A DNA stretch of 64,000 bases from an uncultured bacterium (GTDB taxonomy: Bacteria; Armatimonadota; UBA5829; DTLH01), in assembly GCA_964497515.1 (NCBI GenBank), contig CAZCCV010000002.1:62252-126251 (forward strand), in the 5' to 3' direction. A model generated the notes under the pieces. That model saw only the letters and a list, made by a program, of their open reading frames with translations, had not been told where the DNA came from and did not search any database. The translations under genes were made by a program, and so were the position numbers. This document shows positions 1 through 64,000 of this stretch, one piece after another (the first letter of the stretch is position 1; every line of letters starts with the position of its first letter).

Positions 1-534
1 CGAAAAGCAGCTTTTCACGAACAGCCAGAGCTTCGCGATATTGCACTTGGGGCTAAGGATCTGTTCGTATCCGGCCTTGCGTTAACCTTCGCCAACATAA
101 TTGCGGTGGGCGTACTAGCCACCGACGCAGCATTTTTCTTCGGTTTCTTTGGACCTCTGAAAGGCTCCGGTGTGTTCTATATCCTCGGCATGGTAGTGTG
201 CTATTTCCTGCTTACGTGGGTGATGGTCTCTATGTATCATTTCCCTGCGCTGCTTGCTCAGAAGCCGCTTGAGCAGAAGGAGGGAGCTGCTGCAGCCATT
301 AAAAAGAGCGTTCTTCTTTTTCTCGGTTGTCCGGCCTATACACTGGCTCTCTTTCTTGTTATACTCTCTTTTACGGCGATTTGTGTTTTGAGTGTTATAA
401 GTTTCTTTCTTCTATTTGCAGGAACCACAGCGTTTATGCTTACTTATTCGCTCAGGGAGCTGTTTATACGTTATGGAGTCATTGAGGACACCCCCGAAGC
501 CGCGGATGATCTCGGTTGGAGGCTGGAGCAGTAA
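1..534 (+). CDS. Integral membrane protein, 5' end outside the window (frame open from nt 1)
   Basis: The frame of ORF 106..534 has no stop back to nt 1, so the gene starts upstream of the window. Translation shows 4-5 hydrophobic helices (FFGFFGPLKGSGVFYILGMVVCYFLL; LFLVILSFTAICVLSVISFFLLFAG). No family motif recognised. Confidence 0.5.
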   Translation, partial: RKAAFHEQPELRDIALGAKDLFVSGLALTFANIIAVGVLATDAAFFFGFFGPLKGSGVFYILGMVVCYFLLTWVMVSMYHFPALLAQKPLEQKEGAAAAIKKSVLLFLGCPAYTLALFLVILSFTAICVLSVISFFLLFAGTTAFMLTYSLRELFIRYGVIEDTPEAADDLGWRLEQ

Positions 535-536
535 TT

Positions 537-1469
537 ATGCCTGATGTTGTCTGCCTTGGCATACTGGTAGCTGATGTTATTGGTAAACCGGTCGATAAGT
601 GGCCGGAGCGCGGAAAACTGGAACTGGTCGACCGAATGGAACTGCATACCGGAGGCTGTGCGTCGAACACGGGTATTGGCCTCGCACGGATTGGCATTCA
701 CACTGCGGTTATTGGCAAGGTCGGTAACGATGGCTTCGGAGATTTTATCGTAGGCGCTCTCCGACAAAACGGTATTGATTGTTCCGGAGTCGCAAGAGAC
801 TCTGAAGAAGCTACTTCCTCTACGATGGTTATGGTTCACGTGGACGGTGAGCGCAGCTTCATTCACTACATCGGTGCAAATGCTGCACTTGTCGAGTCCG
901 ATGTTGATATGTCTCTTATAACCAGCTCTAAGATTCTCCACCTGGCAGGTTCTCTTCTACTGCCGGGGTTGGATGGCGAACCTTCTGCCCGCATTCTTAA
1001 GGCAGCTAAAGAAGCTGGCGTTACAACAACGCTTGATACCGCGTGGGACTCAAAAGGGCGCTGGATGTCTGTCCTCAAACCCTGTTTGCCGCACGTGGAT
1101 TATATGCTACCCAGCCTCGAAGAAGCGCGAATGATTACAGGCAGGCAGGAGCCTCACGACATCGCTACAGTACTCCTCGAATTAGGAGTGGGAACCGTAG
1201 CGCTTAAGATGGGTGAAGCAGGCTGCTATGTAAGAAACAAGGATGTTGAACTAGCTATTCCACGCTTCAACGTGAGTGTAGTCGATGCCTGTGGAGCAGG
1301 GGATGCCTTCGTCGCCGGATTCCTTACCGGTCTGGTTCACGGTTGGGACCTGCCTCAAACTGCTCGGTTTGCAAATGCTGTTGGTGCTATGTGTGTGACT
1401 GCCATCGGCGCCACCACGGGCGTAAGTGGCCTCAAAGAGACCGAGGAGTTCATCAGACGCAGCAAGTGA
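537..1469 (+). CDS. PfkB-family carbohydrate kinase (ribokinase / 2-dehydro-3-deoxygluconokinase-like)
   Basis: C-terminal PfkB signature DACGAGDAFVAGFL and an N-terminal GILVAD...ELHTGGCASN sugar-binding region. ATG at 537 sits 2 nt after the upstream stop, with GGAGG about 14 nt upstream; the track ORF 516..1469 starts at an earlier in-frame Met. Confidence 0.8.
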   Translation: MPDVVCLGILVADVIGKPVDKWPERGKLELVDRMELHTGGCASNTGIGLARIGIHTAVIGKVGNDGFGDFIVGALRQNGIDCSGVARDSEEATSSTMVMVHVDGERSFIHYIGANAALVESDVDMSLITSSKILHLAGSLLLPGLDGEPSARILKAAKEAGVTTTLDTAWDSKGRWMSVLKPCLPHVDYMLPSLEEARMITGRQEPHDIATVLLELGVGTVALKMGEAGCYVRNKDVELAIPRFNVSVVDACGAGDAFVAGFLTGLVHGWDLPQTARFANAVGAMCVTAIGATTGVSGLKETEEFIRRSK

Positions 1470-1540
1470 CGAATCTGCGTACAGCACAATAGGCGTTCCG
1501 CGCAGCGAGTTCCTCTGACGCGATCACGCTATGCCCTGTT

Positions 1541-1813
1541 TTACGACATTAGATTGACGCGAACACATAATATCAGGTAGACAAACAGATAGAGAACAAT
1601 AGCGGTTCGTGATGCGAGGCGTGCAAACACAGGCTTGCGTCGACGGTACCATTCAATTATTGCAATGAACGGCACAAAGCTTGCGGTCTTGACTACAAGA
1701 AACAGTGCTGCACTTCGATTGAGACACGCAGCCATAATTGGGTTATGCTCCACAGCGTGACCAGTGCATACAAAAATGAGAGTGCTGAACATATCGGCCA
1801 GGCATATCAGCAT
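1541..1813 (-). CDS. Small (90 aa) membrane protein, DUF5658-like (E-x-N-P motif)
   Basis: Internal Met (MLICLADMFSTLIFVCTGHAVEHNPIMAA...) of the 228-aa minus-strand track ORF. Three hydrophobic segments and the AVEHNP motif resemble the DUF5658 small-membrane-protein family. The upstream 138 codons of the track ORF are Cys/His/Arg-rich and look non-coding. Confidence 0.4.
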   Translation of the reverse strand: MLICLADMFSTLIFVCTGHAVEHNPIMAACLNRSAALFLVVKTASFVPFIAIIEWYRRRKPVFARLASRTAIVLYLFVYLILCVRVNLMS

Positions 1814-2019
1814 CAGAACAATAGATTCTCTACTCAAGGTAGCTGTTACGCCTTTCAACACTAGACCTCCAACACTTCGATGTGATTGATACCTTAAGCA
1901 CTGTTCAAAAACCGTGCCGGAGACCCTGGCACAATTACTAGTTTTTGCATTCCTGTTAGAATTGACCTCTCGAAATAGAGCAAATCTGTGGTGTGTCGGC
2001 ATAGCAGCGGACTGAAACG

Positions 2020-2048
2020 TTACTTGTTCCAGCATAGTGTTGTATAAT
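2020..2048 (+). promoter_or_regulatory. Putative sigma70-type promoter for alaS (TTACTT-17-TATAAT)
   Basis: Perfect TATAAT hexamer at 2043..2048 with a TG dinucleotide just upstream; weak -35 (TTACTT at 2020..2025). About 80-110 nt upstream of the alaS start candidates. Confidence 0.35.
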
Positions 2049-2128
2049 AGCGATATTCGTCGCGGCCGGGTGGCCGTGACTGTGATGCAAATAATGTAAG
2101 GGAGATCAATAGATAGAGAGTTTGTTGG

Positions 2129-4813
2129 GTGCCCGCGGCCCCAATACCAGTGAATATGAGTATGACAAGCAGTGAACTTAGAACGGCATATCTGAAATTC
2201 TTCGAAAGCAAAGGACATATCGTCCACCCGAGTGATTCACTAATCCCCGATGACCCATCGCTTCTGTACACCGCAGCAGGAATGGTTCAGTTCAAACCTT
2301 TCTTCGTAGGAGAACGTGTTCCACCTGCGTCACGAATAGTCACCAGCCAGAAGTGTATGCGCACTGATGACGTGGAGGAAGTCGGTGATGCTGTGCACCA
2401 TACGTTCTTCGAGATGCTTGGCAACTTCAGTTTTGGAGACTATTTCAAGTGCGAGTCGATTGTATGGGCGTGGGAGTTTCTGACGGATGTTCTCAAGTTC
2501 AACCCAGACAACCTTTGGACCAGTGTCTATCTTGACGATGACGAGGCATACAGCATCTGGACAGATAGAATAGGCTTTCCCAAAGAGAGAATCGTCCGCC
2601 TCGGAGCAGACAAAAACTATTGGCCAGCAAATGCGCCTCTCAATGGCCCAAACGGCCCCTGCGGCCCGTGTAATGAGATCTTTGTAGATATGACTCCCGA
2701 ACTCGGTGCTCCCTCTGATCCTGCGTGGTCAATAGCGCACGATGGCAACAGGTTTGTCGAAGTTTGGAATCTGGTCTTTCAGCAGTTCGATCGAAAAGAG
2801 GACGGCACTTTGGAGCCGCTGCCAACGAAGAATATCGATACTGGTATGGGGCTCGAGCGCACTATTGCGGTTTTGCAGGGCACTCCTACAGACTACGAAA
2901 CCGACCTGTTTATGCCGCTCATCAAAGAGATCGAAAAGATTACAGGCACAGAATACGGAAAGGATGAGGCCAAAACTCGGGCGATACGCATCATTGCAGA
3001 CCACGTCCGCGGAGCCACTTTTGCAATAGCCGACGGCGCTATGCCCTCCAATATGGGGCGTGGTTATGTGCTTCGCAGAATTATCCGCCGCGCTGTTCTA
3101 AGAGGCAAAGAGCTTGGTATGAACAAGCCATTCATGCATAGCATTGTGCCGATAGTCGCCGAAATGATGCAGGGTGTCTATTCAGAGCCGAAAGACAGAC
3201 TAGAGTATGTAATGAGTCTGATTAAATCCGAAGAAGAGAAGTTCCTTCGAACGCTTGATGCTGGGATGGCTAGGCTCACACAGCAGATTGAGGAAGTGAA
3301 GAAACTCGGCAACAAGACACTTCCGGGCGATGCTGCATTTGCACTACACGACACCTACGGTTTTCCGTTGGAACTCACCCAAGAGATAGCCAAGAAACAA
3401 GATATAGAGGTAGATGCAAACGGTTTCCAAGCTGCTATGGAAGATCAGCGCAAGCGTGCAAAGGAATCGAGTGACTTTGCAACAGCACTCTTCGGAAGTG
3501 GCAGTCACGCAATCTTCGAACTCGAGCAGAGCGTTCCACCGACTGGGTTTATCGGAGGCCACGACGTCGAGGGAGATGCGAAGGTTCTCGCTATTCTGAA
3601 AGATGGCGAATTGGTAAGCATTGCGAGCATGGGTGACACGGTTGATATTGCCCTCGATGTCACACCTTTCTACGCTGAAAGCGGTGGACAAGTAGGCGAT
3701 GAGGGACAAATCCTTTCGAAAGGCGGGATGCTGAAGGTAAAGAACACGATCAAGACATCTCGAATCTTCCTTCACACGGTTGAGGTTCTAACTGGAGAGA
3801 TACGAGTTGGGGACGGCGTTCACGGCGAGATCGACTGCAAGCGCCGGATGGCTATCCAACGGAATCACACCGCAACACATCTTCTGCACGCAGCACTTAG
3901 AAATGTGCTTGGCCCGCACGCACTGCAGTCTGGTTCAGTTGTCGAACCAGGTCGGTTAAGGTTCGACTTTTCGCATTTTCAGGCTGTAACAAAAGAAGAG
4001 TTGAGAGCCGTCGAAGATCAGGTAAACGAAAAAATACTCGCTGACCTTTCTGTAGAGATATTCGAAACATCCTTCGATGAGGCCAGAGAGATAGGTGCTA
4101 CGGCACTCTTTGGGGAAAAATACGGCGAGCGAGTGCGTGTAATGAAAATCGGCGATTACAGCGTCGAATTGTGTGGAGGCACGCACCTCACCCGAACGAG
4201 CCAGGTGGGGATGTTCAAAATCGTCAGCGAGTCTTCCATCGGTGCTGGCCTGCGCAGGATTGAAGCGGTTACAGGCGCGGGAGCTATCGAATATATTCAC
4301 AGTTTAGAAGATCTGTTTGACGATGTCTGTCGAACGCTGAACGCTTCACCTGCTGAAGCGGCTGCATCCTCTGAACGCCTGCACGCTGCGCTCAAGGAAT
4401 CTCAACGGAAGATCGAGCAGTTACAGTCGAAATCAGCTTCTGAACAGGCAGGAGACTTGGCAGCGAGTGCTGAGCCAGTTGCCGGTGTAGACCTTGTGGT
4501 TAGCAGTATCCCTACGGCCGAAGTTCCCACTCTCAGTTCACTCGCCGACAGTATTGCCGACAGGCTTAAGTCCGGAATAGTGGTGCTCGGGGGTGTGGGA
4601 GACGGCAAGGTAGTCTTTGTGTGCAAAGTCACTTCCGACCTTGTGAAAAAGGGGTTCCACGCTGGCAATATCTTGCGGGAAGTCGCTAAGGCGGCTGGTG
4701 GAGGAGGAGGCGGGAGACCGGATTTTGCACAGGCTGGTGGCCGCGATGCATCCAAAGTGGACGACGCGCTTAAGCTCGCGGCGGCGTTAGTCAAACAGCA
4801 AGCCGGCGAGTAG
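2129..4813 (+). CDS. alaS: Alanine--tRNA ligase (AlaRS)
   Basis: 894-aa ORF with class-II AlaRS motifs: FFESKGH, HHTFFEMLGNFSFGDYFK, editing-domain HTATHLLH...CGGTH, and a C-terminal DHHA1-like GGGGGRPDFAQAGG. GTG at 2129 opens the ORF; ATG at 2156 or 2162 (MTSSELR...) are equally plausible starts. Confidence 0.95.
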   Translation: MPAAPIPVNMSMTSSELRTAYLKFFESKGHIVHPSDSLIPDDPSLLYTAAGMVQFKPFFVGERVPPASRIVTSQKCMRTDDVEEVGDAVHHTFFEMLGNFSFGDYFKCESIVWAWEFLTDVLKFNPDNLWTSVYLDDDEAYSIWTDRIGFPKERIVRLGADKNYWPANAPLNGPNGPCGPCNEIFVDMTPELGAPSDPAWSIAHDGNRFVEVWNLVFQQFDRKEDGTLEPLPTKNIDTGMGLERTIAVLQGTPTDYETDLFMPLIKEIEKITGTEYGKDEAKTRAIRIIADHVRGATFAIADGAMPSNMGRGYVLRRIIRRAVLRGKELGMNKPFMHSIVPIVAEMMQGVYSEPKDRLEYVMSLIKSEEEKFLRTLDAGMARLTQQIEEVKKLGNKTLPGDAAFALHDTYGFPLELTQEIAKKQDIEVDANGFQAAMEDQRKRAKESSDFATALFGSGSHAIFELEQSVPPTGFIGGHDVEGDAKVLAILKDGELVSIASMGDTVDIALDVTPFYAESGGQVGDEGQILSKGGMLKVKNTIKTSRIFLHTVEVLTGEIRVGDGVHGEIDCKRRMAIQRNHTATHLLHAALRNVLGPHALQSGSVVEPGRLRFDFSHFQAVTKEELRAVEDQVNEKILADLSVEIFETSFDEAREIGATALFGEKYGERVRVMKIGDYSVELCGGTHLTRTSQVGMFKIVSESSIGAGLRRIEAVTGAGAIEYIHSLEDLFDDVCRTLNASPAEAAASSERLHAALKESQRKIEQLQSKSASEQAGDLAASAEPVAGVDLVVSSIPTAEVPTLSSLADSIADRLKSGIVVLGGVGDGKVVFVCKVTSDLVKKGFHAGNILREVAKAAGGGGGGRPDFAQAGGRDASKVDDALKLAAALVKQQAGE

Positions 4814-4829
4814 CCAGCATCTACAAACT

Positions 4830-7085
4830 ATGCGTCTGCTGTGCAAGCACAATCTGATACTGACTGCTATTCTGGCTGTTGCTGTTCTTGCGTCTGCGGC
4901 AACTGGGGCGCCTGCTCGGAAAGTCGTATTGGTTGTTGCCGACTATCTGACTCTTTCCGATCTTCTCGAAAGCGAACTGCCAGGAATACACAAGTTGGTC
5001 TCGGAGGGCGGAGTCGGACTGATATGCCCCGGCGTAAACACGAGAAGGGCAGTCGGATCGGCTTACATTGCAATAAGTTCTGGCGGCGCCGCTTGGGCCG
5101 GAAAAGAGATCGACAAAGCCTGTTCTCATTACGAAGACTTACCTGATGAAACGGACGACGCCGGAGCAGCATATCTGCGTCGCACAGGAGAAGCGTACGT
5201 TCCTGCTGTAACGCACTTGGGGCTGCCGTATCTGGTGTCGAGGAACGAGTACTTTGACACAAGAGTCGTGCCAGGGGCTCTGGCGGAATTGCTCGCGCAG
5301 GCCGGTAAGACCACTGCAGTCTTCGGCAACTCCGATCTTGCCGATTCTCCACGCAGGCGAGCAGCGGTAATAGCGGCATCCTCCGAGGGTGCGGTTCTTG
5401 AGGGCGATGTAAGTGTCGCAATGCTTGAAAACGACCCTATAAGCCCTGCAGGATATGTGACCGATGCCAAAAAGCTCGCTGCGTCTGTTAACAGCGCGCT
5501 TTCAACCACAGACTTCATTGTTGTGGATTTTGGCGACACTAGCAGAGTCGAAATGAGCAGAACACGGCTGTCAGAGCGAGCCTATTCAGCACACCGGACG
5601 AAAGCTCTGGCAAATCTGGATGCCCTTTTGACTCATCTAATGCGCGGCTCTGCTGGTAGCAGCACTATCATCCTTGCTTCGCTAGAGGCGAAGATCCCCC
5701 AGAAGGACGAACCCAGACGATTGGCTCCGATAGTGCTCTGGCGGGCAGATGGCGCATCCGGCGTGTTGATTTCGGGCACTACACGAACCGATGGTTTGGT
5801 TTCCGGATTCGATATTGCTCCCACAATCGTAAATAGTCTGGGACTCGGCAAAGTGCATCGCATGACGGGCTCTTCAGTGACCACAGTTGTGGGTGATAAG
5901 AACCGGGCGATATGGATCGACAATCTTGTCACCCTGAACCGTAACACTATGTGGGTGGTTCTTGGAGTATTCGGAGGGTTAGGCATACTCGTCGCAACAG
6001 TAGTTGCTTGGGCTGTTTCTACGGGTTGCGGTAACTCCGGATGGCTCGCCGGAACACTCAGAGTGGGTATTGTGGCTGCGATGTCATCTCCTATGGCAAT
6101 GTTGTATGCCTCTGCAGGGACTCCTGAGATTGTTCCGTATGCTTTGCGTCTGGTTGCGTGGCTTCTGGCCTTTATAGCTGCTGCTTTCTTGCTGAGTAGT
6201 GTGCTCAAGCGAATGCTTGGCCATAGAATGGAGCGGTTTCCTGGCACTTTGCCGGCTGTAACCGTCGCGCTAATCGCTTCGTCTGCATTGCTTGTTGAGT
6301 CTTTTCGTGCTGGCAGCCTGATGCGGTTTTCTCTGCCGAGCACGGCAGACTTCAGAGGCTTCAGGTTCTACGGCATCGGCAACGAATATATGGGTGTCCT
6401 TCTTGGAGCTGCGTTAATCGCAATCATCTGGATAAGAGAGTGCTTCCCCGAGTGGAAAACACACCGGATGGGGCGGGGAATTATGCTTTCGATCAGCGCT
6501 ATAATAGTGCTCGTTATGGGGGCGCCTGTGTTCGGAGCAAATGCCGGTGGAACTGTGGCTGCGGTTGTCGGCCTGGGACTTCTCTACATCTCAGGGACAA
6601 AAGGCTCTTTCAAACCGATCCATTGGCTGTTGTTTGCCGCTGTCGGAGCCTCCGTTGTTGTTGTGTTTATGTTGCTCGATGCTGTCATATCATCCGGAGC
6701 GCCTTCGCATATGGGTCTTGCAGCTTCCGGCGCATCCAAAGAAGGCTACGCAGTTCTTATAGCTATCGCAGCCCGAAAAGTAGCTATGAATCTCAGGCTT
6801 ATCAGTTTACCTCAATCGCTTGTGGCAATCGCTGCAGGGGTTCCTTTTTTTGTGATGTGTTTTTACTCTCTTAGAGCCAGAGTGCGAAAATTGACGGAAG
6901 GTCGACCGGAGATGTCTTCTGGCATACTCGCCGCGCTTGGATGTGCGGTTGCGGCATTTCTTTTTAATGACTCCGGAATAGTAGCTGCGACACTGATATT
7001 CGGTTTCCTGGCTATGAGTCTGCTTTATTCTCTTCTGGATGCTGGGCGGGAAGGAGTACAGCGTGGCGCGGTTGATGGCACTTGA
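4830..7085 (+). CDS. Large membrane protein: signal peptide + periplasmic alkaline-phosphatase-superfamily-like domain + C-terminal polytopic (about 10-11 TM) domain; function unknown
   Basis: N-terminal signal peptide (MRLLCKHNLILTAILAVAVLASAATGA). The periplasmic region carries AP-superfamily-like motifs (KVVLVVADYLTLSDL near the N-terminus; GFDIAPTIVNSLGL resembling the DIAPT(I/L)L motif of sulfatase/LtaS/EptA-type enzymes). The C-terminal ~380 aa is a run of hydrophobic helices. Overlaps the ruvX start by 11 nt. Confidence 0.55.
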   Translation: MRLLCKHNLILTAILAVAVLASAATGAPARKVVLVVADYLTLSDLLESELPGIHKLVSEGGVGLICPGVNTRRAVGSAYIAISSGGAAWAGKEIDKACSHYEDLPDETDDAGAAYLRRTGEAYVPAVTHLGLPYLVSRNEYFDTRVVPGALAELLAQAGKTTAVFGNSDLADSPRRRAAVIAASSEGAVLEGDVSVAMLENDPISPAGYVTDAKKLAASVNSALSTTDFIVVDFGDTSRVEMSRTRLSERAYSAHRTKALANLDALLTHLMRGSAGSSTIILASLEAKIPQKDEPRRLAPIVLWRADGASGVLISGTTRTDGLVSGFDIAPTIVNSLGLGKVHRMTGSSVTTVVGDKNRAIWIDNLVTLNRNTMWVVLGVFGGLGILVATVVAWAVSTGCGNSGWLAGTLRVGIVAAMSSPMAMLYASAGTPEIVPYALRLVAWLLAFIAAAFLLSSVLKRMLGHRMERFPGTLPAVTVALIASSALLVESFRAGSLMRFSLPSTADFRGFRFYGIGNEYMGVLLGAALIAIIWIRECFPEWKTHRMGRGIMLSISAIIVLVMGAPVFGANAGGTVAAVVGLGLLYISGTKGSFKPIHWLLFAAVGASVVVVFMLLDAVISSGAPSHMGLAASGASKEGYAVLIAIAARKVAMNLRLISLPQSLVAIAAGVPFFVMCFYSLRARVRKLTEGRPEMSSGILAALGCAVAAFLFNDSGIVAATLIFGFLAMSLLYSLLDAGREGVQRGAVDGT

Positions 7086-7488
7086 TGTGGGGTCCAAAAC
7101 AATCGGCGTTGCTATGACCGACGAACTGCAGATAATCGCCTCTCCGTTTAGCACCATTAGGAGAACAGAGAGTATAAAGGCTGATCTGCGGGCAGTGGAA
7201 CAACTGGTGTTGGACTATCAGATATCAAAGGTAATAGTTGGAAATCCGATGCTTATGAGTGGGGAAGAGGCTATTCAGTCTGGCAAAGTTCGGCAGTTCA
7301 CCGATAGACTTGCCCGGAGACTCAGGATCCCTGTCGAACTGTGGGACGAAAGGATGTCTACAGTCGAAGCAGAAGAAGTGCTGATTGAAACTGGAAACAG
7401 TCGCGAGGAACGGAAAAAGGTCATCGATAGCGTTGCTGCTGCGGTAATTCTGCGCAGTTATATGGATCACAAAGGAAACGAATCTTGA
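7075..7488 (+). CDS. ruvX: Holliday-junction resolvase-like pre-16S rRNA nuclease YqgF/RuvX
   Basis: MALDVGSKTIGVAMTD... N-terminus matches the YqgF family (E. coli LLAFDFGTKSIGVAVG); also KVIVGNPMLMSGEE and STVEAEEVL. The track ORF starts at 7039; the conserved N-terminus argues for ATG 7075. Confidence 0.9.
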   Translation: MALDVGSKTIGVAMTDELQIIASPFSTIRRTESIKADLRAVEQLVLDYQISKVIVGNPMLMSGEEAIQSGKVRQFTDRLARRLRIPVELWDERMSTVEAEEVLIETGNSREERKKVIDSVAAAVILRSYMDHKGNES

Positions 7489-8531
7489 CAACAGTCTTAG
7501 ACTACATCCACGAAGGTCGGAATTACATAATTGCAGTGATGGTCGTTTTTGCTTTTGTAGCGGCCGTGCTGCACTTTGTATTAGTCCCAATAGGCGGAGA
7601 CGACACTCCGATTACAGTAGTCGTGTCGAAGGGGGCAACGGCACGGTCAATTGCAGAGAATCTGGCCGACAAGAAGTTGATTCATCTGCCGTGTGCTTTT
7701 GTATTTGCTGCGAGCTCTGCTGGGCTCGCGGATAAGCTCAAACCCGGAGCTTACAAGTTCACTCGTAAAATGAGTGTGCGTCAGATGGTAGATGCTATGG
7801 CCGATGGCGATATGGCTGCGATCTGGGTGACAATTCCTGAAGGTTTCACTGTAAATGAGATTGCAAACAGGCTTGCCGAGAAAACCCTGGTGGACAAAGA
7901 AGAGTTTCTGGCGGCAGCGCAATCGATCACGCAGGATTACTCCAAAATCATCCCTCTGCCTGGCCCTGGACTGGAGGGATATCTGTTCCCGGATACCTAT
8001 CTGGTGTCAATTGACGGGAACTCTGAAGAGATTATCTCCACTATGCTCAAAGGGTTCAAGAATCGCGTTTACGATCCATATTCCAAAGAAATTGTAAAAA
8101 TCGCGGGGAGTGATGATCCTAAACTGTGTGCTGAAACCCTTAAGAAGATCATCATAATTGCTTCGATGATAGAGCGAGAGGCCAAGGTCGACAAAGATCG
8201 TCCGCTTATCTCTGCAGTCATTTGGAACAGGCTGAAACTCGGAATGAGACTAGAAATCGATGCTACTGTAAACTACGCTGCAGGAGTGCATTATTCTCGG
8301 CTTTACTACCAACATATCAATTCTGCAGATTCACCTTACAACACTTATAAACACAGAGGGCTTCCGCCGGGGCCGATCGCAAACCCCGGTTTGCCTTCCA
8401 TAAAAGCGGCAATGAATCCGGCGAAAGTCAACTATTTGTACTACGTCGCTAAGCCAGATGGCTCACATATATTCACAAACACGCTAGCGGATCACAATGC
8501 CGCCAAAGCGTCAAGGCGTAATGGAGGCTAA
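7485..8531 (+). CDS. mltG: Endolytic murein transglycosylase MltG (YceG family)
   Basis: N-terminal TM helix, then YceG-like motifs (TIPEGFTVNEIANRL, GYLFPDTY, ASMIEREA, GLPPGPIANPG). Canonical position after ruvX. Confidence 0.9.
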   Translation: MTTVLDYIHEGRNYIIAVMVVFAFVAAVLHFVLVPIGGDDTPITVVVSKGATARSIAENLADKKLIHLPCAFVFAASSAGLADKLKPGAYKFTRKMSVRQMVDAMADGDMAAIWVTIPEGFTVNEIANRLAEKTLVDKEEFLAAAQSITQDYSKIIPLPGPGLEGYLFPDTYLVSIDGNSEEIISTMLKGFKNRVYDPYSKEIVKIAGSDDPKLCAETLKKIIIIASMIEREAKVDKDRPLISAVIWNRLKLGMRLEIDATVNYAAGVHYSRLYYQHINSADSPYNTYKHRGLPPGPIANPGLPSIKAAMNPAKVNYLYYVAKPDGSHIFTNTLADHNAAKASRRNGG

Positions 8532-8537
8532 TCCCGA

Positions 8538-9065
8538 TTGGCTTGTCTAAGCAGATTGCTGTTTCCAAAACTGTGTGTAAAGTCGATAGCAGATATCGAC
8601 GTCGAATGGCTGGCGAGCAAAGGGATAACCTCTGTTTTGCTTGATCTGGATAACACCCTTCTGCCGTGGAAAGACTCAATCGTCCCCGCAAAATCGGCGG
8701 AATGGGTTGCTTTGGCGCTCTCCAAAGGAATGAGACTTTGCATCGCTTCAAATACCCACAAAACCAAGAGGCTGAGTGCAATTGCAGAGGAGCTTAAAAT
8801 AGAGTGCCTCAAAGGTACAGGTAAACCGGGGAAGAAGGGGCTGCGAAGAGCAATGGCCGCTATTGGTTCTACTCCGGAGAATACCGCTATGGTGGGCGAT
8901 CAGATATACACCGATATTTTCGGTGGAAATCGTCTGGGCATGTTTACAATCCTTGTTGCACGGATGCATCCCAAAGAGTTTTTTGGGACGAAGATCAGTC
9001 GGCTTTTCGAAAAGCCCATTCGTGCTGCTATGAGGCGCCGAGGAATAATCTGTCCGGAAGGGTAG
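8538..9065 (+). CDS. YqeG-family HAD-IIIA phosphatase
   Basis: ITSVLLDLDNTLLPW (HAD motif I, DxD) and MVGDQIYTDIFGGN (motif IV); about 175 aa like B. subtilis YqeG. TTG start at 8538 is tentative. Confidence 0.7.
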   Translation: MACLSRLLFPKLCVKSIADIDVEWLASKGITSVLLDLDNTLLPWKDSIVPAKSAEWVALALSKGMRLCIASNTHKTKRLSAIAEELKIECLKGTGKPGKKGLRRAMAAIGSTPENTAMVGDQIYTDIFGGNRLGMFTILVARMHPKEFFGTKISRLFEKPIRAAMRRRGIICPEG

Positions 9066-9074
9066 GGGAATAAG

Positions 9075-9929
9075 ATGCGTATTACCGGACGAACAAAAGT
9101 GCTCTGTATCATTGGGCATCCTGTGGAACACAGTGTCTCGCCTGCAATGCACAATTCGGCGATACATAAGCTCGGTTTGGACTACATGTATGTACCTTTC
9201 AACGTATTGCCCGATGATTTGCCACGCGCTGTAGAATCTATTCGTTCTTTGGGTATAGTTGGCGCTAACATCACAGTTCCGTATAAAGAAGCCGTTATAT
9301 CGCTTCTAGACGAAGTAAGCGAAGAAGCTAGTATGATAGGGTCGGTAAATACAGTAACGAATAGCGGAGGAAAGCTCAGTGGTTCGACCACCGACGGGGC
9401 AGGGTTCGTAAAATCGCTCATAGAGTCGGGATTCTCACCAGCGGGTTCTCGCGCTATCTTGCTGGGGGCTGGTGGCGCAGGGCGTGCGGTAGCTTTTGCG
9501 CTGGCCGCTGCTCACGCGGAGGTTACGATACTGAATCGCGCATCAGGAAAAGCTGAGGTGCTGGCAGAGGATGTGAAACGATCTCTGCCCGGCGCGAGTG
9601 TGAGAGGAGAATCAGGCTACGACACTCTCAAAGAGTGTCTCAAGAGTGCTAATCTACTGGTTAACAGCACCACAGTGGGTATGTCGCCTAACCCAGAAGA
9701 AACTCTTGTTTCTTCTGAACTCATAAGACCAGGGCTTGTGGTATACGATCTGGTATATAACCCTCTTCGCACTCGTTTACTTAGCGACGCTGAAGCTGCC
9801 GGGGCGGTTTCCGTAAGCGGTCTCGGAATGCTTGTGCATCAGGGTGCGATGTCGTTTGAGACTTGGATAGGTGTCGCTCCTTCGGTTTCGACTATGTTGG
9901 CAGGAGCGAAAGCGGCACTGGGTCTGTAA
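9075..9929 (+). CDS. aroE: Shikimate 5-dehydrogenase
   Basis: GHPVEHSVSPAMHNSA, GANITVPYKEAV, GSTTDGAGFV, Rossmann ILLGAGGAGRAVAFAL, LVNSTTVGM. Confidence 0.9.
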   Translation: MRITGRTKVLCIIGHPVEHSVSPAMHNSAIHKLGLDYMYVPFNVLPDDLPRAVESIRSLGIVGANITVPYKEAVISLLDEVSEEASMIGSVNTVTNSGGKLSGSTTDGAGFVKSLIESGFSPAGSRAILLGAGGAGRAVAFALAAAHAEVTILNRASGKAEVLAEDVKRSLPGASVRGESGYDTLKECLKSANLLVNSTTVGMSPNPEETLVSSELIRPGLVVYDLVYNPLRTRLLSDAEAAGAVSVSGLGMLVHQGAMSFETWIGVAPSVSTMLAGAKAALGL

Positions 9930-10152
9930 TTTCATCTGATGCAATAGCTTCCTATTGCTCAGCAGCACACATTTAATGGGAAAAACCGGAACCAGGGGAA
10001 CATTCTCGAACGCTGTGCTGTCAGAAATAAGGAAGACACCGCAACGGATTGCCTCAAATGTGTAAGAAGCCGCGCACTGCAAGAACCGCTTGCGCGCTCA
10101 CTTCTTGACAAATATGTCCTTCACTGGAAAGTATAGGGGTGAATATCTTAAA

Positions 10153-10216
10153 TTCACTCGTCTTTCCAAAATCGTGCTAGAATATACTTGACAACCAGTC
10201 ACTAGGGTGTTAGTCT
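10153..10216 (+). promoter_or_regulatory. Candidate promoters upstream of a ~480-nt leader (extended -10 TGCTAGAAT at 10175..10183; TTGACA 10188..10193 -17- TAGTCT)
   Basis: Read directly from the sequence. No other gene lies between aroE and the PEP-CTERM gene, so transcription from here would make a long structured 5' leader. Confidence 0.3.
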
Positions 10217-10708
10217 GCATAAGGAAGAATGTACCGAGTGCATTGTAGAGAGATCCTCTCGGGACTTCGGAGGTTACCTGGCGCAGTAAGCGCAGGAACT
10301 CCGCTCAGATCTTTGTTAGTTAATTGTGGGTGGCCGGCTCACAGCAGAAAGTGCGGCGCCAGGGAGTGCCGCAGTCCGGAGGAGATTTCGAGCTACACCG
10401 AGTCTTTCGGGCAATCGGGACATTTTTATTCCAGACTACACCTGACCTTCCTAGAACAGGGAGGTGGGGCGCACCGGCGACAAGGCCGGGCGAATGGCCA
10501 GCGGTATTGATGCTTTTCTACCGCAGCAATTGTCTAGAAACCCAACGAAGGGTGCACTACCGGCACGGAAGCCACCAGTTGCGATTAGTGCAGATTGAAA
10601 GCTATTCGTAGTGGGTAATCAGAAAAAGAATAAGTGCTGCTGATAAGATGAAGCACGAGCGGCCGCTAGAGCCGACATTTGCCACAATTCATACAGGAGG
10701 AGAATAGG

Positions 10709-11392
10709 ATGAAAAAGATTCTGGCAGTAGCAATTATGCTGCTGTGCTGCGCTGTGATGGCATCCGCCGACGCGCACAACTGGGTTATCAGCGTAACGGG
10801 TTCAGGCCCATTTGACACGGGTGTAGGTTCGGTTGCTCGAATTGGTACACTCAGCGGTTGGACAGATGGCGTCGATCCCGGCGAGACCTCACTCCCATCC
10901 GCACCACCACTTGGACAGACTTGGGCCTATGCAAGTGCTGTATTCATGGATACTGGTGCACAGACCCTTACCGACTATCGAGCTCCATTCTATCAGGCTG
11001 AAGATCCGATGGCGTCCAAGCTGTGGATGCTCAAGGGCTACTTCATTGCTGCAGATTCCGGCCCACTGCCGATTGTCAAGCTCACCTTCAAACCGACCGC
11101 TGATCTTGAGATCGATTGGGACTATGTAAGCATAGTCATTAGCTGGGCCGAGGGTGCTCTCGACTGGCAGACCGGTCAGTATGTTGCTGGTCAGATGGTC
11201 TTCGACAAGGATAACCCTCTTACCGATGACGGCTGGGCACTGTTCCTGCCGGGCAGAAGTGCTGGCAGAGCTCCGTTGGTATACGTAGAGGCAATCCCTC
11301 AGGCTGTTCCGATCCCTGAGCCAGGAAGCATTCTGGCGCTTGGAACCGGTCTTGTCGGAGTTGTCGGATACGCCGTCCGCCGCAAGCGGTAG
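10709..11392 (+). CDS. PEP-CTERM sorting-domain secreted protein
   Basis: AGGAGGAG RBS then ATG. Signal peptide MKKILAVAIMLLCCAVMASA. C-terminus PIPEPGSILALGTGLVGVVGYAVRRKR is the PEP motif plus TM helix plus basic tail that defines the exosortase/PEP-CTERM sorting signal. Confidence 0.85.
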   Translation: MKKILAVAIMLLCCAVMASADAHNWVISVTGSGPFDTGVGSVARIGTLSGWTDGVDPGETSLPSAPPLGQTWAYASAVFMDTGAQTLTDYRAPFYQAEDPMASKLWMLKGYFIAADSGPLPIVKLTFKPTADLEIDWDYVSIVISWAEGALDWQTGQYVAGQMVFDKDNPLTDDGWALFLPGRSAGRAPLVYVEAIPQAVPIPEPGSILALGTGLVGVVGYAVRRKR

Positions 11393-11408
11393 ATTATTGG
11401 CTGCAAAA

Positions 11409-11442
11409 CCCAAGACTGTTATGGAACAGTCTTGGGTTCTTT
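11409..11442 (+). terminator. Rho-independent terminator after the PEP-CTERM gene
   Basis: CCCAAGACTG-ttatggaa-CAGTCTTGGG, a perfect 10-bp stem, followed by TTCTTT. Confidence 0.6.
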
Positions 11443-11550
11443 GACAGTCATATAATTGAAGATAAATGCAATCAGCATTACCCAGCCATTGCTTATCTTT
11501 GGTTGGGTAATGTTGTAATTTCTGGTCAGTTGAAATCAATAGCTAAGCGA

Positions 11551-11580
11551 TTGCGAGACGATGAGTAGTTCTGGTATACT
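11551..11580 (+). promoter_or_regulatory. Putative promoter of the pilB-pilT-pilC-pilD operon (TTGCGA-18-TATACT, TG-extended)
   Basis: TTGCGA at 11551..11556 and TGGTATACT with TATACT at 11575..11580, about 135 nt upstream of the pilB ATG. Confidence 0.35.
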
Positions 11581-11715
11581 GGATTGTAAGTCTGGTCACT
11601 GATAAGTCTAGATACAAGAATACTGCTGTGAGTGTCGACGGATACTTCGAGCAGAGACCACTAAATCGTGTCAAAGGCTGACCAGGACACACCAGTCCGG
11701 GAGAGGTGTTCAAGT

Positions 11716-13485
11716 ATGGGGATAGCGAGAAAGGACCTGGGTGAGGTTCTCGTAGGAAAAGGAATTATATCTGCGGAGGACCTGTCTCAGGCGCGGGAAA
11801 CCCAGCGAAGCGCACCAGGTGACATAGGTCGCATTATTGTCGATCTCGGATTTGCTGAGGATCGCGATGTGACCAAAGCCAGGGCAGAGGTTATGGGTCT
11901 CCAATTCGTTGATCTCAGCACACAGCGCATCGATGAATCGGCCGCCAAATCATTGCCAGAACGGATTGCTAAGCAGCATAAGCTGCTGCCTATTGCCAAA
12001 AACGGCGGCAAGCTCACTGTGGCAATTGCCGACGCCAGCAACCCAATGGCGCTCCAGGATGTAAGACTCTCCACCGGCGCACAGCAAATCCAGTGCGTGC
12101 TATCAACAGAAGATGATATAGACGATGCCATTCGTCGTATATACCAGTCGTCCAGTGGCGGTGACGGCGCGGTAGTCCCTGTGGAACCAGGTATGGCTCC
12201 TGCAGGAGGAGCGGCACCCGTTGGCATATCTTCTATCAGTGAAGCTATTGCCACATACGGTGCTCGTGAAGAGGCTCCGGAAGACGAAGAAGGTATGCGC
12301 AAGGAAGCTGAAGAAGCTCCGATTATCCGTATCGCACACACGATTATTCAGCAGGCAATCCGTGACGCGGCATCTGATATCCACGTCGAACCAGACAAAA
12401 GAGGGGTTCGTGTCCGTAACAGAATCGACGGCGTTCTTCACGAGATTATGCCGCTTCCTAAATACATTCAGGCACCGCTCATATCCCGTCTCAAAATTAT
12501 GGCCGAAATGAACATTGCAGAGCGTAGAATTCCGCAGGACGGACGTATTCCGATCCGTTGGGACAACAAAGACTACGACCTTCGTGTATCCTGTCTGCCT
12601 ACAATCCATGGCGAAAAGATCGTTATGAGAATCCTCGACAAAGGAAACGTTCTCCTCGGTCTAAACAAGCTGGGGTTTACGGCAGAAAATCAGGCTCAGA
12701 TTGAGGAGCTAACCTCCCAGCCGAACGGAATGTTTCTGTCTACCGGACCAACTGGTAGCGGAAAAACGACTACTCAGTATTCTATCCTGCACAAGATCAA
12801 CACTGTAGATAAGAACATCATCACAATCGAAGACCCGGTAGAGTATCAGCTTTCTGGAATATCGCAGGTTCACGTCAATCGTAAGGCCGGTCTTACGTTT
12901 GCAAGCGCTCTGAGATCCTTCCTACGACAGGACCCGGACATCATTATGGTTGGTGAAATGCGAGACCTTGAGACGGCTGAAATCGCTGTTGAAGCATCAC
13001 TCACCGGACACCTTGTTCTGTCTACCCTGCACACCAACGACGCACCATCTTGTGTAATTCGACTTGTCGATATGGGGGTTGAGCCGTTCCTCATTTCCGC
13101 GACGGTTATTGGAGTCCTTGCTCAGAGGCTTGCCAGAAGGGTGTGCTCAAACTGCAAGCAGGCTTATCAGGTTCCAGCATCAGATCTCAGAAGATTTGGC
13201 TTCAAACCAGAGTCTCCTGAGCAGATGGTTACGCTTCATAGGGGTACTGGCTGTGATGTGTGCAGACAGACCGGATACAAAGGCAGAGTTGGTATCTACG
13301 AGCTTATGAGAATGAACGACGAGATTGCCGAACTGGTAGTCCGACGTGCTCCACTGGCCGACGTTAGAGAGGCCGCCAAAGCACACGGTATGGCCGAGCT
13401 TCGAGAAGACGGTCTTATGAAAGTTCTTGAAGGTATGACGACCCCGGATGAAGTTATGAGAGTAGTCTTCACCGCGGGACACTAA
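11716..13485 (+). CDS. pilB: Type IV pilus assembly ATPase PilB (GspE family)
   Basis: N-terminal T2SE_Nter/MshEN-like region; Walker A GPTGSGKTT; Asp box; His box; tetracysteine zinc motif CSNC...CDVC; GspE signature region (RIPIRWDNKDYDLRVS). The track ORF starts at 11668; ATG 11716 (MGIARKD) is the better-placed start. Confidence 0.9.
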   Translation: MGIARKDLGEVLVGKGIISAEDLSQARETQRSAPGDIGRIIVDLGFAEDRDVTKARAEVMGLQFVDLSTQRIDESAAKSLPERIAKQHKLLPIAKNGGKLTVAIADASNPMALQDVRLSTGAQQIQCVLSTEDDIDDAIRRIYQSSSGGDGAVVPVEPGMAPAGGAAPVGISSISEAIATYGAREEAPEDEEGMRKEAEEAPIIRIAHTIIQQAIRDAASDIHVEPDKRGVRVRNRIDGVLHEIMPLPKYIQAPLISRLKIMAEMNIAERRIPQDGRIPIRWDNKDYDLRVSCLPTIHGEKIVMRILDKGNVLLGLNKLGFTAENQAQIEELTSQPNGMFLSTGPTGSGKTTTQYSILHKINTVDKNIITIEDPVEYQLSGISQVHVNRKAGLTFASALRSFLRQDPDIIMVGEMRDLETAEIAVEASLTGHLVLSTLHTNDAPSCVIRLVDMGVEPFLISATVIGVLAQRLARRVCSNCKQAYQVPASDLRRFGFKPESPEQMVTLHRGTGCDVCRQTGYKGRVGIYELMRMNDEIAELVVRRAPLADVREAAKAHGMAELREDGLMKVLEGMTTPDEVMRVVFTAGH

Positions 13486-13498
13486 GGGAGAAGTTGCA

Positions 13499-14692
13499 TT
13501 GGATCAGACGAACTATCAGCCGTCGCAGCAGATGCCGCAGCAGCCGGCTGCACAGATGACTCAGCCCAAGCAGGTCACTAAACCGCTGGAGATCGAAGAT
13601 GCACACGTCGACGATTTTCTAAGGATCGTTGTCGAGAAGGGTGCATCCGACTTGCATATCTGCGTTGGCGTTCCACCGATTATCAGGGTGGATGGTCAGT
13701 TGTTCCCTTTGAACTATGAGAAACTGACCCCCATCATCTCTCAGAGAATGATGTACGATATTCTTTCCGACGAACAGATTCAGCGGTTCGAATCCCAATA
13801 TGAGCTGGACTGCTCCTATTCTCTAGGCAAAATCGCGCGGTTTCGTGTAAACGTATATAAAGACAAGGGAACAGTTGCCGGTGCCTTCAGGTTGATTCCT
13901 ACGAAGATACCTACGATCCGCGATTTGAACCTGCCGCCTGTGCTCGAGGAACTCACCAGGCGACCAAGAGGAATTATTATTGTTACCGGACCTACGGGAA
14001 GCGGAAAATCCACTTCGCTTGCCGCTATGATCAATCAGATCAACAATGAGCGCAGTTTGCACATAATTACGATTGAAGATCCGGTAGAGTATCTGCATCA
14101 GCACAAGTATTGTGTCATCAACCAGCGCGAGGTCGGGCAGGACACACACGAGTTTGCAAATGCGCTCCGTGCTGCACTTCGAGAAGACCCGGATGTTATC
14201 TTGGTCGGTGAGATGAGAGACCTGGAGACGATGTCAAACGCGATTCGCGCTGCTGAGACCGGCCACCTTGTTTTTGCTACGCTGCACACCAACAGCGCGG
14301 CCTCGACAGTCGACCGAATAGTTGACTCATTCCCTGCAAACCAGCAGGATCAAATTCGATTGATGCTCTCTAACAGTCTGGAAGCAGTTCTCTGCCAGCA
14401 GCTCATACCGAGAGCAGGGATGCCAGGCAGAATCTGTGCTATGGAGGTCATGATTGCTACTCCGGCTATACGGAACCTGATACGTGAGGCCAAGAGCCAT
14501 CAGATCACATCTATCATACAGACGGGTGCAAACGTTGGCATGCAGACCATGGATCAGCACCTGAGAGACCTATATCAAAGAGGGGTCATCACATACGACG
14601 ATGCTATGACCAGAGCGATGAACCCTGAGGAACTGAAGAAGATGATTTCGGCGCCATCTGATCAGGCGTCTTCGCCACGAGGTGGCAGATAG
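13499..14692 (+). CDS. pilT: Type IV pilus retraction ATPase PilT (with about 28-aa Gln/Pro-rich N-terminal extension)
   Basis: ASDLHI...PPIIRVDG, Walker A GPTGSGKST, ITIEDPVEY, and the PilT signature AIRNLIRE followed by GMQTMDQ. TTG start at 13499 with GGGAG RBS; an internal ATG at 13532 is an alternative. Confidence 0.9.
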   Translation: MDQTNYQPSQQMPQQPAAQMTQPKQVTKPLEIEDAHVDDFLRIVVEKGASDLHICVGVPPIIRVDGQLFPLNYEKLTPIISQRMMYDILSDEQIQRFESQYELDCSYSLGKIARFRVNVYKDKGTVAGAFRLIPTKIPTIRDLNLPPVLEELTRRPRGIIIVTGPTGSGKSTSLAAMINQINNERSLHIITIEDPVEYLHQHKYCVINQREVGQDTHEFANALRAALREDPDVILVGEMRDLETMSNAIRAAETGHLVFATLHTNSAASTVDRIVDSFPANQQDQIRLMLSNSLEAVLCQQLIPRAGMPGRICAMEVMIATPAIRNLIREAKSHQITSIIQTGANVGMQTMDQHLRDLYQRGVITYDDAMTRAMNPEELKKMISAPSDQASSPRGGR

Positions 14693-14805
14693 AACTGGCG
14701 ACATAGAGATTTCGTATTGGGGACTGCAGTGCACAGACCACAAGCTATACTTTTAGCAAGATAATAGTGCCATGCATCCGAAATCTCTATAGGAGGTGAA
14801 GGCAA

Positions 14806-16032
14806 ATGCCTAGTTTCCAGTATACAGTACGTGATGTAAACGGAACAATGATTCCTGGAACGGTAGAAGCGGACAGCGAAGACTTACTTCGTAGACGTTT
14901 ATCCGAGCAAGGATTCGAAGTTGTCGAAATCAAGGAGACAAAGACCGGCAAAAAGAAATCTCCTGGAACGGGGTTCGGAAGAGTAAAACTGAACGATCTC
15001 GCGGTGTTCTGTCGACAGTTCTCCACTATGATCGATGCCGGAGTCTCGCTTGTACGGTGTCTGGCCGTTCTTGCAGAACAGACGGTTTCTGCGAAGCTGA
15101 AAAGGATCATTTACGATCTACAGGCCGAAGTCGAGGCTGGGCAGACGCTCTCGAGAGCACTCGGAAAGTATCCGAATGTGTTCTCTAACTTGTTTGTCGG
15201 TCTCGTAAGAGCAGGTGAGGTTGGTGGTGTTCTTGAAGAAAGCTTGCAACGTTTAGCAGGATTCCTCGAGAAAGACCAGGAACTCAGGCGAAAAGTCCGA
15301 TCAGCTATGACATATCCAGTCATAGTCATGTTCGTGGCTTTGGGCATAGTTATATTCCTGGTTACCTTCATCCTTCCGAGTTTTATGACTTTGTTCGATG
15401 ACCTTGGTGTAAAGGAGTTCCCTGCTCCTACCGCGCTTCTCATGGCATTTAGCAACTTTTTGACCAGCAAATGGTACATTATGCTGATTGGACTGGTCAT
15501 CTTCGTAGTGGCATCGCGCGCGTTCTTGTCTACAAAAGTCGGTAAACGTTTGTTTGATAGGTTCAAACTGAAGGTTCCGGTTTTCGGAAACCTGAACCAC
15601 AAAATCGTTCTTGCCAGATTTTCAAGAACGCTCGGCACACTGCTTGCATCGGGTGTCCCTATTTTGCAGGCGTTGGAGACTGTCGCAGGGACTGTCTCCA
15701 ACGAGATTGTGAGTGATGCGATTTTGGAGGCTAGAGCTAGGATTAGAGAAGGAGACCGTATTGGAGATCCCCTTCAAAAGAGCAAATTGTTCCCGCCAAT
15801 GGTTGTTCAGATGATCTCGATTGGCGAGGAATCTGGAGCTCTCGACCCGATGCTTGCCAAAGTTGCAGACTTCTATGAATCTGAGGTTGATGCTACACTC
15901 GCGTCCCTTACGTCTGCTATTGAGCCTATTATGATCGTATTCTTGGGTGGTGCGGTTGGATTCATCGTTATTTCGATCTTCCTGCCGTTGATCTCTGTTA
16001 TCACGAGTTTGACTGGTGCTGGAGGCGAGTAG
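14806..16032 (+). CDS. pilC: Type IV pilus inner-membrane platform protein PilC (GspF family)
   Basis: Two GspF repeats, each with conserved cytoplasmic helices and TM segments (e.g., LSRALGKYPNVFSNLFVGLVRAGEVGG and the repeat EIVSDAILEARARIREG...MISIGEESG). AGGAGG RBS. Confidence 0.9.
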   Translation: MPSFQYTVRDVNGTMIPGTVEADSEDLLRRRLSEQGFEVVEIKETKTGKKKSPGTGFGRVKLNDLAVFCRQFSTMIDAGVSLVRCLAVLAEQTVSAKLKRIIYDLQAEVEAGQTLSRALGKYPNVFSNLFVGLVRAGEVGGVLEESLQRLAGFLEKDQELRRKVRSAMTYPVIVMFVALGIVIFLVTFILPSFMTLFDDLGVKEFPAPTALLMAFSNFLTSKWYIMLIGLVIFVVASRAFLSTKVGKRLFDRFKLKVPVFGNLNHKIVLARFSRTLGTLLASGVPILQALETVAGTVSNEIVSDAILEARARIREGDRIGDPLQKSKLFPPMVVQMISIGEESGALDPMLAKVADFYESEVDATLASLTSAIEPIMIVFLGGAVGFIVISIFLPLISVITSLTGAGGE

Positions 16033-16906
16033 CCTGATACCGTTTTGGCTAGGAGCCTTGATAGTTTTTGTCTACGGCACCGCGATTGGCAGCTTTTTGA
16101 ATGTTGTCATTTACCGGATGCCGCTAGACTTATCTATTGTGCGACCACCTTCTCATTGCCCGAAGTGCAATACACGGCTTCGGGCAATTGACCTTATTCC
16201 ACTGCTGAGCTTTCTGGTGCTCGGCAGGAAGTGTCGCTACTGTGGCGAGCCCATAGGATGGCGGTACTTTGGCGTCGAACTGTTGACCGGGCTTGCACTG
16301 CTGGCACTGTATGCCAAGTTCGGATTTGAGATTAATTTCTTTGTGTTTGCACTGTTTACATCGGCGCTTATTGCTGTTGTGTTTATTGATCTCGACCATT
16401 GGATTATTCCGGATCAGATCAACCTGTTCGGGGTGATTCTGGGTGTCGGGAGAGATATTCTTGGGTTTCTGTTGCACGAGGAGGGTCACGTTTTTCTCAG
16501 GATTCCTATCCCTGCAACGGAGATCAGTGTTCCGATGCTGTGGTCCGTCGTTGGGCTTCTCATCTGCGGTGGGATTTTCTATTTTATCGCGGTTGTTGGG
16601 GGGCTGGTCTTCAAGAAAGACGCGATGGGCGGCGGCGATATTAAGCTGGCGGCGGCGATTGGCGCGGTTATGTGTGGGTCGATCACTTCGTGGTTTGGGC
16701 TGGGACTTGCGCTGCTGTCGTTCTTCCTTGCTGTTTTTGTCGGCTCGATAATAGGTATCGGTATGAAAATAGCAGGGGCGAGTTCGGGGAAAGAGAATTA
16801 TCTTCCGTTTGGGCCGATGATGGTGATCGGTGTTTTCGCAACGTGGTTTGTTGGGCAACCGATGATCAAGTGGTATCTTGGATTTCTGCAGCGCGGAGGG
16901 ATGTAA
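16016..16906 (+). CDS. pilD: Prepilin peptidase (A24 family, PilD)
   Basis: GSFLNVVIYRMP; zinc-finger CPKCNTRL...CRYCGEPI; catalytic Asp regions (VFIDLDHWIIPD; GGGDIKLAAAIG). GTG start overlaps the pilC end. Confidence 0.9.
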   Translation: MLEASSLIPFWLGALIVFVYGTAIGSFLNVVIYRMPLDLSIVRPPSHCPKCNTRLRAIDLIPLLSFLVLGRKCRYCGEPIGWRYFGVELLTGLALLALYAKFGFEINFFVFALFTSALIAVVFIDLDHWIIPDQINLFGVILGVGRDILGFLLHEEGHVFLRIPIPATEISVPMLWSVVGLLICGGIFYFIAVVGGLVFKKDAMGGGDIKLAAAIGAVMCGSITSWFGLGLALLSFFLAVFVGSIIGIGMKIAGASSGKENYLPFGPMMVIGVFATWFVGQPMIKWYLGFLQRGGM

Positions 16907-17044
16907 GCAAACACACGCTTGCCCGCTTTTCAGGAACTATCTGAGCCCAAACTGAGTCGTATACCTAGAGGGGCCCTAAGGCATGGTGTTTTCCGTTCTG
17001 CCCGCTTATACGCCGGGCTGGATCGGATTAGCAATGCCTGCCAG

Positions 17045-17074
17045 CAAGGGCAGGGTTTTGAGTTTTATGGATGC
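17045..17074 (+). terminator. Rho-independent terminator after pilD
   Basis: CCTGCC-agcaag-GGCAGG followed by GTTTTGAGTTTT. It separates the ATPase/platform operon from the pilin operon. Confidence 0.5.
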
Positions 17075-17120
17075 TTTGGCTGTGTGAAGTGCCAAAGCAA
17101 AGGAATTTGGAGGGAAGAAT

Positions 17121-17888
17121 ATGAAGACGGTGCGCGGCAAGCACGGATTCAGCCTTATTGAGCTTCTCACTGTAATTGCTATCATCGCCATTCTTGCGGC
17201 GATCATCTTCCCGGTTATGTCGAGCGTCAAAGCAGAAGCCAGGAAGACCAAATGTATGACGCAGCTTCAGCAGATCGCTTCTGCTATGAAGATGTTTCAG
17301 ACGGATAACCGCAAATACCCGGAGTCGCTGGGAGGCTTTGTTCAGTACGACGGCGAGGGAATTGTCCCGATGGAGCGCTCGCGTGGAGACGCGCTCTATC
17401 CGCAGTATGTGAAGAGCGTTAGCGTATTCCATTGCCCGGATTCTCCGGTTACCAACACCAATTCGGTAGTGAGAATCAGTGTTGGCGGTCAGAACTTCGA
17501 TTATTATGCATACGACAGCTACGATGTCTTTGTGCCGAATCCTGTAGAGCCAGGTGCGGTAGTGCCGGCTGGCATTCCGGATATTAGATACACCACGCAG
17601 TGGGCGGATAGTGTTGCGAGTGTTAGCCTGCTGCCTCCGAGCGCAGGTAAGTCAGATGGTGACGGACTGCGGCGGTACGACTTCAAACGTCAGCTCCATT
17701 TCCGCAACCCGTCGGATGATACTGTGGTTACGTGGTGCAGCTATCACGCTAAACAGGGTGACACCAAATCGATGGTGTTGGTGCTGTTCCTGGATGGACA
17801 TGTAGACAAGATTCCCGCTGTGCAGGTGCAGGGTGATCCTTCAACTGGCGCCGTTGGAAGCAGGCAGAGGACTTCTCCGAAGCTGTAG
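17121..17888 (+). CDS. Type IV pilin-like protein with prepilin N-terminal methylation motif and C-terminal H-X9-DG tail (DUF1559-type)
   Basis: Class III signal KHG|FSLIELLTVIAIIAILAAIIFPV with Glu at +5. C-terminal ...AKQGDTKSMVLVLFLDGHVDKIP matches the H-X9-DG tail of the large prepilin family of Planctomycetota/Verrucomicrobiota/Armatimonadota. Confidence 0.8.
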   Translation: MKTVRGKHGFSLIELLTVIAIIAILAAIIFPVMSSVKAEARKTKCMTQLQQIASAMKMFQTDNRKYPESLGGFVQYDGEGIVPMERSRGDALYPQYVKSVSVFHCPDSPVTNTNSVVRISVGGQNFDYYAYDSYDVFVPNPVEPGAVVPAGIPDIRYTTQWADSVASVSLLPPSAGKSDGDGLRRYDFKRQLHFRNPSDDTVVTWCSYHAKQGDTKSMVLVLFLDGHVDKIPAVQVQGDPSTGAVGSRQRTSPKL

Positions 17889-17982
17889 TGGCATTTTGAC
17901 TGGTGGTTCTGGGTAACCGCCAAGCCACGTTCAGGCATTGTGGCGGTTGCCCTGACGGTCACCTTTGATGGCGGAGGCGGCT

Positions 17983-19641
17983 ATGAGACTGATGAAAAAC
18001 AATCGAGGCACATCACTTGTTGAAGTGCTGGTTGTTATGGTGGTACTCCTGCTGGGGATTATGACCATCGTACGACTTTACCCAACGGGGTTCCAGTCGG
18101 TTCGACACGCGGAGAGTATAACCTTTGCCAACAGGCTCGCCCAGTACGAATTGGAGCGCTGGAAGAACAACTCAGCGAATCTGCCTGATGGCGTTCTTCC
18201 TATTGATGATTCTGGCGCTGTGCTGAACGATCAAAACGGCGGACCTCCGATTGTGGAAGACTACAACGGCGGTGTGCTGGTTTCCGATAACGCTACCACG
18301 TTCCGCCGAGTCATTGGCGAAACGACAAAAATCCCCTTTGGCGGATGGTCAATTGACAGCCCGTCCTCTGGTTCGATGTACGTTCTCGCCTTCGGCCCAA
18401 TCAGCAATACTGCGGGTTCTTTGGCTGTCCGCGGTGGTAATCTGACTAGAAGGGTCTTCGACTCAAGCGACGGCAGCATTCAACCGTGGGCGTACTTGAG
18501 AGGCTCTCAGTACGGTATCGACTACGGTGAACAGGGCGAAAAACCGCAGTTTTGCTTCCCTGTAGCTATGTCAGACAGGCAATACTTTATCTCTTACTCG
18601 TGGTGGGAGAGGGGTTCCGGCGAGCCCGTTATGAAGACTGCTACAAGCATTCCGGTGCGTGTTGCTGCCAATACTAGAGGCTGGATATCGCTGACTCAGA
18701 TACTAAACGATGCCGGAATGAGTGTTCCGACTGGCTTCATCGGTCTTGACCAGTACAGCGATACCGCTGCTAGGGGGTTCCTTGAGGTAGCAAACTTCTC
18801 TTCGGATGCTTACGAGTTCAAGCTGCTCGATCCTGTTCTTGGGATACTGTCGTTCAACCCTCTGGGCTACTCACAGACCGAGTTCGGACACTCGCTCGAA
18901 GCAAAGATCGACTACGATATCCTGGATCTCCAGATCATTCGCGAAGACAAGCGTGTTTCGCAGAGTGGGCCGTTTATCGTCAACCTCACACTTCATGACC
19001 TGAAAGAAACAGGTGTGAGTGTAGAAGTCAACGGCGATACATACCAAGGCATACATCCACCGGTCATCCCTGCGGGTGTTGACGTGATGGCCATTGACCT
19101 CGAAACACTGATGGCGATTCCGATAGAGAAAATCTGGATCGACTACAAGGCCGGTATAATTAATCTTCCAGCTACTGTTACGCTCGTCGGCGAGGGAAGC
19201 ACGGTGCCTAACATTTCACCTGCTGGACGCAATATTAGGTTCTACTACAAAGCCGAGGGTGATTGGTCGTTGCAGTTCCAGAAAGCGTATGTCCAGTATG
19301 AGAGACGCGATTCCGGAACTCTGGACTTCAAGTCTTATATGCCCGATGCTTCAGATTTCAGAAAGATCTGGCTGTCGGCGTGCAATGTAAATCATTCCAT
19401 TGCAGTAGACTACGACTATTTGGACAATAGCGGGCAGGTTCGAAAGGTAGTCGGTGAGAACCACAAGGCGACTGATGCTTTGGATTTGCTTGGCTCGACC
19501 AAGTGTACTTACATTACTTTGGATCACGATCCGATCCGCATTTATTCAGTGAATGGCGTGTCTGCACGCGCTAGAGTGCTATGGCGCGAAGGCGAGCGCT
19601 GGAGGCACGTCCAGCTCGATACGATTCTCACTCGCAAGTAG
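17983..19641 (+). CDS. Giant minor-pilin/pseudopilin-like protein (PilV-like position), 552 aa
   Basis: Prepilin signal NNRG|TSLVEVLVVMVVLLLGIMTIV with Glu+5; the remainder is a large beta-rich globular domain with no recognised family. The track ORF starts at 17965; ATG 17983 chosen. Confidence 0.7.
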   Translation: MRLMKNNRGTSLVEVLVVMVVLLLGIMTIVRLYPTGFQSVRHAESITFANRLAQYELERWKNNSANLPDGVLPIDDSGAVLNDQNGGPPIVEDYNGGVLVSDNATTFRRVIGETTKIPFGGWSIDSPSSGSMYVLAFGPISNTAGSLAVRGGNLTRRVFDSSDGSIQPWAYLRGSQYGIDYGEQGEKPQFCFPVAMSDRQYFISYSWWERGSGEPVMKTATSIPVRVAANTRGWISLTQILNDAGMSVPTGFIGLDQYSDTAARGFLEVANFSSDAYEFKLLDPVLGILSFNPLGYSQTEFGHSLEAKIDYDILDLQIIREDKRVSQSGPFIVNLTLHDLKETGVSVEVNGDTYQGIHPPVIPAGVDVMAIDLETLMAIPIEKIWIDYKAGIINLPATVTLVGEGSTVPNISPAGRNIRFYYKAEGDWSLQFQKAYVQYERRDSGTLDFKSYMPDASDFRKIWLSACNVNHSIAVDYDYLDNSGQVRKVVGENHKATDALDLLGSTKCTYITLDHDPIRIYSVNGVSARARVLWREGERWRHVQLDTILTRK

Positions 19642-19708
19642 AGTGAATGATACGATTTGGCGCAGTTGTTAAACTGGAGTACATCTGGCGCCGAAGAGGA
19701 AGACAACT

Positions 19709-21544
19709 ATGAAAAGGACTGGGGCAAGAGCTGGTTTTACCATAATTGAATTACTTGTGGTCATCACGATCACGGTCATGTTGTTGGGGCTTATTATCGG
19801 TCCGGTCGTTCAGACCTTCGGGTTGACTCGCCAGGCTCAGGCTATGGTGCAGGCTCAGGATACCGCGCGATCGACTCTTTCTATGATCAGTCGCGATCTG
19901 AGCCAAGCGATGTTCGTTTACGACAACTCGAACAGTGCGATGAACTTCCCGTGCATACAGCCTGATGGTGTGACGCCGGTAGTGCTCAGTGCACAGTATG
20001 GCAAGGTCGATATGATTCTACCTAAGCTAACGATGCACTGTAACAATCCGGATCATCATGACGGATCGCGCGATTATGAGCGAGGAGATGAGGCGTGGCC
20101 AAGATGCCCTGTCTGCGGTTCTGACGAAGTCGAGGCACGACCAAGGCAGCCATTAACGCCTGATGCCAAAATAGTGCGCTACTTCATCGGTTTGGTAGAT
20201 AACGATCCTGCTTCGATATCTGATGCAGCTCCGAATCCCGGCTACCGAGATTGGCCGGAGACCGGGTCTCCGCTGAACGGCTTCATCCTTTACAGGGCAG
20301 AGGTCAATCCATATGACGACTCTGAGGATCCGATGAGTGGGCACAACCTGTTCCGCTATGGTGCGGATGGCAATCCGATATTGGATGATCCTAATTTCTT
20401 CTATGATACGGACATTGCACCTAATGGGGAGCCATACTGGAAGAACTGGAAGTCGACGGCGAAGCCTGTTGGTTTGCAAACAGAGACGGATCTAGTCATA
20501 CTCCGTTTGAATAACGAAGAGACTGCTATTGTATCTCTCACACCGAGCGTTCGCTTCCAGCTTTCACAGGTCACGAACGACACATTTGAGCCGTCGCATA
20601 TTGCGGATGAGAGTGCAGAGTCTCCCATAAGTATTCCATCGGTGTTTAAAGCAACATACGGCGGGTGGGGAACCTCTACAGGACCATTCAATACCGACAT
20701 CTATAGCGTTACAGTATTCCGTCCTGGTGGAGCGGCTGGTGATGCTTGGTTTAGAACCAGATGGGACTGGAATGGCGCAACTAGCAGCTATCATCTCGTT
20801 ATATACAAATACACCGGTGGAGGGAGCAACGCCATATTCGATTGCACTGCTTACGAAAAGTCGGGAGTCTTTCCGGCGAGCGCACCGGACATTGCATTTT
20901 TGGTCGATCCGAACAGAGGCGAGGTCAGATTCGACTTCCCAGACTCGGATGTCATAAACGGTAACCACATAGTTGATATGAACAAACAGGTGCGTGACAC
21001 GTGGGGCGAACCTACAAGCGCACCGCGGCGAACGTATCGCCTGACCAAGTTCCGCAGTATCAATGCCAACGATCTGTTCCAGCCACGAATTGTGCCTGGG
21101 AGCGAGGTTGTTGTCGGCCCTGATATGTCACCGGACAAAGTGGTGATGGTGCCGGATGGTCACGGGAGTTACGTGGTTCAGACACTCAATCCTAACCCTG
21201 TGAGGTACGAAAGAGTGCCATTTAATCTCGGTGATCCGGGACGCAATCAATACAAAATCGATTATGGTATGGAAGACCTGGCGGGACAAGCCGTCGGGCG
21301 GATGATTTTCAGCCCGGCTTATGATGAGCCGATTCCAGAGGTTATGCCTGATGGTTCACCTGCGCAATTTGTGATTAGATACAAGTTCCAGTGTAACCGT
21401 GATCAGGACGTGCTTCAGGGCAACTACGCTACAAAGAGCCTGATGCAGGTTACAGTCGGTATTCGGTTCTACGACAGGCAGTCTGGCAAGCTGTATCCTC
21501 TGGAGCTCTCAGACAAGATCAAAGTCCGTAACCTGATGAGGTAG
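19709..21544 (+). CDS. Giant minor-pilin/pseudopilin-like protein (PilW-like position), 611 aa, with Cys/His-rich insert
   Basis: Prepilin signal ARAG|FTIIELLVVITITVMLLGLIIG with Glu+5; a Cys/His-rich insert lies at residues 82-136. Confidence 0.7.
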   Translation: MKRTGARAGFTIIELLVVITITVMLLGLIIGPVVQTFGLTRQAQAMVQAQDTARSTLSMISRDLSQAMFVYDNSNSAMNFPCIQPDGVTPVVLSAQYGKVDMILPKLTMHCNNPDHHDGSRDYERGDEAWPRCPVCGSDEVEARPRQPLTPDAKIVRYFIGLVDNDPASISDAAPNPGYRDWPETGSPLNGFILYRAEVNPYDDSEDPMSGHNLFRYGADGNPILDDPNFFYDTDIAPNGEPYWKNWKSTAKPVGLQTETDLVILRLNNEETAIVSLTPSVRFQLSQVTNDTFEPSHIADESAESPISIPSVFKATYGGWGTSTGPFNTDIYSVTVFRPGGAAGDAWFRTRWDWNGATSSYHLVIYKYTGGGSNAIFDCTAYEKSGVFPASAPDIAFLVDPNRGEVRFDFPDSDVINGNHIVDMNKQVRDTWGEPTSAPRRTYRLTKFRSINANDLFQPRIVPGSEVVVGPDMSPDKVVMVPDGHGSYVVQTLNPNPVRYERVPFNLGDPGRNQYKIDYGMEDLAGQAVGRMIFSPAYDEPIPEVMPDGSPAQFVIRYKFQCNRDQDVLQGNYATKSLMQVTVGIRFYDRQSGKLYPLELSDKIKVRNLMR

Positions 21545-21558
21545 AAGCGAGCACTATT

Positions 21559-24339
21559 ATGAATATTTACAATTGCGGCAGATTACGGCATAAAGGTGAG
21601 CAGGGTCAGTCTCTGATCCTTGCAGTTATAGTAATGTTCCTGCTGGTGTTTATCGGCGTGATTTTTGTTCTGCTTGTGGCTAGAAACCAGGGGCGCGCGG
21701 GACGGTCGCGAGATATGGTGCAGGCACAGGCTCTCGCTGAAGCCGGAATTCACTTTGCCGATTCAATGCTTACATCGAGCGAGGATGGGGCCGATTGGCG
21801 TCCTGAACCTGCAAATTTGGGGTTCGCGTGGGATCCGGCAACTGGCTACACTCCTACGGCGGATCTGCCCGATGTTGCCGAGAACCATCCCGACTTCAAA
21901 TGGTTGAGACCGTACCAGCCGGTTGATACAGACGTGACGGTTGGTGGTGCTACAGTGCGTGGCGCTATGGGGCCGTCGGGTGGCTTTACGGCTGTAGAGA
22001 CGGGCGGTGGCAGGTATCTGCTCCGTGTTAGCTATAATCCGGATCGAAATGATCCGATGTCGAAGTTTATCAAGATCGAATCAATCGGGCGCATTGGAAT
22101 TGTTGATTTCAATGACCCTACCACTTGGGGTGAGGACAACCGAATTCGTCGGGAATTCACGGCCTATAAGCCTATCGGAGTAACCGACTATATGCGCTTC
22201 GTCACCAACAAGGACAAGCGTTCGGCAGATATTCCTCTTGGCGCTGCAGGTTTTGATGTCAGCTATGGCTACTGTAAAGACCCTAACGACTGGCGGCCTG
22301 CTCCGATAAGAGTCAACGGAAATCTTGCTTGGACAGGCAGAGAGATTGATATCTATCTGGATGGCAGCACTACTCCAGACCTCGGGTTTGTTCCCACGAG
22401 TCTGGTTGAGGTTGCTGGCGATATCAAGCACGCTCTCAATCCTGAAGACAACGACAACCCCGCTAGGGTGTTTGTATTCAAAGTGGAAAACGGTGCGGCG
22501 AGCACTGCAATTCCTGTTCAGCCGAGCACAATTGGTTCTGGCTTTGATACTGTAAACGGTCTGTATCGAGATGGCTCAAATGATACTGGTCTTCAGCGGG
22601 AAGCCAGGGGAATCAAATACCTTGGCCCACCGAGTATAGAAGAAGTGTCGGGGCCCAACAAGATACCGCGATACATCGCGCTTACCAGAGATTCTGGCAA
22701 TTGGCTGCAGTCGAACAGTGGGTTTATGGTTAACAGCGGCCGCTACGGATGGGGAAGGGGCGTTTACATCGATAACGTTTCCGACTTGCAGCCGGAAAGT
22801 GAAACGCTCTTCGGTGGTTATACTCCTCGTGCCGACTGGATTAAGCCTAACAACCGTATGTCTTCATACTGGCAGGGGCCCTACTACGTGCCGCCTGGCG
22901 TAGTGATTTCACTCAACCCGTACGATACAGATGGCGATGGTCTGCCGGATATTACAATGACTCGCACAGATGTCGTTACTCGTGCGCGAGATCCTCTGTA
23001 CGGCAAGAAATCGATATGGTACGATGCGGCTGGAAACCCGATGCACGAAAAGGGTTCAACGATAACAATCCCTTATCCACAGGGTGATCAGACCTTTACC
23101 TACTGGCACGATGCCAATAACAACGGCGTGCACGAGTCCAGCGAGGATATGAGTATTTCAATTGATCGCAATGGTGTCATCTATGCTGCAGGCAACGTAC
23201 GTATTCGCGGTATGTTGGCCAAAGGAAAGCAGCTTACGGTGGTATCAGGTGGAATAATCTATATCGAAGGCAATGTGTTGAAGCACCGAGACTTGAATAC
23301 AGGTGTCGTTGATGAGACAAGTGCCATATCGCTTCTTGCGAGAGACTATGTGTGTGTGAATACTACTCAGTTCGTAGGTCTTCTAACCAGCGCCGGGCCG
23401 AGTTCATTCGTCTCCGATGCTGGAACCGGACAGGCTCCGTATAGTCAGCTAATCACACCGGAGCCAGCGACTACGTTCTTTACAACGTTCTCATACGGCC
23501 CGAATACTGGCAATGCCGGTCTCGATTCAATGCTCTTTGTTCGCCAGGCCGGCGAGTATGGCCCGGCATATATCAATATGTGGCTCAACAGACGCCTAGG
23601 AGGAAACCAGGGGTTGGTCGCTATTGGCACGGATGATGGTGGAAATATCGGCCCGCTTGGTTCTTGGGTATATGGTTGTGGAGACCCACGATTCTCTTTA
23701 GAGGGGACAGGCGTTTCAGGGCTGTTTGAGCACAAAGTGTGGAACCTGACGAATGCATTTACAGGTAACGGGCTTCACACTGGTGTAGGTGTGCCGAACT
23801 ACTTCGAAGTTGCACTCGATCAGTCTACATATATGCGAAACAACTATCTGCTTTCGGCGTTTACGATTCAGCCGTTGGATGTTAGGATTGAGGCTGCGAT
23901 GTTTGCGCAGAACAGGTCGTTCTTTGTTATTCCGGGATCGTGGTTCAATCAGAATGCGACCGATACCCCGGATGTCAGCACGGGTTCTCGTGATGTTCCG
24001 AGACCTCGCGGCGTTGACAAGAGATGGCCGTTCTACAGTGACGCGCTCGATACTAAGATTACAATCGACGGTGCGATAACTGAAAATCTTCCGGCATCCA
24101 CTGCTGATGTCAGCGAATGGTACTCCAAATGGAGCAATATTCCTGCTACGTATGGCAGTTCCGGAGTGGACACTGCTCACGGCGGGGATGGACTTACTTT
24201 TGTATACGACCCAATGCTGGGTTATCCGGTCGATTCTTTCGGTAGACCTGTGCGAACGGACGAATACGGCAGAGCGCTTCCTATTACGCCGCGCCTGCCT
24301 ATGTGCCGTGATCTCTACTACTATGGCGAACCCACCTAA
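21559..24339 (+). CDS. PilX/GspK-like pilin-like protein lacking Glu+5, 926 aa
   Basis: N-terminus GEQG|QSLILAVIVMFLLVFIGVIFVLLVARNQ then RDMVQAQALAEAGIHFADSML resembles the PilX_N / GspK N-terminal domain (hydrophobic helix, A-x-AEAG motif). Like GspK it has no Glu at +5. Long beta-rich C-terminal region. Confidence 0.6.
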   Translation: MNIYNCGRLRHKGEQGQSLILAVIVMFLLVFIGVIFVLLVARNQGRAGRSRDMVQAQALAEAGIHFADSMLTSSEDGADWRPEPANLGFAWDPATGYTPTADLPDVAENHPDFKWLRPYQPVDTDVTVGGATVRGAMGPSGGFTAVETGGGRYLLRVSYNPDRNDPMSKFIKIESIGRIGIVDFNDPTTWGEDNRIRREFTAYKPIGVTDYMRFVTNKDKRSADIPLGAAGFDVSYGYCKDPNDWRPAPIRVNGNLAWTGREIDIYLDGSTTPDLGFVPTSLVEVAGDIKHALNPEDNDNPARVFVFKVENGAASTAIPVQPSTIGSGFDTVNGLYRDGSNDTGLQREARGIKYLGPPSIEEVSGPNKIPRYIALTRDSGNWLQSNSGFMVNSGRYGWGRGVYIDNVSDLQPESETLFGGYTPRADWIKPNNRMSSYWQGPYYVPPGVVISLNPYDTDGDGLPDITMTRTDVVTRARDPLYGKKSIWYDAAGNPMHEKGSTITIPYPQGDQTFTYWHDANNNGVHESSEDMSISIDRNGVIYAAGNVRIRGMLAKGKQLTVVSGGIIYIEGNVLKHRDLNTGVVDETSAISLLARDYVCVNTTQFVGLLTSAGPSSFVSDAGTGQAPYSQLITPEPATTFFTTFSYGPNTGNAGLDSMLFVRQAGEYGPAYINMWLNRRLGGNQGLVAIGTDDGGNIGPLGSWVYGCGDPRFSLEGTGVSGLFEHKVWNLTNAFTGNGLHTGVGVPNYFEVALDQSTYMRNNYLLSAFTIQPLDVRIEAAMFAQNRSFFVIPGSWFNQNATDTPDVSTGSRDVPRPRGVDKRWPFYSDALDTKITIDGAITENLPASTADVSEWYSKWSNIPATYGSSGVDTAHGGDGLTFVYDPMLGYPVDSFGRPVRTDEYGRALPITPRLPMCRDLYYYGEPT

Positions 24340-24404
24340 CAGGGTAGCAAGAGCTGATCGGTGTTTTGTGACGGCCAGGCCGTCGTGAGAGGTCTTGAAT
24401 AGGA

Positions 24405-27400
24405 ATGATGATGAGACGAAAAATCCCAATCATAGCCACCTTGGCGGTTCTGATTTCAGTGGCGCTGACGACAGGTGTGTTTGCAGCCGGCCAGTTATAT
24501 GTGGATAAACAGCGAACCATTAACGCTGGTGTGCTTGTGCCTACAAGGCCAAACTCTACACTGGCCGATCCTGCGGCTCCATTCGTCTTTTATATAATGG
24601 GTGCGAGAGAGGATGCAAAACCGCACGCTTGGAACTTCGTTAATCCTCTAGCCGGCGGAAGAGACAGCTTCAAAAATGTGAAAGACTATTGGCTGGTTTC
24701 ACTGCCGCAGACTACGTTTGAAAATCTTATCAAGTTCGATGTGCTGTATCTCAGTACTACTCAGCTTGTTAACTTCCGGATGGCGGACAAGGACAAACTG
24801 CGCAGATTCGTCGACGGCGGTGGTTGTCTGTGGGTAGACGGCGGAGCTGGAATGACGTTTTCGAGCGTGCTGGGCGATGCCTTCTTCCTGCCTCAGATGA
24901 ACTTTGTGTCTGGCGGCTCCGGCATACCTATGCTCGCACAGCGCTTGCATCCGGTTGTGACCAACCCATTTTGGCTGAACCAGGATGAGATAACAATACT
25001 TGGCCAGGGGCCAACAACGATTAATCCGGGGTACGATAGCGGTTTTGGTTCGATGCCCGATCCAAACACACTCTCTCCCGTTGTTTTGCTAAGCGGTGGA
25101 CTCGGCGCTGCAAAACCGACTATAGCTACTGTCGAATATGGTAGCGGCAGGATTGTTGTCACGTCGCATTTTATCGGAGGAATGATAGAACGTCCGGTGA
25201 CTGGCAATACAGCTGTGAACGTAATCACTACTCAGAACTCGAATCTGATGTTTGCCAACACATCGGCATTGAGATTTGCCTATAACGTGGTTGCATACGG
25301 CAGTTCCTCTACATCGTTCCGCAAGAACTACCGTCGTAGTGGGGTGTCCATTGAGAATCTGGCGGCTCCGCTCGATCCAAAATGGCGCGCTCCTATAGTC
25401 TCTCCTGGAGGAGCTACGATAGAGAATAGCCCAGTCATCTGGAAGAATATGATCTTCGTGACCAGTGGCAACACGATTTACGCATTCGATGCCAATCCCG
25501 AGTTCGATCTGGATCAGAACGGCAATCTGGATGATGGTGTGCCGAATCCAGGGCAGCCTTTCGATTTGGTGTGGTCTTATTCGTGTCCCGGCCAGATATC
25601 GAGCCCGACAGTAGCTACGATGTTAGACCCTCGGACATCAGGGCAACTCTCTGCATCTGATTTTATTATGGTCAACTGTACCGATGGCAGGGTATATGTC
25701 TTTGATACAGTGCCGGTTGATTCTTCAACAGGCATGATTGCCACTAACCCCGGCGCTGCACAGCCGATACCTTCGTTCTGGAAGGTAACAATGAACGTTG
25801 GATCAGGCCCGCTGCTGCCACCAGTTGCTCAGAACGGGTGGATCTACTGTGTTGGAAGTGACGGCGTCGTTTATGCGTACAGCCCGATTATATCTGCTGG
25901 TTCAGGCACATTCGATCTGCCTGCGGACTCTTGGGCAGTTCCACTGTTTCCTGGTACCAGCGGTTACAATGTGAGTGTGAAGTCTGGGCCGCTCCTAGGT
26001 TACGTCAAGAATCAGACTAATGGAGCGATTGTTCAGGTTTTGTACGTGGTCGCAAGGCCGCCTATGATCTCAACCGACCCCAACGCAGGGAACCCAAACG
26101 ATTGCATCTATGCGCTTCCTCTTTATGTGTGCAGCGATCGCCTTATGCCTAGAAACCCGAACGCGCTTAGGGGTTCTCCTACGGGAGCAATACCGTTTAG
26201 AATCGGGTTCTTGAGTGGAATGGGCACCAATCTGCCTGTGTCGAAGTATCCAGCACCTGAAGTCTGGGCTTATAACCCTGTATATAACGCTGCCGATGCT
26301 GATGCTGTAACTCCGGTACCTGTAGAGGCCGATTTCCAGCAGTCGAATACCGGCACAGTGAACATAACAGTGACTCCGCCCAATAGAATTGGTCCGAACA
26401 TTCGTGTCTATGCGACATATGGCATTGACTACAGTGCATTCCAGAGTTCAATGTCAGCTCCGGTTCCGATGTACGAGCTGAAGCCAAAAGTTGGAGGCTC
26501 TGTTGATATTATTAACCTGAGTATCAATGCTACTCCCGCTATGGGGTCTAACGATACTCTCTATATGGGTGTTAAGAATGATTCCAGTATAGGCGACCCG
26601 GGATCCGGGCACGCTTGGGTGTATTCGGTGTGGTTCGATGGCAACCCATCTGCCGCACGACTGAAGTGGAATTACTTCCTCCACGGCGGCGGTCTTATGC
26701 AGGATCCTACTAGCACAGTCTCATCGACAGGCAGAGTCCCTCTCGATGCTGCTGATCCTTCTCGCCTTTGGGGTGTGAGGGCTAAAGATCCTGTAACAGG
26801 AGCAATTGTGCCCGTGCGGCATTTGGAAGTCCGTTCAACTCCTGCAGTCACAAGAGATAAGGTATTTGCAATAGCGACAACGGATAATCCAGGAAGCCCG
26901 AATCTTCCACGCTCATATTTGCTCTGCTTCAAGGCGGACTCGAGCTTTGTTATTCGCCTGAATCGTTCGCTTTATGATACTAGCAACAACCAGCGAATGA
27001 GTGTTAAGCTGTGGCAGCCGGACTTCCTGTTCAACACGGCAAATGTGGCTCAATCTCCGCTGCTCACATCTGTTCAGGTGCCTTCGGATATGATTGACTA
27101 CAATTCCGGCACTGTAACGATTAACGACTTTGCCAAGCTCAGAGTTCAGGGTTCGTCGATCTCAGGTGTGCAGACCAGTCCGTTGACACCATCACTCCCT
27201 GTTTGGGTGTTCATTAATAATCAGCCTGTTCCTATCAATGAAGTCGATCTGTCCAGTTGGGACAATCTGCTGTGGGCGCTTCCAATACCGAACAATGGTA
27301 GCCACGTGACCAGTGTGTCGTCATCGCCGATAGTGTTGGGCGATTACGTGTATTTTGTCAGCGATGATGGCTATCTGTACTCCGTGCTGGCAGAAGTCAA

Positions 27401-28880
27401 TCCGCCCAACCCCAAGACAAAAATGCTGGATGTCACGGCGAAAGACTCTGAATCCTGGTTTGTCGTGCAGCAGATTGATCCGGCGGGTGCATCGGGCACA
27501 AACAGGCGGAATCTGTCGCTTGCCGGCGGGAATGGATTGCTGGCAGTCCCTACGGATTCCGGATTATATGTGTTCAAGAACCAGACAACGCTTGTTACCG
27601 ACAACAGACGAGTGATGGAGATCGGCAGCGACGGAAGAGTGATTTGGTCATGCGACTCTGTCATTCAGCCCGAGATAATTAGTGACTCTGTGCCGCCTGT
27701 TTACGGTATCCTCCCTCAGGAGCTGAATAAGCCGCTTGTTGCACAGAAACTGGGGTCTTCCGACTACCTTGTTGTCGACTCCGGAAATGACAGAGTGATA
27801 CGAATGGACAAAGGTGGCCAGGTCACCTGGTCGCTAAGCCAGTTCATCGACCCACAGGGGCTTCTCCGCTCCGGCGAACCGCTTCGTCTGAAGAATCCGA
27901 GCGATGCTGTAGTGTGGGGTGAGTTTGAGAAGCGCGATGGCAAATGGTACTATCTGTACCACTGTCTCGTAGCCGACAGCGGAAATTTCCGGATTGTCGA
28001 TATTGTCAACCGCTTCAATGCCAACGACAAGATGCAGATTCTAAGTCCATATGGCGTAGATTCGAACGGAAGACCGATTCACGAATTGAACTGGGTGTCG
28101 CAGACTACCAGCAGGGACAAACGATACTCATACAACTCTATAGAGCTAGTGCGCGGCAATCCGGGCGGAGACCCGAGCCGCTTGATGAATTGGATATGGG
28201 CGTCCACCTCGAACTATGGGCTCGGAACCGCGACCGATCCGACACAGAAAGAGAGTACAGGAGGAGGTCAGCTCGGTGGTGCTATCATCAGTATGGAGTA
28301 CCGCGAGAGCGCATCAGCAAACTCGGCTGAATGGAATTATCTGGACGGAAGAGTCGATGGACAGTTGACCACACTCCTTGATAACAAAGGCGCCGGGCCC
28401 GCGATTGCACTTTCGCGACCGAGTTACTTCACTGTGCTCGATTCCGGCACTCAACGGCTGCTGATATGCGATTCTTCCGCTGTATACGTGACGGAGGGAC
28501 GCGACATTCAGTGGAAGTTCACCTCGGAGGACTATCGAAATATGCCGCGCGAGGTGATAAATGAGTTCACACAGACTCCTGTCCCGAGACCGGTTCGAAT
28601 ACCGATTCCGTTTTCTCCACAGCGTGCGCAGATGCTTGACGACGGTACGTGCCTTATTGTAAATAGCTTTGCTGGCAGGATGTACGACAAGGCGGGCAGC
28701 AAGTTTACCGGAGAGATATTCAGAGTCGATTCTAGTCACAATCTGCGCTGGTTCACTCCAAGGCTCTGGTGGGTGCCAGATACACCGACCAGCCAGCCAG
28801 GGGATGACGGCGTATTCGTTCAGAAGACGTTGAATGCTCCCAATATGGATCAGCCTACTTCGGCACAGCGGCTGAAATAG
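24405..28880 (+). CDS. 1491-aa secreted multi-domain protein: GATase1/ThuA-like N-domain + PQQ-like and NHL-like beta-propeller repeats (PilY1-like position)
   Basis: Signal peptide MMMRRKIPIIATLAVLISVALTTGVFAAG. N-terminal block (FDVLYLSTT...RFVDGGGCLWVDGGAG) resembles ThuA/DUF4159 class-I glutamine-amidotransferase-like folds. Repeated PQQ/BamB-like segments (TIYAFDANPEF, RVYVFDTVP, WIYCVGSDGVVYAYSP, YVYFVSDDGYLYSV). C-terminal NHL-like repeats (YLVVDSGNDRVIRMD, HCLVADSGNFRIVDI, LICDSSAVYVTEG). Confidence 0.6.
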   Translation: MMMRRKIPIIATLAVLISVALTTGVFAAGQLYVDKQRTINAGVLVPTRPNSTLADPAAPFVFYIMGAREDAKPHAWNFVNPLAGGRDSFKNVKDYWLVSLPQTTFENLIKFDVLYLSTTQLVNFRMADKDKLRRFVDGGGCLWVDGGAGMTFSSVLGDAFFLPQMNFVSGGSGIPMLAQRLHPVVTNPFWLNQDEITILGQGPTTINPGYDSGFGSMPDPNTLSPVVLLSGGLGAAKPTIATVEYGSGRIVVTSHFIGGMIERPVTGNTAVNVITTQNSNLMFANTSALRFAYNVVAYGSSSTSFRKNYRRSGVSIENLAAPLDPKWRAPIVSPGGATIENSPVIWKNMIFVTSGNTIYAFDANPEFDLDQNGNLDDGVPNPGQPFDLVWSYSCPGQISSPTVATMLDPRTSGQLSASDFIMVNCTDGRVYVFDTVPVDSSTGMIATNPGAAQPIPSFWKVTMNVGSGPLLPPVAQNGWIYCVGSDGVVYAYSPIISAGSGTFDLPADSWAVPLFPGTSGYNVSVKSGPLLGYVKNQTNGAIVQVLYVVARPPMISTDPNAGNPNDCIYALPLYVCSDRLMPRNPNALRGSPTGAIPFRIGFLSGMGTNLPVSKYPAPEVWAYNPVYNAADADAVTPVPVEADFQQSNTGTVNITVTPPNRIGPNIRVYATYGIDYSAFQSSMSAPVPMYELKPKVGGSVDIINLSINATPAMGSNDTLYMGVKNDSSIGDPGSGHAWVYSVWFDGNPSAARLKWNYFLHGGGLMQDPTSTVSSTGRVPLDAADPSRLWGVRAKDPVTGAIVPVRHLEVRSTPAVTRDKVFAIATTDNPGSPNLPRSYLLCFKADSSFVIRLNRSLYDTSNNQRMSVKLWQPDFLFNTANVAQSPLLTSVQVPSDMIDYNSGTVTINDFAKLRVQGSSISGVQTSPLTPSLPVWVFINNQPVPINEVDLSSWDNLLWALPIPNNGSHVTSVSSSPIVLGDYVYFVSDDGYLYSVLAEVNPPNPKTKMLDVTAKDSESWFVVQQIDPAGASGTNRRNLSLAGGNGLLAVPTDSGLYVFKNQTTLVTDNRRVMEIGSDGRVIWSCDSVIQPEIISDSVPPVYGILPQELNKPLVAQKLGSSDYLVVDSGNDRVIRMDKGGQVTWSLSQFIDPQGLLRSGEPLRLKNPSDAVVWGEFEKRDGKWYYLYHCLVADSGNFRIVDIVNRFNANDKMQILSPYGVDSNGRPIHELNWVSQTTSRDKRYSYNSIELVRGNPGGDPSRLMNWIWASTSNYGLGTATDPTQKESTGGGQLGGAIISMEYRESASANSAEWNYLDGRVDGQLTTLLDNKGAGPAIALSRPSYFTVLDSGTQRLLICDSSAVYVTEGRDIQWKFTSEDYRNMPREVINEFTQTPVPRPVRIPIPFSPQRAQMLDDGTCLIVNSFAGRMYDKAGSKFTGEIFRVDSSHNLRWFTPRLWWVPDTPTSQPGDDGVFVQKTLNAPNMDQPTSAQRLK

Positions 28881-28953
28881 GTTTGACATCGATAACAGTG
28901 CGAGTGGTGATGCTTTTCGGCCGCACCACTCGTTGCTGTGTACGGAACTGAAA

Positions 28954-30084
28954 ATGCCGAGCCCAAAAGCCGCTTACATCCACATTCCATTCTGTCGTTC
29001 AAAGTGCTTCTACTGTGATTTCAACTCGTATCCGGGAATGGAAGTTGAGGCAGATGAATATATCACAGCGCTTCTTGCTGAGATAGATGCATCTTGGGTC
29101 GATAGCAGCATCCTTCAAACTGTATACATAGGTGGAGGTACTCCAACGGTTCTCGCGGCAGCGCATTTATCTCGAGTGCTCGATGCACTGAAACACAAGT
29201 TCCGATTATCTCTTGATGCCGAGACTACCGTTGAAGCTAACCCGGGCACTGTCGACAACAGCTACCTCAGAAGTCTTCTATCTGCTGGATTCAATCGCCT
29301 CAGCATCGGGGTGCAGTCTTTCGATGATGGCACACTAAAACAACTCGGCCGAATCCACAGTGCTGACGAGGCCCTTAGCGCGTTTGAGACCGCGCGTAAT
29401 GTCGGGTTCACAAACATCGGTATCGATCTCATGTATGCTCTTCCGGAGCAGACGCTCTCGAACTGGCAAAGCACTTTGAACACTGCAATTGCTCTTCGGC
29501 CAGAGCATGTATCACTTTACGAGCTTACGGTGGAGGAGGGGACACCTTTCGGAGATTCCCACTCAAAGAGTCAACTTGTGCTGCCAGACGAGGATCTGCA
29601 GATAGAAATGTATCAGGCAGCGATTAACACACTGACTTCGGTAGGTTACGAACAATATGAAATATCCAATTTCGCGCTTGCAGGCCGCCGTTCGCGTCAC
29701 AATCAGGTGTACTGGCGAAACGACCCTTACTATGGATTTGGCGCAGGTGCTACGGGCTACGTAAATGGAACCCGTTACAGTAACGCAGCGCATCCATCTG
29801 AGTATATTTCGAGAATGGAGTCATCTGGCAATGCTGTAGTCACAACCGAAAACATTTCTGGCCGACGGTCAATGGGGGAGACTATTATGCTTGGGCTTCG
29901 CATGCTTGATGGTGTGGATCTACACGCGTTTCAAGAGCGGTATTCAGCTGATTTGTTGTCGATTTATGTGGAAGAAGTTGCCCGATTCACCCGTAAAGGG
30001 TTGCTGCAGGTGAAAGATGACCATTTGCAGCTTACTTCTTCTGGGTTGCTTCTAGCAAACGAGGTTTCTGCAGCGTTTCTCTAG
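28954..30084 (+). CDS. hemW: Radical SAM heme chaperone HemW (oxygen-independent coproporphyrinogen-III oxidase-like)
   Basis: YIHIPFCRSKCFYCDFNS (CxxxCxxC radical-SAM cluster motif), GGGTPT, and the HemW-type C-terminal domain. ATG at 28954; an in-frame TTG at 28933 is an alternative. Confidence 0.85.
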   Translation: MPSPKAAYIHIPFCRSKCFYCDFNSYPGMEVEADEYITALLAEIDASWVDSSILQTVYIGGGTPTVLAAAHLSRVLDALKHKFRLSLDAETTVEANPGTVDNSYLRSLLSAGFNRLSIGVQSFDDGTLKQLGRIHSADEALSAFETARNVGFTNIGIDLMYALPEQTLSNWQSTLNTAIALRPEHVSLYELTVEEGTPFGDSHSKSQLVLPDEDLQIEMYQAAINTLTSVGYEQYEISNFALAGRRSRHNQVYWRNDPYYGFGAGATGYVNGTRYSNAAHPSEYISRMESSGNAVVTTENISGRRSMGETIMLGLRMLDGVDLHAFQERYSADLLSIYVEEVARFTRKGLLQVKDDHLQLTSSGLLLANEVSAAFL

Positions 30085-30214
30085 TAGCAGAGAGCCTCAT
30101 TTTTGCAAAAATCAGTCTTCACCATCCACTTACTCCGGGATTGAAACCCCATCTGTAAGGGTAACATCCATTCAGCCGGGATGCTCGGCAGTTATCACTA
30201 ATGAGGAGGCAGGT

Positions 30215-30673
30215 ATGAAACAGAAAGTGATTGAAGCGCTGAACAAAGCGCGAGAGCAGGAGTTGCACGCGATACTACAGTACATGCTGGAGCATTACGA
30301 GCTGGAAGACCAAGGCTTCAACAAACTCGCCGGTATCATCAAAGCAATGGCTATAGTCGAGATGAACCACGCCGAAGAGCTTGCTGAGAGGATTTTGTTC
30401 CTTGGTGGAAAACCGATCCGCAAACCGGAAGGCGACACGAAAGAGGGACTGAGTATCGCCGAGATGCTCAAGATCAACAGAGATCTCGAGGTTGCTGCGG
30501 TCGAGATGTACAACGACTTCGCCAAACTCTGCGCGGAACAAGGCGATCACGTGTCCAAAGCGTTGTTCGAGCGCCTTACGGTAGATGAAGAAGAGCATCT
30601 GGACGAGTTCGAAAAGATTCTAAACCACGTCGAAAAGCTCGGTAGCGCATATATCGCTACTCTAACGGTCTAA
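30215..30673 (+). CDS. bfr: Bacterioferritin
   Basis: Aligns to E. coli Bfr along its length (VIEALNKAREQELHAILQYMLH, ERILFLGGKP, EMLKINRDLE, DEEEHLDEFEKIL). Ferroxidase-site Glu/His positions are conserved. Confidence 0.75.
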   Translation: MKQKVIEALNKAREQELHAILQYMLEHYELEDQGFNKLAGIIKAMAIVEMNHAEELAERILFLGGKPIRKPEGDTKEGLSIAEMLKINRDLEVAAVEMYNDFAKLCAEQGDHVSKALFERLTVDEEEHLDEFEKILNHVEKLGSAYIATLTV

Positions 30674-30838
30674 TCTGCCGACAGTAGATCACTGGCGCGC
30701 AGTGGTTTCATTCATACACACTGTTCGAGCACGTTTGTAGTTTTCAGCGCTCGGACACTCTCCTCCCGGTGAGCTTGTTTTGAGTATCGCGGCTCCTGGG
30801 CAGGCTTTCTACTGCTACCCACACAGGAGGTTCCTGAT

Positions 30839-32047
30839 ATGAAGAATAAGTCATACGATCATATTATTGTTGGAGGCGGGCTCGCCGCAACGAACGCAGC
30901 ACAGGGTATCAGGGAGCGAGACAAGAATGCTTCCGTGCTCATCATCGGCGCCGAGCGCTATCTTCCTTACCACAGGCCACCACTTAGCAAAAAGCTCTGG
31001 ATTGGAAACAAACAGGTGGAGAGCATCTTCATAAAAGATGAAGCATTCTACCGCGAAAATGGCATCGATATTCTGCTGGGCATTGAAGTCGCGGCTATTG
31101 ATGCAGCGGCAAAGACAGTCACAGCAGAAGACGGTAACACCTGGCAGTACGGCAAACTCCTTCTCGCAACCGGAGGGGTTCCTCGTAAGCTCAATATCCC
31201 CGGTGGCGATTTGGAAGGTGTCAGTAACTATCGCTATCTGGACGATTATCTAGTTGCAAAAGCCGAGGCGGTAGCCGGAAGATCCGTAGTCGTTATCGGT
31301 GGCGGATTTATCGGCTCAGAGATTGCTGCTGCACTGAATCTCAACGACATCAAAGTGACTCTGGTATTTCCGGAACAACACTTGGTTCAGCGCGTCTTTC
31401 CGGAAGACCTTGCAAGAGCGATTAGTTCGGACTACGTCCGCCGTGGGGTTGAGCTTGCTGCGGGTGATGTGGCAGCGTCGATTGAACTGCAAAACGGGAA
31501 GTACAAGACTCGAACCAGAAAAGGAAAAACTCACGAGTCTGAGGTTGTAATTGTCGGTGCGGGGATTGTTCCATCTGTCGAACTCGCCTCATCTGCAGGT
31601 CTTAAGGTGTCGAATGGGATAGAAGTCAACCAGTATCTTCAGACTTCAAATCCCGACATCTTTGCGGCCGGAGACAACACTCTCTTCCCTTACACTGCGC
31701 TCGGTGGTGAGATGCGAAGAGTCGAGCATTGGGATAATGCAGTCAACCAGGGGCGATATGCCGGGCACAATATGGTCGAGCGAGACCAAGCATACGACTA
31801 TATGCCGTATTTCTTCTCTGATCTCTTTGATTTTGGATACGAAGCAGTGGGCGACGTCGATTCTCGCTTGGAGACCTTCGCAGACTGGCAGACGGAGTTC
31901 GAGAAAGGCGTTATCTACTACCTGAAAGACAACGTTGTGCGTGGTGCAATGATGTGTGGAGTTTGGGATAAAGTCCTCGAAGCCAGCGAACTGATCAGAA
32001 GCGGTCGCAAAGTGACACAAGACGATCTTCGCGGAGCGATCAAGTGA
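30839..32047 (+). CDS. FAD/NAD(P)-dependent pyridine nucleotide-disulfide oxidoreductase (ferredoxin-reductase / AIF-like)
   Basis: Two Rossmann dinucleotide motifs (HIIVGGGLAATNAA; VVVIGGGFIGSEIAAAL), AAGD motif (IFAAGDNT), C-terminal dimerisation domain. Confidence 0.8.
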   Translation: MKNKSYDHIIVGGGLAATNAAQGIRERDKNASVLIIGAERYLPYHRPPLSKKLWIGNKQVESIFIKDEAFYRENGIDILLGIEVAAIDAAAKTVTAEDGNTWQYGKLLLATGGVPRKLNIPGGDLEGVSNYRYLDDYLVAKAEAVAGRSVVVIGGGFIGSEIAAALNLNDIKVTLVFPEQHLVQRVFPEDLARAISSDYVRRGVELAAGDVAASIELQNGKYKTRTRKGKTHESEVVIVGAGIVPSVELASSAGLKVSNGIEVNQYLQTSNPDIFAAGDNTLFPYTALGGEMRRVEHWDNAVNQGRYAGHNMVERDQAYDYMPYFFSDLFDFGYEAVGDVDSRLETFADWQTEFEKGVIYYLKDNVVRGAMMCGVWDKVLEASELIRSGRKVTQDDLRGAIK

Positions 32048-32248
32048 GCTCATACTGCTCGAGGAGATAACAACCAAACAGAGAAAGAGTATCCCACAAT
32101 GGTGCGGCAAAACACCGCTGAGGCGTTGCTAAAGGAAATTCTTCGTCGGATGTTGAAGGATAGCTCCTGGTAGCAAGAGATGGGAGGGTAAACGAGGAAC
32201 GACTTCATCCTCGTAGCAAAAATCAATCGATTGCTTCATTGACATACT

Positions 32249-33013
32249 ATGGCTAAACTATCAATCAAGGGACAGACAGCACTGGTTACAGGGGCAGGGC
32301 AGCGTCTTGGGCGTGCTATTTCGCACGCTCTGGCTGATGAGGGCGTCAATATAATCGCCCATTACAACACTTCGTGCGAGGAAGCACTGGCACTCGTAAG
32401 TGAACTTGAGGCAAAAGGTGTGAAGAGTTGGGCGTTCAAGGCGGATTTTAACGAGGCAAGTGAACGCGATAGTCTTGTAGATCAAGCTCTCTCCGTTGCC
32501 GGGTCGTTTCAGATTCTCATTAACAACGCTTCAATCTTTCCTGCAGATGAGTTAGATGACGTGACACTTTCGAGTCTTACGCGGAGTATCGAGATTAACG
32601 CTTGGACTCCGTTCACACTCAGCAGAGACTTCAAACAGAAGATTGGCAGAGGTGTAATAATCAACCTCGAAGACACTCGAATAGCGGGGTTTGATTGGAA
32701 GCACGTTGGTTATATCATAAGCAAACACGCTCTGGCGGCGTTTACACGAATGATGGCTATCAAATATGCCCCAGACATACGAGTAAACGCTGTCCGTCCA
32801 GGGCTGATCCTGCCCCCACCGGGGAAGGATGTAAGCTATATCGAACGGCTTGCAGATTTACTTCCGCTCAAGAAGCACGGCGCAGCAGAGGACATCGCAG
32901 AGACAATAGTCTTCCTGGTAAAGAGCGACTTCATTACAGGTGAAGTAATATATGTCGACGGAGGGCGGCATCTGAAAGAGTATCCAGATGATGCCACGGG
33001 ACCAACGAGTTGA
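32249..33013 (+). CDS. Short-chain dehydrogenase/reductase, pteridine-reductase (FolM/PTR1)-like
   Basis: TALVTGAGQRLGRAISHAL (the TGAxxRIGxAI pattern seen in FolM/PTR1), NNAS, catalytic YIISK. Stop overlaps the folB start by 4 nt, in one operon with folB-folK. Confidence 0.7.
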   Translation: MAKLSIKGQTALVTGAGQRLGRAISHALADEGVNIIAHYNTSCEEALALVSELEAKGVKSWAFKADFNEASERDSLVDQALSVAGSFQILINNASIFPADELDDVTLSSLTRSIEINAWTPFTLSRDFKQKIGRGVIINLEDTRIAGFDWKHVGYIISKHALAAFTRMMAIKYAPDIRVNAVRPGLILPPPGKDVSYIERLADLLPLKKHGAAEDIAETIVFLVKSDFITGEVIYVDGGRHLKEYPDDATGPTS

Positions 33014-33366
33014 TAGATAAGATTCTAATTGATGATCTAACGGTCAGGTGTATTGTTGGTATTCGCCCTGAGGAGCGGCGAGAAAGGCAGGATGTCGTCA
33101 TTAACATTGTCCTCTGGGCCGATTTGAAGCAGGCTGGCGTGAGTGACAACATCCAGGATACTGTGGATTACAGTGCCATCAAGAAACGCGTTGTCGCTGA
33201 TGTGGAGGCATCCAAATACCACCTGATTGAGACTTTGGCGGAGAACATCGCCGCGATCTGCCTGGATTACAGTGGAATAATGCGTGTTCAAGTGAACGTA
33301 GCCAAACCTCTGGCACTTAGATTTGCTCGCAGTGTTGCTGTAGAGATTGTTCGAGAACGGGAGTAG
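33010..33366 (+). CDS. folB: Dihydroneopterin aldolase
   Basis: 118 aa; IDDLTVRCIVGIRPEERRERQDVVINI..., DTVDYSAI and the catalytic Lys region (YHLIETLAENIA) are typical FolB. Confidence 0.85.
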   Translation: MIDKILIDDLTVRCIVGIRPEERRERQDVVINIVLWADLKQAGVSDNIQDTVDYSAIKKRVVADVEASKYHLIETLAENIAAICLDYSGIMRVQVNVAKPLALRFARSVAVEIVRERE

Positions 33367-33371
33367 CTCTG

Positions 33372-33887
33372 ATGGCGCGCGTGTTCATTGGCCTTGGGAC
33401 CAATATCGAACCGCAGCACAATGCACGCCGGGCGCTAATTGAGCTTGTCGGTGCAGTTCACATCACGGCGATATCAACCATCTACAGAACCGAACCACAG
33501 GGCGGACCCGAGCAGCCTGCATTTTTTAATGCAGTTGTCGAAGTGGAAAGCGATCTGCCACCCTGCGAGCTAAAAAACGATGTCCTGCGCGAGATAGAGC
33601 ACCGACTCGGGCGTAAGCGCAGCAAAGACAAGTCTGCTCCCCGAACGATAGATCTCGATATTCTCATCCACGAGAACACTGTTCTGAGTGCAGGGGATCT
33701 GACAATACCAGATCCGGACATACCCGATCGTGCGTTCCTTGCAATTCCGCTCTTTGAGCTCGCTCCCAACCTGGTGCTGCCCGATTCTGGTGTTAGCATC
33801 AAGGAACTTGCGGCTAAGTTTGCCTGTCACACGATGGAACCGCTCTTGGAGTATACAGAATCGCTAAGGCAAGAAATCCTGAAGTAG
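33372..33887 (+). CDS. folK: 2-amino-4-hydroxy-6-hydroxymethyldihydropteridine pyrophosphokinase (HPPK)
   Basis: VFIGLGTNIEP, YRTEPQGGPEQPAFFNAVVEVES, PRTIDLDIL, FLAIPLFELAP are all HPPK hallmarks. Confidence 0.9.
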   Translation: MARVFIGLGTNIEPQHNARRALIELVGAVHITAISTIYRTEPQGGPEQPAFFNAVVEVESDLPPCELKNDVLREIEHRLGRKRSKDKSAPRTIDLDILIHENTVLSAGDLTIPDPDIPDRAFLAIPLFELAPNLVLPDSGVSIKELAAKFACHTMEPLLEYTESLRQEILK

Positions 33888-33915
33888 ACCAGGGTGCCTG
33901 CAAAACAACCGGCGG

Positions 33916-34695
33916 TTATCTGGTGGCGCTTGATGCCGCAATGACTGCTGCACCTATAGCACCAGTCATCTGTGGAGTGGGAACAACAGATACGGGTTGC
34001 CCTATAGCGCGCTCGAGTGCCTTGTCCATCCCTGAAATCAGTGCAACTCCGCCAGTGAAGACAACAGGTGAAACAGCATTGCGTCCAACCATTGAGGATA
34101 TTCTAGTTGCGATAGAGTCCTGCACTCCAGCGACAATATCTACCGGAGTAATTCCAGATGCCATGAGCCCAATGATTTCAGTTTCGGCAAAGACTATGCA
34201 AGTACTGCTGATTGAAGCCGGCTTGGTACTCTGAGCCGACATTTCGCCCAGTCTGTCTAGGTTAACATCCAGCCTATCTGCAATAACTTCAAGAAATCTA
34301 CCTGTACCTGCAGCACAGCGGTCGTTCATTACGAAATCGTAGACCGAGCCATTATCATCCAGCCTCAATACTTTGCTGTCTTGGCCACCGATTTCGATTA
34401 CGGTTCTTGCATTTGAAACTAGGTGATGAACACCTTTGGCGTGGCAAGTGATTTCTGTAATTGCTCTATCGGCTATATCTATCTGATTTCGCCCGTATCC
34501 GGTTGCGATTATGGCGTCTATGTCAGCGCGATTCAGATTGTGTTCCTCAATCAGTTGATGAAACAGACCCGTTGCCAGCTCTCCACTGTCTGTTCCCTGA
34601 TGCACTGTGCCGGATGCAATCACTGTCTGGTTCTCTGTGCTCATCAGAACCGCTTTTATTGCGCGTGATCCGGCGTCTATTCCTACAGATATCAT
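33916..34695 (-). CDS. BadF/BadG/BcrA/BcrD-type ATPase (acyl-CoA dehydratase activase-like)
   Basis: ISVGIDAGSRAIKAVL (ASKHA phosphate-1), IEIGGQDSKVLRLD, and two Cys (DRCAAGTG) that match the activase [4Fe-4S] bridging-cluster ligands. No cognate dehydratase is adjacent. Confidence 0.7.
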   Translation of the reverse strand: MISVGIDAGSRAIKAVLMSTENQTVIASGTVHQGTDSGELATGLFHQLIEEHNLNRADIDAIIATGYGRNQIDIADRAITEITCHAKGVHHLVSNARTVIEIGGQDSKVLRLDDNGSVYDFVMNDRCAAGTGRFLEVIADRLDVNLDRLGEMSAQSTKPASISSTCIVFAETEIIGLMASGITPVDIVAGVQDSIATRISSMVGRNAVSPVVFTGGVALISGMDKALERAIGQPVSVVPTPQMTGAIGAAVIAASSATR

Positions 34696-34746
34696 AAAAA
34701 CCTCTTCGGTACGGTTGAGCTTGTTTGGTATCGCAAGTATTTGCTT

Positions 34747-36174
34747 CTAATGGGGCGCTTCTTCGCACAGGATGCTTGCAATTGCCTGGCAAACGATCTC
34801 GTCTTCGTTCAGCAGAATAGTTCTCACATCCAGCAGAACCGTATCTTGGTGCACCCGAGCAAAAACAGGGGTAGGGTAGTGTCGAAGTTTGCGCGAAAGA
34901 GTCTCGGCTGAGATCTCTCTTGGCCTGATGCTGATCAGTTTTGTGGGCATCGTCTCAGCGGGAACCGACCCGCTTCCCACCTGAGACATTCCGTTCTCAA
35001 CACTTACAGATGCTTTGTCGCCAGTGTTAGCAATCAGGTTCTCTGCAATTGCTTTAGCGCGAGGGTCAAGCTGCTCAATGGTGAGAGAGAGCATCCTGTA
35101 AGTTGGATGATTTGCTTCCAGCTTGTCCAGGTCTAAGAAGAGTCTTAATGTAGCTTCGAGCGCGGCTACTTCCATCTTGCTAATTCTGAGCGCACGAGCC
35201 AGCGGATTCTTTTTGATTGCTGATACTACGGAAGTCTTACCAACGATAATCCCGCACTGTGGCCCGCCGATTAGTTTGTCCCCGCTGAAGCATACGGCAT
35301 CGGCTCCTGCTATTACACTCGAGGTAACCAGCGGCTCTCGTTCCATACCATAGCGGCTAATATCTACCAGGGCACCGCTCCCCACGTCGTCTATAAGCCA
35401 CAAGTTGTTTTCCTTCGCCAGTGGAGCTAGGTCATCAATAGAAGGTTCTTCCGAAAAACCCACGATTTTGTAGTTGCTGTGGTGAACTCTAAGTATTGCG
35501 CCTGTGTTTTCGTTGATGGCCTCAGCGTAGTCACTCAGGCGGGTCTTATTCGTGGTGCCAACTTCGCGAAGGATGGCACCGCTCATCTCCATGACTTCCG
35601 GCATTCTAAATGCTCCGCCGATTTCCACCAGTTGCCCTCGCGATATTATCACTTCTTTTCCTTTTGCGAGGGTGTTAAGGGTGATCATTGTTGCTGCAGC
35701 ATTGTTGTTCACTGCGGTGGCCGCTTCTGCACCCGTAAGTTCCGTAAGAATATCTCTAAAATGAATATCGCGGGTTTCCCGTTTTCCTGTTTCAATACTT
35801 GCTGCGAGGGTGCAATAGCCAGCAATGACATCATTCACGGCATCTATTGCAGCCTGTGGCATAGCAGCGCGCCCGAGGCCAGTGTGTAGAATCACACCCG
35901 TTGCATTAATGGCTCGACGAACTGAAGGAGATAGTTTCTTTGCTACGGCTTTCGATACACGTATTGTGATCGATTCTCGGTCTACACCAATCGGAGTATC
36001 TGAAGAGGCTGCGATTATCTCACGACGAACAGCTTCAACAGTCGCACGCGCGGCACTCACAACCAAATCCCGGCCGTGAGCTTGAGCGAGCTGCAGAAGC
36101 TCGGGTGTGTTCAGAAGCTCGTCTATTGACGGTAGAAGTCTCAGCGTATCTTTCATATGTCCAACCTCAGGCAT
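34747..36174 (-). CDS. selA: L-seryl-tRNA(Sec) selenium transferase
   Basis: Alignable with E. coli SelA over the whole length (GVILHTGLGRA, AVNNNAAA, GKEVIISRGQLVEIGGAFR, PLP-lysine motif FSGDKLIGGPQCGIIVG, RALRISKMEVAALEATL). An alternative start is the Met 6 codons downstream. Confidence 0.9.
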   Translation of the reverse strand: MPEVGHMKDTLRLLPSIDELLNTPELLQLAQAHGRDLVVSAARATVEAVRREIIAASSDTPIGVDRESITIRVSKAVAKKLSPSVRRAINATGVILHTGLGRAAMPQAAIDAVNDVIAGYCTLAASIETGKRETRDIHFRDILTELTGAEAATAVNNNAAATMITLNTLAKGKEVIISRGQLVEIGGAFRMPEVMEMSGAILREVGTTNKTRLSDYAEAINENTGAILRVHHSNYKIVGFSEEPSIDDLAPLAKENNLWLIDDVGSGALVDISRYGMEREPLVTSSVIAGADAVCFSGDKLIGGPQCGIIVGKTSVVSAIKKNPLARALRISKMEVAALEATLRLFLDLDKLEANHPTYRMLSLTIEQLDPRAKAIAENLIANTGDKASVSVENGMSQVGSGSVPAETMPTKLISIRPREISAETLSRKLRHYPTPVFARVHQDTVLLDVRTILLNEDEIVCQAIASILCEEAPH

Positions 36175-36248
36175 TCAGCTTGCTGTTGGAGAAAGCGAAT
36201 GTACATCGACAAGGGGCAGTATTCTCCGTGAACACTACCCCTCCATTG

Positions 36249-36334
36249 TGGTGCCGCAGAGAGGAGTTGAACCTCCACGTCCGTAAGGACACATGGTCCT
36301 GAACCATGCGCGTCTGCCATTCCGCCACTGCGGC
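36249..36334 (-). tRNA. tRNA-Leu (anticodon CAG), class II with long variable arm, CCA encoded
   Basis: Reverse complement GCCGCAGTGGCGGAATGGCAGACGCGCATGGTTCAGGACCATGTGTCCTTACGGACGTGGAGGTTCAACTCCTCTCTGCGGCACCA has a 7-bp acceptor stem GCCGCAG/CTGCGGC, anticodon stem CATGG/CCATG with loop TTCAGGA (anticodon CAG), a 15-nt variable arm, T-arm GGAGG-TTCAACT-CCTCT, discriminator A, and CCA. Confidence 0.8.
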
Positions 36335-36444
36335 CTAACGGTAGTAATTATATCGGCTGGCAGTTAGCGTGTCAATAGTCGCCACGCCATATTGCCAATT
36401 CTTGCTTTTGTTGGAGTAACAATGCCAACGGACGTATAACATAC

Positions 36445-37884
36445 ATGGTGGTGCTATCTATGGATTGCGACTTGGCTGGATACTTCATTGAAAAGATGAA
36501 AGAGACTATCGCCCGATTTGAAATGATCGAACCCGGCGATAAGCTCGTTGTCGGCGTCTCTGGTGGAGCAGATTCCGTCGCGCTCATCCACGCATTGGCT
36601 CAGTTGCAGGCTGAGTATAATCTTCAATTGGTTATTGGTCACCTGCATCACGGTATTAGGGGCAAAGAAGCTGATGAAGATGCCGAGTTCGTCGCTCGCC
36701 TTGCCGAATCACTTGGCCTGCCTTTGGACGCAATGAAGGAGGATGTTCCACGAGCGAAACGTACGATGAAGGTCGGTCTTGAAGAAGCAGCTCGAAGAGT
36801 CAGATACGAGTTTTTGGAAAGACTTGCAGATGAGTCTAAGGCTCAACGGATTGCAGTTGCTCATACCTCCGACGATCAGGCAGAGACTGTCCTTCTGAAC
36901 GTTCTTCGCGGATCCGGAATCGAAGGGCTTGTAGGTATTTCTCCGGTAAGAGGTCGAGTTGTTCGCCCTCTAATACAGCATTCTCGCCGAGAAATTGAGC
37001 AGTATCTTTCAGGTGTTGGGCAAGAGTGGCGGATCGATGCGAGCAATGTAGACACGTCGTACACCAGAAATCGCATTCGACACGATCTGATTCCTCACCT
37101 GCAGCAGAATTTTAATCCTGCTGTAAAAAATGCACTCCTAACGCTTTCGGAGATAGCCAGGGATGAGTCTGGATTCCTGCAAAGTGAGACCGCAAACGTA
37201 TTTCAATCGATCACAAGAGACCTCTCGTCCGACTGTGTAGCCTTCGACGCCGAAGCTTTTGGCGCATTACATATTGCGCTGAAACGGCGAACACTGCGCC
37301 GTGCGATTGAGTTGGTCAAAGGTGATTTGCTTGATGTAGAGTTCGAGCAGGTGGAAAGAGTAATCCGACATCTCGCGTGCGACCAGGACTTTTCCTTTAC
37401 TCTTCCCTCAGGCAGAGTATACGCTGCTCTTTCCGGAGGTGAACTGAAGGTCTTTAAACTATTATCACCTGAGGTTATAAACCTCTGCCGCAGCATCGCT
37501 GTTCCCGGCGTTACATCTGTTCCGGAGCTTGATATTCAACTGGCAGTCCGCCAGGTGGACGCGGCAATGCGACCAAGCTCTGATTCGGAAGCCGTCTTGG
37601 ATGCTGATTGTCTAGTTGGAAGACTCACTCTTCGAACCTGGCGGACGGGAGATCGTATTCAACCATTCGGAATGACAGGCAGAAAGAAAATCCAGGATCT
37701 ATTTGTAGACAACAAGATAGCTCGGGCGGATAGAGGCAGAATTCCTATTGTTGTGGACGACGAAAAGATAGTATGGGTTGTTGGTGTTTCAATGTCTGAG
37801 CTGGTGCGAGTGACGGCGAAAACGGAACGAGCGCTACATTTTGAAGCGTTGTCGGACTCGTCTATGCCAGGTCACACAGGGTAG
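36445..37884 (+). CDS. tilS: tRNA(Ile)-lysidine synthetase
   Basis: PP-loop LVVGVSGGADSVAL, HLHHGIRG, TilS substrate-binding and C-terminal domains (GDRIQPFGMTGRKKIQDLFVDNKI). Start could be Met at 36460 or 36496. Confidence 0.9.
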   Translation: MVVLSMDCDLAGYFIEKMKETIARFEMIEPGDKLVVGVSGGADSVALIHALAQLQAEYNLQLVIGHLHHGIRGKEADEDAEFVARLAESLGLPLDAMKEDVPRAKRTMKVGLEEAARRVRYEFLERLADESKAQRIAVAHTSDDQAETVLLNVLRGSGIEGLVGISPVRGRVVRPLIQHSRREIEQYLSGVGQEWRIDASNVDTSYTRNRIRHDLIPHLQQNFNPAVKNALLTLSEIARDESGFLQSETANVFQSITRDLSSDCVAFDAEAFGALHIALKRRTLRRAIELVKGDLLDVEFEQVERVIRHLACDQDFSFTLPSGRVYAALSGGELKVFKLLSPEVINLCRSIAVPGVTSVPELDIQLAVRQVDAAMRPSSDSEAVLDADCLVGRLTLRTWRTGDRIQPFGMTGRKKIQDLFVDNKIARADRGRIPIVVDDEKIVWVVGVSMSELVRVTAKTERALHFEALSDSSMPGHTG

Positions 37885-38118
37885 CTACCGTTCACAATAT
37901 GCTCGATTAATGCTACGGTTCAGTTAGCTATTGACAAAATTGACGTCTTCTTCAATACTGTAATAGAGAAGTCCCAGCAGTTGTCTCAGAGTAACACTCA
38001 ATTTGCGACAACGAGAGGTCTTCTCACAGAAAACGGATTGCAGTTGGCATCGGGTTTTTACGGATAGTTCGGTGCCGAAAACCCGTAGGCTGTAACTCGA
38101 GCAAACCATCTGAAGACT

Positions 38119-38556
38119 ATGTCTATTGAGATCGGGAGCACAGTAGAAGGGACTGTAGTCAAAATTGCTGACTACGGAGCTATAGTTCGTCTCTTCGGCG
38201 GCAAGATGGGGTTGGTGCACATATCAGAAGTGGCCGATGCTTACGTTCGGGATGTTAGGGACTACCTGAGTGAAAACGACTGCATATTTGTCAAAGTGCT
38301 CAGGGTGAACGACAAAGGGCGCTACGAACTCTCAGCAAAACAGGCAGATTCCGACGCTGTAAGCCGTCGTGAGCGCAAGTATCCTTCCAAACCCGAGTCT
38401 TCCGACCGTGAGATTCGAGAGCTTCAGCCTGAACGCCGCCAAAAAGTGCCGGTCACATTCGAAGACAAGCTCAGTAGGTTTCTCAAAGACAGCGAAGAAC
38501 GACAGTCTGATCTGAAGCGGAACATAGAGTCAAAACGAGGAAATAAGCGCAGGTAA
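38119..38556 (+). CDS. S1 RNA-binding domain protein (YabR/GSP13-like) with Arg/Glu-rich tail
   Basis: S1 fold motifs: GSTVEGTVVKIADYGAIVRLFGGKMGLVHISEV...IFVKVLRVNDKGRYELS. Confidence 0.8.
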   Translation: MSIEIGSTVEGTVVKIADYGAIVRLFGGKMGLVHISEVADAYVRDVRDYLSENDCIFVKVLRVNDKGRYELSAKQADSDAVSRRERKYPSKPESSDREIRELQPERRQKVPVTFEDKLSRFLKDSEERQSDLKRNIESKRGNKRR

Positions 38557-38883
38557 TTGCTACATCCTCGAATTATCTAATCATCCTCTGTCCTCGGCTC
38601 AAGAGGGCTGCTGGCAATTGCCTTCACGTATTCTCGTCAATTATTAGTGTATGGAGTCTCGGATTGCTACGCTAAGTGGGATCCAGAGCTCTCTTCCTCA
38701 GTAATCTCGAGGCAATTGAGGTCTTGTCCACAAATCCAGAGGCTTCACAGATACTCTCTGCTGTTCTGTTCGTCTAAATACATGAGTTGGTGCATTAGTA
38801 TCAGCAGAACAGTGCAAGATCAGGAAGTAGTAAAGACGTGGGATCGAATACTCTTTCGACTCCCCAACAAGGAGGGAGCTGCC

Positions 38884-40137
38884 ATGAAAACACATTTCAG
38901 CCTTACCAGGACTCTCTGCCTGATGATCGTCCTCGTCTTTGCCATCGTAAGCATAGCGAGCGCTGGTGCTGTTCTGAAGCGCGACAACAATAACCGCGAC
39001 AAGGATGATAAGCCAGCAGTAACGGAGCGCTCGAAAACCAAAGGCGACTCCAGATCGTCAGATAGAAGCCGCTCAACGCCCAGCAACAATGAGCGAGACA
39101 ATAGCCGGGTTCAGCGACCGACTCCACGAGAAGGTTCGGATCGGTCCGGTGCACGCACCAATGACACCATCCGACGCCCTGACCCAATCGGCCCTACTGT
39201 TCGAAACCAGAACGATCAGCAGGATAGAACAACTACGAGACCGCGGAGCAATCAGCCCAACAGGCCTGGGTCGGTCAGAACTCCTAATACTAACAGGGAT
39301 CCTAACCGAACTATGGTCGATCGGCAGATAAACTCCACTCCGGGAGTTCGGCCGGGTCGTGTGCAGAGCCAGAGCCCACCGACAAAAGTCGATACGCGAA
39401 GTTCTGTTTACCGTATTCAACAGACCAGAAACGACAGGGTTTATACTCGACCTATGGAGAGGCCTGTCTATGTGAAGCAGAGTGTATATCGGGCGCCAGT
39501 TTATCGGAGCGGATACTACCACTATTACGATGGATGGGCGCCGTACTACGACTATCCACTGCGCTATGGCTACTGGTACTTTGACTACTACACCGGAGCA
39601 GTGCGCTCTGCGTATCATTACTACGAGTATTTCCCGTATGTAGCTAGCACAACGATTATTGTGCATAGACGACCAACTATGCTCACCTATGTGGAGATAC
39701 CGATAGTCATCCGCCAGACCAGCACGTACTACGGAAGTGGTTACTATCTTGAGGATGCTGCTTTCAATGCGGCGGGAATCGTATTGAGCAACTTGAAGAG
39801 ATCGTGGTTGGACAACTATCCCGAACTGCTGCTGCAGTATGTCAGGAAGGGTTCCAGAATCGATGTTCTCTTGGATGGAGCGTATTCCTATTCGGTTAAT
39901 GGTGAAGACTATATTAATATGACCGAGGATGCCATTATGGCAACAGAGACAATCAGCTTCGATATCCTTTCGGTCAGGCGGAGAGGCAGCGATAGAGTAG
40001 TCGCTTACGCCAAACACAGGTTCTACAACCCTTACGGTGAAAAGAAGACCGTTTACGTGAGTTATGTATTTGAGCAGCGGAATGGTCGCTGGAACATCGT
40101 TGAGGTTGGTTCATCGCCAAAGCGGTTCTGGAAGTAG
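38884..40137 (+). CDS. Secreted hypothetical protein: signal peptide, about 170-aa Arg/Ser/Thr/Asn/Pro-rich disordered region, Tyr-rich segment, C-terminal NTF2-like (DUF4440/SnoaL-like) domain
   Basis: AGGAGG RBS then ATG 38884 (MKTHFSLTRTLCLMIVLVFAIVSIASA). Low-complexity RSRSTPSNNERDNSR...RPRSNQPNRPG region; 42-aa segment with about 16 Tyr (YYHYYDGWAPYYDYPLRYGYWYF...); C-terminus ...FEQRNGRWNIVEV is typical of NTF2-like folds. The upstream 79 codons of the track ORF have no RBS and read as non-coding. Confidence 0.6.
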   Translation: MKTHFSLTRTLCLMIVLVFAIVSIASAGAVLKRDNNNRDKDDKPAVTERSKTKGDSRSSDRSRSTPSNNERDNSRVQRPTPREGSDRSGARTNDTIRRPDPIGPTVRNQNDQQDRTTTRPRSNQPNRPGSVRTPNTNRDPNRTMVDRQINSTPGVRPGRVQSQSPPTKVDTRSSVYRIQQTRNDRVYTRPMERPVYVKQSVYRAPVYRSGYYHYYDGWAPYYDYPLRYGYWYFDYYTGAVRSAYHYYEYFPYVASTTIIVHRRPTMLTYVEIPIVIRQTSTYYGSGYYLEDAAFNAAGIVLSNLKRSWLDNYPELLLQYVRKGSRIDVLLDGAYSYSVNGEDYINMTEDAIMATETISFDILSVRRRGSDRVVAYAKHRFYNPYGEKKTVYVSYVFEQRNGRWNIVEVGSSPKRFWK

Positions 40138-40175
40138 AACCTCTGCCAATTGTGCAAATAGCATAGAGAAAGTGC

Positions 40176-40208
40176 GAAGGCCGGCCGAGTGTCGGCCTTC
40201 GTTTTTGT
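40176..40208 (+). terminator. Rho-independent terminator
   Basis: AAGGCCG-gccgagtgt-CGGCCTT followed by CGTTTTTGTTC. Confidence 0.6.
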
Positions 40209-40349
40209 TCTATTCAGCAATATTTCCCCTGAAGCTGTCCTCCAATGTTGAGTTCACTTCTATCTTACATCCCCTTACTCTTTTCTGCTAAGATAGTTGG
40301 TAACGTAGCCGTAATCACGAGAAACTGTGCTTGTGGGAAAGAGGAATAA

Positions 40350-40940
40350 TTGGTATTGCGCACAATCCCGCTAGTAGTCATCTGTGTTTTGCTCTCCGGA
40401 TGGGCAATAGCTATGCCCACAGCTGAAGTCAGCACAAAAACGCTGCGCGTATCTGCTACTGCGCACACGCTGGAAAGCGGTGCTGATGCTAGCTCGCGCA
40501 TCTTTGAACTAAGCTACGGCGTCACTCCCACTATTGGAATTGAGGCCGAACTTGCGCGAATTGCCGATGATTTTGGCAAAACGAGTGTAGCAAACGCTTA
40601 TGTGAAGCTTCCTTTAGACACCCGGAGTTCATCTGAGCTCAAAACTTCAGCGTACATTGGGGCTACTATGGTTCGGGTGGATCTTCACGGTCTCGGAGCG
40701 GAGAGCAGGGTGGGGCCGGCGCTTGGGATTATAGCAGAGACTCCTGTGGCAGAGTATACAACAGCCTACGGCCGTGCCGGGGTTGCTTTCCTTGCCAGCA
40801 CAATGTTCACCTTCGACCTGGGTATCAAATACGAAATCAGACCAGGTTGGCATTTGTCAACCGGATTTAGAGGCTACACTATTGGCAGTTCAGCGCTCGG
40901 TGGGTTTTTAGCTGGCGCGACTTACACCATTTCTCTGTAG
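40350..40940 (+). CDS. Putative outer-membrane beta-barrel protein (about 195 aa)
   Basis: Signal peptide; alternating hydrophobic/polar beta-strand pattern throughout (SAYIGATMVRVDL, GVAFLASTMFTFDLGIKYEI, GFLAGATYTISL). TTG start; no family assignment. Confidence 0.4.
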   Translation: MVLRTIPLVVICVLLSGWAIAMPTAEVSTKTLRVSATAHTLESGADASSRIFELSYGVTPTIGIEAELARIADDFGKTSVANAYVKLPLDTRSSSELKTSAYIGATMVRVDLHGLGAESRVGPALGIIAETPVAEYTTAYGRAGVAFLASTMFTFDLGIKYEIRPGWHLSTGFRGYTIGSSALGGFLAGATYTISL

Positions 40941-41038
40941 CCTGTGCCGTTCGGATTCTAGTCGTTTGGACTTCTCGGATCAATGGGTAATTTGCTATTG
41001 CTCAGCTTTTTGTCAGTCACCTTTCATTGAGGGTTACG

Positions 41039-41503
41039 ATGAGAGTGGAACCAGTGGTATCTGATGTGGAGTTTCAAATACCGGCTAAGGCCAGTTACGT
41101 TGCTGTTGTCAGAAGAGCGGTTAGGGCTCTTGTGCGAGCAGCCGGTTTTGATGTCAGCGCCCGACAGGATATTGAGGTTGCTGTAGGTGAAGCTGTAACC
41201 AATGCTGTTTCTTATGGAAGCCCGAATGGAGTCGACAGCCGGGTGAGTATTCGCTGCAAAACCACAGATCATAAGATCACAATCGAGGTGGAGGACGATG
41301 GCAGTGACGTTTGCCCGCCGCGTCCGACGCCCAATTCATTGAACAGTAGAGAGCACGGCCGCGGAATGCATCTGATTCATCGACTGATGGATAGAGTATC
41401 GATGCGCTGCAGCGAAAGAGGCCTCACTGTAAAAATGGTGAAGCGTAACCGCAAGCATAGCGCTGCAATACTAGCCAAAAAGCTTGCATCCGGAGCTACG
41501 TGA
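41039..41503 (+). CDS. Anti-sigma regulatory factor / serine-protein kinase (RsbW/SpoIIAB family, HATPase_c)
   Basis: N-box VGEAVTNAVSYG, G1 box EDDGSDV, G2-like HGRGMHLIHRLMD; 154 aa. GAGGG RBS 6 nt upstream of ATG 41039. Confidence 0.75.
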   Translation: MRVEPVVSDVEFQIPAKASYVAVVRRAVRALVRAAGFDVSARQDIEVAVGEAVTNAVSYGSPNGVDSRVSIRCKTTDHKITIEVEDDGSDVCPPRPTPNSLNSREHGRGMHLIHRLMDRVSMRCSERGLTVKMVKRNRKHSAAILAKKLASGAT

Positions 41504-41524
41504 AAGGCTGCCCCTAAGACCCCG

Positions 41525-43111
41525 CTACTCAGCTAGTTCTGTTGGTGGCTCCTCTTCTTTCTCCAGCTTGCCTTCAAGTTCTTCCTCGAAACGTGTGAGT
41601 GCATCACTTGCGGCCGCAGGCAGCTTGAGCTCACGTGCCGCAGCTATTGCTGCCTTGGCCTCATCCTTCTTGCCGTGGTCGATCAAGAAATCCACCAACG
41701 CCAAGTGCGCGTCGGGGTTCTCAGAATCCAGCTCAATGACCGTTCGATACTCCTTTTCGGCGAAATCAACCTTGCCTGCTGACTCGTACACAATTGCCAG
41801 CGCATAATGCGGATCAGACCAGTTGGGTGCTGATTCGATTAACGCTTTCAGTTCTCTTGTTGCGCCATCATAATCCTTCTGGCGGTTCAGTACGCGAGAG
41901 AGCATAATGGGTCCGGCAGGGTCGTTGGGAGATAGTCGAATAGCCTCCTTCGCAAGAGCGTTGCACTCCTCGAGCTTCTCTTCATCCGTCATCAGCAATT
42001 CCGCGAGTGCAAGAATCGGTCGAGTATCCTTGGGATCATCTTTCATCGCTTGGCGGAAGCCCGCTTCAGCTTCGGTGAGCCTGGACTGAGCCAAGCAAAC
42101 AAATCCCAGTTCCAGTCTGCCACCGGGTACAGTAGAATCCAGCTTGAGTGCCGCTTCAATGGATTTAGCAGCCTCATCCAGCTTCCCTTGTGATGCAAGG
42201 CTGGTTCCGGAAAGAAGCTGAAGAATTGTACTCTTCGGGCGATATTCCAACGCGCGTTTAGCCAGTTCAGCCGTAGTTGGCAGCCTGTTTGTTGCTGCGG
42301 CAAACGCCACACACGCCGCCTGGAAACTCTTCTCTGCATCATCGACTCTGGCAAGTGAGTCGGATGGTTTATATAGACTATCTGTGTGCATTCCCGACTT
42401 CGTCAGAAATGTGGCCAGAGTTGTTGCCGGCACGACCTGGTAGAATACAGCCGGTTTCTTTCCACCTTCGATGATGACTCTCGCAAGAAAAACTCCTACC
42501 GCACCTGAACCTGATTTGGTAACAAGTGCAGCTTTGGGAGCCTTTTCAGGTGGTGTCACTTTTGAGAGAAACAGCCAGTCACGGCTGCGGATTTCAGTAA
42601 GGCAAGCGTTCGCAGCTTCCATTCTAGCGACAGTGTACTTTACCGGTTTGTGCTCCACATCCAGAGCATAAATCGTTGTCGGAAACCGCTGTCCTACTTC
42701 CTCGCCTGAGACAATATCTCCATAGGATGCTTTGGGGGCTTTGTCTATTACATCCTTGGTGACCAACCTGACGCTAGGTGAGGCAGGTGTTTTGATTCTA
42801 AGGAGTGCGATGCGAGCCAGTTCATCTGTGGCAACGACAGTGGCAGGATACACGTCACCTGTCCACTTGCTCGCTACGACAATCTGGCTAACAGGAATTC
42901 GCTTTCCAGATGGCGACTTCTCCGACACAGCATCAATCGAAGTCACAACGTAGCTGCCATCACCAACGGTGAATCCGGATGCTGTCCAGCCACTAGTTCG
43001 TCCGAAGCTGAACACTGCTACAATGGAGTCTTCTTCGGCTGCGAATGCTGCTACCGCCAGTGCGATAACGAATAATACGACGACAAATGCACGGCACGCT
43101 AGTCTGTTCAT
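41525..43111 (-). CDS. Secreted TPR-repeat protein with N-terminal degenerate trypsin-like (S1C-like) domain
   Basis: Signal peptide MNRLACRAFVVVLFVIALAVAAFA. N-terminal region (GSGFTVGDGSYVVTSIDAV...ARIALLRI) resembles the HtrA-type protease N-terminus but lacks the catalytic His. The C-terminal ~350 aa is about 8 TPR/Sel1-like helical repeats (YALAIVYESAGKVDFAEKEYRTVIELD...). Confidence 0.6.
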   Translation of the reverse strand: MNRLACRAFVVVLFVIALAVAAFAAEEDSIVAVFSFGRTSGWTASGFTVGDGSYVVTSIDAVSEKSPSGKRIPVSQIVVASKWTGDVYPATVVATDELARIALLRIKTPASPSVRLVTKDVIDKAPKASYGDIVSGEEVGQRFPTTIYALDVEHKPVKYTVARMEAANACLTEIRSRDWLFLSKVTPPEKAPKAALVTKSGSGAVGVFLARVIIEGGKKPAVFYQVVPATTLATFLTKSGMHTDSLYKPSDSLARVDDAEKSFQAACVAFAAATNRLPTTAELAKRALEYRPKSTILQLLSGTSLASQGKLDEAAKSIEAALKLDSTVPGGRLELGFVCLAQSRLTEAEAGFRQAMKDDPKDTRPILALAELLMTDEEKLEECNALAKEAIRLSPNDPAGPIMLSRVLNRQKDYDGATRELKALIESAPNWSDPHYALAIVYESAGKVDFAEKEYRTVIELDSENPDAHLALVDFLIDHGKKDEAKAAIAAARELKLPAAASDALTRFEEELEGKLEKEEEPPTELAE

Positions 43112-43126
43112 AGTAATACTTTATCA

Positions 43127-43483
43127 CTAGTCTGGCAGTTCGGCAATCTCACCGCCTTTTTCGTCAACAATGCGGATATCCATCAGATCGCCAAAGCGGA
43201 CAGTCTCAAGAACATAGTTCGGGTGGCTACCTATAGTGACAACAACAGAGAGTCGTTTGCCTCGTGAGGTCAATTTCTTTCCAGATTTTGCGAGATAAGC
43301 GAGCACGGCAGTATCGATGAATGTAGCGGCTTTGAGGTCTACAACAACGGAGGTCGCATTCTTTGCGGCTTGCCAAAGTCTCAGTCCGAACTCATCCGAG
43401 TTACTCAAATCGAGCTCTCCAATGCACTCAAAGACGGTGTCTTGTCCAATTTCTGTTATCTTTACCTTTGCTGTGTCATTCAT
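43127..43483 (-). CDS. STAS-domain anti-sigma-factor antagonist (SpoIIAA/RsbV-like)
   Basis: 118 aa from ATG 43483 (GAGGAG RBS): FECIGELDLSNSDEF...VVVDLKAATFIDTAVLAYL, with Thr at the phosphorylatable position. The upstream 43 codons of the track ORF are rejected. Confidence 0.75.
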   Translation of the reverse strand: MNDTAKVKITEIGQDTVFECIGELDLSNSDEFGLRLWQAAKNATSVVVDLKAATFIDTAVLAYLAKSGKKLTSRGKRLSVVVTIGSHPNYVLETVRFGDLMDIRIVDEKGGEIAELPD

Positions 43484-43634
43484 AGTGCGCTCTCCTCTTT
43501 CACTGCTCTGTGTCATTCCCATTTTGGGTAGATGACAAACCCACAACCATTGAAGTCTCGATGTATCTGGTCGGTTGCAGGTAAGGCCCGGTGAATGATA
43601 TAATCTCAGCATTCCGAAGCACGAACGGAGAAGG

Positions 43635-43928
43635 GTGTTGAAGCTAACAAAAGAGCAAGTTGCTCAAATAGCACTTCTGGCTAGACTGGAGCTTTCCGAG
43701 GACGAAACCGATGCTCTAAGTTTGCGCCTCAACAGGCTGTTGGAGAGCTTTGAGTCACTTCAGGAACTCGATACCGCAAATGTCGAGCCCACTTCCCACA
43801 CAATTCCTGTCCACAATGTGCTGAGAGCTGATGTGGTCAAGCCGTCTCTTGACCCGGAGGCTGTACTCGCAAACGCTCCTGCACGAATGGGCGATACTTT
43901 TGAAGTTCCCAGGATCGTGGAGACATAA
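43635..43928 (+). CDS. gatC: Glutamyl-tRNA(Gln) amidotransferase subunit C
   Basis: [21 protein letters not shown]...[10 protein letters not shown] is typical GatC; GTG start; directly upstream of gatA-gatB. Confidence 0.85.
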
Positions 43929-43930
43929 CT

Positions 43931-45394
43931 ATGCCGAATGAACTGTACAAACTGACAGCGCATGAACTCCACGGACTTATCAGAGCTGGTGAGGTATCCT
44001 GTAGGGAAGTAACTGAGTCTGTCCTTAATCGGATCTCAAGTGTCGAAGACAGAGTAAAATCTTACGTTACCATAACCAACGAGCGTGCGCTGGAAAGAGC
44101 GGATTCACTCGACCGTCGTATTGCAGCAGGCGAACCAGTCGGTCCGCTCGCCGGCATACCTGTGGCGCTCAAAGACAATATGAACACCAAAGGGGTGTTG
44201 ACCACTTGTTCATCTAAGATTCTGGCAGACTATAAGCCGGTTTACGATGCTTCGGTGGTCGAAATGGTAGAGAGTGCAGGCGCTATCGTTGTAGGCAAGA
44301 CTAACCTCGATGAGTTTGCAATGGGGTCATCTACTGAGACCTCGGCGTTCTTTCCTACCAGAAACCCTTGGAACACAGACTACGTGCCTGGTGGGTCTAG
44401 CGGTGGCTCTTGTGCGGCTGTAGCGGCAGATGAGGCTGTCATCGCACTGGGATCAGATACTGGTGGTTCTATCCGCCAGCCAGCATCCTTCTGCGGTGTT
44501 GTTGGATTCAAACCTACGTACGGCCGAGTCTCGCGATATGGATTGATAGCTTTTGCATCTTCGCTCGATCAGATAGGGCCAATCACAAAAGATGTCACCG
44601 ACTGCGCGCTTATGATGAACGTCATTGCCGGGTACGACAGCCTGGATTCGACTTCTGTTGAAGCTCCCGTGCCGGATTACACTAAATCGCTGATACCAGA
44701 CGCAAAAGGGATCAGAATTGGAGTCCTCGAAGAGTTCTTCGCTCAAGGAGTAGATCCAGCGATTGTTGAATCAGTAATGAGTGCTGTTAGGCTGCTCTCG
44801 GAACTGGGCGCGGAGCACAAGCAGACTTCAATGAAAATGGTTGAATATGGTCTGCCAACCTATTTAATCATTGCGCCCGCCGAAGCTAGCTCCAACCTCG
44901 CTCGTTACGACGGCGTTCGTTTTGGAATGAGGACAGAAGGCGCATCCGATCCGATGTCTATGATTCAGAAGACTCGCGATGAAGGCTTTGGTCCCGAGGT
45001 AAAAGAACGCATTATGATCGGAGCCTACGCGCTATCGGCTGGCTTCTACGATGCTTACTATCTGAAAGCTCAGAAGGTTAGAACGCTTATCCGGCAGAGC
45101 TTCGAGAAGCTGTTTGAGGAGTTCGATGTGCTGGTGGCACCGACGTCCCCAACCGTAGCGTTTGCAGTTGGAGAGCGAACAGAAGATCCGTTCCAGATGA
45201 AACTGGCTGATATACTAACGATTCCAGCTAATATGGCTGGTATTCCCGCTATCTCTGTGCCGTGTGGGTTCGCTAATGGTCTGCCCATCGGATTGCAGAT
45301 TATTGGGAAATCGCTCGACGAAGAGACTGTTCTTCGTGTTGCTTATGCGTTCGAACAGGCGACGGACTGGCACAAAAAGAGACCGGGACTGTAG
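43931..45394 (+). CDS. gatA: Glutamyl-tRNA(Gln) amidotransferase subunit A
   Basis: Amidase signature [14 protein letters not shown], catalytic Ser-cisSer-Lys triad regions, GIPVALKDN. Confidence 0.95.
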
Positions 45395-45403
45395 GCAGAG
45401 AAG

Positions 45404-46855
45404 ATGACTGAATACGAACCAGTAATTGGAATGGAAGTCCACGCAGAACTGTTGACAGAGAGCAAGATGTTCTGTGGCTGCAGAGTTGCTTTTGGAGGAG
45501 AACCGAATACACGGTGCTGTCCGGTATGTCTTGGCCTTCCGGGAGCGCTTCCTGTTATCAATAGTCGGGCAATTGAGCTTACTGCTCGCGCTGCACTCGC
45601 GCTCAACTGCGAAATCCCAGATCAGAGCATCTTCCATCGAAAGAACTATTTCTATCCGGATTTGCCCAAAGGGTATCAGATATCGCAGTTCGGCGACACA
45701 CCAATTGGTATTCGGGGTTATGTTGAGATAAATGTCAACGGCAAAACCAAGCGGATTGCGATAAAGCGTGTTCATCAGGAAGAGGACACAGGCAAACTGC
45801 TGCACGTCGAGGGTGACATAAGCCTGGTTGACTACAATCGAAGCGGTGTGCCACTGATGGAAATCGTCACTGAGCACAATCCTGAGGAGGGGTTCGATCA
45901 TATTACTTCTGCTAAAGAGGCTCGGGAATATCTGATCAGACTAAGAGCAATTCTTCTTTACGTAGGTGTGTCGGATGTCAAGCTGGAAGAGGGCAGTCTA
46001 CGGTGCGAACCGAACATTTCTATTCGGCCAAAAGGCAGCAAAGAGTTTGGCACCAAGACCGAAATAAAGAATCTCAACAGTTTCAGCGCAGTCTACAACG
46101 GCGTGCTCTACGAGATTGAGCGCCAGAAGAAGGTTCTGGCTCGCGGTGAGAAAGTCGTTCACGAGACTAGGAGATGGGATGAGTCAAGAGGTGTCACGTC
46201 GCCGATGCGCACCAAAGAGCTCGAACAGGAGTATCGCTATTTCCCAGATCCAGACTTAGTGCCTCTCTCGCTTACGAGGGACTGGGTAGAGTTGCAGCGC
46301 AAGGCACTTCCTGAACTGCCACAAGCGAAGAAGAACCGGTTTGTTCAGCAGTTTGGGCTGCCGGAGTACGACGCCGAGGTGCTCACCAATTCGAAGGCGC
46401 TCGCTGAGTTTTTTGAGAAGTCTGTTGATCTCCACCAGGATGCAAAAGCAGTGTCTAATTGGTTGATGGGCGATGTAATGAGACTGCTCAACGCTTCCGG
46501 TATTGAGATTCAGGATTCGAGACTTACACCTGAGAGCCTGGCCGCTATGCTCAAGCTGATAGATGAAGGAACTATCAGTGGGAAGATAGCAAAGACGGTG
46601 ATTGATGAAATGTTCGAAACCGGTAAGCACCCGGCCGAGATCGTCAAAGAGAAGGGGCTTGTGCAGATAACTGACGAATCCGAAATCGAGTCTGCGATAG
46701 ATGCTGTGCTTAACGATAATCCTTCGGAAGTTGAGCGCTACCGTGCTGGAAAGAAAGAGCTACTCGGTTTCTTCGTCGGGCAGGTAATGCGTGCTACAAA
46801 GGGCAAGGCCAACCCGGGAGCTGTAAACCGACTGCTGAAAGAGAAGCTTGAATAG
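45404..46855 (+). CDS. gatB: Glutamyl-tRNA(Gln) amidotransferase subunit B
   Basis: [38 protein letters not shown], and the C-terminal YqeY-like domain. Confidence 0.95.
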
Positions 46856-46912
46856 CCAAAGAAGGCAGTAGCCTGCAAATCGATCTTCAAGATATGTTGT
46901 CTGAGGTGTTTC

Positions 46913-47728
46913 ATGGAATCTATCGGTGAGAAACTGAAAAACGCGCGCATCGAAAAAGGCTTGAGTCTTGCTGATGCCTATGAATCGACCCGAATTACAA
47001 TGCAGAATCTGGCGGCGTTGGAGGAAGATCGCTTCGACGCATTTGCAAATAGGGTGTATGCCAGAGCATTTTTAAGAGACTATGCAAACTATCTGGACGT
47101 AGACAGCACCGAATTGCTTCAGCAGTATGAAACACTGTGGAATATGGAAGCGCAAGCCGCTGCTGTACCGCCGAAGAAATCCAGGTCGCGGGCTGCGGCT
47201 TTTGTTGTGATTCTGCTGCTTCTTATTGGTACAGGCGGTGCCACATATTACTATTTGACATCAATGCAGCCTGTTCCAAAAACTGTCTCTTCAAAGTCGG
47301 AAACAAAGGCTAAGCCGGTAGAGCAAGCCAAATCAGCCAAACCCGCCAAACCAGACACGAAAGTGGCCGAAACTCAACCCACAACTGTAGATGCAGGCTC
47401 CGCTGGTAACAAAGATACTCCAGAAGAACAAAAAGAACCGAAAGACACCGGCTTGCTGCCGGCTGCGCCGCCAGGAATGGTTCAGGTGGTCTTCAAAGCG
47501 GTAGAAGGAGCATCGTGGGTCGATGTGAAGCGAGATGGCAAAAGAGAAGTGATCACAACTCTGCAGCAGGGACAGTCATACTCTGTGGCTCCAGCTAAAT
47601 CAATTCATATAAGAGCCGGTAATTCCGGAAACCTGCATGCTATTGTGAATGGCAAAGACCTTGGCCCCATCGGACCGAAAGGCCAACCGAAGAACGCCGA
47701 ATACAAAGCGGAGAACTTCCAACAGTAG
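46913..47728 (+). CDS. RodZ-like cytoskeletal protein (HTH + TM + DUF4115)
   Basis: N-terminal XRE-type HTH (IGEKLKNARIEKGLSLADAYESTRI), single TM (AAAFVVILLLLIGTGGATYYY), Lys/Pro-rich linker, C-terminal DUF4115 (VVFKAVEGASWVDVKRDG...IRAGNSGNLHAIVNGKDLG). Confidence 0.7.
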   Translation: MESIGEKLKNARIEKGLSLADAYESTRITMQNLAALEEDRFDAFANRVYARAFLRDYANYLDVDSTELLQQYETLWNMEAQAAAVPPKKSRSRAAAFVVILLLLIGTGGATYYYLTSMQPVPKTVSSKSETKAKPVEQAKSAKPAKPDTKVAETQPTTVDAGSAGNKDTPEEQKEPKDTGLLPAAPPGMVQVVFKAVEGASWVDVKRDGKREVITTLQQGQSYSVAPAKSIHIRAGNSGNLHAIVNGKDLGPIGPKGQPKNAEYKAENFQQ

Positions 47729-47742
47729 ACTTGAAGCAATGG

Positions 47743-47775
47743 GCCGGCACAGAAGCCGGCTCATATTCTAATTTG
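47743..47775 (+). terminator. Weak intrinsic terminator after the rodZ-like gene
   Basis: GCCGGC-acagaa-GCCGGC then TCATATTCTAATTT. Confidence 0.3.
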
Positions 47776-47911
47776 CACCTCTCCGTCCTTGCACAACCAG
47801 CACTGGTCTTCCCCTTCTAAAGGAAATTACGGCTACTTTGGCTAAGTATGGTTTCGGGTGTCTCGCCAACAGAGACACAGTATACGAAAGGACAGGTTTC
47901 CCAGGCACCCA

Positions 47912-48706
47912 ATGACTATTCTCATTACCAACGATGACGGCATTCACTCAGAAGGAATCCTCGCTCTAAAGACAGCACTCAAAACTGTTGGAAAGGTGCT
48001 TGTAGTAGCACCAGACCGCCCGAGGAGCGCATCGGGACATTCTATAACACTTCACAAACCCCTCCGCGTTCACAGAGTGAGGATGGCTGATGGCGAGTAT
48101 GGTTTTGCTTCCAATGGCACTCCTTCAGATTGTGTGTCTCTAGGTGTTTTGGACCTCGCTGAATCGAAGGTTGATCTTGTAGTGTCGGGAATCAATCACG
48201 GTCCGAACCTGGGATGGGATCTCACATATTCTGGCACCGTTTCTGCAGCGATGGAAGGGGCTGTAATGGGGATACAGTCGTTTGCAGTATCCGTTGCAGC
48301 ATTCGATCATCCAAGATACGAGTATGCAGCCAGTTTTTCTGCTCACTTGGCTAGGATTCTATTCGAGAATAAACTGCCGGAGAGCGTGCTTCTCAACGTA
48401 AATGTTCCTGCAGCTCCACCGGAAGAGATAAAAGAGATCGAAATCACAAAGCAGGGCAAACGGCACTATGGTGGAAAACTCGACAAGAGAGTCGATCCCG
48501 CCGGACGCGCTTACTATTGGCTGGGTGGTGAACCTCCCACAGACGAAGCAGGCGACGGAACCGATGTTAAAGCGATTGCAGAAGGCAGAGTATCTGTCAC
48601 GCCTGTGCATCTCGACCTCACTGGCTACTCGGTGCTGGAACAGGTCGAAAAATGGGGTGTTAAAGCATTTTATTACTTTGCAGGGCACAGCCAACAAAAC
48701 GGCTAA
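47912..48706 (+). CDS. surE: 5'/3'-nucleotidase SurE
   Basis: MTILITNDDGIHSEGI (DD metal site), GINHGPNLG, and the SurE C-terminal region. The track ORF starts at 47858, but the conserved N-terminus begins at ATG 47912. Confidence 0.9.
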   Translation: MTILITNDDGIHSEGILALKTALKTVGKVLVVAPDRPRSASGHSITLHKPLRVHRVRMADGEYGFASNGTPSDCVSLGVLDLAESKVDLVVSGINHGPNLGWDLTYSGTVSAAMEGAVMGIQSFAVSVAAFDHPRYEYAASFSAHLARILFENKLPESVLLNVNVPAAPPEEIKEIEITKQGKRHYGGKLDKRVDPAGRAYYWLGGEPPTDEAGDGTDVKAIAEGRVSVTPVHLDLTGYSVLEQVEKWGVKAFYYFAGHSQQNG

Positions 48707-48759
48707 CTCTTTCTTAGTAGGTTAGGCTCCAAGTTGCGATAAGCCAAAGGAGGACGGCA

Positions 48760-49497
48760 TTGGCAAAAACAATTCGAGTCACAGTCTGGAATGAGTACAG
48801 GCACGAAAAGCATCCGGATAGAGAACCCGCGAAAGTCTATCCTGAGGGGATGCACGCCGCAATTGCTAAGCATCTGAGTGCTCAGCCCGGTCTCGAACTC
48901 CGTACAGCTACACAGGATGAGCCCGAGCACGGGCTTACCGAAGAAGTTCTGGCAAACACCGACGTTCTGACGTGGTGGGGGCACATAGCTCACCATGAGG
49001 TATCGGATGATATTGTCAACCGAGTACATAAACGTGTTGTCGAAGATGGCATGGGGTTGATTGTTCTGCACTCTGGCCATTTGTCGAAACCGTTTGTGAA
49101 GCTGATGGGAACTGCTTGCACGCTTAAATGGCGGGAGGCGGGAGAGAAAGAGCGGCTTTGGGTTATCGACCGATCACACCCAATTGTCGAAGGTGTGCCC
49201 GACTATTTTGAGCTTCCACATACCGAGATGTACGGTGAGCCTTTCAGCATACCCGCTCCGGATGAACTCGTGTTCGTGAGCTGGTTCCAGGGTGGGGAAG
49301 TGTTCCGCAGTGGATGCTGCTGGCACAGAGGCCGGGGGAAGGTCTTCTACTTCCGACCGGGACACGAGACATTCCCTATCTTCTACGATGAGAATGTGCT
49401 TAGGGTAATCACAAACGCTGTTCGCTGGGCTGCTCCTGTAGCCGGGCCAGCAATGGCGTCTGGAGCTTCATGCCCGCCACTCGAGAGCCTGGATTAG
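48760..49497 (+). CDS. ThuA-like (trehalose-utilisation / class-I glutamine amidotransferase-like) protein
   Basis: [12 protein letters not shown]...[40 protein letters not shown] are typical ThuA-family motifs. Confidence 0.6.
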
Positions 49498-49542
49498 CCA
49501 ACAGGGTTGATCTTGTCACTTGTTTGGGGCAAAGGTTAGGTT

Positions 49543-49571
49543 CTGGTCTGAAGCCGTGCTCTTCAGACCAG
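49543..49571. terminator. Bidirectional intrinsic terminator between the convergent thuA-like gene and pdh operon
   Basis: CTGGTCTGAAG-ccgtgct-CTTCAGACCAG, a perfect 11-bp stem, lying in the gap between the two convergent genes. Confidence 0.55.
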
Positions 49572-49711
49572 AGCCAGAAGAAAGGAGGTGAAAAGAGAAA
49601 AGGATACTGTTTGTCTCTTTCTACTTCTTATACGACTCTTTCACCACATTAGTTCCCAGATTATCGTACTGTTTCGGTCTGAAATATACTCCCAAAGAGC
49701 AGGCTTATCGC

Positions 49712-50986
49712 TCACTCCAACAGAGTCATCGGATGCTCTAGTGCGTGCTTCAGATCTCTCAAGAATTCTGCCACTCTCGCTCCGTCTACTACTCTGTGGT
49801 CAGCGGAAACAGTCAGTCTCATCTTCTTTCTGATCTTGACCTCGTCATCCACTACAACGGGCTGAGGTATCGCGGCACCAACCGCCAGAATTGCTGCCTG
49901 TGGCGGCACGATTATTGCCTGGAACTCGTCTACTTCGTACATTCCGAGGTTGGTTATAGAGAATGTTGCACCAGAATACTCGTCTGGACGAATCTCTCCT
50001 TGTCTTGCGCGATTGATCAAGTCCCGCGCTTCACTCGAAATATCAGAGAGTGACTTGTTGGCGCAGTCACGAACCACGGGTGTGATGAGGCCGTCTGGGA
50101 GAGCTACTGCGATGCCAATATTTATCGAGTCGTGCATCTTAATCCTGTAGCCTTCTTCGTACGATGCATTCATAACATCGTGCTTTGCCAGGCTCATCGC
50201 AGCAGCCTTGATTACGATGTCGTTCACACTGATCTTCTGGTCGGGTTCACGCGTGGAGTTGATTCGTTCCCGAATACGGAGAGCTTCATCCATAATCACA
50301 CTGGTGCTTACGTAGAAGTGTGGTGTTGTCGTCTTGCTTTCCGTCATACGTTTGGCCACAGTCTCCCATATCCGCCCTATAGGAACCGCTGATTCAACGC
50401 GCCTTTCAGGAACCGGAGCAGCGGGTGGCTCGACCTTTGCAGGGCGATCCTTCTCCTCTGGCCGCAAGACTGGTTTGCCAATTCGTTCTATGTGCCTCTT
50501 CACATCAGCTTCCACGATTCGCCCGCCGGGGCCTGTGCCAGTTACTTCGCTCAGTTCAACTCCGGCATCTAATGCTATTTTGCGGGCAAGCGGAGATGCT
50601 TTGGGTGTAGGACTCTCCCTGCCCGCATCTTGCACTGGTTGCACACTCGGTTCAGGTGGAGGTGTGGGTTTCTTCTCATCTTCCTCTGCAATTGGCGGAG
50701 GTGGGGGAGTAGGAGCCTCTTCCTTTTTCTCCTCAGCTATGCTCGCAGCTCCAGCGGAGGATATGATTCCTATGGATGTGCCAATGGGAGCACTTTCGCC
50801 TTCTTGAACAGAAATCTGCTGCAATACTCCGGATTCAGGCGCTTCCAGTTCAACATTCGCTTTGTCAGTTTCGATCTCTGCTATTGGTTCGCCTTTCTGT
50901 ATCTCATCTCCAACGTGTTTTATCCAACGGAGAACCTTTCCTTCCTCCATTGCATCACTCATTTTTGGCATTATGATTTCAGCCAT
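49712..50986 (-). CDS. Dihydrolipoamide acetyltransferase (E2) of the pyruvate/2-oxoacid dehydrogenase complex
   Basis: N-terminal lipoyl domain with lipoyl-lysine motif EIETDKANVE; Pro/Ala-rich linkers; E3-binding domain (SPLARKIALDAGVEL); catalytic domain with SADHRVVDGA. Confidence 0.9.
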   Translation of the reverse strand: MAEIIMPKMSDAMEEGKVLRWIKHVGDEIQKGEPIAEIETDKANVELEAPESGVLQQISVQEGESAPIGTSIGIISSAGAASIAEEKKEEAPTPPPPPIAEEDEKKPTPPPEPSVQPVQDAGRESPTPKASPLARKIALDAGVELSEVTGTGPGGRIVEADVKRHIERIGKPVLRPEEKDRPAKVEPPAAPVPERRVESAVPIGRIWETVAKRMTESKTTTPHFYVSTSVIMDEALRIRERINSTREPDQKISVNDIVIKAAAMSLAKHDVMNASYEEGYRIKMHDSINIGIAVALPDGLITPVVRDCANKSLSDISSEARDLINRARQGEIRPDEYSGATFSITNLGMYEVDEFQAIIVPPQAAILAVGAAIPQPVVVDDEVKIRKKMRLTVSADHRVVDGARVAEFLRDLKHALEHPMTLLE

Positions 50987-51087
50987 CGAGACAACCTCCT
51001 GAACAAGCTACAATCGCGTATCATCTGATACATAGAGAGCCACCTCTTCTTTGTATAGACTCCCGAGCATACGGACTCGCGATCTCT

Positions 51088-52122
51088 CTATTCGTGTTTT
51101 AGCTCCATTATCTCTTTGGTTGCGCGCCGAAGCGGTAGACGGCACTCGTGCCCAATTGCACAGCGGACAGCGTTAATCACTTTCGCCTCATCCGGTAGTG
51201 CAGAGCGTTCCAGATTCTTGGAGTAGGGCATTGGTACATCCTCTGAAGTGACCCGGAAGATAGGCGCATCGAAGTAATCGAAGGCTGTCTCCTGCAATCT
51301 GGCCATAATCTCTGCACCGGCTCCGCAGGTAGGCCAGTCTTCTTCTACGATAACTGCTCGATGGGTCTTTTTAACAGATTCTGTGAGAGTGTCGACATCT
51401 AGCGGTCTGAGGCTTCGAAGGTCGATTACTTCCGCCTCAATTCCTTCCGCCGAAAGTGTGTTTGCGGCAGAGAGTGCAATCTGTGTAGTTCTAAGATAGG
51501 TGATGATTGTTACATCCTTACCCTCTCTCTTTACGTCTGCCACACCTATCGGAATTGTGTATTCTTCCTCTGGAACCTCGCCTTTTACAGTGTATAGGAG
51601 TTCGTGCTCAAGGAATATCACAGGGTTTTCGTCGCGAATGGCGCTCTTTAGTAGCCCTTTGGCATCGTACGGTGAAGCAGCAGCGACTACTTTGAGGCCA
51701 GGCACGTGCATAAACCACGATTCCAGGTTCTGGGAATGTTGTGCACCGAGCTGCATTCCAGCTCCTTGTGGCGCGCGAATCACTAGCGGCACTTTTATCT
51801 GTCCACCCGACATATAACGGAGCTTTGCAGCGTGGTTGACTATTTGATCCATCGCGAGGAGTGCGAAGTTCACAGTCATCATCTCGACAACCGGTCTCAA
51901 CCCTACCATTGCCGCTCCGATTCCTGCGCCAGCAATCGCTTCTTCCGATATCGGGGTATCCAGAACCCGTTTTTCGCCAAACTCCGCCAACAGATTTTCA
52001 GTTACACGGTAAGCACCTTGGTATTCGGCAACTTCCTCACCCATAATGAACACGTTTGGGTCTCGGCGCATTTCTTCTCGAAGAGCAAGATTGAGCGCTT
52101 GTCTGTACATCATAACCGGCAT
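51088..52122 (-). CDS. pdhB: Pyruvate/2-oxoacid dehydrogenase E1 component beta subunit
   Basis: MYRQALNLALREEMRRDPNVFIMGEEV, TPISEEAIAGAGIGAAMVGLRP, and the transketolase-like C-terminal domain. Confidence 0.9.
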   Translation of the reverse strand: MPVMMYRQALNLALREEMRRDPNVFIMGEEVAEYQGAYRVTENLLAEFGEKRVLDTPISEEAIAGAGIGAAMVGLRPVVEMMTVNFALLAMDQIVNHAAKLRYMSGGQIKVPLVIRAPQGAGMQLGAQHSQNLESWFMHVPGLKVVAAASPYDAKGLLKSAIRDENPVIFLEHELLYTVKGEVPEEEYTIPIGVADVKREGKDVTIITYLRTTQIALSAANTLSAEGIEAEVIDLRSLRPLDVDTLTESVKKTHRAVIVEEDWPTCGAGAEIMARLQETAFDYFDAPIFRVTSEDVPMPYSKNLERSALPDEAKVINAVRCAIGHECRLPLRRATKEIMELKHE

Positions 52123-52170
52123 TATTTCACACCTCCGGAGAGCATATTGTCGCTAATTTTCGACTGACCT

Positions 52171-53127
52171 TTATGCGTATACATGCTGGAAGAGTTCTTC
52201 GTGACTCGGTTCCGGCGATTCGTCTGCAAAACGAATTGCGTCTTCAACGATTTCAGTTATCTCAGAATCGATTGCGTCGATATCTTCCTGCGAGATAATA
52301 TGATTTTCTAAAAGGTGTTGTTGGAACTTAGTTATCGGATCCCGTGTTTTCCAATCGGCAATCTCATCTTTCGTGCGGTAAGCTCCCGGGTCAGCAATGG
52401 AGTGACCGTAGTAGCGATAGGTGTTCGCTTCAACGAATCGAGGTTCTTTGTTGCGTCGGGCCAGGCGAATTGCGCGGTCCGCGACCTCTCGAACAGCTAA
52501 CAGATCCATACCGTCCACCGATTCAACTTCAATGTCGTAGCATTGAGCCCTTCTGAAAACCTCGGTGACCGAGGAAGCTCGTGTGATTGCCGTTCCCATT
52601 CCATAAAGATTATTTTCGCAGACGTATATGACGGGTAGTCTCCAGAGTGATGCAAGATTCAGAGATTCGTGGAATGATCCTTCGTTTACTGCACCGTCTC
52701 CAAAAAAGCAGATGACTACTTGGTCGGTCTCCCTGTAGTTGATGGCAAATCCTACTCCAGTAGCAAGTGGCAGTCCTCCGCCTACTATTCCGTGACCGCC
52801 CATGAAGTTTCTGTCTGCATCATACATGTGCATAGATCCGCCTTTGCCTTTGGAGACTCCGGTGTTTTTGCCGAAGAGTTCAGCCATAGCTCTTCGGGGC
52901 TCAACGCCGCGAACAAGTGCTTGTCCGTGCTCGCGATATGCGCCAATCACATAGTCATCTTCTCGCAACGCAGAGATGAACCCAACAGCTACAGCTTCCT
53001 GTCCTGCATATAGATGCAGGAAGCCGCCGATTTTGCCCATCCTGTACATATCGTTCGAACGGTCTTCAAACTTACGGATTAAGACCATATGGCGATACAT
53101 CTCAATCAGTTCGCTCTTTTCCATCAT
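52171..53127 (-). CDS. pdhA: Pyruvate/2-oxoacid dehydrogenase E1 component alpha subunit
   Basis: TPP-binding motif FFGDGAVNEGSFHESLNLA, GxYREHGQ, ENNLYGMGT. Confidence 0.9.
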   Translation of the reverse strand: MMEKSELIEMYRHMVLIRKFEDRSNDMYRMGKIGGFLHLYAGQEAVAVGFISALREDDYVIGAYREHGQALVRGVEPRRAMAELFGKNTGVSKGKGGSMHMYDADRNFMGGHGIVGGGLPLATGVGFAINYRETDQVVICFFGDGAVNEGSFHESLNLASLWRLPVIYVCENNLYGMGTAITRASSVTEVFRRAQCYDIEVESVDGMDLLAVREVADRAIRLARRNKEPRFVEANTYRYYGHSIADPGAYRTKDEIADWKTRDPITKFQQHLLENHIISQEDIDAIDSEITEIVEDAIRFADESPEPSHEELFQHVYA

Positions 53128-53330
53128 TAATGCTCCCTCTCCAACCCTGCAGAATCACACTGTTTAACCTGCGTAATATGGGCTGGGCATTTGTCGTATC
53201 CCTAGAGAAATCAGCACCTTTTACGTTACCTTTCGGGATTGATGCAAAGTAGTCTGCCAATTCATCGTTTCTATCATGTACCCAAATCTGAGCAGATTGC
53301 CTCACTAATGCTGAGGTTTTTTGTCCAGAA

Positions 53331-53359
53331 TTGACTTTAAATCAACATATCAGTATTTC
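53331..53359 (+). promoter_or_regulatory. Putative promoter for the second PEP-CTERM gene (TTGACT-17-TATTTC)
   Basis: Hexamers read from the sequence; implies an about 200-nt 5' UTR. Lies in the divergent intergenic region shared with the pdh operon. Confidence 0.25.
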
Positions 53360-53556
53360 TAACAGGCTTCTTGCGTGCGCTTGGCACTTTTGGCACGGTT
53401 CTTGCAGAATACTTAATCGTGCTCCGGATAGGATATGAAGTGTGCCTATCGGGAGTCACCTTATCGATGTCCTTACATACAGGGGCAGCGAGCGACGTAA
53501 GGTGGGGCGTTGTGCTGTCCCCATAATTGCTATTTCGGAAAGGAGAGAAATCTACT

Positions 53557-54126
53557 ATGAAGAAGCTGCTTCTTCTTGCGGTCCTGGCCTTCGCACTGGC
53601 TCTGCCGACTATGGCACAGACCGCCGAGCCATTCTTCCAGTTGGATATCGACAACGATCCGTTGACGGCGATCCCTGGACCTGATTATGTGATCGAACTT
53701 GGCAACCACGATGCGAACGGCTTTACAAACGTCAATCTGTTTGCACACGTTGGAATGCCCGGTATGGAAGGCTACCAATTGCAGGCCAAGCAGGTGTCAT
53801 TCCACTACTGGATTTGGCGCAACGACGACCAGCCTGCAAAGGGCAAGTTTGTGGTTGACCACATCTTCCAGCCGAACGACGGTTTTGTGATTTCGCAGTG
53901 GTTTGAGTGGGCAGACATTGCCACCAACAAGCCGTACTGCACATATTTCAAAGTGCAGGCCGACATCACCTTCGAGATCATCGAAAATGGTGATCCGATG
54001 ACCTTCTCGCTGGTGTCCAACGAGCTGACATTCCACGTGGACGTTCCGGAGCCCGGCTCACTGTTGGCATTCGGAACCGGACTGACTGGACTGATCGGTT
54101 TCGCAGTTCGCCGACGCCGAATGTAA
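53557..54126 (+). CDS. PEP-CTERM sorting-domain secreted protein
   Basis: GGAGAG RBS; signal peptide MKKLLLLAVLAFALALPTMA; C-terminus VPEPGSLLAFGTGLTGLIGFAVRRRRM (PEP motif, TM, Arg tail). The track ORF starts at 53527; Met 53557 chosen. Confidence 0.85.
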   Translation: MKKLLLLAVLAFALALPTMAQTAEPFFQLDIDNDPLTAIPGPDYVIELGNHDANGFTNVNLFAHVGMPGMEGYQLQAKQVSFHYWIWRNDDQPAKGKFVVDHIFQPNDGFVISQWFEWADIATNKPYCTYFKVQADITFEIIENGDPMTFSLVSNELTFHVDVPEPGSLLAFGTGLTGLIGFAVRRRRM

Positions 54127-54148
54127 TATAGGCTAGTTCCTAGTCTTG

Positions 54149-54183
54149 AAGCCCGACCTTCTAAACAGAGGTCGGGCTTTTTC
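54149..54183 (+). terminator. Rho-independent terminator after the second PEP-CTERM gene
   Basis: AAGCCCGACC-ttctaaacag-AGGTCGGGCTT followed by TTTTTC. It sits inside the 5' part of track ORF 54146..54646, which argues against that extension. Confidence 0.65.
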
Positions 54184-54316
54184 AATTACTTGCCTGCATA
54201 TGCTGAAGTGCATTGCTGCCTTCCGATCACTTGCCACTTTTTTGCCTGTACCTTACAATGTTGTCAACGCCCGTGTACCGCGCTTAGGTCCTCGAAGGGC
54301 AGGGAGGTCTGCTGCT

Positions 54317-54646
54317 ATGAAGATGCTAATCACAATCATTCACGAACGCGACCATCACAGAGTCTCCGATACGCTGTTGACGGCAGGATATAAGTTTACG
54401 AAAGTCTCCACCACAGGCGGCTTCTTGCGAGACGGAAATGCCACACTTTTGATCGGTGTGGACGATGATGATGTTGATGTCGTTATGGGGCTGGTCAAAG
54501 ATTCCTGCAAAACCCGTGAGCAATACGTCAGTCTGCCCCCGCCCGATGTAATGCCTGCCGGAACGTTTATTCCTAATCCGGTTAGAGTGTCGGTGGGTGG
54601 CGCTGTTGTATTCGTCGTCGATGTCGAAAGGTTCGAGCGTCTATGA
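54317..54646 (+). CDS. darA: PII-like cyclic-di-AMP receptor DarA (YaaQ/DUF970 family)
   Basis: 109 aa MKMLITIIHERDHHRVSDTLLTAGYKFTKVSTTGGFLRDGNATLLIGVDDDDVDVVMGLVKDSCKTREQYV...GGAVVFVVDVERFERL aligns closely with B. subtilis YaaQ/DarA (MKLIVAIVQDQDSNELSDAL...ATKLATTGGFLRSGNTTFLCGV...). Stop overlaps the holB start by 4 nt. Confidence 0.8.
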   Translation: MKMLITIIHERDHHRVSDTLLTAGYKFTKVSTTGGFLRDGNATLLIGVDDDDVDVVMGLVKDSCKTREQYVSLPPPDVMPAGTFIPNPVRVSVGGAVVFVVDVERFERL

Positions 54647-55659
54647 GTCTGCTCCGATTTGACGAATTGATAGGCCAGGATATGCCCTCTGCAGTGCTGC
54701 AGAGGGCAGTCCGCGACGATAGAGTATCCCACGCCTATCTTTTCACCGGATCGGAAGGAACCGGCAAGAAAACCGCTGCACTTGCGTTCGCTGCTGCCTT
54801 GAACTGTGAAAACGGAACTGAGACGGGCGATGCGTGCGGCGAGTGTGTTCAGTGCAGCATGCTCAAGCACGAAGGCCATCCTGATGTAGAAGTCATCTCC
54901 CCGGATGGTGCAATGACGAAGATTCAGCAGATGCGTGAGATGCGTTCAACTGCGCGATATGCGCCTGTTCGTGGCAGGTTCCGAGTCGTGATTGTCGAAC
55001 AGGCCGACACATTGAATGATGATTCATCAAACTGTATTCTGAAGATCCTCGAAGAGCCCCCGCGCTATCTGGTGCTGATTCTGCTGTCGCGAAACCCTGC
55101 GTTACTGCTTCAGACTATCAGGTCTCGTTGTGTCAACATTCGTTTTCCAAACTCTTCTCCTGAACTGCTTCGTGACGTACTGGTCGATCGATTTGGCGTA
55201 AGTGCAGAGGAAGCTGAGTTCGCCGCCAGATACTCTGACGGGAGGGCAGGCAAAGCGATCGGAATACTTCAAAACGAAGGCTTTCACGATTGGCGCAAAA
55301 GAATAGCTGATTTGGGCAGAAAGATGGTCTCATCGAATCGCCGTTCGACACTGCGTCTTGCTGAGGATTTTCGAGATATTGCTAGCGAAGGCAAAACAGA
55401 CGGAAAGACTCAACGCGAGGCTGTGAAGCCTGTGCTAGATGCCCTAATTGTCTGGTTCCGGGATCTGCTCAATTTGTCCATTAGAGGTGACGAAGCGGTA
55501 CTTGCAAATGCGGATTTGAGATACGAAATGTCGATGTTAGAGATTGATGCAAATCGAGTGCTCAAATCTATTGAGACACTGCTTTGGGCCAAACGTGCGA
55601 TTGAAGGCAATGCCAACCTTGAACTCGTTTCGGATGTAGCTGTAATTCGGATGATGTGA
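54643..55659 (+). CDS. holB: DNA polymerase III subunit delta'
   Basis: HAYLFTGSEGTGKKTAALAFAAALNCE (Walker A), zinc module CGECVQC, VVIVEQADTLN, sensor SRC motif (IRSRCVNIRF). Confidence 0.85.
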   Translation: MSLLRFDELIGQDMPSAVLQRAVRDDRVSHAYLFTGSEGTGKKTAALAFAAALNCENGTETGDACGECVQCSMLKHEGHPDVEVISPDGAMTKIQQMREMRSTARYAPVRGRFRVVIVEQADTLNDDSSNCILKILEEPPRYLVLILLSRNPALLLQTIRSRCVNIRFPNSSPELLRDVLVDRFGVSAEEAEFAARYSDGRAGKAIGILQNEGFHDWRKRIADLGRKMVSSNRRSTLRLAEDFRDIASEGKTDGKTQREAVKPVLDALIVWFRDLLNLSIRGDEAVLANADLRYEMSMLEIDANRVLKSIETLLWAKRAIEGNANLELVSDVAVIRMM

Positions 55660-55688
55660 AGGTGCTATCTGGAGAGTCTTGCGCGTAT

Positions 55689-57560
55689 TCAATCCAGTAA
55701 TTTGCATCGAGCGAGCTTTCCATTTGTTTCGGCTTTCTGCGCAGATTTCAGGCCTTCTTTCGCACTGATGAACTCCCCATTTATGCTGAGTGCCTTTTCG
55801 AAATTGGCGATAGCAAGCGATGTCATTCCTGCACTTGATTCCAGTTGTCCAAGCGCAGTATGAAACAGCGCATAGCGATTCGGGATTTCGCGCACGATGT
55901 CGTCGCCACGTATTGAGTTATCGTATATCCTTTGAAGACTATAAGCCGACCACAATCGTTCGTTGTAACGTATCAAAGCTGGCCAATTGAGCCTCGCAGC
56001 CTCAGCCTTTGTATAGACCCTGAATAGTGCGCCTTCTGGAACAAGCGTGTAGTCGCGCTCTATGTAGCGCACTACTGCATGAACAGTGTCGCCACCGCCG
56101 GTGCATGCGATATATACGGGTCGCTCCGTCATAATAGTCGCAACCGCTTCAGCCAATAGTCTTTCGCCTACCACTTCCTGCTTGCTGTATCGCTTGCTGA
56201 ACTGCTGAGAATGTGTCAGTGCGGGTGACATTTTACAGAGGTCTTGGAAGTAGTATTTGCCTATCCATTTGTTTGAACCGGATATCCATCCCTTCACGAT
56301 ATTCCGCTCAATCACCAGTACATCCGGTCTAAAGTTCTCTACTACCTGCAGGTAACGTACGCCGTTATAGGTTGCATCGCCACAAGCGATCAAAAGGGCG
56401 TTCGGATCCACTGTTCCTAGAGTGTTACGCGCATAGTCGATCACGAACAGACTGTGCCGTTTGTTCATATCTGAAAAGTGACCGAGTGATATTCCTACCA
56501 CGAGTGCAGCCATCGCCACAGGCAGAAGTCTTGGCATCTGCCGAAACACCGCTATTCGCATTACAGTATCAATGCCGAAAGCTGCACAGACTGAGAGCGC
56601 GATCATCGTGGGAAGATAGTAAGGCTCTATATCCGGAATTGCGTAGTTTATGGAGTAGGCTACGTCCAAAACGATTACAGCAAACATAGCGGCAAACACC
56701 GCACGCTGACGCAAGAGTATCATCAGCATTCCGATCGGCAACAACCAGATCAGAAATGGTGGAAAGTGTATAAGTACAAGCTTGAAAAGTTGTACTATAT
56801 TTGACAATGCTTCCGGTAACGATGCGCTGAACATTCTGCTTCTAAATGCACTGCCGGTGACGTGCCCGATGAAACCAGTGGCTTGGTAAACACTGCCCCA
56901 AATTGTTCCCGAGCTGGCTGCCGCACGAATCGGGATATATAGGTATAGAAGCAGTGGCAACAGAAAAGCCAATGCTGCAGAGAAGATTAATCGCGGGTTT
57001 GTGAACACTTTTCTGTTGTGCAGAAAGACTCCAATAGCGATTCCTGGCAGTATCAGAGCTGCAGTCAGATGGTTTGTAAGCGACAGCCCAGCAACTCCTG
57101 CTAGCCAGACCAGCAGGCGCTTCTCGCCGCTGTTCTTCCAGCGGAAAAACAGAAATAACTCAACAGAGAGTAGCAGCCCAGTAAGTGCGTGAATCTCGGC
57201 GCTGGTAGCGGCATCCCAGAACAAAGGCGATATACCGAATAGGACAGCTACGAATGCCGCTGTTCGTCTGCGAGAGGTTTCTGATAGCGCCACGAACAGC
57301 ATAGTTACCGCTCCGGCGGCTATCAATGCATTCATCGCGTTGATTCTCCAAGCTACGGATGCTACCGGAATCAGTATCGTTGCCAGTTTGCCGAGAATGC
57401 AGAAGAGTGGGTAGCCTGTTGGATGCGCGATCTGCAGCTTATACGCCGCCACGATTAGCTCACCACTGTCCATCGTGTACACGGTCGGACACATCGTTCC
57501 GAGATACAACGCCGACATCGCCAGGAACACGATAGCGGCGCCCAGTTTTTTGCTGAGCAT
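55689..57560 (-). CDS. DUF2723 (TMEM260-like) polytopic membrane protein with C-terminal TPR region; putative protein O-mannosyl/glycosyl-transferase
   Basis: N-terminus MDSGELIVAAYKLQIAHPTGYPLF matches the DUF2723 hallmark (D-x-GE...A..L.IAHPPGYPLF). About 12 TM helices, then a soluble C-terminal domain with TPR-like repeats. Confidence 0.6.
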   Translation of the reverse strand: MLSKKLGAAIVFLAMSALYLGTMCPTVYTMDSGELIVAAYKLQIAHPTGYPLFCILGKLATILIPVASVAWRINAMNALIAAGAVTMLFVALSETSRRRTAAFVAVLFGISPLFWDAATSAEIHALTGLLLSVELFLFFRWKNSGEKRLLVWLAGVAGLSLTNHLTAALILPGIAIGVFLHNRKVFTNPRLIFSAALAFLLPLLLYLYIPIRAAASSGTIWGSVYQATGFIGHVTGSAFRSRMFSASLPEALSNIVQLFKLVLIHFPPFLIWLLPIGMLMILLRQRAVFAAMFAVIVLDVAYSINYAIPDIEPYYLPTMIALSVCAAFGIDTVMRIAVFRQMPRLLPVAMAALVVGISLGHFSDMNKRHSLFVIDYARNTLGTVDPNALLIACGDATYNGVRYLQVVENFRPDVLVIERNIVKGWISGSNKWIGKYYFQDLCKMSPALTHSQQFSKRYSKQEVVGERLLAEAVATIMTERPVYIACTGGGDTVHAVVRYIERDYTLVPEGALFRVYTKAEAARLNWPALIRYNERLWSAYSLQRIYDNSIRGDDIVREIPNRYALFHTALGQLESSAGMTSLAIANFEKALSINGEFISAKEGLKSAQKAETNGKLARCKLLD

Positions 57561-57785
57561 CTGAGCCCTCCCTCAGTTGGCTAGTTCTAATCATCGGCAG
57601 ATTGCCCGTAACAGTGCAGATTGCGCAAAAAATGTCCAAGCACTAATGCCGGTTTTTCAGTTTGCTCCCGCTTGAAAGATCGAAATAGCAGAGCTTCACG
57701 CTCGCTTGGCACGAGTACTGCAGAGTTTTTGAACAGAAGTTCCCTCATAGAGCAGTAGACCGATTTGCTGGTCTCGACAGTGTAA

Positions 57786-59048
57786 GTGCGAAACGATAGC
57801 AGGGAAAAGATCCCTGAGCGTTTTCTAGAGAGGACTAAAGTGAACGCAGGCTGGAGCACTGGACTCATTGTAGAGCGCCTGAATGACGGATTGCCGCTCA
57901 TTTCAGCCGACCCTAACGGTTGGGACAGCGGATTCACGCTGAATCCCGCTGCAATCCGGCTCGACAGGTCACCTCTAAACGACTTTCTCATCAGCGGAAT
58001 GCTTGGTCCGGACGCTTTGTCCGACAGCAGGTTATCTGATGGGGTTGTCGTGGTGTACTACCGCGGTATTCCCAGCCAGAGCCCTGCAGATAAGAACCTG
58101 AGGTCTTCGGTCGGTATGGCTGTGTTCACTCCGGATATGCACTTAATCAAACGGTTTAGAGACCCAGTGGTACTTCCCACAAACGATCCCACGGGTTACG
58201 ATTATCAAGGTGTAGAAGATCAGCGCATAGCGCGAATCGGCGACACCTTCTATATGCTGTACTGCGGATATAACCCAAACCTTCCACCCTGGCACAATAT
58301 CCACATCTGTATGGCCAAGTCGAAGGATCTCATCAATTGGACGAAGTTGGGGCCAGTGAGAGGGAACGTAAACGATGTTCCCAACAAAGATGCCGTGATG
58401 CTCGGTGAACCTGTAGACGGTAACTACTTCATGCTTCATCGCCCTTGTATTGGAGAACAGGGCCGCCTGAGCATTTCTCTTGCCATAAGCGACTCACCCA
58501 CAGGCGTCTGGAGAGACCTTGGGGTCATAATGCGACCAATCCGACACCCAAAGTACTCTTGTTCGTGGGTTGGAGCTGGTTCCACGCCAATTGCTCTCGG
58601 AGACGGACGGTTTCTGTGTGATTATCACACGGGCAATTACTATTCGTCTGGAGAGAGAGACTACTTCGTCAGCTTTGCAGTGTTGAACTTCAACAACTTC
58701 GACATTTGTCGCTCAGAACAGATAGTTGAAAGCCGCTGTGAAGCCGTGATTGTGCCCGAAACTGAATACGAGCTCAATTCGCCGTGGCCACACGACAAAA
58801 ACCTAAATTGCGTCTTTCCATGCGGTAGCTATAGCCGCGATGGTGATATAGTACTCATCTACGGCGGTGCAGATGCCTACGTGCTCGCCGCTCGACTAAA
58901 GAAAAACGAGCTCATCTCGCATTTGGATGCAATAGCCGCTTTCCGCAGCACACAATACTTGCGGGGAAGTAGTGACGCTCGCGTGCCGAAAAGTAGGCAG
59001 GTGTATTCAGGAATCTCCCAGAACCTCGCTGACACCGTCAAAGAATAG
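57786..59048 (+). CDS. Glycoside hydrolase family 130-like / DUF377 beta-propeller protein (putative beta-mannoside phosphorylase)
   Basis: SGFTLNPAAIRLD resembles the GH130 FNPAAV motif, and IYGGADAYVLAARL near the C-terminus resembles the GH130 C-terminal blade. Convergent with pfkA, divergent from the DUF2723 gene. Confidence 0.45.
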   Translation: MRNDSREKIPERFLERTKVNAGWSTGLIVERLNDGLPLISADPNGWDSGFTLNPAAIRLDRSPLNDFLISGMLGPDALSDSRLSDGVVVVYYRGIPSQSPADKNLRSSVGMAVFTPDMHLIKRFRDPVVLPTNDPTGYDYQGVEDQRIARIGDTFYMLYCGYNPNLPPWHNIHICMAKSKDLINWTKLGPVRGNVNDVPNKDAVMLGEPVDGNYFMLHRPCIGEQGRLSISLAISDSPTGVWRDLGVIMRPIRHPKYSCSWVGAGSTPIALGDGRFLCDYHTGNYYSSGERDYFVSFAVLNFNNFDICRSEQIVESRCEAVIVPETEYELNSPWPHDKNLNCVFPCGSYSRDGDIVLIYGGADAYVLAARLKKNELISHLDAIAAFRSTQYLRGSSDARVPKSRQVYSGISQNLADTVKE

Positions 59049-59055
59049 CCGAAGA

Positions 59056-60033
59056 CTACATCGCTAGAGGTTCCACAAGCTGTAGAATGTCTTTTCTGAG
59101 CTCGACTGGTGAATTCATGACTTCCTCAAGTTCTCTGTGTTCGATCCGATCCGAATGCAAACACATCATTTTTCCCGACACTCCTCGCATCAACTGAGAG
59201 ACGGCAGCAGCTCCAAATCTGGTTCCTAACAGTCTATCGAATGCGGTGGGGGAACCCCCTCGTTGAACATGACCCAAAACGGTAATTCTAGGGTCATAGC
59301 CAGCGTCCCTTATCGCTTTTGAGATCACTTCTCTTACAGGGGTCTCACAGTCCATGCAAGCACCCTCTGCCACCATCACTATGTAGTGTGGTTTTCCACG
59401 CAGGAATGCCGACTTAACACATTTGGAAATCGCTGCAATGTCGACCTTGGTATTTGGGAGGATTATCTGCTCGGCTCCTCCTGCCACTCCTGCCATTAGT
59501 GCCAGATAACCGTGTTTTCGCCCCATAACCTCGATCACAAATGCACGCTGGTGTGCACTTGCGGTGTCTTTGATCTTATCTACGGCATCAAGAATAGTAT
59601 TGAGAGCAGTATCAACTCCGATTGCCATCTCGGTTAGAGGGACGTCGTTATCGATCGAAGCAGGCACGCCTATGGTCGGCACACCTAGTTCGTGCAGCGT
59701 CTTTGCTCCGCGCAGTGAACCGTCTCCACCGATTACCACAACACCCTCGACACCCCAGGCAGAGAGCGTATCAAGCGCCTTCTGTTGCCCTTCTTCTTCG
59801 TAGAAGCCATTAGCACGCGCAGACATAAGCATCGTGCCACCTTGCCTCAGAATGCCGCCTACGGTTCGGCTGTCCATCTCTATAACATCATTTGAAATCA
59901 GGCCGGCAAATCCGCGCCTAATCCCCATCATACTTGCACCGTGAGCCAGCCCCGTGCGGACGACAGACCTGACACAGGCGTTCATTCCGGAAGCGTCTCC
60001 ACCACTTGTAATTACAGCGATTCGTTTAAGCAT
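59056..60033 (-). CDS. pfkA: ATP-dependent 6-phosphofructokinase
   Basis: RIAVITSGGDASGMNA, VVIGGDGSLRGA, IGVPASIDND, EVMGRKHGYLAL. Confidence 0.9.
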   Translation of the reverse strand: MLKRIAVITSGGDASGMNACVRSVVRTGLAHGASMMGIRRGFAGLISNDVIEMDSRTVGGILRQGGTMLMSARANGFYEEEGQQKALDTLSAWGVEGVVVIGGDGSLRGAKTLHELGVPTIGVPASIDNDVPLTEMAIGVDTALNTILDAVDKIKDTASAHQRAFVIEVMGRKHGYLALMAGVAGGAEQIILPNTKVDIAAISKCVKSAFLRGKPHYIVMVAEGACMDCETPVREVISKAIRDAGYDPRITVLGHVQRGGSPTAFDRLLGTRFGAAAVSQLMRGVSGKMMCLHSDRIEHRELEEVMNSPVELRKDILQLVEPLAM

Positions 60034-60310
60034 AGTTTTGTACCATTTGAGGGTTCGCCGCCTGTGTCAAAGGTTCCTGCATAACTGGCCGGGAAATAGA
60101 GTCATTTTCCGTTAGCACAGCAGCATTTGATTCTGTCCAGTTCATCCATATTCGGGAAATTGTCGATCAACTGGCTGATGGGTTTGTATGAAGCGATTTA
60201 GGGTATATAGCTGCCTGAGCCCGCTTCGAGAGTATAGAATACCTGCGGCGGCAGCCGAAAAGTATTGCTCTGTATCCACACAGGCGCGGGCCCTCGCAGA
60301 GGAGACGAAC

Positions 60311-60787
60311 GTGCAGCGAACCCAGCAAGGTGGAATAGTGCTGGCGAGGCTCGATGATGTAGTGAGGTGGGCTGAACGATCATCGCTCTGGCCGCTGATG
60401 ATGGGGCTCGCATGCTGCGCTATCGAAATGATGGCTACAGCAGCATCTCGGTACGATATCGCCAGATTTGGGGCGGAACTCTTCCGTCCATCGCCACGCC
60501 AGGCAGACCTTATGATTGTTTCAGGCCGTCTGTGCCTCAAAATGATCCCCGTGGCCAGAAGACTCTACGACCAAATGCCCGAGCCGAAATGGGTGGTCTC
60601 TATGGGCGCGTGCGCGTCGACATCAGGGTTGTTCAGCAACTATGCAGTGCTAAACGGTGTCGACAAAATGCTTCCAGTTGATGTCTACATCCCAGGATGT
60701 CCACCGAGTCCTGATATGTTGCTTCAAGCACTCGTACGCCTTCAAGACAAGATTCGGAGCGGAGAAGCTCCGGGACGCGAAGTATGA
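60311..60787 (+). CDS. nuoB: NADH-quinone oxidoreductase subunit B
   Basis: [28 protein letters not shown] are the N2-cluster Cys motifs. GTG 60311 (GAGGAG RBS) gives the canonical length; the track ORF 60188..60787 carries a likely non-coding N-extension. Confidence 0.85.
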
Positions 60788-62547
60788 CCCAGTCTGTTAT
60801 CACAAAAGACAAAGTGCCAGAAGCGGTTCAGCGTGCCCGAGAGTTGGGAAGCCGTGATTCTACACTATATGCGGCATGCGAAGCCGTAGAACCGCTCTGC
60901 CGCGCCATGCGCCGTGACCAAACTCTGAACTTCAACTTTCTTGCAGATATAACTGCTGTAGACTATTACACTCGTTCACCCAGATTCGACGTTGTCTACC
61001 GAATACACTCAATTCCAGACGGACGGCGACTCTGTATTAAGACTGCAGTAGATGCTGATGACGCAGTGGAGAGCGTGACATCTATCTGGAAGAATGCAAA
61101 CTGGCTGGAACGTGAAGTCTACGATATGTTCGGCATACGATTCAACGGACACCCCGATCTGCGCCGTATTCTGATGCCTGCAAACTGGATTGGTCATCCC
61201 TTCAGAAAGGATCATCCGCTCGGCGGAGAGGAAGTTCAGTTTACAACTAACACTGGAGACATAATTCCTCAGACTGACTTCTTAAACGAATGCTTTGATG
61301 GGATGGATTTTGCAGGTTGGGTGGAGCAGGGGGACACCATAAACACAAATGCAGGTGCGGCCCGAATGCTCAAATACGAGGAAGAGGGCAAGCTGGTGTT
61401 AAACCTCGGTCCCCAGCACCCCAGCACCCACGGAGTCCTGAGAGTCATTTTGGCGCTGGATGGTGAGTCCGTTGTCGATGCAGATCTCGACATCGGTTAC
61501 GTACATACCGGCATAGAGAAACAAGCTGAGCACTTAACATATCAGCAGGCTGTTACAGTCACCGACCGAATGGATTATGTTGCTCCACTGATGAATAACC
61601 TTGCGTATGTGCTTTCTGTGGAGAAGCTGCTCGGCATTGAAATCCCGCCTCGTGGTCAGTACCTGAGGGTGCTTCTGAATGAGCTTACCAGAATAGCAAG
61701 TCATCTTGTATGGCTTGGTACTCACGGTTTGGAGTTAGGCGCAAATACTCTGTTCCTCTATTGTTTTCGCGAAAGAGAGCTACTACTAGATATTTTTGAG
61801 CTGCTCTCTGGGCAGCGAATGATGACCAGTTGGATCAACGTCGGCGGCCTGCGTGATGATATCCCGCACGGCTTCATCGATATGGTTCGCCATTTCGTGG
61901 ATACTTTTCCAGATAAACTGGGCGATTACCATGCGCTTCTAACTCGCAACCCCATTTGGGTGAAGCGAACACACGGCATAGGTTATCTTAGCGCTGAGGA
62001 TGCTCTCGCCTATGGTGTCTCCGGTCCTATCCTTCGTGCTGCTGGTGTTGCGTTCGACTGCCGTAAGGCTTGGCCGTACAGTTCTTACGAAGACTTCGAT
62101 TTCGATATTCCAGTTGGTAAGAACAGTGATGTATACGACAGATACCTGGTGCGTATGGAGGAGATGCGGCAGAGCTTGAGAATCATCGAGCAGGTGCTAT
62201 CCAAGCTCCCATCTGGCAATTACCGCGTTGAAGACTACAAAGTCGTTCTGCCTCCCAGACAACGTCTAGATGTGAGTATGGAGGCTCTAATCTATCATTT
62301 TCTCGTTGCTACTCAGGGATTCTTCACACCTGCCGGGGATGCCTACGTAAGCTGTGAGGGTTCGCGCGGGGAGACGGGGTTTTATGTTGTGAGCGATGGT
62401 GGAACGAAGCCATACCGAATGCATATGCGTTCGGCGTCGCTCTCCACCCTTCAGAGTATGCCGCTTATGGTGCGCGGACAGCTTTTAGCAGACGTAATCT
62501 CCGTGCTTGGCAGCATCGATATGGTCATGGGAGAAGTGGATAGATAG
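60784..62547 (+). CDS. nuoC: NADH-quinone oxidoreductase fused subunit C/D
   Basis: N-terminal about 170 aa is NuoC-like ([36 protein letters not shown]); the remainder is NuoD ([16 protein letters not shown], quinone-site region). Start overlaps the nuoB stop by 4 nt. Confidence 0.9.
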
Positions 62548-62567
62548 GCTCAGAGGCTGAATCAGTT

Positions 62568-64000
62568 ATGGCAGATGATGTAACACTCACAATCGACGGT
62601 TTGCTGATAACAGTTCCCAAGGGCACGCTGCTCATTGAAGCGGCAAAACAGCTCGGAATTGATATTCCGGTCTTCTGCTATCATCACAAGCTCGAACCTG
62701 TCGGAGCCTGTCGACAGTGTCTGGTCGATATTGAAGGTTATCCGAAGCCGCAGGCATCGTGTTCAGTTCCGGTTGCAGAGGGAATGGTTGTGCATACCGA
62801 CACGCCAGGAGTAAAGCAGTATCGACAGAGCGTATTAGAGTTTCTGTTGCTGAATCACCCGCTTGACTGTCCTGTCTGTGACCGGGGCGGAGAGTGTATG
62901 CTGCAGGACAATACTATGAAATATGGTCCGCCAGATTCACGTTTTGAGCAAGAAAAACGCCATTACGAAAAGCCCGTGGCACTCTCAGCACTGGTTGTGC
63001 TCGACCGAGAGCGCTGCATCCAATGCTTTCGCTGTGTCAGATTTCAACGTGAGATAGCTCATCAGCCCGATATACAGATGCTAGACCGCGGATTTGGCGA
63101 TTATATCGCCACCTTCCCTGGAAAACCATTCGAACCCAACTTTTCTGGTAACACAATAGAGCTCTGTCCTGTCGGTGCGTTGCTGTCGAGTGTGTTTCGG
63201 TTCAGGGGACGGCCTTGGGAGCTTTCAAAAACGGAGAGTATCTGCCCCAACTGCGGAGTTGGGTGCAATATCGAAATAAGCGACCGGCGTAAACGGCGTG
63301 TAGTTCGGTATCTGGCTCGCACCAACGAGGAAGTAAATGAGTGCTGGATATGTGACCGTGGGCGCTTCGATTCTCTGTTCATTAACTCTCCTGAGAGGTT
63401 GACGAAGTCTCTTGTCCGCAAGAACGGCGAATTGGTAGAGAGCGATTGGGAAGAAGCCATTTCTGCGGCTATTCAGGGGATGCGTTCTGCAGGCGGGCGT
63501 GCCGGAGCGCTCGGTTCACCCAAGCGTTCGAATGAGCAGAACTATCTTCTGCAGAAATTTATGAGGCTCGCCATTGGTTCTAACCACATAGACTTTTCGA
63601 CAGAACAGCGGCCGGAGGGTATGGCAGATGCTTTGGCTTTAGCTATGAGTTCTGGGTTGCTGAATGGCTCCATTGCTGATATAGCTAGCTCTGATGTCAC
63701 TGTCTCTCTTGGAATGGATATAAGCCGTGATCTGCCTCTCATCGATTTGTGGGTAAAACGAGCAGTTACAAAACTCGGCAGGGAGTTCATATTCGCTTAC
63801 CCGCTTTCTGCGGAGCTCTCTTCATTCGCTTCCATGTTTCTCCCATATAAGCACGGAGACGAGCGTGAGTTCATTCAGTCATTTGCCGCTGCCGTGTCGA
63901 AAGAGGGCTCAAATTCTGCTGCGGGGGTTAGAAGAGAGCAGTTTGAAGAGGTTTTATGCACTATCGAAGGAGCAGACTCTGTAGCACTGCTTTTATCGAG
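62568..64000 (+). CDS. nuoG: NuoG-like 75-kDa Fe-S subunit (2Fe-2S ferredoxin-type + 4Fe-4S domains), 3' end outside the window
   Basis: ATG 62568: ITVPKGTLLIEAAKQLGIDIPVFCYHHKLEPVGACRQCLVDIEG (2Fe-2S), HPLDCPVCDRGGECMLQD (4Fe-4S, His-ligated N7/N5 type), CIQCFRCVRF. Frame still open at 64000. The same N-terminal module occurs in Fdh/[FeFe]-hydrogenase large subunits, so nuoG is assigned by position. Confidence 0.65.
   Translation, partial: MADDVTLTIDGLLITVPKGTLLIEAAKQLGIDIPVFCYHHKLEPVGACRQCLVDIEGYPKPQASCSVPVAEGMVVHTDTPGVKQYRQSVLEFLLLNHPLDCPVCDRGGECMLQDNTMKYGPPDSRFEQEKRHYEKPVALSALVVLDRERCIQCFRCVRFQREIAHQPDIQMLDRGFGDYIATFPGKPFEPNFSGNTIELCPVGALLSSVFRFRGRPWELSKTESICPNCGVGCNIEISDRRKRRVVRYLARTNEEVNECWICDRGRFDSLFINSPERLTKSLVRKNGELVESDWEEAISAAIQGMRSAGGRAGALGSPKRSNEQNYLLQKFMRLAIGSNHIDFSTEQRPEGMADALALAMSSGLLNGSIADIASSDVTVSLGMDISRDLPLIDLWVKRAVTKLGREFIFAYPLSAELSSFASMFLPYKHGDEREFIQSFAAAVSKEGSNSAAGVRREQFEEVLCTIEGADSVALLLS

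Follow-up and report, generated by a model that had tools for sequence, protein, structure and literature searches.

A long non-coding region with a putative structured 5' leader precedes a PEP-CTERM gene in an Armatimonadota-like genome

The 779-nt gap between aroE and a PEP-CTERM gene in the stretch of DNA analysed here (64 kb in length and referred to below as the window), which belongs to an Armatimonadota-like MAG that occurs in the sequencing runs SRR8925752 and SRR8925753, is non-coding DNA, and we read it with moderate confidence as the control region and approximately 485-nt structured 5' leader of a single-gene PEP-CTERM unit. According to this reading, the 258 nt upstream of the promoter (9930-10187) would carry protein-binding sites, transcription would most likely start near 10223 from a sigma-70-type promoter (P1, 10188-10216), the leader would occupy 10223-10708, with its GC-rich middle part (10229-10610) folding into stable stem-loops, and the transcript would run through the PEP-CTERM coding sequence to end at hairpins located at 11407-11513. 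Acting in cis, the leader would affect mRNA stability or translation or serve as a platform for the binding of a regulator, with stabilisation or factor binding as the default guesses. The transcription start, the transcription of 10229-10610 as leader and any regulatory effect are what we infer here. The initial annotation had offered two explanations for the region, a structured 5' UTR regulating the PEP-CTERM gene or an independent ncRNA; the former is now the better supported as far as the leader is concerned, with P1 situated 521 nt from the ATG, no intervening terminator, hairpins at the 3' end of the gene and comparable leaders in the gene family, whereas its regulatory part is a supposition, the ribosome-binding site (RBS) being unpaired in the predicted fold and the sequence being found in no relative.

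The gap (9930-10708) is the longest between long ORFs in the window, and its non-coding character rests on the lack of native codon usage and on the fact that its small ORFs have neither a Pfam hit nor a homolog. A codon-usage log-likelihood trained on 36 genes of the window, which gave a mean of 0.158 for true frames and -0.028 for the best wrong frame, remained below 0.1 across the gap in all six frames, compared with 0.12-0.28 in the PEP-CTERM coding sequence. Two small plus-strand ORFs lie inside the gap (93 and 95 aa); no family was found for them in Pfam and no homolog in 5.8 billion protein clusters, and on inspection of the sequence no RBS was seen upstream of either of them or of a 19-codon ORF described below. 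The gene-free region of about 780 nt proposed in the initial annotation is thus confirmed, as is its view of the two ORFs as devoid of an RBS and unconvincing as genes, and the search for a protein-coding homologue that it had suggested for them, run against the same clusters, returned none.

The middle part of the gap differs from the rest in composition, with 55% GC at 10229-10610 compared with 44.5% in the upstream flank (9930-10228) and 46.9% in the other flank, while other intergenic regions have 40-54%; the GC-rich downstream stretch that had been noticed by eye is therefore borne out. The three GC hairpins that had been named within it are all present on the plus strand, at 10255-10273 (CCTC/GAGG), 10281-10293 (GCGC/GCGC) and 10353-10372 (GCGGC/GCCGC), and among the others in the domain is one at 10445-10465. 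When 10215-10710 was folded as the plus strand, its minimum free energy (MFE) was -180.2 kcal/mol (z -3.65) and none of 100 shuffled sequences was as stable, although the reverse complement scored about equally (z -3.72), the segment ranked 3rd of 64 among 496-nt windows of the same 64-kb sequence and a coding segment of pilC (15215-15710) had a stronger fold z. At the 200-nt scale the GC-rich domain ranked 12th-13th of 638, with coding segments reaching similar values. The folding signal of 10215-10710 is thus real, not exceptional: the suggestion of structure beyond chance holds against shuffled sequences, whereas it is tempered by the equally folding minus strand, the rank and the comparable coding DNA. 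For the 485-nt leader between the start predicted for P1 and the ATG, the two strands were further apart, with z -3.49 (plus) and -2.95 (minus) and energies of -178.9 and -160.5 kcal/mol, the plus strand being approximately 18 kcal/mol more stable.

Upstream of the promoter, the AT-richer part of the gap (9930-10187), delimited by sequence, GC content and the fold of the whole gap, contains several plus-strand repeats visible in the sequence: a hairpin immediately past the aroE stop codon (9941-9958), an inverted repeat of the form GCGC..GCAAG/CTTGC..GCGC (10073-10098), which adjoins a TTGACA at 10105-10110, and an imperfect palindrome, GTGAATAT-ctt-AAATTCAC (10139-10157). The palindrome was aligned opposite the operator of the gene family described below, yet it is a different motif. 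It is possible that these repeats and the palindrome are protein-binding sites. Long-range inverted repeats pairing 9943-10061 with 10568-10688 were also considered and set aside as mutually incompatible and of chance-like quality.

The candidate promoter P1 on the plus strand consists of a -35 element TTGACA (10188-10193), a 17-nt spacer and an extended -10 element TGtTAGTCT (10208-10216), with a predicted transcription start near 10223. A profile of the P1 promoters of the family had its best match in the window at 10186-10228 (nhmmer, E 0.019 for the whole window and 1.2e-4 within the region), the sequence CTTGACAACCAGT around the -35 element is identical to that of the family locus L011 at 13 of 13 bases, and the 521 nt separating P1 from the ATG fall within the family range of 480-701 nt. 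The -10 hexamer (TAGTCT) agrees with the consensus at three of six positions and is weaker than that of the family, and a generic consensus promoter scan of 9800-10900 reported no promoter. On the strength of a modest profile score, 10188-10216 most likely corresponds to P1, the distal promoter in the homologous genes. Of the promoter-like elements placed by the initial annotation at about 10153-10216, TTGACA-17-TGtTAGTCT is thus recovered by the family profile, whereas the generic scan is blank and the other candidate, TGcTAGAAT at 10175-10183, is without support.

The PEP-CTERM gene itself (10709-11392, plus strand) encodes a protein of 227 aa, whose residues 201-226 match Pfam PF07589 with 24.4 bits against a cutoff of 20.7. 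Its codon usage is native and its RBS strong, and the gene is therefore probably expressed. A word-indexed protein search recovered nothing but this one protein, an apparent orphan status that was overturned by an exhaustive HMMER search, which yielded 101 protein matches at E<=1e-3, approximately half of them full-length (200-260 aa, 25-44% identity); judging by these similarities, the protein belongs to a family of small PEP-CTERM proteins of the Armatimonadota. Past the stop codon, two terminator-like hairpins are found on the plus strand, one with a 14-bp stem followed by CUUUG (11407-11438) and one followed by a U-rich tract (11475-11513), and together (11407-11513) they form the most structured segment of the window (fold z -7.25; sliding z -5.3 and -5.8, ranks 1-2 of 638). 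The terminator scan omits both owing to its U-tract criterion; as predicted terminators, they would close the PEP-CTERM gene as a single-gene unit. For pilB, the downstream neighbour, a separate promoter-like site is seen at 11551-11580. No terminator was found after aroE, so that read-through from the upstream operon is possible, and the scan of 9800-10900 gave no terminator-like site.

The upstream neighbour, aroE (shikimate dehydrogenase, 9075-9929, plus strand; Pfam Shikimate_dh_N, E 1.2e-30), has its nearest relatives at 53-59% identity, and in these the gene order is alaS, a gene for a 744-aa protein, ruvX, yceG, a HAD phosphatase gene, aroE, pilB, pilT, pilC and a prepilin peptidase gene. 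In the relatives (L003-L010) pilB directly follows aroE, with 168-342 nt between the two, compared with 1738 nt in the window, made up of the gap, the PEP-CTERM gene and a further 275 nt, and nothing in this interval could be aligned to the aroE loci of the relatives. Because aroE lies directly next to pilB in these genomes, the gap and the PEP-CTERM gene together are a lineage-specific insertion. In the MAG JBDKSP, the contigs that hold genes of the family (L012 and L013) differ from that of its aroE locus (L006), and L013 has a P1-to-ATG leader, indicating that the gene is accompanied by its leader at differing sites in the genome.

Loci were fetched for the homologs of the PEP-CTERM protein and for other Armatimonadota PEP-CTERM genes, giving two cassette alignments (A4 and A5) and a covariance model (R1). 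Upstream of their start codons the homologs resemble one another over 150-670 nt and share a cassette composed of an operator, the 16-bp palindrome CTGGTAATATTACCAG, approximately 17 nt upstream of P1; P1 itself, TTGACA, 17 nt and TGnTAGATT (TTGACAACCA..TGnTAG..T), 480-701 nt from the ATG; a repeat of the operator/promoter arrangement (P2), 289-347 nt from the ATG; and a module of approximately 215 nt adjoining the start codon, which contains a consensus sigma-54 promoter, TTGGCACGAAATTTGCA. RNAalifold predicted three helices in the module (CTTGTGCTC/GAGCACAAG, CCCC/GGGG and GCGAC/GTCGC), for which, in 13 sequences, 95.4% of cells are paired and six pairs have double changes, a result reached by 0-1 of 500 shuffles and compared with 41-50% pairing when the partners were slid. 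This covariation implies that the family leaders are under selection as RNA or as single-stranded nucleic acid. For the P1-P2 interval of the family, RNAalifold found no consensus structure. The family also conserves a further start codon, upstream and in frame ('MSTRISD') and preceded by a Shine-Dalgarno sequence of its own, at the place where the window has the 19-codon upstream ORF (uORF). No Rfam family exists for these upstream cassette regions. Nine P1-to-ATG leaders of the family (444-665 nt) had plus-strand z values from -0.5 to -5.1, eight of the nine being more stable on the plus strand, so a long, well-folding leader is, on these predicted folds, a trait of the family, of which the window would be an ordinary example.

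The window resembles this cassette in its homologous protein (25-44% identity), in a P1 at a comparable distance, in its long folded leader and in an RBS of the GGAGGAG type; unlike it, the window has no operator, P2, sigma-54 promoter or three helices, and a GC-rich domain without detectable homology is found instead. The operator CTGGTAATATTACCAG was searched for with up to two mismatches and is absent from the whole 64-kb window, while it is present in approximately 45 of 134 related loci; P2 has no match; and the best TGGCAC-N5-TTGC candidates on the plus strand of 9930-10708 have three mismatches, on which grounds a sigma-54 promoter for the gene at 10709-11392 was rejected. A search of the window with the module HMM (nhmmer) matched nothing beyond the RBS and the beginning of the coding sequence, and the covariance model R1 aligned 10615-10719 at the flanks and the RBS only, with the helical core deleted (E 0.015). 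The sigma-54 module is found in all other family members examined, and L137 and L138, the closest homologs at 44% and 42% identity, the latter from the same sample, have the full cassette and a different leader. The interval between P1 and the module is similar in length, approximately 390 nt in the window and 360-400 nt in the family.

In the proximal leader (10611-10708, plus strand, delimited by sequence), which ends with the RBS GGAGGAG at 10696-10702, a 5-bp hairpin formed by GUGCU (10634-10638) and AGCAC (10652-10656) encloses an AUG at 10648, from which the 19-codon uORF runs to a TAG at 10705-10707, without a Shine-Dalgarno sequence and out of frame with the main coding sequence. We conjecture that this hairpin and uORF (10634-10656) may be the collapsed remnant of the sigma-54 module of the family. 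Since the RBS is unpaired in the predicted MFE fold, a simple translational switch that works by masking it is not apparent. A CsrA-type binding platform was likewise considered and is unsupported, as the enrichment in GGA motifs is not significant (13 compared with a mean of 8.2, with 6.8% of windows reaching 13).

Several other explanations have to be weighed against the leader model. The one that competes most seriously, which we regard as possible and clearly less probable than a leader, is that the gap is a decayed regulatory spacer, in which the ancestral cassette has degenerated, 10229-10610 is drifted or replaced DNA with an incidental fold and no function of its own, and the real promoter may lie elsewhere, possibly nearer to the gene. 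The absence of the operator, P2 and the sigma-54 module is what such decay would leave, and the matching length of the P1-to-module interval, the alignment of 10615-10719 by R1 as a module with its core deleted, the similar fold z of coding DNA in the window and the alike folding of both strands all point in the same direction. Drift would however be expected to bring the domain towards the 44-47% GC of its flanks, and not the 55% observed, and the 18 kcal/mol by which the plus strand is the more stable also argues against decay, both of them weakly; P1 is well preserved, with the 13 identical bases around the -35 element shared with L011, and the native codons and strong RBS of a probably expressed gene are likewise at odds with it. 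Rather doubtful is the more ambitious proposal that 10229-10610 is a lineage-specific structured cis-regulatory RNA that has replaced the control exerted through the operator, P2 and sigma-54 in the other family members; if true, control would have moved from transcription initiation to the mRNA leader, which would sense a ligand, a protein or temperature.

It is unlikely that the region is accounted for by an independent ncRNA gene, with 10188-10216 as the promoter of a large structured RNA or sRNA whose 3' end would precede the PEP-CTERM gene, even though a GC-rich, well-folding domain of approximately 380 nt in a long intergenic region is the usual signature by which such genes are nominated and a promoter candidate lies directly upstream. 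Rfam 15 at gathering score gave only a tRNA at 36252-36334 in the whole 64-kb window, and at E<=10 the segment 9800-10900 gave only chance matches to mir-15 (20 bits, cutoff 57) and Pinc (17 bits, cutoff 60); the mir-15 match merely reflects a hairpin at 9948-10035. The gap therefore matches no Rfam family, including RNase P, tmRNA, SRP, 6S, the riboswitches and the large ncRNA families OLE, GOLLD, HEARO, ROOL and raiA, in agreement with the earlier comparison by eye with RNase P, tmRNA and SRP RNA, and the Rfam check that had been proposed has thus been carried out with no relevant family found. There is no terminator-like site at 10229-10708 at which an independent transcript could end, no second copy of the gap sequence in the window, no match to plasmids and phages by blastn, and nothing in 136 related loci (including L137 and L138) by single-sequence blastn and nhmmer. 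The 95-aa ORF also served for a tolerant DNA search, by translated scanning of contigs from genomes and metagenomes with six 8-residue peptide patterns that cover one reading frame of 10324-10608; this found no relative and also missed the source genome. No homolog of 10229-10610 was thus found in any locus or collection searched, and P1 is itself homologous to the promoter that drives an mRNA leader in the related genes; the ncRNA half of the original suggestion is accordingly not upheld. Least probable of all, and hardly to be expected, is that the gap hides a small protein gene missed by annotation, or a pseudogene: the 93-aa and 95-aa ORFs do exist on the plus strand, and the conserved 'MSTRISD' start with its Shine-Dalgarno sequence falls where the window has the uORF at 10648, but codon scores are non-coding in every frame, Pfam gives no family, neither the 5.8 billion clusters nor the translated scans contain a homolog, an RBS is lacking, and the window uORF is both out of frame and without a Shine-Dalgarno sequence. 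A frameshifted pseudogene was rejected on codon usage and the protein-cluster search.

Long structured leaders are known to precede genes for envelope proteins, as in the case of E. coli ompA and of pgaABCD, whose leader is bound by CsrA. The leader proposed here has in common with these a long structured form, a downstream gene for a secreted or envelope protein and a strong RBS, whereas there is no relation in sequence or structure and the GGA motifs of the window are not significantly enriched.

A closer precedent is found among the PEP-CTERM genes themselves, of which more than 65% form single-gene operons whose upstream non-coding DNA exceeds 200 nt and contains no missed ORF (Haft, Paulsen, Ward and Selengut 2006, BMC Biol 4:29, PMC1569441). 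The window shares with these operons, as predicted from its sequence, the C-terminal PEP-CTERM signal, the ORF-free upstream DNA of more than 200 nt and, probably, the single-gene layout, and the gap fits a known description of long upstream regions and is not a new kind of element. In the proteobacterial class, a PrsR site is combined with a sigma-54 -24/-12 motif at an average of 71 nt from the start codon, while many of the long upstream regions, within the Proteobacteria as well as beyond, are without the described sigma-54 motif, and many of those beyond belong to other, undescribed classes (PMC1569441). The gene at 10709-11392 differs from the proteobacterial PrsR/sigma-54 class, which has a sigma-54 site of the -24(GG)/-12(GC) type, and its upstream region of 779 nt is at the long end.

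Taken by itself, the window adds one more PEP-CTERM gene with a long upstream region, in a lineage without a sequenced close relative, and the combination of an insertion at the aroE-pilB junction with a lost sigma-54 module provides a natural contrast for the role of the conserved control elements. Also useful is the cassette of the family, absent from Rfam, with its operator, tandem sigma-70-type promoters, helix-bracketed sigma-54 promoter and conserved in-frame N-terminal extension, in which, according to the predicted structure, the covarying helix that brackets the sigma-54 promoter would hide the upstream start codon in long transcripts only. The control of PEP-CTERM genes outside the Proteobacteria was left open by Haft et al. 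(PMC1569441), and the cassette makes this question directly testable.

The window also contains a second PEP-CTERM gene (53557-54126, Pfam E 2e-6), which shares only the sorting tail with the first, the two upstream regions being unrelated. This gene follows the classical sigma-54 pattern: a perfect sigma-54 site, TGGCACGGTTCTTGC, is located at 53391-53405, 151 nt before its ATG, is the only perfect TGGCAC-N5-TTGC match in the window and is recognised by the model R1 (E 1e-4).

aroE and pilB are direct neighbours in related MAGs, with 168-342 nt between them (loci L003-L010, fetched from other assemblies), and compared with these loci positions 9930-11667 of the window constitute a 1.7-kb insertion comprising the leader and PEP-CTERM gene 1. 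In one relative, the JBDKSP assembly, the family genes are located on other contigs (L012, L013). The segment 3' of gene 1, at 11393-11667, is the strongest-folding one of the whole window (z -7.25 relative to shuffled sequences) and includes two long hairpins (11407-11438 and 11475-11513), 3' of which lies a promoter-like site for pilB (11551-11580, TTGCGA-18-TATACT with TG).

Outside the window, PEP-CTERM genes from other Armatimonadota were seen to share a conserved upstream cassette (loci L011, L013, L057-L060, L065, L066, L070, L106, L137, L138 and others), for which there is no corresponding family in Rfam. It consists of a 16-bp palindromic operator, CTGGTAATATTACCAG, adjoining two tandem promoters (TTGACA-17-TGnTAnAnT, about 540-590 and about 290-340 nt from the ATG), and a module of ~215 nt containing a consensus sigma-54 promoter, which is bracketed by a covarying long helix of 9 bp (CTTGTGCTC/GAGCACAAG). 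Further helices of the module are CCCC/GGGG and GCGAC/GTCGC; across the module helices 95.4% of cells are paired, with double changes in 6 pairs. The long helix has its 5' strand upstream of the sigma-54 promoter; it could therefore be formed only in transcripts initiated at the upstream promoters and, once formed, could hide the Shine-Dalgarno sequence and the start of an upstream reading frame.

About 60-100 nt before the start codon of the main PEP-CTERM reading frame (MKK start), an upstream initiation codon in the same frame (ATG, TTG or GTG) is conserved in the cassette loci, as in L011:2905-3000 and L057:2925-3000; it is preceded by GAAAGGGGGAA and encodes M-S/N-T-R-I-S-D. Between the two starts the frame is open in all eight sequences checked and the indels are multiples of three, which suggests an N-terminally extended isoform with ~25-35 residues before the signal peptide. 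Several database proteins (P0123, P0124, P0132, P0133, P0135) are annotated from the upstream start.

In the window, an imperfect palindrome, GTGAATAT-ctt-AAATTCAC, is present at 10139-10157, 30 nt upstream of the -35 element of P1, the candidate distal promoter of gene 1. It occupies roughly the same place as the family operator but one helical turn further away, and its half-sites are unlike the family motif; it may be a lineage-specific operator. The second PEP-CTERM gene of the window (Pfam E 2e-6) lies at 53557-54126, between the pyruvate dehydrogenase E1 genes on one side and a c-di-AMP receptor gene on the other; its protein has only the sorting tail in common with that of gene 1. Upstream of the gene are ~430 nt of non-coding DNA (53128-54126 for both together), in which TGGCACGGTTCTTGC at 53391-53405 is the sole perfect sigma-54 consensus in the window. 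This site is 151 nt from the ATG and is recognised by the covariance model built from the sigma-54 module of the relatives (53376-53440, E 1e-4).

L138 (Logan SRR8925753_248715), from the window organism's own sample, is a homolog of 42% identity that carries the full cassette; it may be either a paralog within that organism's genome or a gene of another Armatimonadota member. Both L137 and L138 are followed, at a distance of 300-330 nt, by a second gene of ~232 aa whose RBS and start region are similar, and the pairs may therefore be tandem paralogs.

Two other long gaps without long ORFs, at 1470-2128 (659 nt, 46.6% GC), upstream of an 894-aa gene which synteny identifies as alaS, and at 62548-63100 (553 nt, 50.8% GC), have no Rfam match at gathering score. 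Inside the pilC-like gene (14806-16032), positions 15201-15400 fold with z -4.4 and positions 15215-15710 have an unusually good fold (z about -5 at 496 nt), stronger than that of the gap upstream of gene 1.

Follow-up and report, generated by a model that had tools for sequence, protein, structure and literature searches.

A conserved five-gene pilin cassette beside pilB-pilT-pilC-pilD in Armatimonadota: a probable type IV pilus priming and tip module with oversized minor pilins

The locus described here most probably encodes the core of a T4a-like retractile pilus together with a self-contained five-gene priming and tip module, in which the minor pilins are hypertrophied and the position of PilY1 is occupied by a non-homologous protein. 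The probability of this reading can be put at about two in three. The DNA is that of an uncultured bacterium (GTDB Armatimonadota; UBA5829; DTLH01; assembly GCA_964497515.1), and the window, the whole stretch that was analysed, comprises 64,000 nucleotides of contig CAZCCV010000002.1 (62,252-126,251, forward strand). All nine open reading frames were found on the plus strand where the original prediction had placed them, in the order pilB, pilT, pilC, pilD, a terminator-like hairpin and five co-oriented genes. The features of the locus are as follows (a slash marks the prepilin cleavage site).

11668..13485, + strand: pilB-type assembly ATPase (MshEN / c-di-GMP-motif region at the N-terminus), 605 aa
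13499..14692, + strand: pilT-type retraction ATPase, 397 aa, TIGR01420 PilT/PilU family
14806..16032, + strand: pilC-type platform protein, 408 aa, two T2SSF domains (E 3e-66)
16016..16906, + strand: pilD prepilin peptidase, 296 aa (A24_N_bact 111.4 bits, Peptidase_A24 36 bits)
17037..17064, + strand: terminator-like hairpin with a T-run in the gap between pilD and the pilin cassette, CCTGCC-AGCAAG-GGCAGG followed by GTTTTGAGTT
17121..17888, + strand: GspG/DUF1559-like prepilin, 255 aa, KHG/FSLIE (N_methyl, DUF1559, T2SSG)
17911..17952, + strand: hairpin with a 12-bp stem between the 255-aa and 552-aa genes, a possible attenuator
17983..19641, + strand: pilin-like protein, 552 aa, NRG/TSLVE, PilV/GspI position, conserved class III signal
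19709..21544, + strand: pilin-like protein, 611 aa, RAG/FTIIE, PilW/GspJ position, conserved class III signal
21559..24339, + strand: GspK/PilX/ComZ-class tip pilin by predicted fold, 926 aa, EQG/QSLIL, no Glu+5
24405..28880, + strand: secreted non-pilin protein, 1491 aa, PilY1 position, with Sec signal, DUF4159 and predicted beta-propellers

The locus is directly preceded, at 10679-11392, by a gene for a PEP-CTERM protein (exosortase substrate).

The first four genes supply the T4a machinery, namely PilB, PilC, PilD and the PilT retraction ATPase, and PilT exceeds its NCBIfam cut-off, matching TIGR01420 over its full length with 510.1 bits (cut-off 319.1). The prediction that the locus encodes a type IV filament and has PilT close by is borne out. 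PilB contains T2SSE (E 4.2e-136) and MshEN (E 2.2e-21) domains; it scores 632.5 bits against the PilB model TIGR02538 (cut-off 675.65), 599.8 bits against GspE (cut-off 630.25) and 37.3 bits against the c-di-GMP motif NF053729 (cut-off 38). The best NCBIfam matches of PilC are the Thermus-type PilC (447.8 bits) and the Myxococcus-type PilC (420 bits), followed by GspF (389 bits, cut-off 424), every score being below its own cut-off. The PilB and PilC assignments are the best-scoring ones, though both fall short of the equivalog cut-offs; this and the near equality of the PilB and GspE scores count against the main reading.

The closeness of PilB to GspE favors an alternative in which the cassette forms a T2SS- or Hps-like, mostly periplasmic pseudopilus that secretes proteins or exopolysaccharide, with the 1491-aa protein as its cargo or as a periplasmic accessory. 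The G-, I-, J- and K-like order of the genes mirrors gspG-(H)-I-J-K, the best named match of the 255-aa protein is GspG (N-terminal, E 5.5e-13), the 611-aa protein resembles, at its N-terminus, the hormogonium-polysaccharide pseudopilin HpsC of cyanobacteria (E 1.3e-10), and the upstream PEP-CTERM gene would also fit. Homologues carry automatic T2SS annotations, and Denise et al. 2019 placed the Armatimonadetes systems with the T2SS (PMC6668835), which likewise counts against the main reading. Nevertheless, a pseudopilus of this kind is unlikely. The full-length PilT lies between pilB and pilC and occupies the same place in relatives with linked pilBTCD, and PilC is closer to the PilC proteins of Thermus and Myxococcus than to GspF. 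A T2SS would combine GspC, L, M and D with GspE and GspF and would not include PilT, whereas here the GspE and GspF scores are below their cut-offs, PilT is present, and tblastn with E. coli queries gave no GspC-, L-, M- or D-like match in the window or in the flanks of 80 loci. Moreover, the Hps pseudopilins are now interpreted as a type IV pilus priming set (bioRxiv 10.64898/2026.02.12.705559).

Armatimonadota presumably have an outer membrane, since LPS genes are present in the phylum (PMC5007114). The predicted lack of a secretin and of pilMNO in the locus extends to the entire 64-kb window, and the 10-kb flanks of the cassette in 80 species likewise gave neither a secretin nor pilMNO(P); the queries used in tblastn for the window and the 80 loci were E. 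coli GspD, HofQ, HofMNO and GspCLM only, so that divergence limits the sensitivity of this search. No equivalents of pilE or pilY2 were seen at the locus. The filament would presumably pass through an unlinked secretin. That no linked pilMNOP or secretin gene was found counts against the main reading, as does the need for subunits of 60-100 kDa and a partner of 160 kDa to cross a secretin.

The first three proteins of the cassette carry the elements of a type IV pilin or pseudopilin signal, namely a short basic leader with Gly or Ala at its end, a hydrophobic alpha1-N helix and Glu+5, and the proteins or their orthologues match N_methyl (PF07963); the fourth has the signal without Glu+5. The four motifs read exactly as had been claimed, and the class III signals are genuine and conserved. 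The possibility that they are chance transmembrane helices is ruled out, since orthologues across the phylum, taken from as many as 71 species, keep the cleavage site and, in the first three proteins, Glu+5. Besides the cassette, the 64-kb window contains no further prepilin genes.

The 255-aa protein matches N_methyl with 30.4 bits (cut-off 21.2), DUF1559 with 28.8 bits (cut-off 23.3) and T2SSG with 21.4 bits, and all 56 orthologues have Glu+5 and Gly or Ala before the Phe at the cleavage site. Its gene has a GGAGG sequence 8 nt 5' of the ATG. The protein had been called an H-X9-DG prepilin, a label that does not strictly apply. The spacing is H-X15-DG, no H..DG whatsoever occurs in 36 of 57 orthologues, TIGR04294 is absent from the matches, and the PF07596 (DUF1559) match spans only profile positions 2-38 of 268, i.e. 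the N-terminal helix, which leaves the protein outside the full DUF1559 family. The gene is the sole major-pilin-like gene within the window and is tandemly duplicated in 5 of 80 related loci. It may encode the major pilin or else a subunit in the FimU/GspH position.

The hairpin in front of this gene had been taken for a terminator. A hairpin with a T-run is present, but its stability in a folding test is no better than that of shuffled sequence. For this reason the evidence for termination is weak, and the separation of pilBTCD and the cassette into two operons is treated as unproven. The intergenic stretch that contains the hairpin at 17911-17952 has a fold energy of -39.8 kcal/mol (z -2.0) and no T-run, and the hairpin could possibly act as an attenuator.

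The next two proteins are pilin-like, as far as tested, at their N-termini only. The reading frame of the first starts with TTG in the open reading frame list and would give 558 aa, but the ATG at 17983 is preceded by GGAGG 6 nt upstream, in favor of the 552 aa originally given. Its N_methyl score (19.5 bits) is below the cut-off of 21.2, 23 of 29 orthologues match N_methyl at E<=0.01, and its N-terminus resembles PilV TIGR02523 (E 5.8e-6). Glu+5 is found in all 59 orthologues, the mature lengths of which range from 522 to 692 aa. The 611-aa protein scores 17.5 bits against N_methyl, also below the cut-off, and all 34 orthologues match at E<=0.01; Glu+5 is present in 63 of 67. In addition to HpsC, its N-terminus resembles Verru_Chthon cassette protein C (E 5.6e-7). 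All its homologues belong to Armatimonadota and bear varying automatic names (PilW family, PulJ/GspJ family, T2SS protein). The globular parts of the two proteins, of about 500 aa each, have no counterpart in Pfam or among PDB sequences in sequence and profile searches, and their lack of resemblance to any pilin counts against the main reading. In comparisons with profiles of E. coli GspH, GspI and GspJ only the alpha1 helix aligns. An attempt to assign subtypes by hhalign, in which the 552-, 611- and 926-aa families were compared among themselves as well as to GspH, I, J and K of E. coli, aligned alpha1 only and did not discriminate; for the 611-aa family, GspH even gave a better score than GspJ. 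Because of this, PilV and PilW identity is not claimed beyond gene position and the N-terminal helix, and it is unproven. A putative metal site formed by conserved cysteines of the 611-aa protein was dropped, the cysteines being present in only half of the orthologues.

The 926-aa protein was originally described as GspK/PilX-like and devoid of Glu+5, and this description is upheld. The hallmark of the GspK/PilX class, G/Q at the cleavage site with Glu+5 missing, holds throughout its family: G/Q occurs in 71 of 71 orthologues and Glu+5 in none, the +5 residue being I, V, L or M. The predicted structure has an alpha1 helix (residues 17-73), a GspK-like pilin core with a large inserted domain, a triangular beta-solenoid similar to that of ice-binding proteins, and a CBM-like jelly roll. 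Members of the family are 830-1200 aa long, and conservation extends across all 926 residues (31-65% identity per 50-residue block, phylum-wide). The protein has no Pfam or NCBIfam match, T2SSK, PilX_N and GspK included; 2 of 44 family members touch the GspK model NF037980 (E 0.006), and the NCBIfam HpsA model matches none of the 44. Searches with the 926-aa and 1491-aa sequences against the PDB returned nothing.

The predicted combination of a solenoid and a GspK-like domain is that of Thermus ComZ, a 554-aa tip receptor whose GspK-like pilin fold includes a beta-solenoid (PMC6561018). The filament might accordingly be a DNA-uptake (competence) pilus with a ComZ-type DNA receptor at its tip. 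This seems quite improbable, as the likeness is one of fold: the protein and ComZ share 12% sequence identity and do not match at the profile level, and the jelly roll is found only in the larger protein. The Thermus partner pilins PilA1-3 have 156-233 aa compared with 552 and 611 aa here, and no 1500-aa propeller gene is described for the Thermus competence and pilus locus (PMC6561018). Furthermore, comEA, comEC and dprA are absent from the 64-kb window, and a cyanobacterial PilX subfamily with expanded solenoids is of the motility/EPS rather than the competence type (bioRxiv 10.64898/2026.02.12.705559).

The 1491-aa protein starts with a Sec-type signal peptide and a DUF4159 (GATase1-like) domain, which is followed by several predicted beta-propellers. 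Pfam finds PQQ_2 and DUF4159, and NHL in some orthologues, in agreement with the propeller repeats seen originally. A C-terminal PilY1-type propeller (PF05567/IPR008707) is common to all PilC/PilY1 proteins (PMC8179133), but no member of the 1491-aa family (0 of 30) has this signature or a vWA domain, as had been anticipated for the protein of this locus. Like PilY1, the protein is nevertheless a Sec-exported non-pilin encoded directly after the pilX-type gene, which is the case in 67 of 67 loci. PilY1 of P. aeruginosa has about 1160 aa, so that 1491 aa is within the PilY1 size range. The protein can be regarded as a PilY1 equivalent by position only, and this equivalence is unproven.

It is conceivable that the 1491-aa protein stays outside the filament and has nothing but its regulation in common with the pilins. 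It would then be co-transcribed with them and act in the periplasm or at the surface, for instance as a chaperone of assembly, as a BamB-like scaffold or as an enzyme. The Sec signal in place of a prepilin signal, the missing PilY1 and vWA signatures, the generic nature of the structural matches (BamB/PQQ and NHL propellers) and the DUF4159 domain, which has no assigned role, would all agree with this. The gene order makes it a rather doubtful proposition. Among 80 Armatimonadota species, whose loci were compared with 10-kb flanks, the five genes have the same order and strand in 54 of 54 complete loci, in parallel to fimU-pilV-pilW-pilX-pilY1 as originally noted. The complete genomes AP024673.1, OY760504.1, OY969427.1 and JBMNES010000001 are among the carriers. 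The order is kept, and the propeller gene remains next to the 926-aa gene, even in genomes in which pilBTCD and the cassette lie apart. Such strict adjacency is typical of physically interacting partners. In Fimbriimonadales the cassette is intact amid unrelated genes, an argument for a joint function of the propeller protein and the pilins. It is this synteny from which attachment of the protein to the pilus is inferred.

A tip complex of this size had been said not to be a described architecture, which is an overstatement, as there are precedents besides ComZ. Cyanobacterial priming complexes contain PilX/HpsA-type pilins with expanded beta-solenoids, and it has been suggested that the minor-pilin set binds polysaccharide at the tip (bioRxiv 10.64898/2026.02.12.705559). 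As in the present cassette, four pilin-like genes (FimT-PilW-PilV-PilX) give a priming complex with a solenoid-bearing PilX, which is greatly expanded in one subfamily (PilX_EPS/HpsA). Both cyanobacteria and Armatimonadota are Terrabacteria, and the HpsC-like N-terminus of the 611-aa protein is a further resemblance. However, the proteins in the PilV and PilW positions are far larger here, the HpsA model fails in the 926-aa family, and cyanobacteria generally lack a protein in the PilY1 position, for which the solenoid has been proposed as a substitute, whereas in the present cassette the solenoid PilX is accompanied by a giant propeller protein. Modular pilins, in which a pilin module bears bulky modules presented at tips, have been catalogued and often carry lectin- or CBM-type modules (PMC8179133). 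S. sanguinis PilB and PilC and ETEC CofB are of this kind. In these systems one subunit is enlarged, as opposed to three consecutive ones here; the InterPro-based survey reaches 860 aa at its extreme, and the modules described here lack a database signature. Compared with the proteobacterial FimU-PilV-PilW-PilX-PilY1 and T2SS GspH-I-J-K sets, the minor pilins are about 3-5 times larger. The Verru_Chthon cassette A-D of Verrucomicrobia (TIGR02596-TIGR02600) is also a multi-gene set of prepilin-type proteins; its proteins D, B and C give weak N-terminal-helix matches to the 255-, 552- and 611-aa proteins, far below the cut-offs, and protein A has no match in the 926-aa family. Literature searches on pili of Armatimonadota, on the Verru_Chthon cassette and on DUF1559 pilins yielded nothing specific. 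The five-gene set gives the impression of a known design scaled up into an uncharacterised variant, and not of a new type of machine.

By combining these observations, it is possible to outline how a type IV pilus with such a tip might work. PilB, the extension ATPase, which is probably responsive to c-di-GMP, would form the cytoplasmic and inner-membrane core together with PilT, PilC and PilD, and PilD would cut the four prepilins after Gly. The 926-aa protein, with its ComZ/GspK-like predicted fold and no Glu+5, would seed assembly and so come to lie at the extreme tip, where it would display the solenoid and the CBM-like jelly roll. The 611-aa and 552-aa proteins would join beneath it via their alpha1 helices. 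The 255-aa pilin would then link the tip complex to the fibre or would itself be the fibre subunit. The exported propeller protein would most likely be carried by the tip complex, as an analogue of PilY1 in function but not by homology, and would add a large adhesive or sensing surface. Retraction driven by PilT would pull on the target bound at the tip, and the CBM-like module suggests that this target may be a polysaccharide or else exopolysaccharide made by the cell itself.

A further possibility, put forward tentatively, is that the five proteins form a single Armatimonadota-specific tip machine of about 3,800 mature residues and roughly 400 kDa, in which the three core minor pilins are enlarged by domains with no database counterpart and an unrelated DUF4159 multi-propeller protein has taken the place of PilY1. 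If so, these bacteria would possess a polysaccharide-grappling or surface-sensing head far larger than its fibre, and its passage through the outer membrane would be unusual, or the tip would be assembled outside the secretin.

Both the binding targets of a type IV pilus and its very assembly depend on the minor-pilin tip complex. Nearly all knowledge of such complexes has been gained in Proteobacteria, in Thermus and in a few Firmicutes, to which cyanobacteria have recently been added. The cassette is a strictly conserved and wholly unannotated module of an entire phylum, and two of its families, the 552- and 611-aa pilins, have ectodomains of about 500 residues that match nothing. The current model of pilus priming is not overturned. 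The module can be approached experimentally, as there are cultured carriers within the cassette-bearing groups, e.g. Chthonomonas calidirosea, a species that has the cassette, and it allows a test of how large a tip the type IV machine can carry and of whether the role of PilY1 has been reinvented.

The pilus locus lies among housekeeping genes (alaS, mltG, aroE and a hemW-like radical SAM gene) in DNA of even G+C content (0.49-0.54 across the window), and is arranged as follows:

11668-13485 (+), pilB, T2SSE and MshEN domains
13499-14692 (+), pilT, TIGR01420 at 510 bits against a cut-off of 319
14806-16032 (+), pilC, two T2SSF domains
16016-16906 (+), pilD, A24 peptidase domains
17037-17064, terminator-like hairpin with a T-run, after pilD and before the cassette; shuffled sequence folds just as well
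3' of this hairpin, five co-oriented cassette genes of 255, 552, 611, 926 and 1491 codons

For the second cassette gene, the ORF finder takes a TTG start (558 aa); the ATG at 17983, with GGAGG 6 nt upstream, gives the 552 residues of the original prediction, whose account of the gene content, sizes and prepilin motifs proved accurate. Just 5' of pilB, a 237-aa protein (10679-11392, +) carries a C-terminal PEP-CTERM sorting motif, which would imply an exosortase/EPS-associated surface protein system in the organism. Elsewhere in the window, a 751-aa ORF (4830-7085, +) between alaS and mltG has several hydrophobic segments and no Pfam match, and probably encodes an uncharacterised membrane protein. 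Two further ORFs without a Pfam match (38647-40137, +, 496 aa; 40350-40940, +, 196 aa) sit 5' of an anti-sigma-factor-type HATPase_c_2 kinase gene (41027-41503). The selA gene (selenocysteine synthase; 34747-36174, -) adjoins tRNA-Leu(CAG) (36249-36334, -) and makes selenocysteine use probable; no tRNA-Sec was found within the window.

Searching with a profile built from the 926-aa family gave 204 species-level genome loci; 80 of these were kept for comparison, and their gene order was read by tblastn of the window proteins. In every one of the 54 loci with enough sequence to contain them, the five cassette genes share one order and orientation; the propeller gene directly follows the 926-aa gene in 67/67 loci. 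The cassette occurs in Fimbriimonadales, Chthonomonadales (including Chthonomonas calidirosea), Armatimonadia and Abditibacteriota. Among named homologues of the 926-aa protein, almost all belong to Armatimonadota. Of 40 informative loci, 30 have pilD directly 5' of the cassette; Fimbriimonadales-type genomes carry it detached, amid unrelated genes (acyl-CoA dehydrogenase, SDR, MFS). Because the order is conserved, and the genes stay together where detached from pilD, the five constitute an independent module. An Armatimonadota-type cassette or propeller protein also turns up in records labelled Propionibacteriaceae UBA6122, Sedimentisphaerales and Synechococcus sp. RC10B2 (loci L010 and L029, proteins P0167 and P0168), which are probably mis-binned or contaminant contigs. 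Two 926-aa paralogues (P0044 and P0048, locus-tag prefix M1133) apparently belong to one MAG; these, and second 255-aa-type genes, suggest that some genomes may have multiple cassettes or fibre subunits.

The prepilin motifs claimed for the first four proteins are genuine. The class III site [GA]|F is conserved among orthologues of the 255-, 552- and 611-aa proteins, with Glu+5 (glutamate at mature position 5) in 56/56, 59/59 and 63/67, respectively. In the 926-aa family, all 71 orthologues have G|Q and none has Glu+5. Median mature sizes are likewise conserved (260, 599, 608 and 889 aa). These signals and sizes rule out chance transmembrane helices. No further prepilin-like ORF was found in the window.

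The 255-aa protein matches N_methyl above the cut-off and the GspG model (E 5.5e-13), and by these matches is a bona fide prepilin. The label of H-X9-DG prepilin was not upheld: that model gives no match, the spacing is H-X15-DG with a DG poorly conserved among orthologues, and the DUF1559 likeness is confined to the helix. Among pilins of the locus, it alone has an N-terminus resembling that of a major pilin, and its gene has a strong ribosome-binding site. Between this gene and the next, a stable hairpin (17911-17952, +; 12-bp stem, no T-run, z -2.0 against shuffles) could be an attenuator keeping the first pilin in large excess over the others. A second gene of this type stands in tandem in 5/80 loci (L007, L051, L064, L071, L078). 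The N-terminus, ribosome-binding site, hairpin and duplication point to a fibre subunit. The gene also remains with the minor pilin genes in detached cassettes, which makes its product a candidate FimU/GspH-type linker.

N_methyl is matched by 23/29 orthologues of the 552-aa protein and 34/34 of the 611-aa protein. The former matches the PilV model over about 60 N-terminal residues, and the latter HpsC and Verru_Chthon-C over about 70; automatic annotation names homologues of the latter PilW family, PulJ/GspJ family or T2SS protein. Going by these matches, both N-termini are pilin-like. The globular parts of about 500 residues match nothing in Pfam, PDB sequences, each other or E. coli GspH/I/J, and the labels PilV and PilW are positional.

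Neither Pfam nor NCBIfam has a family that takes in the 926-aa protein, and no solved structure matches it in sequence. Its family (876 clusters at 50% identity; full-length members listed are mostly 850-1200 aa) is conserved along the entire length. The predicted fold scores 14.1 against Thermus thermophilus ComZ (294 residues aligned), about 10 against ice-binding-protein beta-solenoids, 8-9 against CBM36/35/6 jelly rolls, 8.2 against GspK, 7.8 against the S. sanguinis minor pilin PilA and 6.8 against XcpX. ComZ is a 554-aa tip pilin, in which a GspK-like pilin domain bears a beta-solenoid of about 380 residues resembling ice-binding proteins (PMC6561018). From its ComZ, GspK and CBM likenesses, the modelled protein is placed in the GspK/PilX/ComZ class as an enlarged tip subunit with an extra CBM-like module. 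In the GspK/PilX family, the first-assembled, topmost subunit needs no Glu+5. By analogy, the missing Glu+5 of the 926-aa protein would fit this logic.

The 1491-aa protein is a non-pilin with a Sec signal. Among 30 family members, DUF4159 is matched in 22, PQQ_2 in 15 and NHL in three; PilY1 (PF05567) and VWA are matched in none, as the original prediction had it. Since the IPR008707 propeller is common to all PilC/PilY1 proteins (PMC8179133), the protein stands outside that family. A PilY1-like role, by analogy and not homology, is the most economical reading, because its gene is strictly adjacent to that of the tip pilin.

The argument from pilT for a retractile pilus held: PilT is above its cut-off, and PilC is closer to the Thermus and Myxococcus PilC models than to the T2SS counterpart. 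On these fits, a T4a-like retractile pilus is more likely than a T2SS, although PilB and PilC score under the equivalog cut-offs, which counts against a firm T4a call. Denise et al. placed Armatimonadetes systems with T2SS (PMC6668835). PilB residues 24-73 (11737-11886), adjoining the MshEN domain, match the MshE-type c-di-GMP-binding motif NF053729 just below cut-off (37.3 bits against 38), and pilus extension may be gated by c-di-GMP. As predicted for the locus, no secretin or pilMNO gene is present in the window, and none is linked to the cassette in the 80 species. As Armatimonadetes have LPS genes (PMC5007114), a secretin is expected to be encoded at an unlinked site, away from the cassette.

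No annotation of or literature on this module was found. The view that this architecture has no described counterpart does not stand: the enlarged tip pilin ComZ is a precedent for the 926-aa protein, and more than 1,200 modular pilins have been catalogued (PMC8179133). Cyanobacterial PilX proteins bear solenoids, enormously enlarged ones in the HpsA-type PilX_EPS subfamily, and are proposed to be PilY1 substitutes and EPS binders (bioRxiv 10.64898/2026.02.12.705559). The cassette differs from these known enlarged pilins in that three consecutive core minor pilins are oversized, two of them with wholly unrecognisable ectodomains, that the cassette encodes both a solenoid PilX and a giant propeller protein outside the PilY1 family, and that the module is conserved throughout the phylum.

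Follow-up and report, generated by a model that had tools for sequence, protein, structure and literature searches.

A probable cap minor pilin with a predicted β-solenoid body in a type IVa pilus operon of Armatimonadota

The 926-aa protein encoded in a pilus operon of an uncultured Armatimonadota bacterium is probably the cap minor pilin, i.e., the first-assembled and tip-most subunit, of a type IVa pilus (T4aP), a functional equivalent of PilX and GspK with a build resembling that of ComZ and of the cyanobacterial solenoid PilX/HpsA proteins. As such, it adds a phylum that has hardly been studied to the range of an already known type of pilus tip and does not represent a new kind of machine. 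Its gene closes a series of four pilin genes in the operon, which reads PilB-PilT-PilC-PilD-pilin(255)-pilin(558)-pilin(611)-926-aa protein-1491-aa secreted protein (Table 1). This gene order was kept in distant homologues and in about 70 (71) Armatimonadota loci.

Table 1. Features of the pilus operon and of the 926-aa protein. Positions refer to the window, i.e., the whole 64,000-nucleotide (64-kb) stretch of DNA that was analysed.
Feature	Position	Strand	Remarks
Extension ATPase PilB, MshEN N-terminal domain	11668..13485	+	Best match type IV-A PilB
Retraction ATPase, PilT/PilU family	13499..14692	+	TIGR01420, 510 bits against a cut-off of 319
Platform protein PilC (T2SSF x2)	14806..16032	+	Closest to Thermus and Myxococcus T4P PilC
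Prepilin peptidase PilD (A24_N_bact + Peptidase_A24)	16016..16906	+	Four genes upstream of the 926-aa protein gene
255-aa pilin, G↓FSLIE, GspG/PilA-like N-terminus, DUF1559/H-X9-DG-type body	17121..17888	+	
558-aa minor pilin, G↓TSLVE, PilV-like N-terminus	17965..19641	+	
611-aa minor pilin, G↓FTIIE, HpsC / Verru_Chthon-C / GspH/GspG-like N-terminus	19709..21544	+	PilW/GspJ slot by gene order; conserved upstream neighbour
926-aa putative cap-type minor pilin (ComZ/PilX-like)	21559..24339, including stop codon	+	ORF list and translation
Leader peptide, residues 1-16 (MNIYNCGRLRHKGEQG)	21559..21606	+	Ends in invariant Gly16
Hydrophobic α1N, residues 17-41 (QSLILAVIVMFLLVFIGVIFVLLVA)	21607..21681	+	25 residues; Leu21 at +5 instead of Glu
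Continuous N-terminal α-helix (pilin α1), residues 17-73	21607..21777	+	DSSP, both AF2 models
β-sheet part of pilin-like head, residues ~74-205	21778..22173	+	
β-rich C-terminal body, residues ~206-926	22174..24336	+	ComZ/ice-binding-protein-like β-solenoid and CBM-like β-sandwich
DxDxDG-like loop, residues 456-464	22924-22950	+	Candidate Ca-binding; within C-terminal body
1491-aa protein, N-terminal Sec-type signal/TM segment, DUF4159-like region, PQQ-like β-propeller	24405..28880	+	PilY1 position

The ORF starts with an ATG, and its translation opens with MNIYNCGRLRHKGEQG followed by QSLILAVIVMFLLVFIGVIFVLLVARN. The short basic leader ending in Gly and the hydrophobic run behind it (QSLILAVIVMFLLVFIGVIFVLLVA) have the form of a class III signal, with a predicted prepilin-peptidase site between Gly16 and Gln17. 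Numbered from this junction, residue +5 is Leu21, and the motif AQALAEAG occupies residues 56-63 (nucleotides 21724-21747). The prepilin-like hydrophobic helix, the AQALAEAG motif and the Leu in place of Glu at +5 that had been claimed in the first-pass annotation were therefore all present in the translation. A true start downstream of 21559, which would have spoken against a prepilin, was set aside because inspection of the sequence revealed no in-frame ATG, GTG or TTG between 21559 and the Gly16 codon; the homologues, moreover, conserve the sequence from Gly16 on.

More than 195 homologues were found, nearly all of them in Armatimonadota. The family falls into 879 clusters at 50% identity, is present in 199 species-level genomes, has no Pfam domain and is labelled 'hypothetical' almost everywhere. 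A census of 263 family sequences showed the motif in 234. Among these, residue -1 is Gly in 226 and Ala in 8, usually with basic residues just before it, residue +1 is Gln in 230 and Phe in 4, and residue +5 is Ile, Val or Leu in 220 and Glu in none. The four members with the canonical Phe at +1 also have Leu at +5 (e.g., KG↓FTLIL). In an alignment of 70 sequences with a mean column identity of 37%, G16, Q17 and L19 (the +3 Leu) are invariant, and an invariant Gln at +1 is unusual among bacterial prepilins. Judged from these alignments, the conservation of the N-terminal motif lies far beyond chance.

The lack of Glu5 in the 926-aa protein and in 234/234 family members, together with its presence in all three upstream pilins (255, 558 and 611 aa), which share the pattern G↓(F/T)(S/T)(L/I)(I/V)E, corresponds to the cap class. 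Tip complexes are capped by a subunit without Glu5 (PMC10191384), and both PilX, which touches PilY1, and GspK lack this residue (PMC7541494). The loss of Glu5 had been taken as diagnostic of a cap; according to these studies it is characteristic of the cap subunit, but it is not diagnostic by itself. The gene is also the last of the minor pilin genes and adjoins the PilY1-position gene in a conserved order. Behind a PilV-like and an HpsC/GspJ-like minor pilin and ahead of a large signal-peptide protein with a propeller, it occupies the PilX slot of FimU-PilV-PilW-PilX-PilY1 operons (PMC7541494).

The presence of PilT indicates that the system is a T4aP rather than a type II secretion system (T2SS). 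No PilMNOPQ genes were found within the 64-kb window. The 255-aa pilin is a candidate for the major pilin or an adapter, and the 611-aa pilin matches the HpsC model (E 1.3e-10); neither the 558-aa nor the 611-aa pilin gave anything significant against PDB sequences. The 1491-aa protein has no PilY1 match in Pfam or NCBIfam and no PDB sequence match, and a downstream neighbour of 1300-1750 aa is conserved across the loci. Scans for tRNA and Rfam families gave nothing bearing on the 926-aa protein, promoter-like sites did not exceed the shuffled expectation, and no convincing terminator was found between the pilin genes.

Curated sequence profiles did not reach their thresholds. PilX_N (PF14341) aligned with residues 15-64, including the AEAG motif, over model positions 1-50 of 51, with 12.7 bits (E 0.13-0.29) against a gathering threshold of 25.5 bits. 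When 40 family N-termini were scanned against Pfam, 15 gave a PilX_N match over the full model length at E<=1 (best E 0.0014), all below 25.5 bits, and most Pfam matches (holins and DUFs, for example) were noise that reflects TM segments in general. Pfam 'Tad' was hit in 4 of the 40 (E>=0.11), and a TadG/TadE-like anchor was rejected because the machinery is T4a-type. The closest curated model for the N-terminus of the 926-aa protein was NCBIfam GspK (NF037980), which matched residues 15-95 only, with 11.1 bits against a cut-off of 130 (E 0.21). The protein matched neither the T2SSK Pfam domain nor N_methyl (PF07963) or TIGR02532 GFxxxE (Pfam E<=0.1, NCBIfam E<=1), nor HpsA in NCBIfam at E<=1. 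Curated motif models of the N_methyl/GFxxxE type are matched by the three neighbouring pilins; for a protein without Glu5 and Phe1 the missing match is expected. A search of PDB sequences with the family profile returned no ComZ (6QVI, E<=10), GspK or pilin, only two chance-level glycoprotein matches with E >2. Aligning the N-domain alignment with a single E. coli GspK sequence by hhalign brought the Gly-1 register into line, but the probability of 7.7% makes this unusable as evidence of homology. The earlier assignment to a GspK/PilX-type cap is right in substance, considering the signal peptide, the gene position and the ComZ-like fold, with PilX_N and GspK matches that stayed below threshold.

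The AF2 model of the 926-aa protein (pLDDT 91) predicts a lollipop fold, with a long N-terminal α-helix on an antiparallel β-sheet. The helix is unbroken over 57 residues, and the pilin-type sheet behind it resembles pilins most closely in structure; the fold matches of the N-domain are mostly T2SS pseudopilins. A pilin domain and a large ice-binding-protein-like β-solenoid are predicted in one chain, and the last 20 residues, which end in a strand at about residues 921-923, are highly conserved. In the whole-chain fold search the best match was ComZ, a β-solenoid tip pilin, in agreement with the elaborated tip structure suggested from the sequence, although the β-solenoid could account for most of this match. 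Mean-field DCA of residues 40-235 against 820-926, aimed at a possible return of the C-terminal strand to the pilin sheet, was dominated by gap-gap covariation in a first run, and a second run on gap-free columns (Neff ~241) gave no strand-ladder patterns and no trustworthy contacts.

We propose that the preprotein enters the cytoplasmic membrane via its hydrophobic α1N, and that the PilD homologue encoded in the operon would then remove the 16-residue basic leader after Gly16. The mature protein may nucleate a priming complex whose other putative members are the two Glu5-bearing minor pilins of 611 and 558 aa and the 255-aa pilin. At the supposed tip position no subunit would sit above it, so Glu5 would not be needed and Leu21 could take its place. 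The β-solenoid and β-sandwich body of ~720 residues would be too bulky for the shaft and would be exposed at the pilus tip or plug, where it probably binds a ligand and/or serves as the docking site for the 1491-aa propeller protein, a PilY1 analogue; the precedents for a ligand are polysaccharide and DNA. PilB would extend the fibre below the cap, and PilT would retract it. It counts against a cap that a tip of this size together with a 1491-aa partner would have to pass a secretin, that no curated profile reached threshold and that Gln at +1 is atypical.

Other readings were considered. The protein could be a minor pilin without being the cap, either a core subunit of the GspI/GspJ type or an accessory modular pilin that is built in further down the tip complex or along the fibre and presents an adhesive module, as PilB and PilC of Streptococcus sanguinis do. 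We consider this unlikely, because Glu5 is missing throughout the family and kept in the three neighbours, the two genes upstream already occupy the HpsC/GspJ-like and PilV-like slots, and the gene directly precedes the PilY1-position gene. Moreover, on steric grounds a ~720-residue body fixed to a pilin domain would hardly fit anywhere except at the tip, as was argued for ComZ (PMC6561018).

It is similarly improbable that the protein is not processed as a pilin at all and instead spans the cytoplasmic membrane as a bitopic protein whose signal anchor stays uncleaved, serving as a periplasmic or surface assembly factor or as an adhesin with the pilus machine. Neither the invariant Gln at +1 nor the lack of Glu5 fits the prepilin consensus, the N-terminal Pfam matches were mostly generic TM noise, and the N_methyl and IV_pilin_GFxxxE profiles did not match; ComZ itself was missed by PilFind (PMC6561018). 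However, the near-invariant Gly at -1, with basic residues before it, is correctly spaced from the hydrophobic stretch, some family members have the canonical KG↓FTLI, the operon contains a prepilin peptidase, and the 57-residue helix leads into a sheet that resembles pilins best. The reading to which we give the least credence, as highly improbable, is a T2SS-like endopilus in which the 926-aa protein would be a pseudopilus tip that pushes or recognises substrates and the 1491-aa protein its cargo. That T2SS GspK is the curated model nearest to the N-terminus (E 0.21) and that the N-domain fold matches are mostly T2SS pseudopilins would fit such a system, as would the view that PilY1 is an analogue of T2SS substrates (PMC7541494). 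Against it stand a bona fide PilT/PilU retraction ATPase well above its cut-off, the MshEN-containing PilB of type IV-A affinity, a PilC closest to those of Thermus and Myxococcus T4P, the absence of GspC/L/M genes within the 64-kb window, and the fimbriae seen in cultured Fimbriimonas (PMC4072686).

The assignment of a cap pilin gives a role to a large protein family known almost everywhere as hypothetical. Solenoid-bearing cap pilins, represented by Thermus ComZ and cyanobacterial PilX/HpsA, are now seen throughout Armatimonadota, which points to an old and widespread alternative to the small proteobacterial PilX. The occurrence of a solenoid cap beside a giant PilY1-position protein is also relevant to the suggested replacement of PilY1 by the solenoid as tip plug, and the tip pilin, its putative partners and the candidate Ca-binding loop are concrete targets for the few cultivated Armatimonadota. 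A bolder idea, which we regard as rather doubtful, is a hypertrophied, phylum-specific tip machine of ~3,600 residues (the 558-, 611- and 926-aa pilins and the 1491-aa propeller protein), in which the solenoid and CBM-like modules would form more than a plug, namely a functional head, for example for grasping or processing polysaccharide or for receiving DNA, beside a retained PilY1 analogue, with Gln at +1 reflecting a distinct processing or capping chemistry. If true, the pairing of a functional head with a retained PilY1 analogue would have no described counterpart in Thermus or cyanobacteria.

The 926-aa protein is roughly five times larger than PilX by the ~170-200 residues given for PilX in the first-pass annotation, and, as had been noted at first sight, far larger than GspK (327 aa in E. 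coli K-12). GspK (PDB 3CI0, 5VTM) carries an α-helical insertion domain where the 926-aa protein has a β-solenoid and β-sandwich body; since it lacks such an insertion, the protein is GspK-like in role and not a member of that family. The T4aP PilX of P. aeruginosa and M. xanthus (PMC7541494) shares with it the slot before PilY1, the lack of Glu5 and a PilX_N region aligned end to end. The modular pilins PilB and PilC of S. sanguinis carry other modules (vWA or lectin) with another attachment; the likeness is at fold level only, as it is for the tapirins of Caldicellulosiruptor, which are not pilins. ComZ of Thermus thermophilus (PDB 6QVI) is a tip pilin whose GspK-like pilin domain carries a β-solenoid (PMC6561018), and DNA binding is its demonstrated activity. 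It has no detectable sequence similarity to the 926-aa protein when the family profile is compared with the PDB, and its solved chain has 518 residues; the 926-aa protein, unlike ComZ, has an additional CBM-like β-sandwich signal and is followed by the 1491-aa PilY1-position protein. Cyanobacterial PilX proteins, including the HpsA-type 'PilX-EPS', are cap pilins without Glu5 that have a bulky triangular β-solenoid inserted in the pilin fold, and one of their subfamilies has grown strongly through additional domains (bioRxiv 10.64898/2026.02.12.705559). Both phylum and sequence family differ from those of the 926-aa protein, which has no HpsA match; the likeness to the cyanobacterial Hps system extends to the neighbouring 611-aa pilin, through its HpsC match. 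Cyanobacteria generally lack PilY1, for which the solenoid has been proposed as a replacement (bioRxiv 10.64898/2026.02.12.705559), whereas Armatimonadota keep a giant gene in the PilY1 position right beside the solenoid-bearing protein.

The reading frame of the 926-aa protein begins with ATG, and no alternative in-frame start codon occurs in the sequence between 21559 and the Gly16 codon. Because conservation among the homologues also runs from Gly16 onward, a true start further downstream is ruled out. The translation, MNIYNCGRLRHKGEQG/QSLILAVIVMFLLVFIGVIFVLLVARNQ...AQALAEAGI (slashes mark cleavage junctions), has a basic leader of 16 residues ending in Gly, followed by a hydrophobic stretch of 25 residues. 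Counted from the predicted junction Gly16/Gln17, the +5 residue is Leu21, and AQALAEAG occupies residues 56-63. The first-pass annotation had described a prepilin-like N-terminus with Leu instead of Glu at +5 and this motif, and all three features proved to be real.

The homologues recovered by a database search number more than 195 and are 830-990 aa long; none has a Pfam domain, nearly every one is labeled 'hypothetical', and Armatimonadota MAGs are the source of almost all of them. The family comprises 879 clusters at 50% identity (E<=1e-3) and 199 species genomes. It is previously uncharacterized and phylum-wide in Armatimonadota, and no relevant paper was found in the literature on it. 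G16, Q17 and L19 are invariant in a 70-sequence alignment (mean column identity 37%). In a census that takes in distant representatives of 1000-1200 aa, 234 of 263 sequences carry the N-terminal motif; the others are fragments, gene calls truncated at the N-terminus, or variants of the motif missed by the pattern. Among these 234, position -1 is Gly (226) or Ala (8), position +1 is Gln (230) or Phe (4, e.g., KG/FTLIL), and position +5 is Ile, Val or Leu in 220 and Glu in none. Judged from these sequences, the motif is not a chance pattern. The invariant Gln17 (window 21607-21609) is atypical, as the +1 residue of bacterial prepilins is usually Phe, Met or a small/hydrophobic one. Full-length members were also found in two loci from MAGs labeled Propionibacteriaceae and Sedimentisphaerales (L014, DIVW01000042.1, and L033, DATKWR010000502.1, respectively); since the family is otherwise strictly distributed in Armatimonadota, mis-binning of these contigs, not transfer, is the probable explanation.

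The full-length protein matched no Pfam family at E<=0.1. Its N-terminal 120 residues aligned with PilX_N over model positions 1-50 of 51 (residues 15-64), at 11.6-12.7 bits, below the gathering score of 25.5. PilX_N was matched by 15 of 40 family N-termini (best E 0.0014), and the other repeated Pfam matches among them were generic transmembrane noise. The NCBIfam GspK model matched residues 15-95 with an E-value of 0.21 and 11.1 bits (cut-off 130). Alignment of the family with Escherichia coli K-12 GspK (327 aa) by hhalign placed NEQRG/VALLI over KGEQG/QSLIL, which is the correct register, but with a probability of only 7.7%, and the family profile found nothing among PDB sequences. None of the profile searches placed the N-terminus in an unrelated TM-anchored family. 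The sequence evidence is consistent with a cap pilin, but sub-threshold.

Genes of the pilus operon, in order
Feature	Position	Strand	Remarks
PilB	11668-13485	+	MshEN domain
PilT/PilU ATPase	13499-14692	+	bona fide; 510 bits, cut-off 319
PilC	14806-16032	+	
Prepilin peptidase (PilD)	16016-16906	+	
255-aa pilin		+	G/FSLIE; N-terminus GspG/PilA-like, body DUF1559-type
558-aa pilin	17965-19641	+	G/TSLVE; PilV-like
611-aa pilin	19709-21544	+	G/FTIIE; N-terminus HpsC / Verru_Chthon-C / GspH/GspG-like
926-aa protein	21559-24339	+	ATG start, 926 codons
1491-aa protein	24405-28880	+	PilY1 position; N-terminal Sec-type signal/TM segment

The pilin genes are separated by spacers of 14-76 nt, and a terminator scan found no convincing terminator among them. 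The order of PilD, three Glu5 pilins (~250-300, ~550-700 and ~570-790 aa), the family member and a 1300-1750-aa protein is kept in distant homologues, and it was also found in 71 loci of Fimbriimonadales, Chthonomonadales, Armatimonadaceae and Abditibacteriota. Gene order puts the 611-aa pilin in the PilW/GspJ slot, and the operon by analogy follows the FimU/PilV/PilW/PilX/PilY1 logic of T4aP operons, in which the 926-aa protein takes the PilX slot. The 558- and 611-aa pilins have no recognizable domain past the N-terminal helix and exceed E. coli GspH, GspI and GspJ (about 125-195 aa) severalfold in length; the tip set as a whole appears hypertrophied, not the cap alone. The MshEN domain of the PilB homologue, together with its match to the c-di-GMP-binding motif model NF053729 (37.3 bits, just below the cut-off of 38), suggests that pilus extension is under c-di-GMP control. 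No PilMNOPQ genes were found in the 64-kb window; PilQ, PilM and fimbriae have been reported in the cultured relative Fimbriimonas (PMC4072686).

In the 1491-aa protein, residues 106-153 are DUF4159-like and residues 1049-1159 match a PQQ_2 beta-propeller; it has no PilY1/PilC match in Pfam/NCBIfam and no match among PDB sequences. A counterpart of 1300-1750 aa lies 3' of the family gene in almost all related loci, and by position the protein may be a non-homologous PilY1 analogue. In many Armatimonadota loci (e.g., L001 17140-22718, L003 19040-22832), the PilY1-position gene is followed by a third giant gene, encoding about 1750-2500 aa with Golvesin_C and PQQ-like repeats; in the window this gene is absent, and its place is taken by genes for a HemN-type radical SAM protein (28933-30084) and a ferritin. 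Just upstream of the operon, a 237-aa PEP-CTERM protein (10679-11392, +), together with a 751-aa ORF (4830-7085, +) that has no Pfam domain and weakly matches an XrtV accessory model (E 0.014), hints at an exosortase-sorted surface protein set. A selenocysteine synthase gene, SelA (34747-36174, -), implies selenoprotein use in the source organism; it adjoins the sole tRNA of the window, tRNA-Leu(CAG) (36249-36334, -), and no tRNA-Sec was found in the 64 kb.

The missing Glu5, the PilX gene slot, the pilin N-domain and the ComZ-like solenoid body support the cap-pilin reading of the first-pass annotation, and we consider it likely that the protein serves as cap pilin in the T4aP of Armatimonadota. 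The PilD of the operon would cleave it, and together with the two Glu5 pilins of roughly 600 aa it would nucleate a priming complex, with its body, some 720 residues, displayed at the pilus tip. This body would plug or cap the fibre; ligand binding and/or docking of the 1491-aa protein are probable further roles. Of this scheme, the present analysis shows the motif, its conservation, the synteny and the predicted folds, while cleavage, tip location, partners and ligand are inferred. A minor pilin other than the cap is improbable, the support for it being confined to GspI-type fold scores that are equal and to two database names. An uncleaved membrane anchor, to which the missing N_methyl match and the odd Gln at +1 would point, is similarly unlikely, being hard to square with the invariant Gly at -1, the family members having KG/F, and the pilin fold. 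That the protein is the tip of a T2SS-type pseudopilus is very doubtful, because PilB and PilC are T4P-type and the presence of PilT favors a retractile pilus over a T2SS.

Lower-ranked structural matches of this candidate cap pilin include beta-helix adhesins, tapirins among them. Residues 456-464, DTDGDGLPD (window 22924-22950), form an acidic loop of DxDxDG-like type. Its conservation across 70 sequences is moderate (D456 59/70, D/N458 58/70, G459 41/70, D464 45/70), and it is perhaps reminiscent of Ca2+-binding loops; PilY1 is regulated by a Ca-binding site. The minor-pilin tip complex has a capping subunit without Glu5 (PMC10191384). Glu5 is missing in both PilX and GspK, and PilX lies at the apex, contacting PilY1 (PMC7541494). 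ComZ, a GspK-like pilin domain with an inserted solenoid resembling ice-binding proteins, was placed at the tip on a steric argument, and its binding of DNA and PilA2 was shown (PMC6561018). A preprint on cyanobacterial PilX proteins, whose pilin fold carries an inserted beta-solenoid and of which one expanded subfamily is homologous to HpsA, ascribes the same architecture to ComZ (10.64898/2026.02.12.705559). By analogy, we infer that the 926-aa protein works like PilX/GspK/ComZ. However, it is not a strict member of the GspK family, lacking the helical insertion domain and scoring far under the cut-off, and it lies under the Pfam PilX_N threshold. Homology to ComZ or HpsA could not be detected in its sequence, and it resembles ComZ in architecture and fold only, as judged from predicted models. 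In a covariation analysis of the pilin domain against the C-terminal region, no reliable contacts emerged that bear on a ComZ-type insertion of the solenoid. Solenoid-bearing cap pilins have been known since 2019 in Thermus (PMC6561018) and now in cyanobacteria (10.64898/2026.02.12.705559). The present protein differs from them in its size (926 aa, with family members reaching about 1200 aa), an additional beta-sandwich signal, the invariant +1 Gln, two partner pilins that are just as oversized, and its co-occurrence with a giant PilY1-position protein.

Follow-up and report, generated by a model that had tools for sequence, protein, structure and literature searches.

A pilus-linked beta-propeller protein of Armatimonadota as a proposed functional analogue of PilY1

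Introduction

The closest described systems are the PilY1/PilC proteins of type IVa pili (Pfam PF05567; structure 3HX6). [quoted passage not shown] An N-terminal alpha/beta module, for which a 2026 survey lists only vWFA and DUF4114 domains (PMC13190605), is followed by one modified 7-bladed beta-propeller. A propeller loop holds a Dx[DN]xDG motif, the class of the PilY1 calcium site that is required for piliation (motif definition in PMC3123361). The extreme C-terminal peptide is highly conserved as well: the last ~10 residues were recently shown to dock as a strand donor onto a PilX/GspK-type pilin. Very large non-pilin proteins are also encoded by each of two other pseudopilin cassettes, Verru_Chthon (TIGR02596-02600) and cyanobacterial HpsA-D.

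In the phylum Armatimonadota, cultured Fimbriimonas bears fimbriae and carries genes for PilB/C/D/Q/M/T (PMC4072686), and the Armatimonadetes systems detected by Denise et al. were classed there as type II secretion systems (T2SS) (PMC6668835). We describe a gene from an uncultured member of this phylum, located in a window of 64,000 nucleotides (the whole stretch of DNA analysed). We propose, with somewhat better than even confidence, that its product is the phylum's own, differently built PilY1 counterpart: a non-pilin protein that partners the minor pilins in the initiation/tip complex of a type IVa-like pilus.

The gene and its family

The gene (24405..28880, + strand) starts with ATG, is present in the mechanical ORF list, and encodes a multidomain protein of 1491 aa, probably exported, in which a DUF4159-like N-domain precedes beta-propeller modules. 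The ORF is real, and its translation contains all the motifs quoted in a first-pass annotation of this DNA. Since length and sequence are kept in >120 homologues, the gene lies far beyond chance. The family is small (361 clusters among 1.84 billion representatives), its members are ~1300-1860 aa long, and their taxon labels are Armatimonadota almost throughout. For the target itself, searches against NCBIfam returned zero matches at E<=0.1. The N-terminus (aa 1-27; 24405..24485, +) runs from MMMRRK through a 19-residue hydrophobic stretch to VFA/AG, and the family consensus has AxA. Inspection points to a type I (Sec) signal peptide and not to a prepilin leader; the prepilin motif G-F-x-x-x-E is absent from this N-terminus.

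Upstream pilus genes

Upstream lie pilus motor and processing genes recognised by profile matches (11668..16906, +): a PilB-type ATPase with an MshEN domain (11668-13485, +), a PilT/PilU retraction ATPase (13499-14692, +), a PilC platform (14806-16032, +), and a PilD prepilin peptidase (16016-16906, +). PilT scores 510 bits, well above its cut-off of 319. The PilB and GspE models score nearly alike on the window's PilB, and PilC also matches GspF.

A pilin cassette follows, with gaps of 14-76 nt between genes and all genes on the strand of the target. It opens with a presumed major pilin of 255 aa (17121..17888, +; prepilin motif G/FSLIE), which matches N_methyl and DUF1559/SBP_bac_10, as well as GspG over its N-terminus. 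Next are giant minor pilins of 558 aa (17965..19641, +; G/TSLVE; weak PilV match) and 611 aa (19709..21544, +; G/FTIIE), the latter with weak N-terminal matches to the pseudopilins HpsC, Verru_Chthon cassette protein C, and GspH. Across the window's pilins, the weak matches to HpsC and to Verru_Chthon proteins B, C, and D are confined to prepilin N-termini and fall far under the cut-offs; what these cassettes share with the target locus is the theme of unusual pseudopilins joined to a very large non-pilin protein.

Directly upstream of the target is a 926-aa protein (21559..24339, +) that gave no match in Pfam or PDB sequence searches. So far as N-terminal sequence and position go, it resembles PilX/GspK-type pilins without Glu5: its N-terminus is GEQGQSLILAVIVMFLLVF, and the family consensus is R-G-Q-[TS]-L-[IV]-[IV]-A-L. 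At aa 456-464 its sequence reads DTDGDGLPD. The "PilY1 position" proposed by the first-pass annotation is thus borne out: the target directly follows PilV-like, PilW-like, and PilX/GspK-like giant pilins in a PilB-PilT-PilC-PilD-pilin operon. Unlike the partners in PilY1 systems, these minor pilins are 3-6 times the usual size.

Conservation of the locus across Armatimonadota

The arrangement was compared in 72 species-level loci, with labels almost all Armatimonadota. Wherever enough upstream DNA was available, the locus shows the same ordered cassette: a pilin, a ~560-aa pilin, a ~610-aa pilin, a ~900-aa PilX/GspK-like protein, and the target. PilC and PilD lie directly upstream of the cassette in about half of the related loci, and PilT is also upstream where the flank reaches. 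In locus L003 and similar loci, motor genes are missing from beside the cassette and target. Among the related loci with enough flank, none of the homologues lies away from pilus genes, the finding that would have spoken against the pilus link.

N-terminal domain

The N-terminal alpha/beta domain (aa ~35-302; 24507..25310, +) has a DUF4159/ThuA-like fold of the GATase1 type, as judged from Pfam, an AF2 model, and Foldseek. It shares the "FVxxGGGL..." and "HP[ILV][ILV]" motifs of the DUF4159 (PF13709)/ThuA (PF06283) class-I glutamine-amidotransferase-like fold, in the forms KLRRFVDGGGxLWVD and HP(L/V)(L/V); aa 111-149 read FDVLYLSTTQLVNFRMADKDKLRRFVDGGGCLWVDGGAG. DUF4159 scores 24.4 bits on the full-length protein, slightly below its cut-off of 25.9, and 29.6 bits (E 5.9e-7) on the isolated domain (aa 28-312), above it. 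Among the N-domains of 32 family members, 31 match DUF4159 and 6 match ThuA. The AF2 model has a pLDDT of 88 and a pTM of 0.89, and Foldseek with this model finds the ThuA-like protein 1T0B (probability 1.00, TMt 0.47) and chains of GH42-type glycosidases.

Unlike other DUF4159/ThuA members, the domain forms the N-terminal module in a secreted, pilus-linked propeller protein of ~1500 aa, and its family has no conserved catalytic Cys. The amidotransferase nucleophile is lost: the nucleophile-elbow position (C141 in the target) is variable among 40 members (V13/T10/C9/Q6), and for this reason the domain is probably non-catalytic. This sequence variant occurs almost solely at the N-terminus of ~1300-1860-aa proteins, a near-confinement that fits a dedicated distal module. 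The standalone ThuA gene to which the first-pass annotation drew attention (48760..49497) is real (PF06283, E 6.6e-36) but irrelevant here, as no specific relationship to the target N-domain was detectable (hhalign probability 0.3).

Propeller regions

The first beta-propeller region (aa ~343-860, approximate boundaries; 25431..26984, +) consists of PQQ/BamB-type blades with inserted beta segments and includes the motifs YAFD (359-362), VYVFD (430-434), and VYAYSP (488-493). A beta-rich connecting region, defined by the secondary structure of the models (aa ~861-960, approximate boundaries; 26985..27284, +), leads to the C-terminal beta-propeller region (aa ~961-1480; 27285..28844, +). Repeats of PQQ_2 and NHL-like type occur there (VVDSGNDRVIRMD, 1123-1135; VADSGNFRIVD, 1189-1199), and the prediction gives about ten groups of four strands. 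All 3 domain calls of the first-pass annotation, the ThuA/DUF4159 GATase1-like N-domain and the PQQ/BamB-like and NHL-like repeats, therefore hold.

The best-scoring natural matches of the propellers are BamB and PQQ_2-type propellers. The top 50-60 matches in three structure searches are mostly generic propellers; Foldseek matches include the PQQ-dependent dehydrogenases 4mh1, 6zcv, and 4mae, and glycosidases with the same alpha/beta domain. The true PQQ-enzyme repeat model PF01011 is touched weakly by 3 of 32 family members. BamB/PQQ_2 and NHL propellers (for example, E. coli BamB, the NHL domains of TRIM2/3 and Brat, the designed Cake and Pizza) are single 6-8-bladed domains with unrelated functions, whereas those of the target are built as modules into a pilus-linked protein of far greater size. 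BamB itself serves in outer-membrane protein assembly and has a lipoprotein signal, which the target does not.

Calcium-type motif and C-terminal peptide

A "calcium blade" motif of the form Dx[DN]xDGxxD(D)G lies at aa 368-378 (DLDQNGNLDDG; 25506..25538, +; family consensus DLDGDGxPDDG). It is conserved among 91 sequences (D368 74/91, D370 67/91, G373 77/91, D376 83/91, D377 82/91, G378 89/91) and, in the AF2 model, occupies a loop that links two first-blade strands. By analogy with PilY1, this loop may bind Ca2+. Propeller fold and motif are both widespread, and by themselves they are weak evidence for a PilY1-like role.

The protein ends in MDQPTSAQRLK (28845..28877, +). In the family alignment, this nearly invariant peptide of ~11 residues follows a variable, gappy segment and has the motif L-x-[QK]-P-x-[SFCY]-A-x-R-x-x-COOH (P 91/91, R 89/91, A 81/91, L 79/91). 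On the PilC/PilY1 precedent, it could be a strand donor to the PilX/GspK-like 926-aa pilin. Alternatively, the conserved C-terminus may simply close a propeller, with no donation to a pilin: in the AF2 model of the monomer, these terminal residues are already placed with confidence as a strand.

Proposed function and alternative explanations

The target shares with PilY1 the type I signal peptide, non-pilin nature, size, gene position, overall domain order, calcium-blade motif, and conserved C-terminus. It differs in having at least two propeller modules (PQQ/BamB and NHL type) and a DUF4159/ThuA-like N-domain. As the first-pass annotation stated, the ThuA-like module and NHL propeller lie outside described PilY1 proteins, in agreement with the 2026 survey (PMC13190605). 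Its further argument, that a PQQ-like propeller in PilY1 supports a PilY1-like role, fails: PF05567 matches none of 32 family members, the family profile does not match the 3HX6 chain even at E<=5, and 3HX6 is not among the top 50-60 matches of the three structure searches. We thus reject membership of the PilY1 family by sequence or specific fold, and the suggested tip or adhesin role draws on context and analogy, not homology.

We infer a functional analogue of PilY1/PilC with a new architecture. The protein would be exported to the periplasm by Sec and would join the giant minor pilins of 558, 611, and 926 aa, which would prime filament assembly. Its last ~11 residues would probably dock on the 926-aa pilin, and the protein would travel outward at the tip of the pilus. 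Attachment to a ligand could then be mediated by the propellers, with Ca2+ in the conserved Dx[DN]xDG loop stabilising or regulating them, together with the distal, probably non-catalytic DUF4159/ThuA-like domain; PilT would afterwards retract the pilus.

The target could instead be a structural part of the pilus machinery that stays in the envelope, in the periplasm or outer membrane, such as a scaffold, a stator, or a factor associated with the secretin, made of BamB-like propellers. Its best natural matches are of that kind, strict linkage to pilus genes fits equally well, and the window ORFs that were scanned include neither a secretin nor PilMNOP, which leaves room for unusual parts in the envelope. 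We consider this unlikely: the target is tied to the minor-pilin cassette specifically and not to PilB/T/C/D, as L003 illustrates; it has no lipobox Cys, transmembrane segment besides the signal peptide, or beta-barrel signature; and in known systems pilX is followed by the gene for a tip protein (PMC7541494). A T2SS-like pseudopilus, with the target as dedicated cargo or surface-released exoprotein (for example, a polysaccharide-binding factor), would agree with the survey that reassigned Armatimonadetes systems to T2SS (PMC6668835), with the GspE, GspF, and GspG resemblances, with the Sec signal peptide found in T2SS substrates, and with the description of PilY1 as an analogue of such substrates by Treuner-Lange et al. 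It is rather improbable, given a retraction ATPase well above its cut-off that a T2SS normally does not have, a fixed phylum-wide order behind minor pseudopilins that is not normal for cargo genes, and the visible fimbriae of Fimbriimonas.

That the protein is an enzyme of the glutamine-amidotransferase/ThuA or PQQ-dependent dehydrogenase type, merely co-located with pilus genes, is highly improbable. The DUF4159/ThuA-like and PQQ_2 matches in Pfam, and the dehydrogenases and glycosidases found by Foldseek, suggest such activities, but enzyme-family signatures cover at most fragments and none spans the full protein, the nucleophile-elbow residue varies, PF01011 is rare and weak, and invariant pilin linkage has no enzymatic rationale. 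One observation counts against the reading that we prefer, a PilY1 counterpart at the pilus tip: a secreted protein of 2100-3000 aa is encoded after the target in 37 of 55 related loci, and the true adhesin could be this protein instead of the target.

Genetic context: a pilus operon ending in a large, probably exported protein

The open reading frame at 24405..28880 (+) in the mechanical ORF list begins with ATG and encodes 1491 residues, and its translation contains every peptide quoted in the first-pass annotation. On inspection, its N-terminus consists of MMMRRK, a 19-residue hydrophobic stretch, and VFA|AG, and the AxA is kept in the signal-peptide consensus of its family. The translation has no GFxxxE motif by inspection. 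The leader reads as a Sec type I signal peptide and not as a prepilin leader; in contrast, 3 pilins encoded upstream (255, 558, and 611 aa) carry prepilin motifs of the form G|F/T-x-x-x-E.

Directly upstream, and on the same strand, lie genes for a PilB-type ATPase, a PilT/PilU-family ATPase, PilC, PilD, and 4 pilins or pilin-like proteins. The PilT/PilU-family ATPase scores 510 bits on TIGR01420 (cut-off 319); the PilB-type ATPase scores 632 bits on the PilB model (cut-off 676) versus 600 on GspE; and PilC best matches the Thermus-type protein. A PilT/PilU retraction ATPase beside PilB, PilC, and PilD places the operon on the type IVa side of the distinction from type II secretion systems (T2SS). 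Among the window ORFs scanned, neither a secretin gene nor PilMNO genes turned up. Downstream of the 1491-residue protein are unrelated genes for a HemN-like radical SAM protein and a ferritin. The PilB-type ATPase (11668-13485) has an N-terminal MshEN domain and scores 37.3 bits, close to the cut-off of 38, on NF053729, the model for the MshE-type cyclic-di-GMP-binding motif; together, these sequence features hint at c-di-GMP-regulated pilus extension.

The pilins form an ordered cassette with the exported protein. The 255-aa pilin (17121..17888, +) matches N_methyl plus DUF1559; the 558-aa pilin (17965..19641, +) matches PilV weakly; and the 611-aa pilin (19709..21544, +) weakly matches HpsC, GspH, and Verru_Chthon protein C over its N-terminus. 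The 926-aa protein (21559-24339, +), encoded immediately before the exported protein, is an orphan in databases. Its N-terminus, GEQGQSLILAVIVMF, and the family consensus R-G-Q-[TS]-L-[IV]-[IV]-A-L look like those of a PilX/GspK-type pilin without Glu5. Homology to PilX/GspK could not be shown, because there was no Pfam match in 10 homologues and no PDB sequence match with a 14-sequence profile; NCBIfam gave no match either. The family is nonetheless well conserved, with 34% mean column identity, and appears to be an orphan family of giant minor pilins. The protein also carries its own calcium-type motif, DTDGDGLPD, at aa 456-464 (nt 22924-22950).

Conservation of the cassette and distribution of the family

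To assess synteny, the window proteins were compared by tblastn with 76 related loci. Wherever a locus includes sufficient upstream DNA, the order pilin, 558-like, 611-like, 926-like, and exported protein recurs. The placement of the gene in the PilY1 position, proposed in the first-pass annotation, therefore holds: in the window and in all loci with enough flank, it directly follows the PilX-like gene. PilC and PilD adjoin the cassette in about half of the loci, and PilT appears in those whose flank extends far enough. Between the end of pilD (16906) and the start of the pilin gene (17121) is a terminator-like, GC-rich hairpin with a T-run (17037-17054), so the cassette may be a transcription unit apart from pilBTCD. 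Loci of the type represented by L003, where the cassette lacks neighboring motor genes, fit this reading.

Many related loci extend the cassette with a further giant gene. On the same strand after the exported protein, an ORF of 2100-3000 aa occurs in 37 of the 55 loci with enough downstream DNA (for example, L001:16145-23785, L003:14654-21016, and L004:14691-23516). The 3 that were annotated have weak matches to Golvesin_C and PQQ_2, and the product may be a second tip or adhesin component. In the window and its closest relatives (L005, L006, and L009), HemN comes next instead, with no giant ORF at this site.

A search of 5.8 billion proteins returned 129 relatives of the exported protein, nearly all of them 1360-1710 aa long, and the family is conserved along its entire length. 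Those with names belong to Armatimonadota or Fimbriimonadales MAGs, and their annotation goes no further than “DUF4159 domain-containing,” “PQQ-binding-like,” or “BamB family.” With the N-terminal domain as query, an exhaustive phmmer search of 1.84 billion cluster representatives gave no more than 361 proteins at E<=1e-3. Among the best 150 of these, almost all are 1300-1860 aa long with the domain at the N-terminus; the others are short sequences, probably fragments. A locus survey limited to one genome per GTDB species yielded 72 loci, all labelled Armatimonadota (Fimbriimonadales, Chthonomonadales, Capsulimonadaceae, and Armatimonadales) save for a few unclassified bins and 2 with other labels, which are probably mis-binned contigs. 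Across the searches, the odd labels, borne by P0047/P0048, L056, and L067, were Synechococcus sp. RC10B2, Janthinobacterium lividum (a MAG), and Sedimentisphaerales (a MAG). These members look like contaminant or mis-binned contigs and not horizontal transfer, since labels elsewhere are Armatimonadota only and the cassette is conserved.

Domain architecture

The N-terminal domain belongs, by itself, to the DUF4159/ThuA-like fold group; membership does not extend to the rest of the protein. On the full-length sequence, Pfam places DUF4159 (PF13709) at aa 106-153 with 24.4 bits, just below the cut-off of 25.9; the isolated domain (aa 28-312) scores 29.6 bits (E 5.9e-7), above that gathering score, in a match that spans only positions 47-95 of the 202 in the profile. 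Within the family, 31 of 32 N-terminal domains match DUF4159 and 6 match ThuA, and a few also match GLMA_2nd, DUF4350, ABC_transp_aux, IFT52_GIFT, or Glyco_hydro_42M, which we take to share one fold clan with DUF4159 and ThuA. The IFT52 GIFT domain is also a marginal match of the family profile among PDB sequences (positions 101-188, E 0.01-0.03). An AlphaFold2 model of aa 28-960 (91-sequence alignment, pLDDT 88.0, pTM 0.89) runs from an alpha/beta domain at aa ~35-302 through a low-confidence linker into a beta-rich propeller structure. Foldseek with this model retrieves the ThuA-like structure 1T0B (E 2.2e-4, prob 1.00, TMt 0.47), as well as the GH42-type glycosidase chains 5xb7 and 8oug. 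In the model, the domain is thus predicted to adopt a three-layer alpha/beta fold resembling ThuA-like structures, and the profile and Foldseek matches bear out the ThuA-like call of the first-pass annotation.

The domain is very probably non-catalytic, because the residue at the nucleophile site varies across the family. Directly after the invariant D137-G-G139-G, which we take, by motif analogy, to mark the nucleophile position of class-I amidotransferases, the 40 family sequences have V (13), T (10), C (9), Q (6), or I (2). H182-P183 is conserved, and the next residue is hydrophobic, not Glu. A catalytic class-I glutamine amidotransferase has, beside His and Glu, a conserved Cys at the nucleophile elbow, and no such conservation of Cys was found among these 40 sequences.

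A stand-alone ThuA gene in the same window (48760..49497; PF06283, E 6.6e-36), noted previously as a nearby occurrence of the fold, is genuine. Its reading as a second copy of the N-terminal domain was rejected: hhalign profile comparison gives a probability of 0.3, and the two have only generic fold motifs in common. The gene has housekeeping neighbors (SurE, RodZ-like, and GatB) and no connection with the pilus locus.

The remainder of the protein is predicted to be largely propeller. Pfam finds BamB-type PQQ_2 above its cut-off at aa 1049-1159 (E 2.5e-8) in the full-length sequence. No NCBIfam family matches at E<=0.1, the models for Verru_Chthon cassette protein A and HpsA included, and phmmer against PDB sequences has no match. 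Repeat-level matches to PDB sequences came only from a family profile, built from 40 full-length members, which retrieves the PQQ-type “Cake” proteins (positions 472-504, E 1e-21), the NHL-type “Pizza6” (positions 1063-1127, E 3e-9), BamB (E 4e-6), and Brat-NHL (E 5e-4). Of 32 members, 3 have a PF01436 (NHL) match, at best with E 2.3e-4, and the protein itself has none. A second model (aa 850-1491; 91-sequence alignment, pLDDT 88.9, pTM 0.79) is all-beta, and Foldseek gives a TMt of ~0.5 to the NHL domains of TRIM2/3, Brat, and Mei-P26. The PQQ/BamB-like repeats read from the sequence earlier are thereby confirmed, and the NHL-like repeats read there are likely. PF01011, the PQQ-enzyme repeat, gives weak matches in 3 of 32 members; the hallmark of PQQ-dependent dehydrogenases, 8 such repeats across the propeller, is not present, and BamB-type PQQ_2 alone matches the protein.

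A candidate calcium-type loop and a conserved C-terminus

At aa 368-378, DLDQNGNLDDG (family consensus DLDGDGxPDDG) fits the motif Dx[DN]xDG-xx-D, whose positions are kept in 74-89 of 91 sequences; the model of aa 28-960 sets it in the loop joining two strands of the first blade. Rigden and colleagues described a “calcium blade” of this type, carried on a propeller, for PilY1 (3HX6, residue 851; Xylella DtDgDGlvD), integrins, and other proteins, and noted that its mutation abolishes piliation (PMC3123361). The segment is a candidate calcium-type loop of this kind, with PilY1 D851-D859 as its putative counterpart.

The extreme C-terminus of the family reads L-x-[QK]-P-x-[SFCY]-A-x-R-x-x-COOH, with P in 91, R in 89, A in 81, and L in 79 of 91 sequences, after a variable, gappy segment. 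Variants of the peptide include QPTCxQRLF, QQPRSAxRQF, RKPSSADRGGF, and TQPTYAIRLP. In PilC/PilY1, the last ~10 residues strand-complement PilK/PilX; assembly requires them, and they partly suffice for it (Ellison and colleagues, bioRxiv 10.64898/2026.02.14.705861). In the monomer model of aa 850-1491, the last residues are already a confidently placed strand, which may thus close the propeller instead of complementing a pilin. A PEP-CTERM or other sorting signal was rejected here for want of a hydrophobic segment in the terminal peptide.

Relation to PilY1 and competing explanations

One propeller family, PF05567, has so far defined the PilY1/PilC proteins, whose known N-terminal domains are vWFA and DUF4114 only (PMC13190605). 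PF05567 and 3HX6 were not matched in Pfam and family-profile searches of the exported protein and its family, nor was 3HX6 among the top 50-60 hits of the structure searches, and the protein should therefore not be counted in the PilY1 family; the likeness to PilY1 drawn in the first-pass annotation stands for position and domains and falls as homology. What it has in common with PilY1 is the operon slot, a leader that reads as a signal peptide, and, as candidate features, a calcium-type motif in a propeller and a conserved C-terminus. As with PilY1/PilC, the gene accompanies core minor pilins and lies downstream of a PilX/PilK-type pilin, the 926-aa protein being assigned to this type by its N-terminal sequence. 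By analogy, the protein would be a functional counterpart of PilY1/PilC with a different architecture.

We lean towards the reading that it is the non-pilin partner of a minor-pilin initiation or tip complex of a retractile type IVa-like pilus, which seems reasonably probable. An envelope-resident component of the pilus machine is unlikely, given PilT in the operon and the fixed place behind the PilX-like gene. The same two observations speak against a cargo of a T2SS-like pseudopilus, a reading favored by the assignment of Armatimonadetes systems to T2SS by Denise and colleagues (PMC6668835), and which we rate slightly lower still. That the protein is an enzyme is very improbable: the nucleophile-site residue is not conserved and the PF01011 repeats are weak and sparse, and on this residue and repeat evidence both an amidotransferase and a PQQ dehydrogenase identity were rejected.

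A bolder extension of the tip-partner reading is tentative and, as a whole, rather doubtful. Armatimonadota pili would possess an undescribed, very large tip machine of PilY1-independent origin, composed of 3 giant minor pilins (~560, ~610, and ~900 aa), a ~1500-aa DUF4159-plus-propeller protein, and, in most lineages, a secreted propeller protein of 2100-3000 aa. The conserved C-terminal peptide would act as a strand-donor “licence” for pilus assembly, and the GATase1-like domain would be a new kind of ligand-binding or sensing module at the pilus tip.

Implications for type IV filaments

How tip and initiation complexes license assembly and set adhesion is a current question in the type IV filament field. 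Here, an entire, poorly studied phylum appears to fill the PilY1 operon slot with a non-homologous protein, alongside minor pilins that exceed the usual size several-fold. If the protein sits on the pilus tip, the principle of a non-pilin partner plus a C-terminal strand would be broader than the PilY1 family, and the GATase1-like (DUF4159) domain would gain its first functional context; in the literature searched, DUF4159 is mentioned in the Pfam database paper alone. On pili in cultured Armatimonadota, that literature yielded only the Fimbriimonas genome paper, which lists fimbriae, PilB/C/D/Q/M, 6 PilT genes, and 79 PulG-like genes and does not report this family (PMC4072686). Genes now labelled just “DUF4159 domain-containing” or “PQQ-binding-like/BamB family” could be better annotated. 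The resulting predictions, for which culturable Armatimonadota are suitable, concern co-purification of the protein with pili and the parts played by its last 11 residues and by the D368/D370/D376 loop.

Other genes in the window

Just upstream of pilB, a 237-aa protein (10679-11392) carries a PEP-CTERM sorting motif (E 3e-5), which implies an exosortase system in the organism. Putative genes without a Pfam or NCBIfam match lie at 4830-7085 (751 aa), 38647-40137 (496 aa), and 40350-40940 (196 aa). A gene for SelA (L-seryl-tRNA(Sec) selenium transferase) is present at 34747-36174 (-), and the organism therefore probably makes selenoproteins. Finally, a homologue of TMEM260-like protein O-mannosyltransferases (55689-57560, -) adjoins a GH130 mannoside phosphorylase-like gene (57786-59048, +), and it is conceivable that the pair is linked to glycosylation of surface or pilus proteins.
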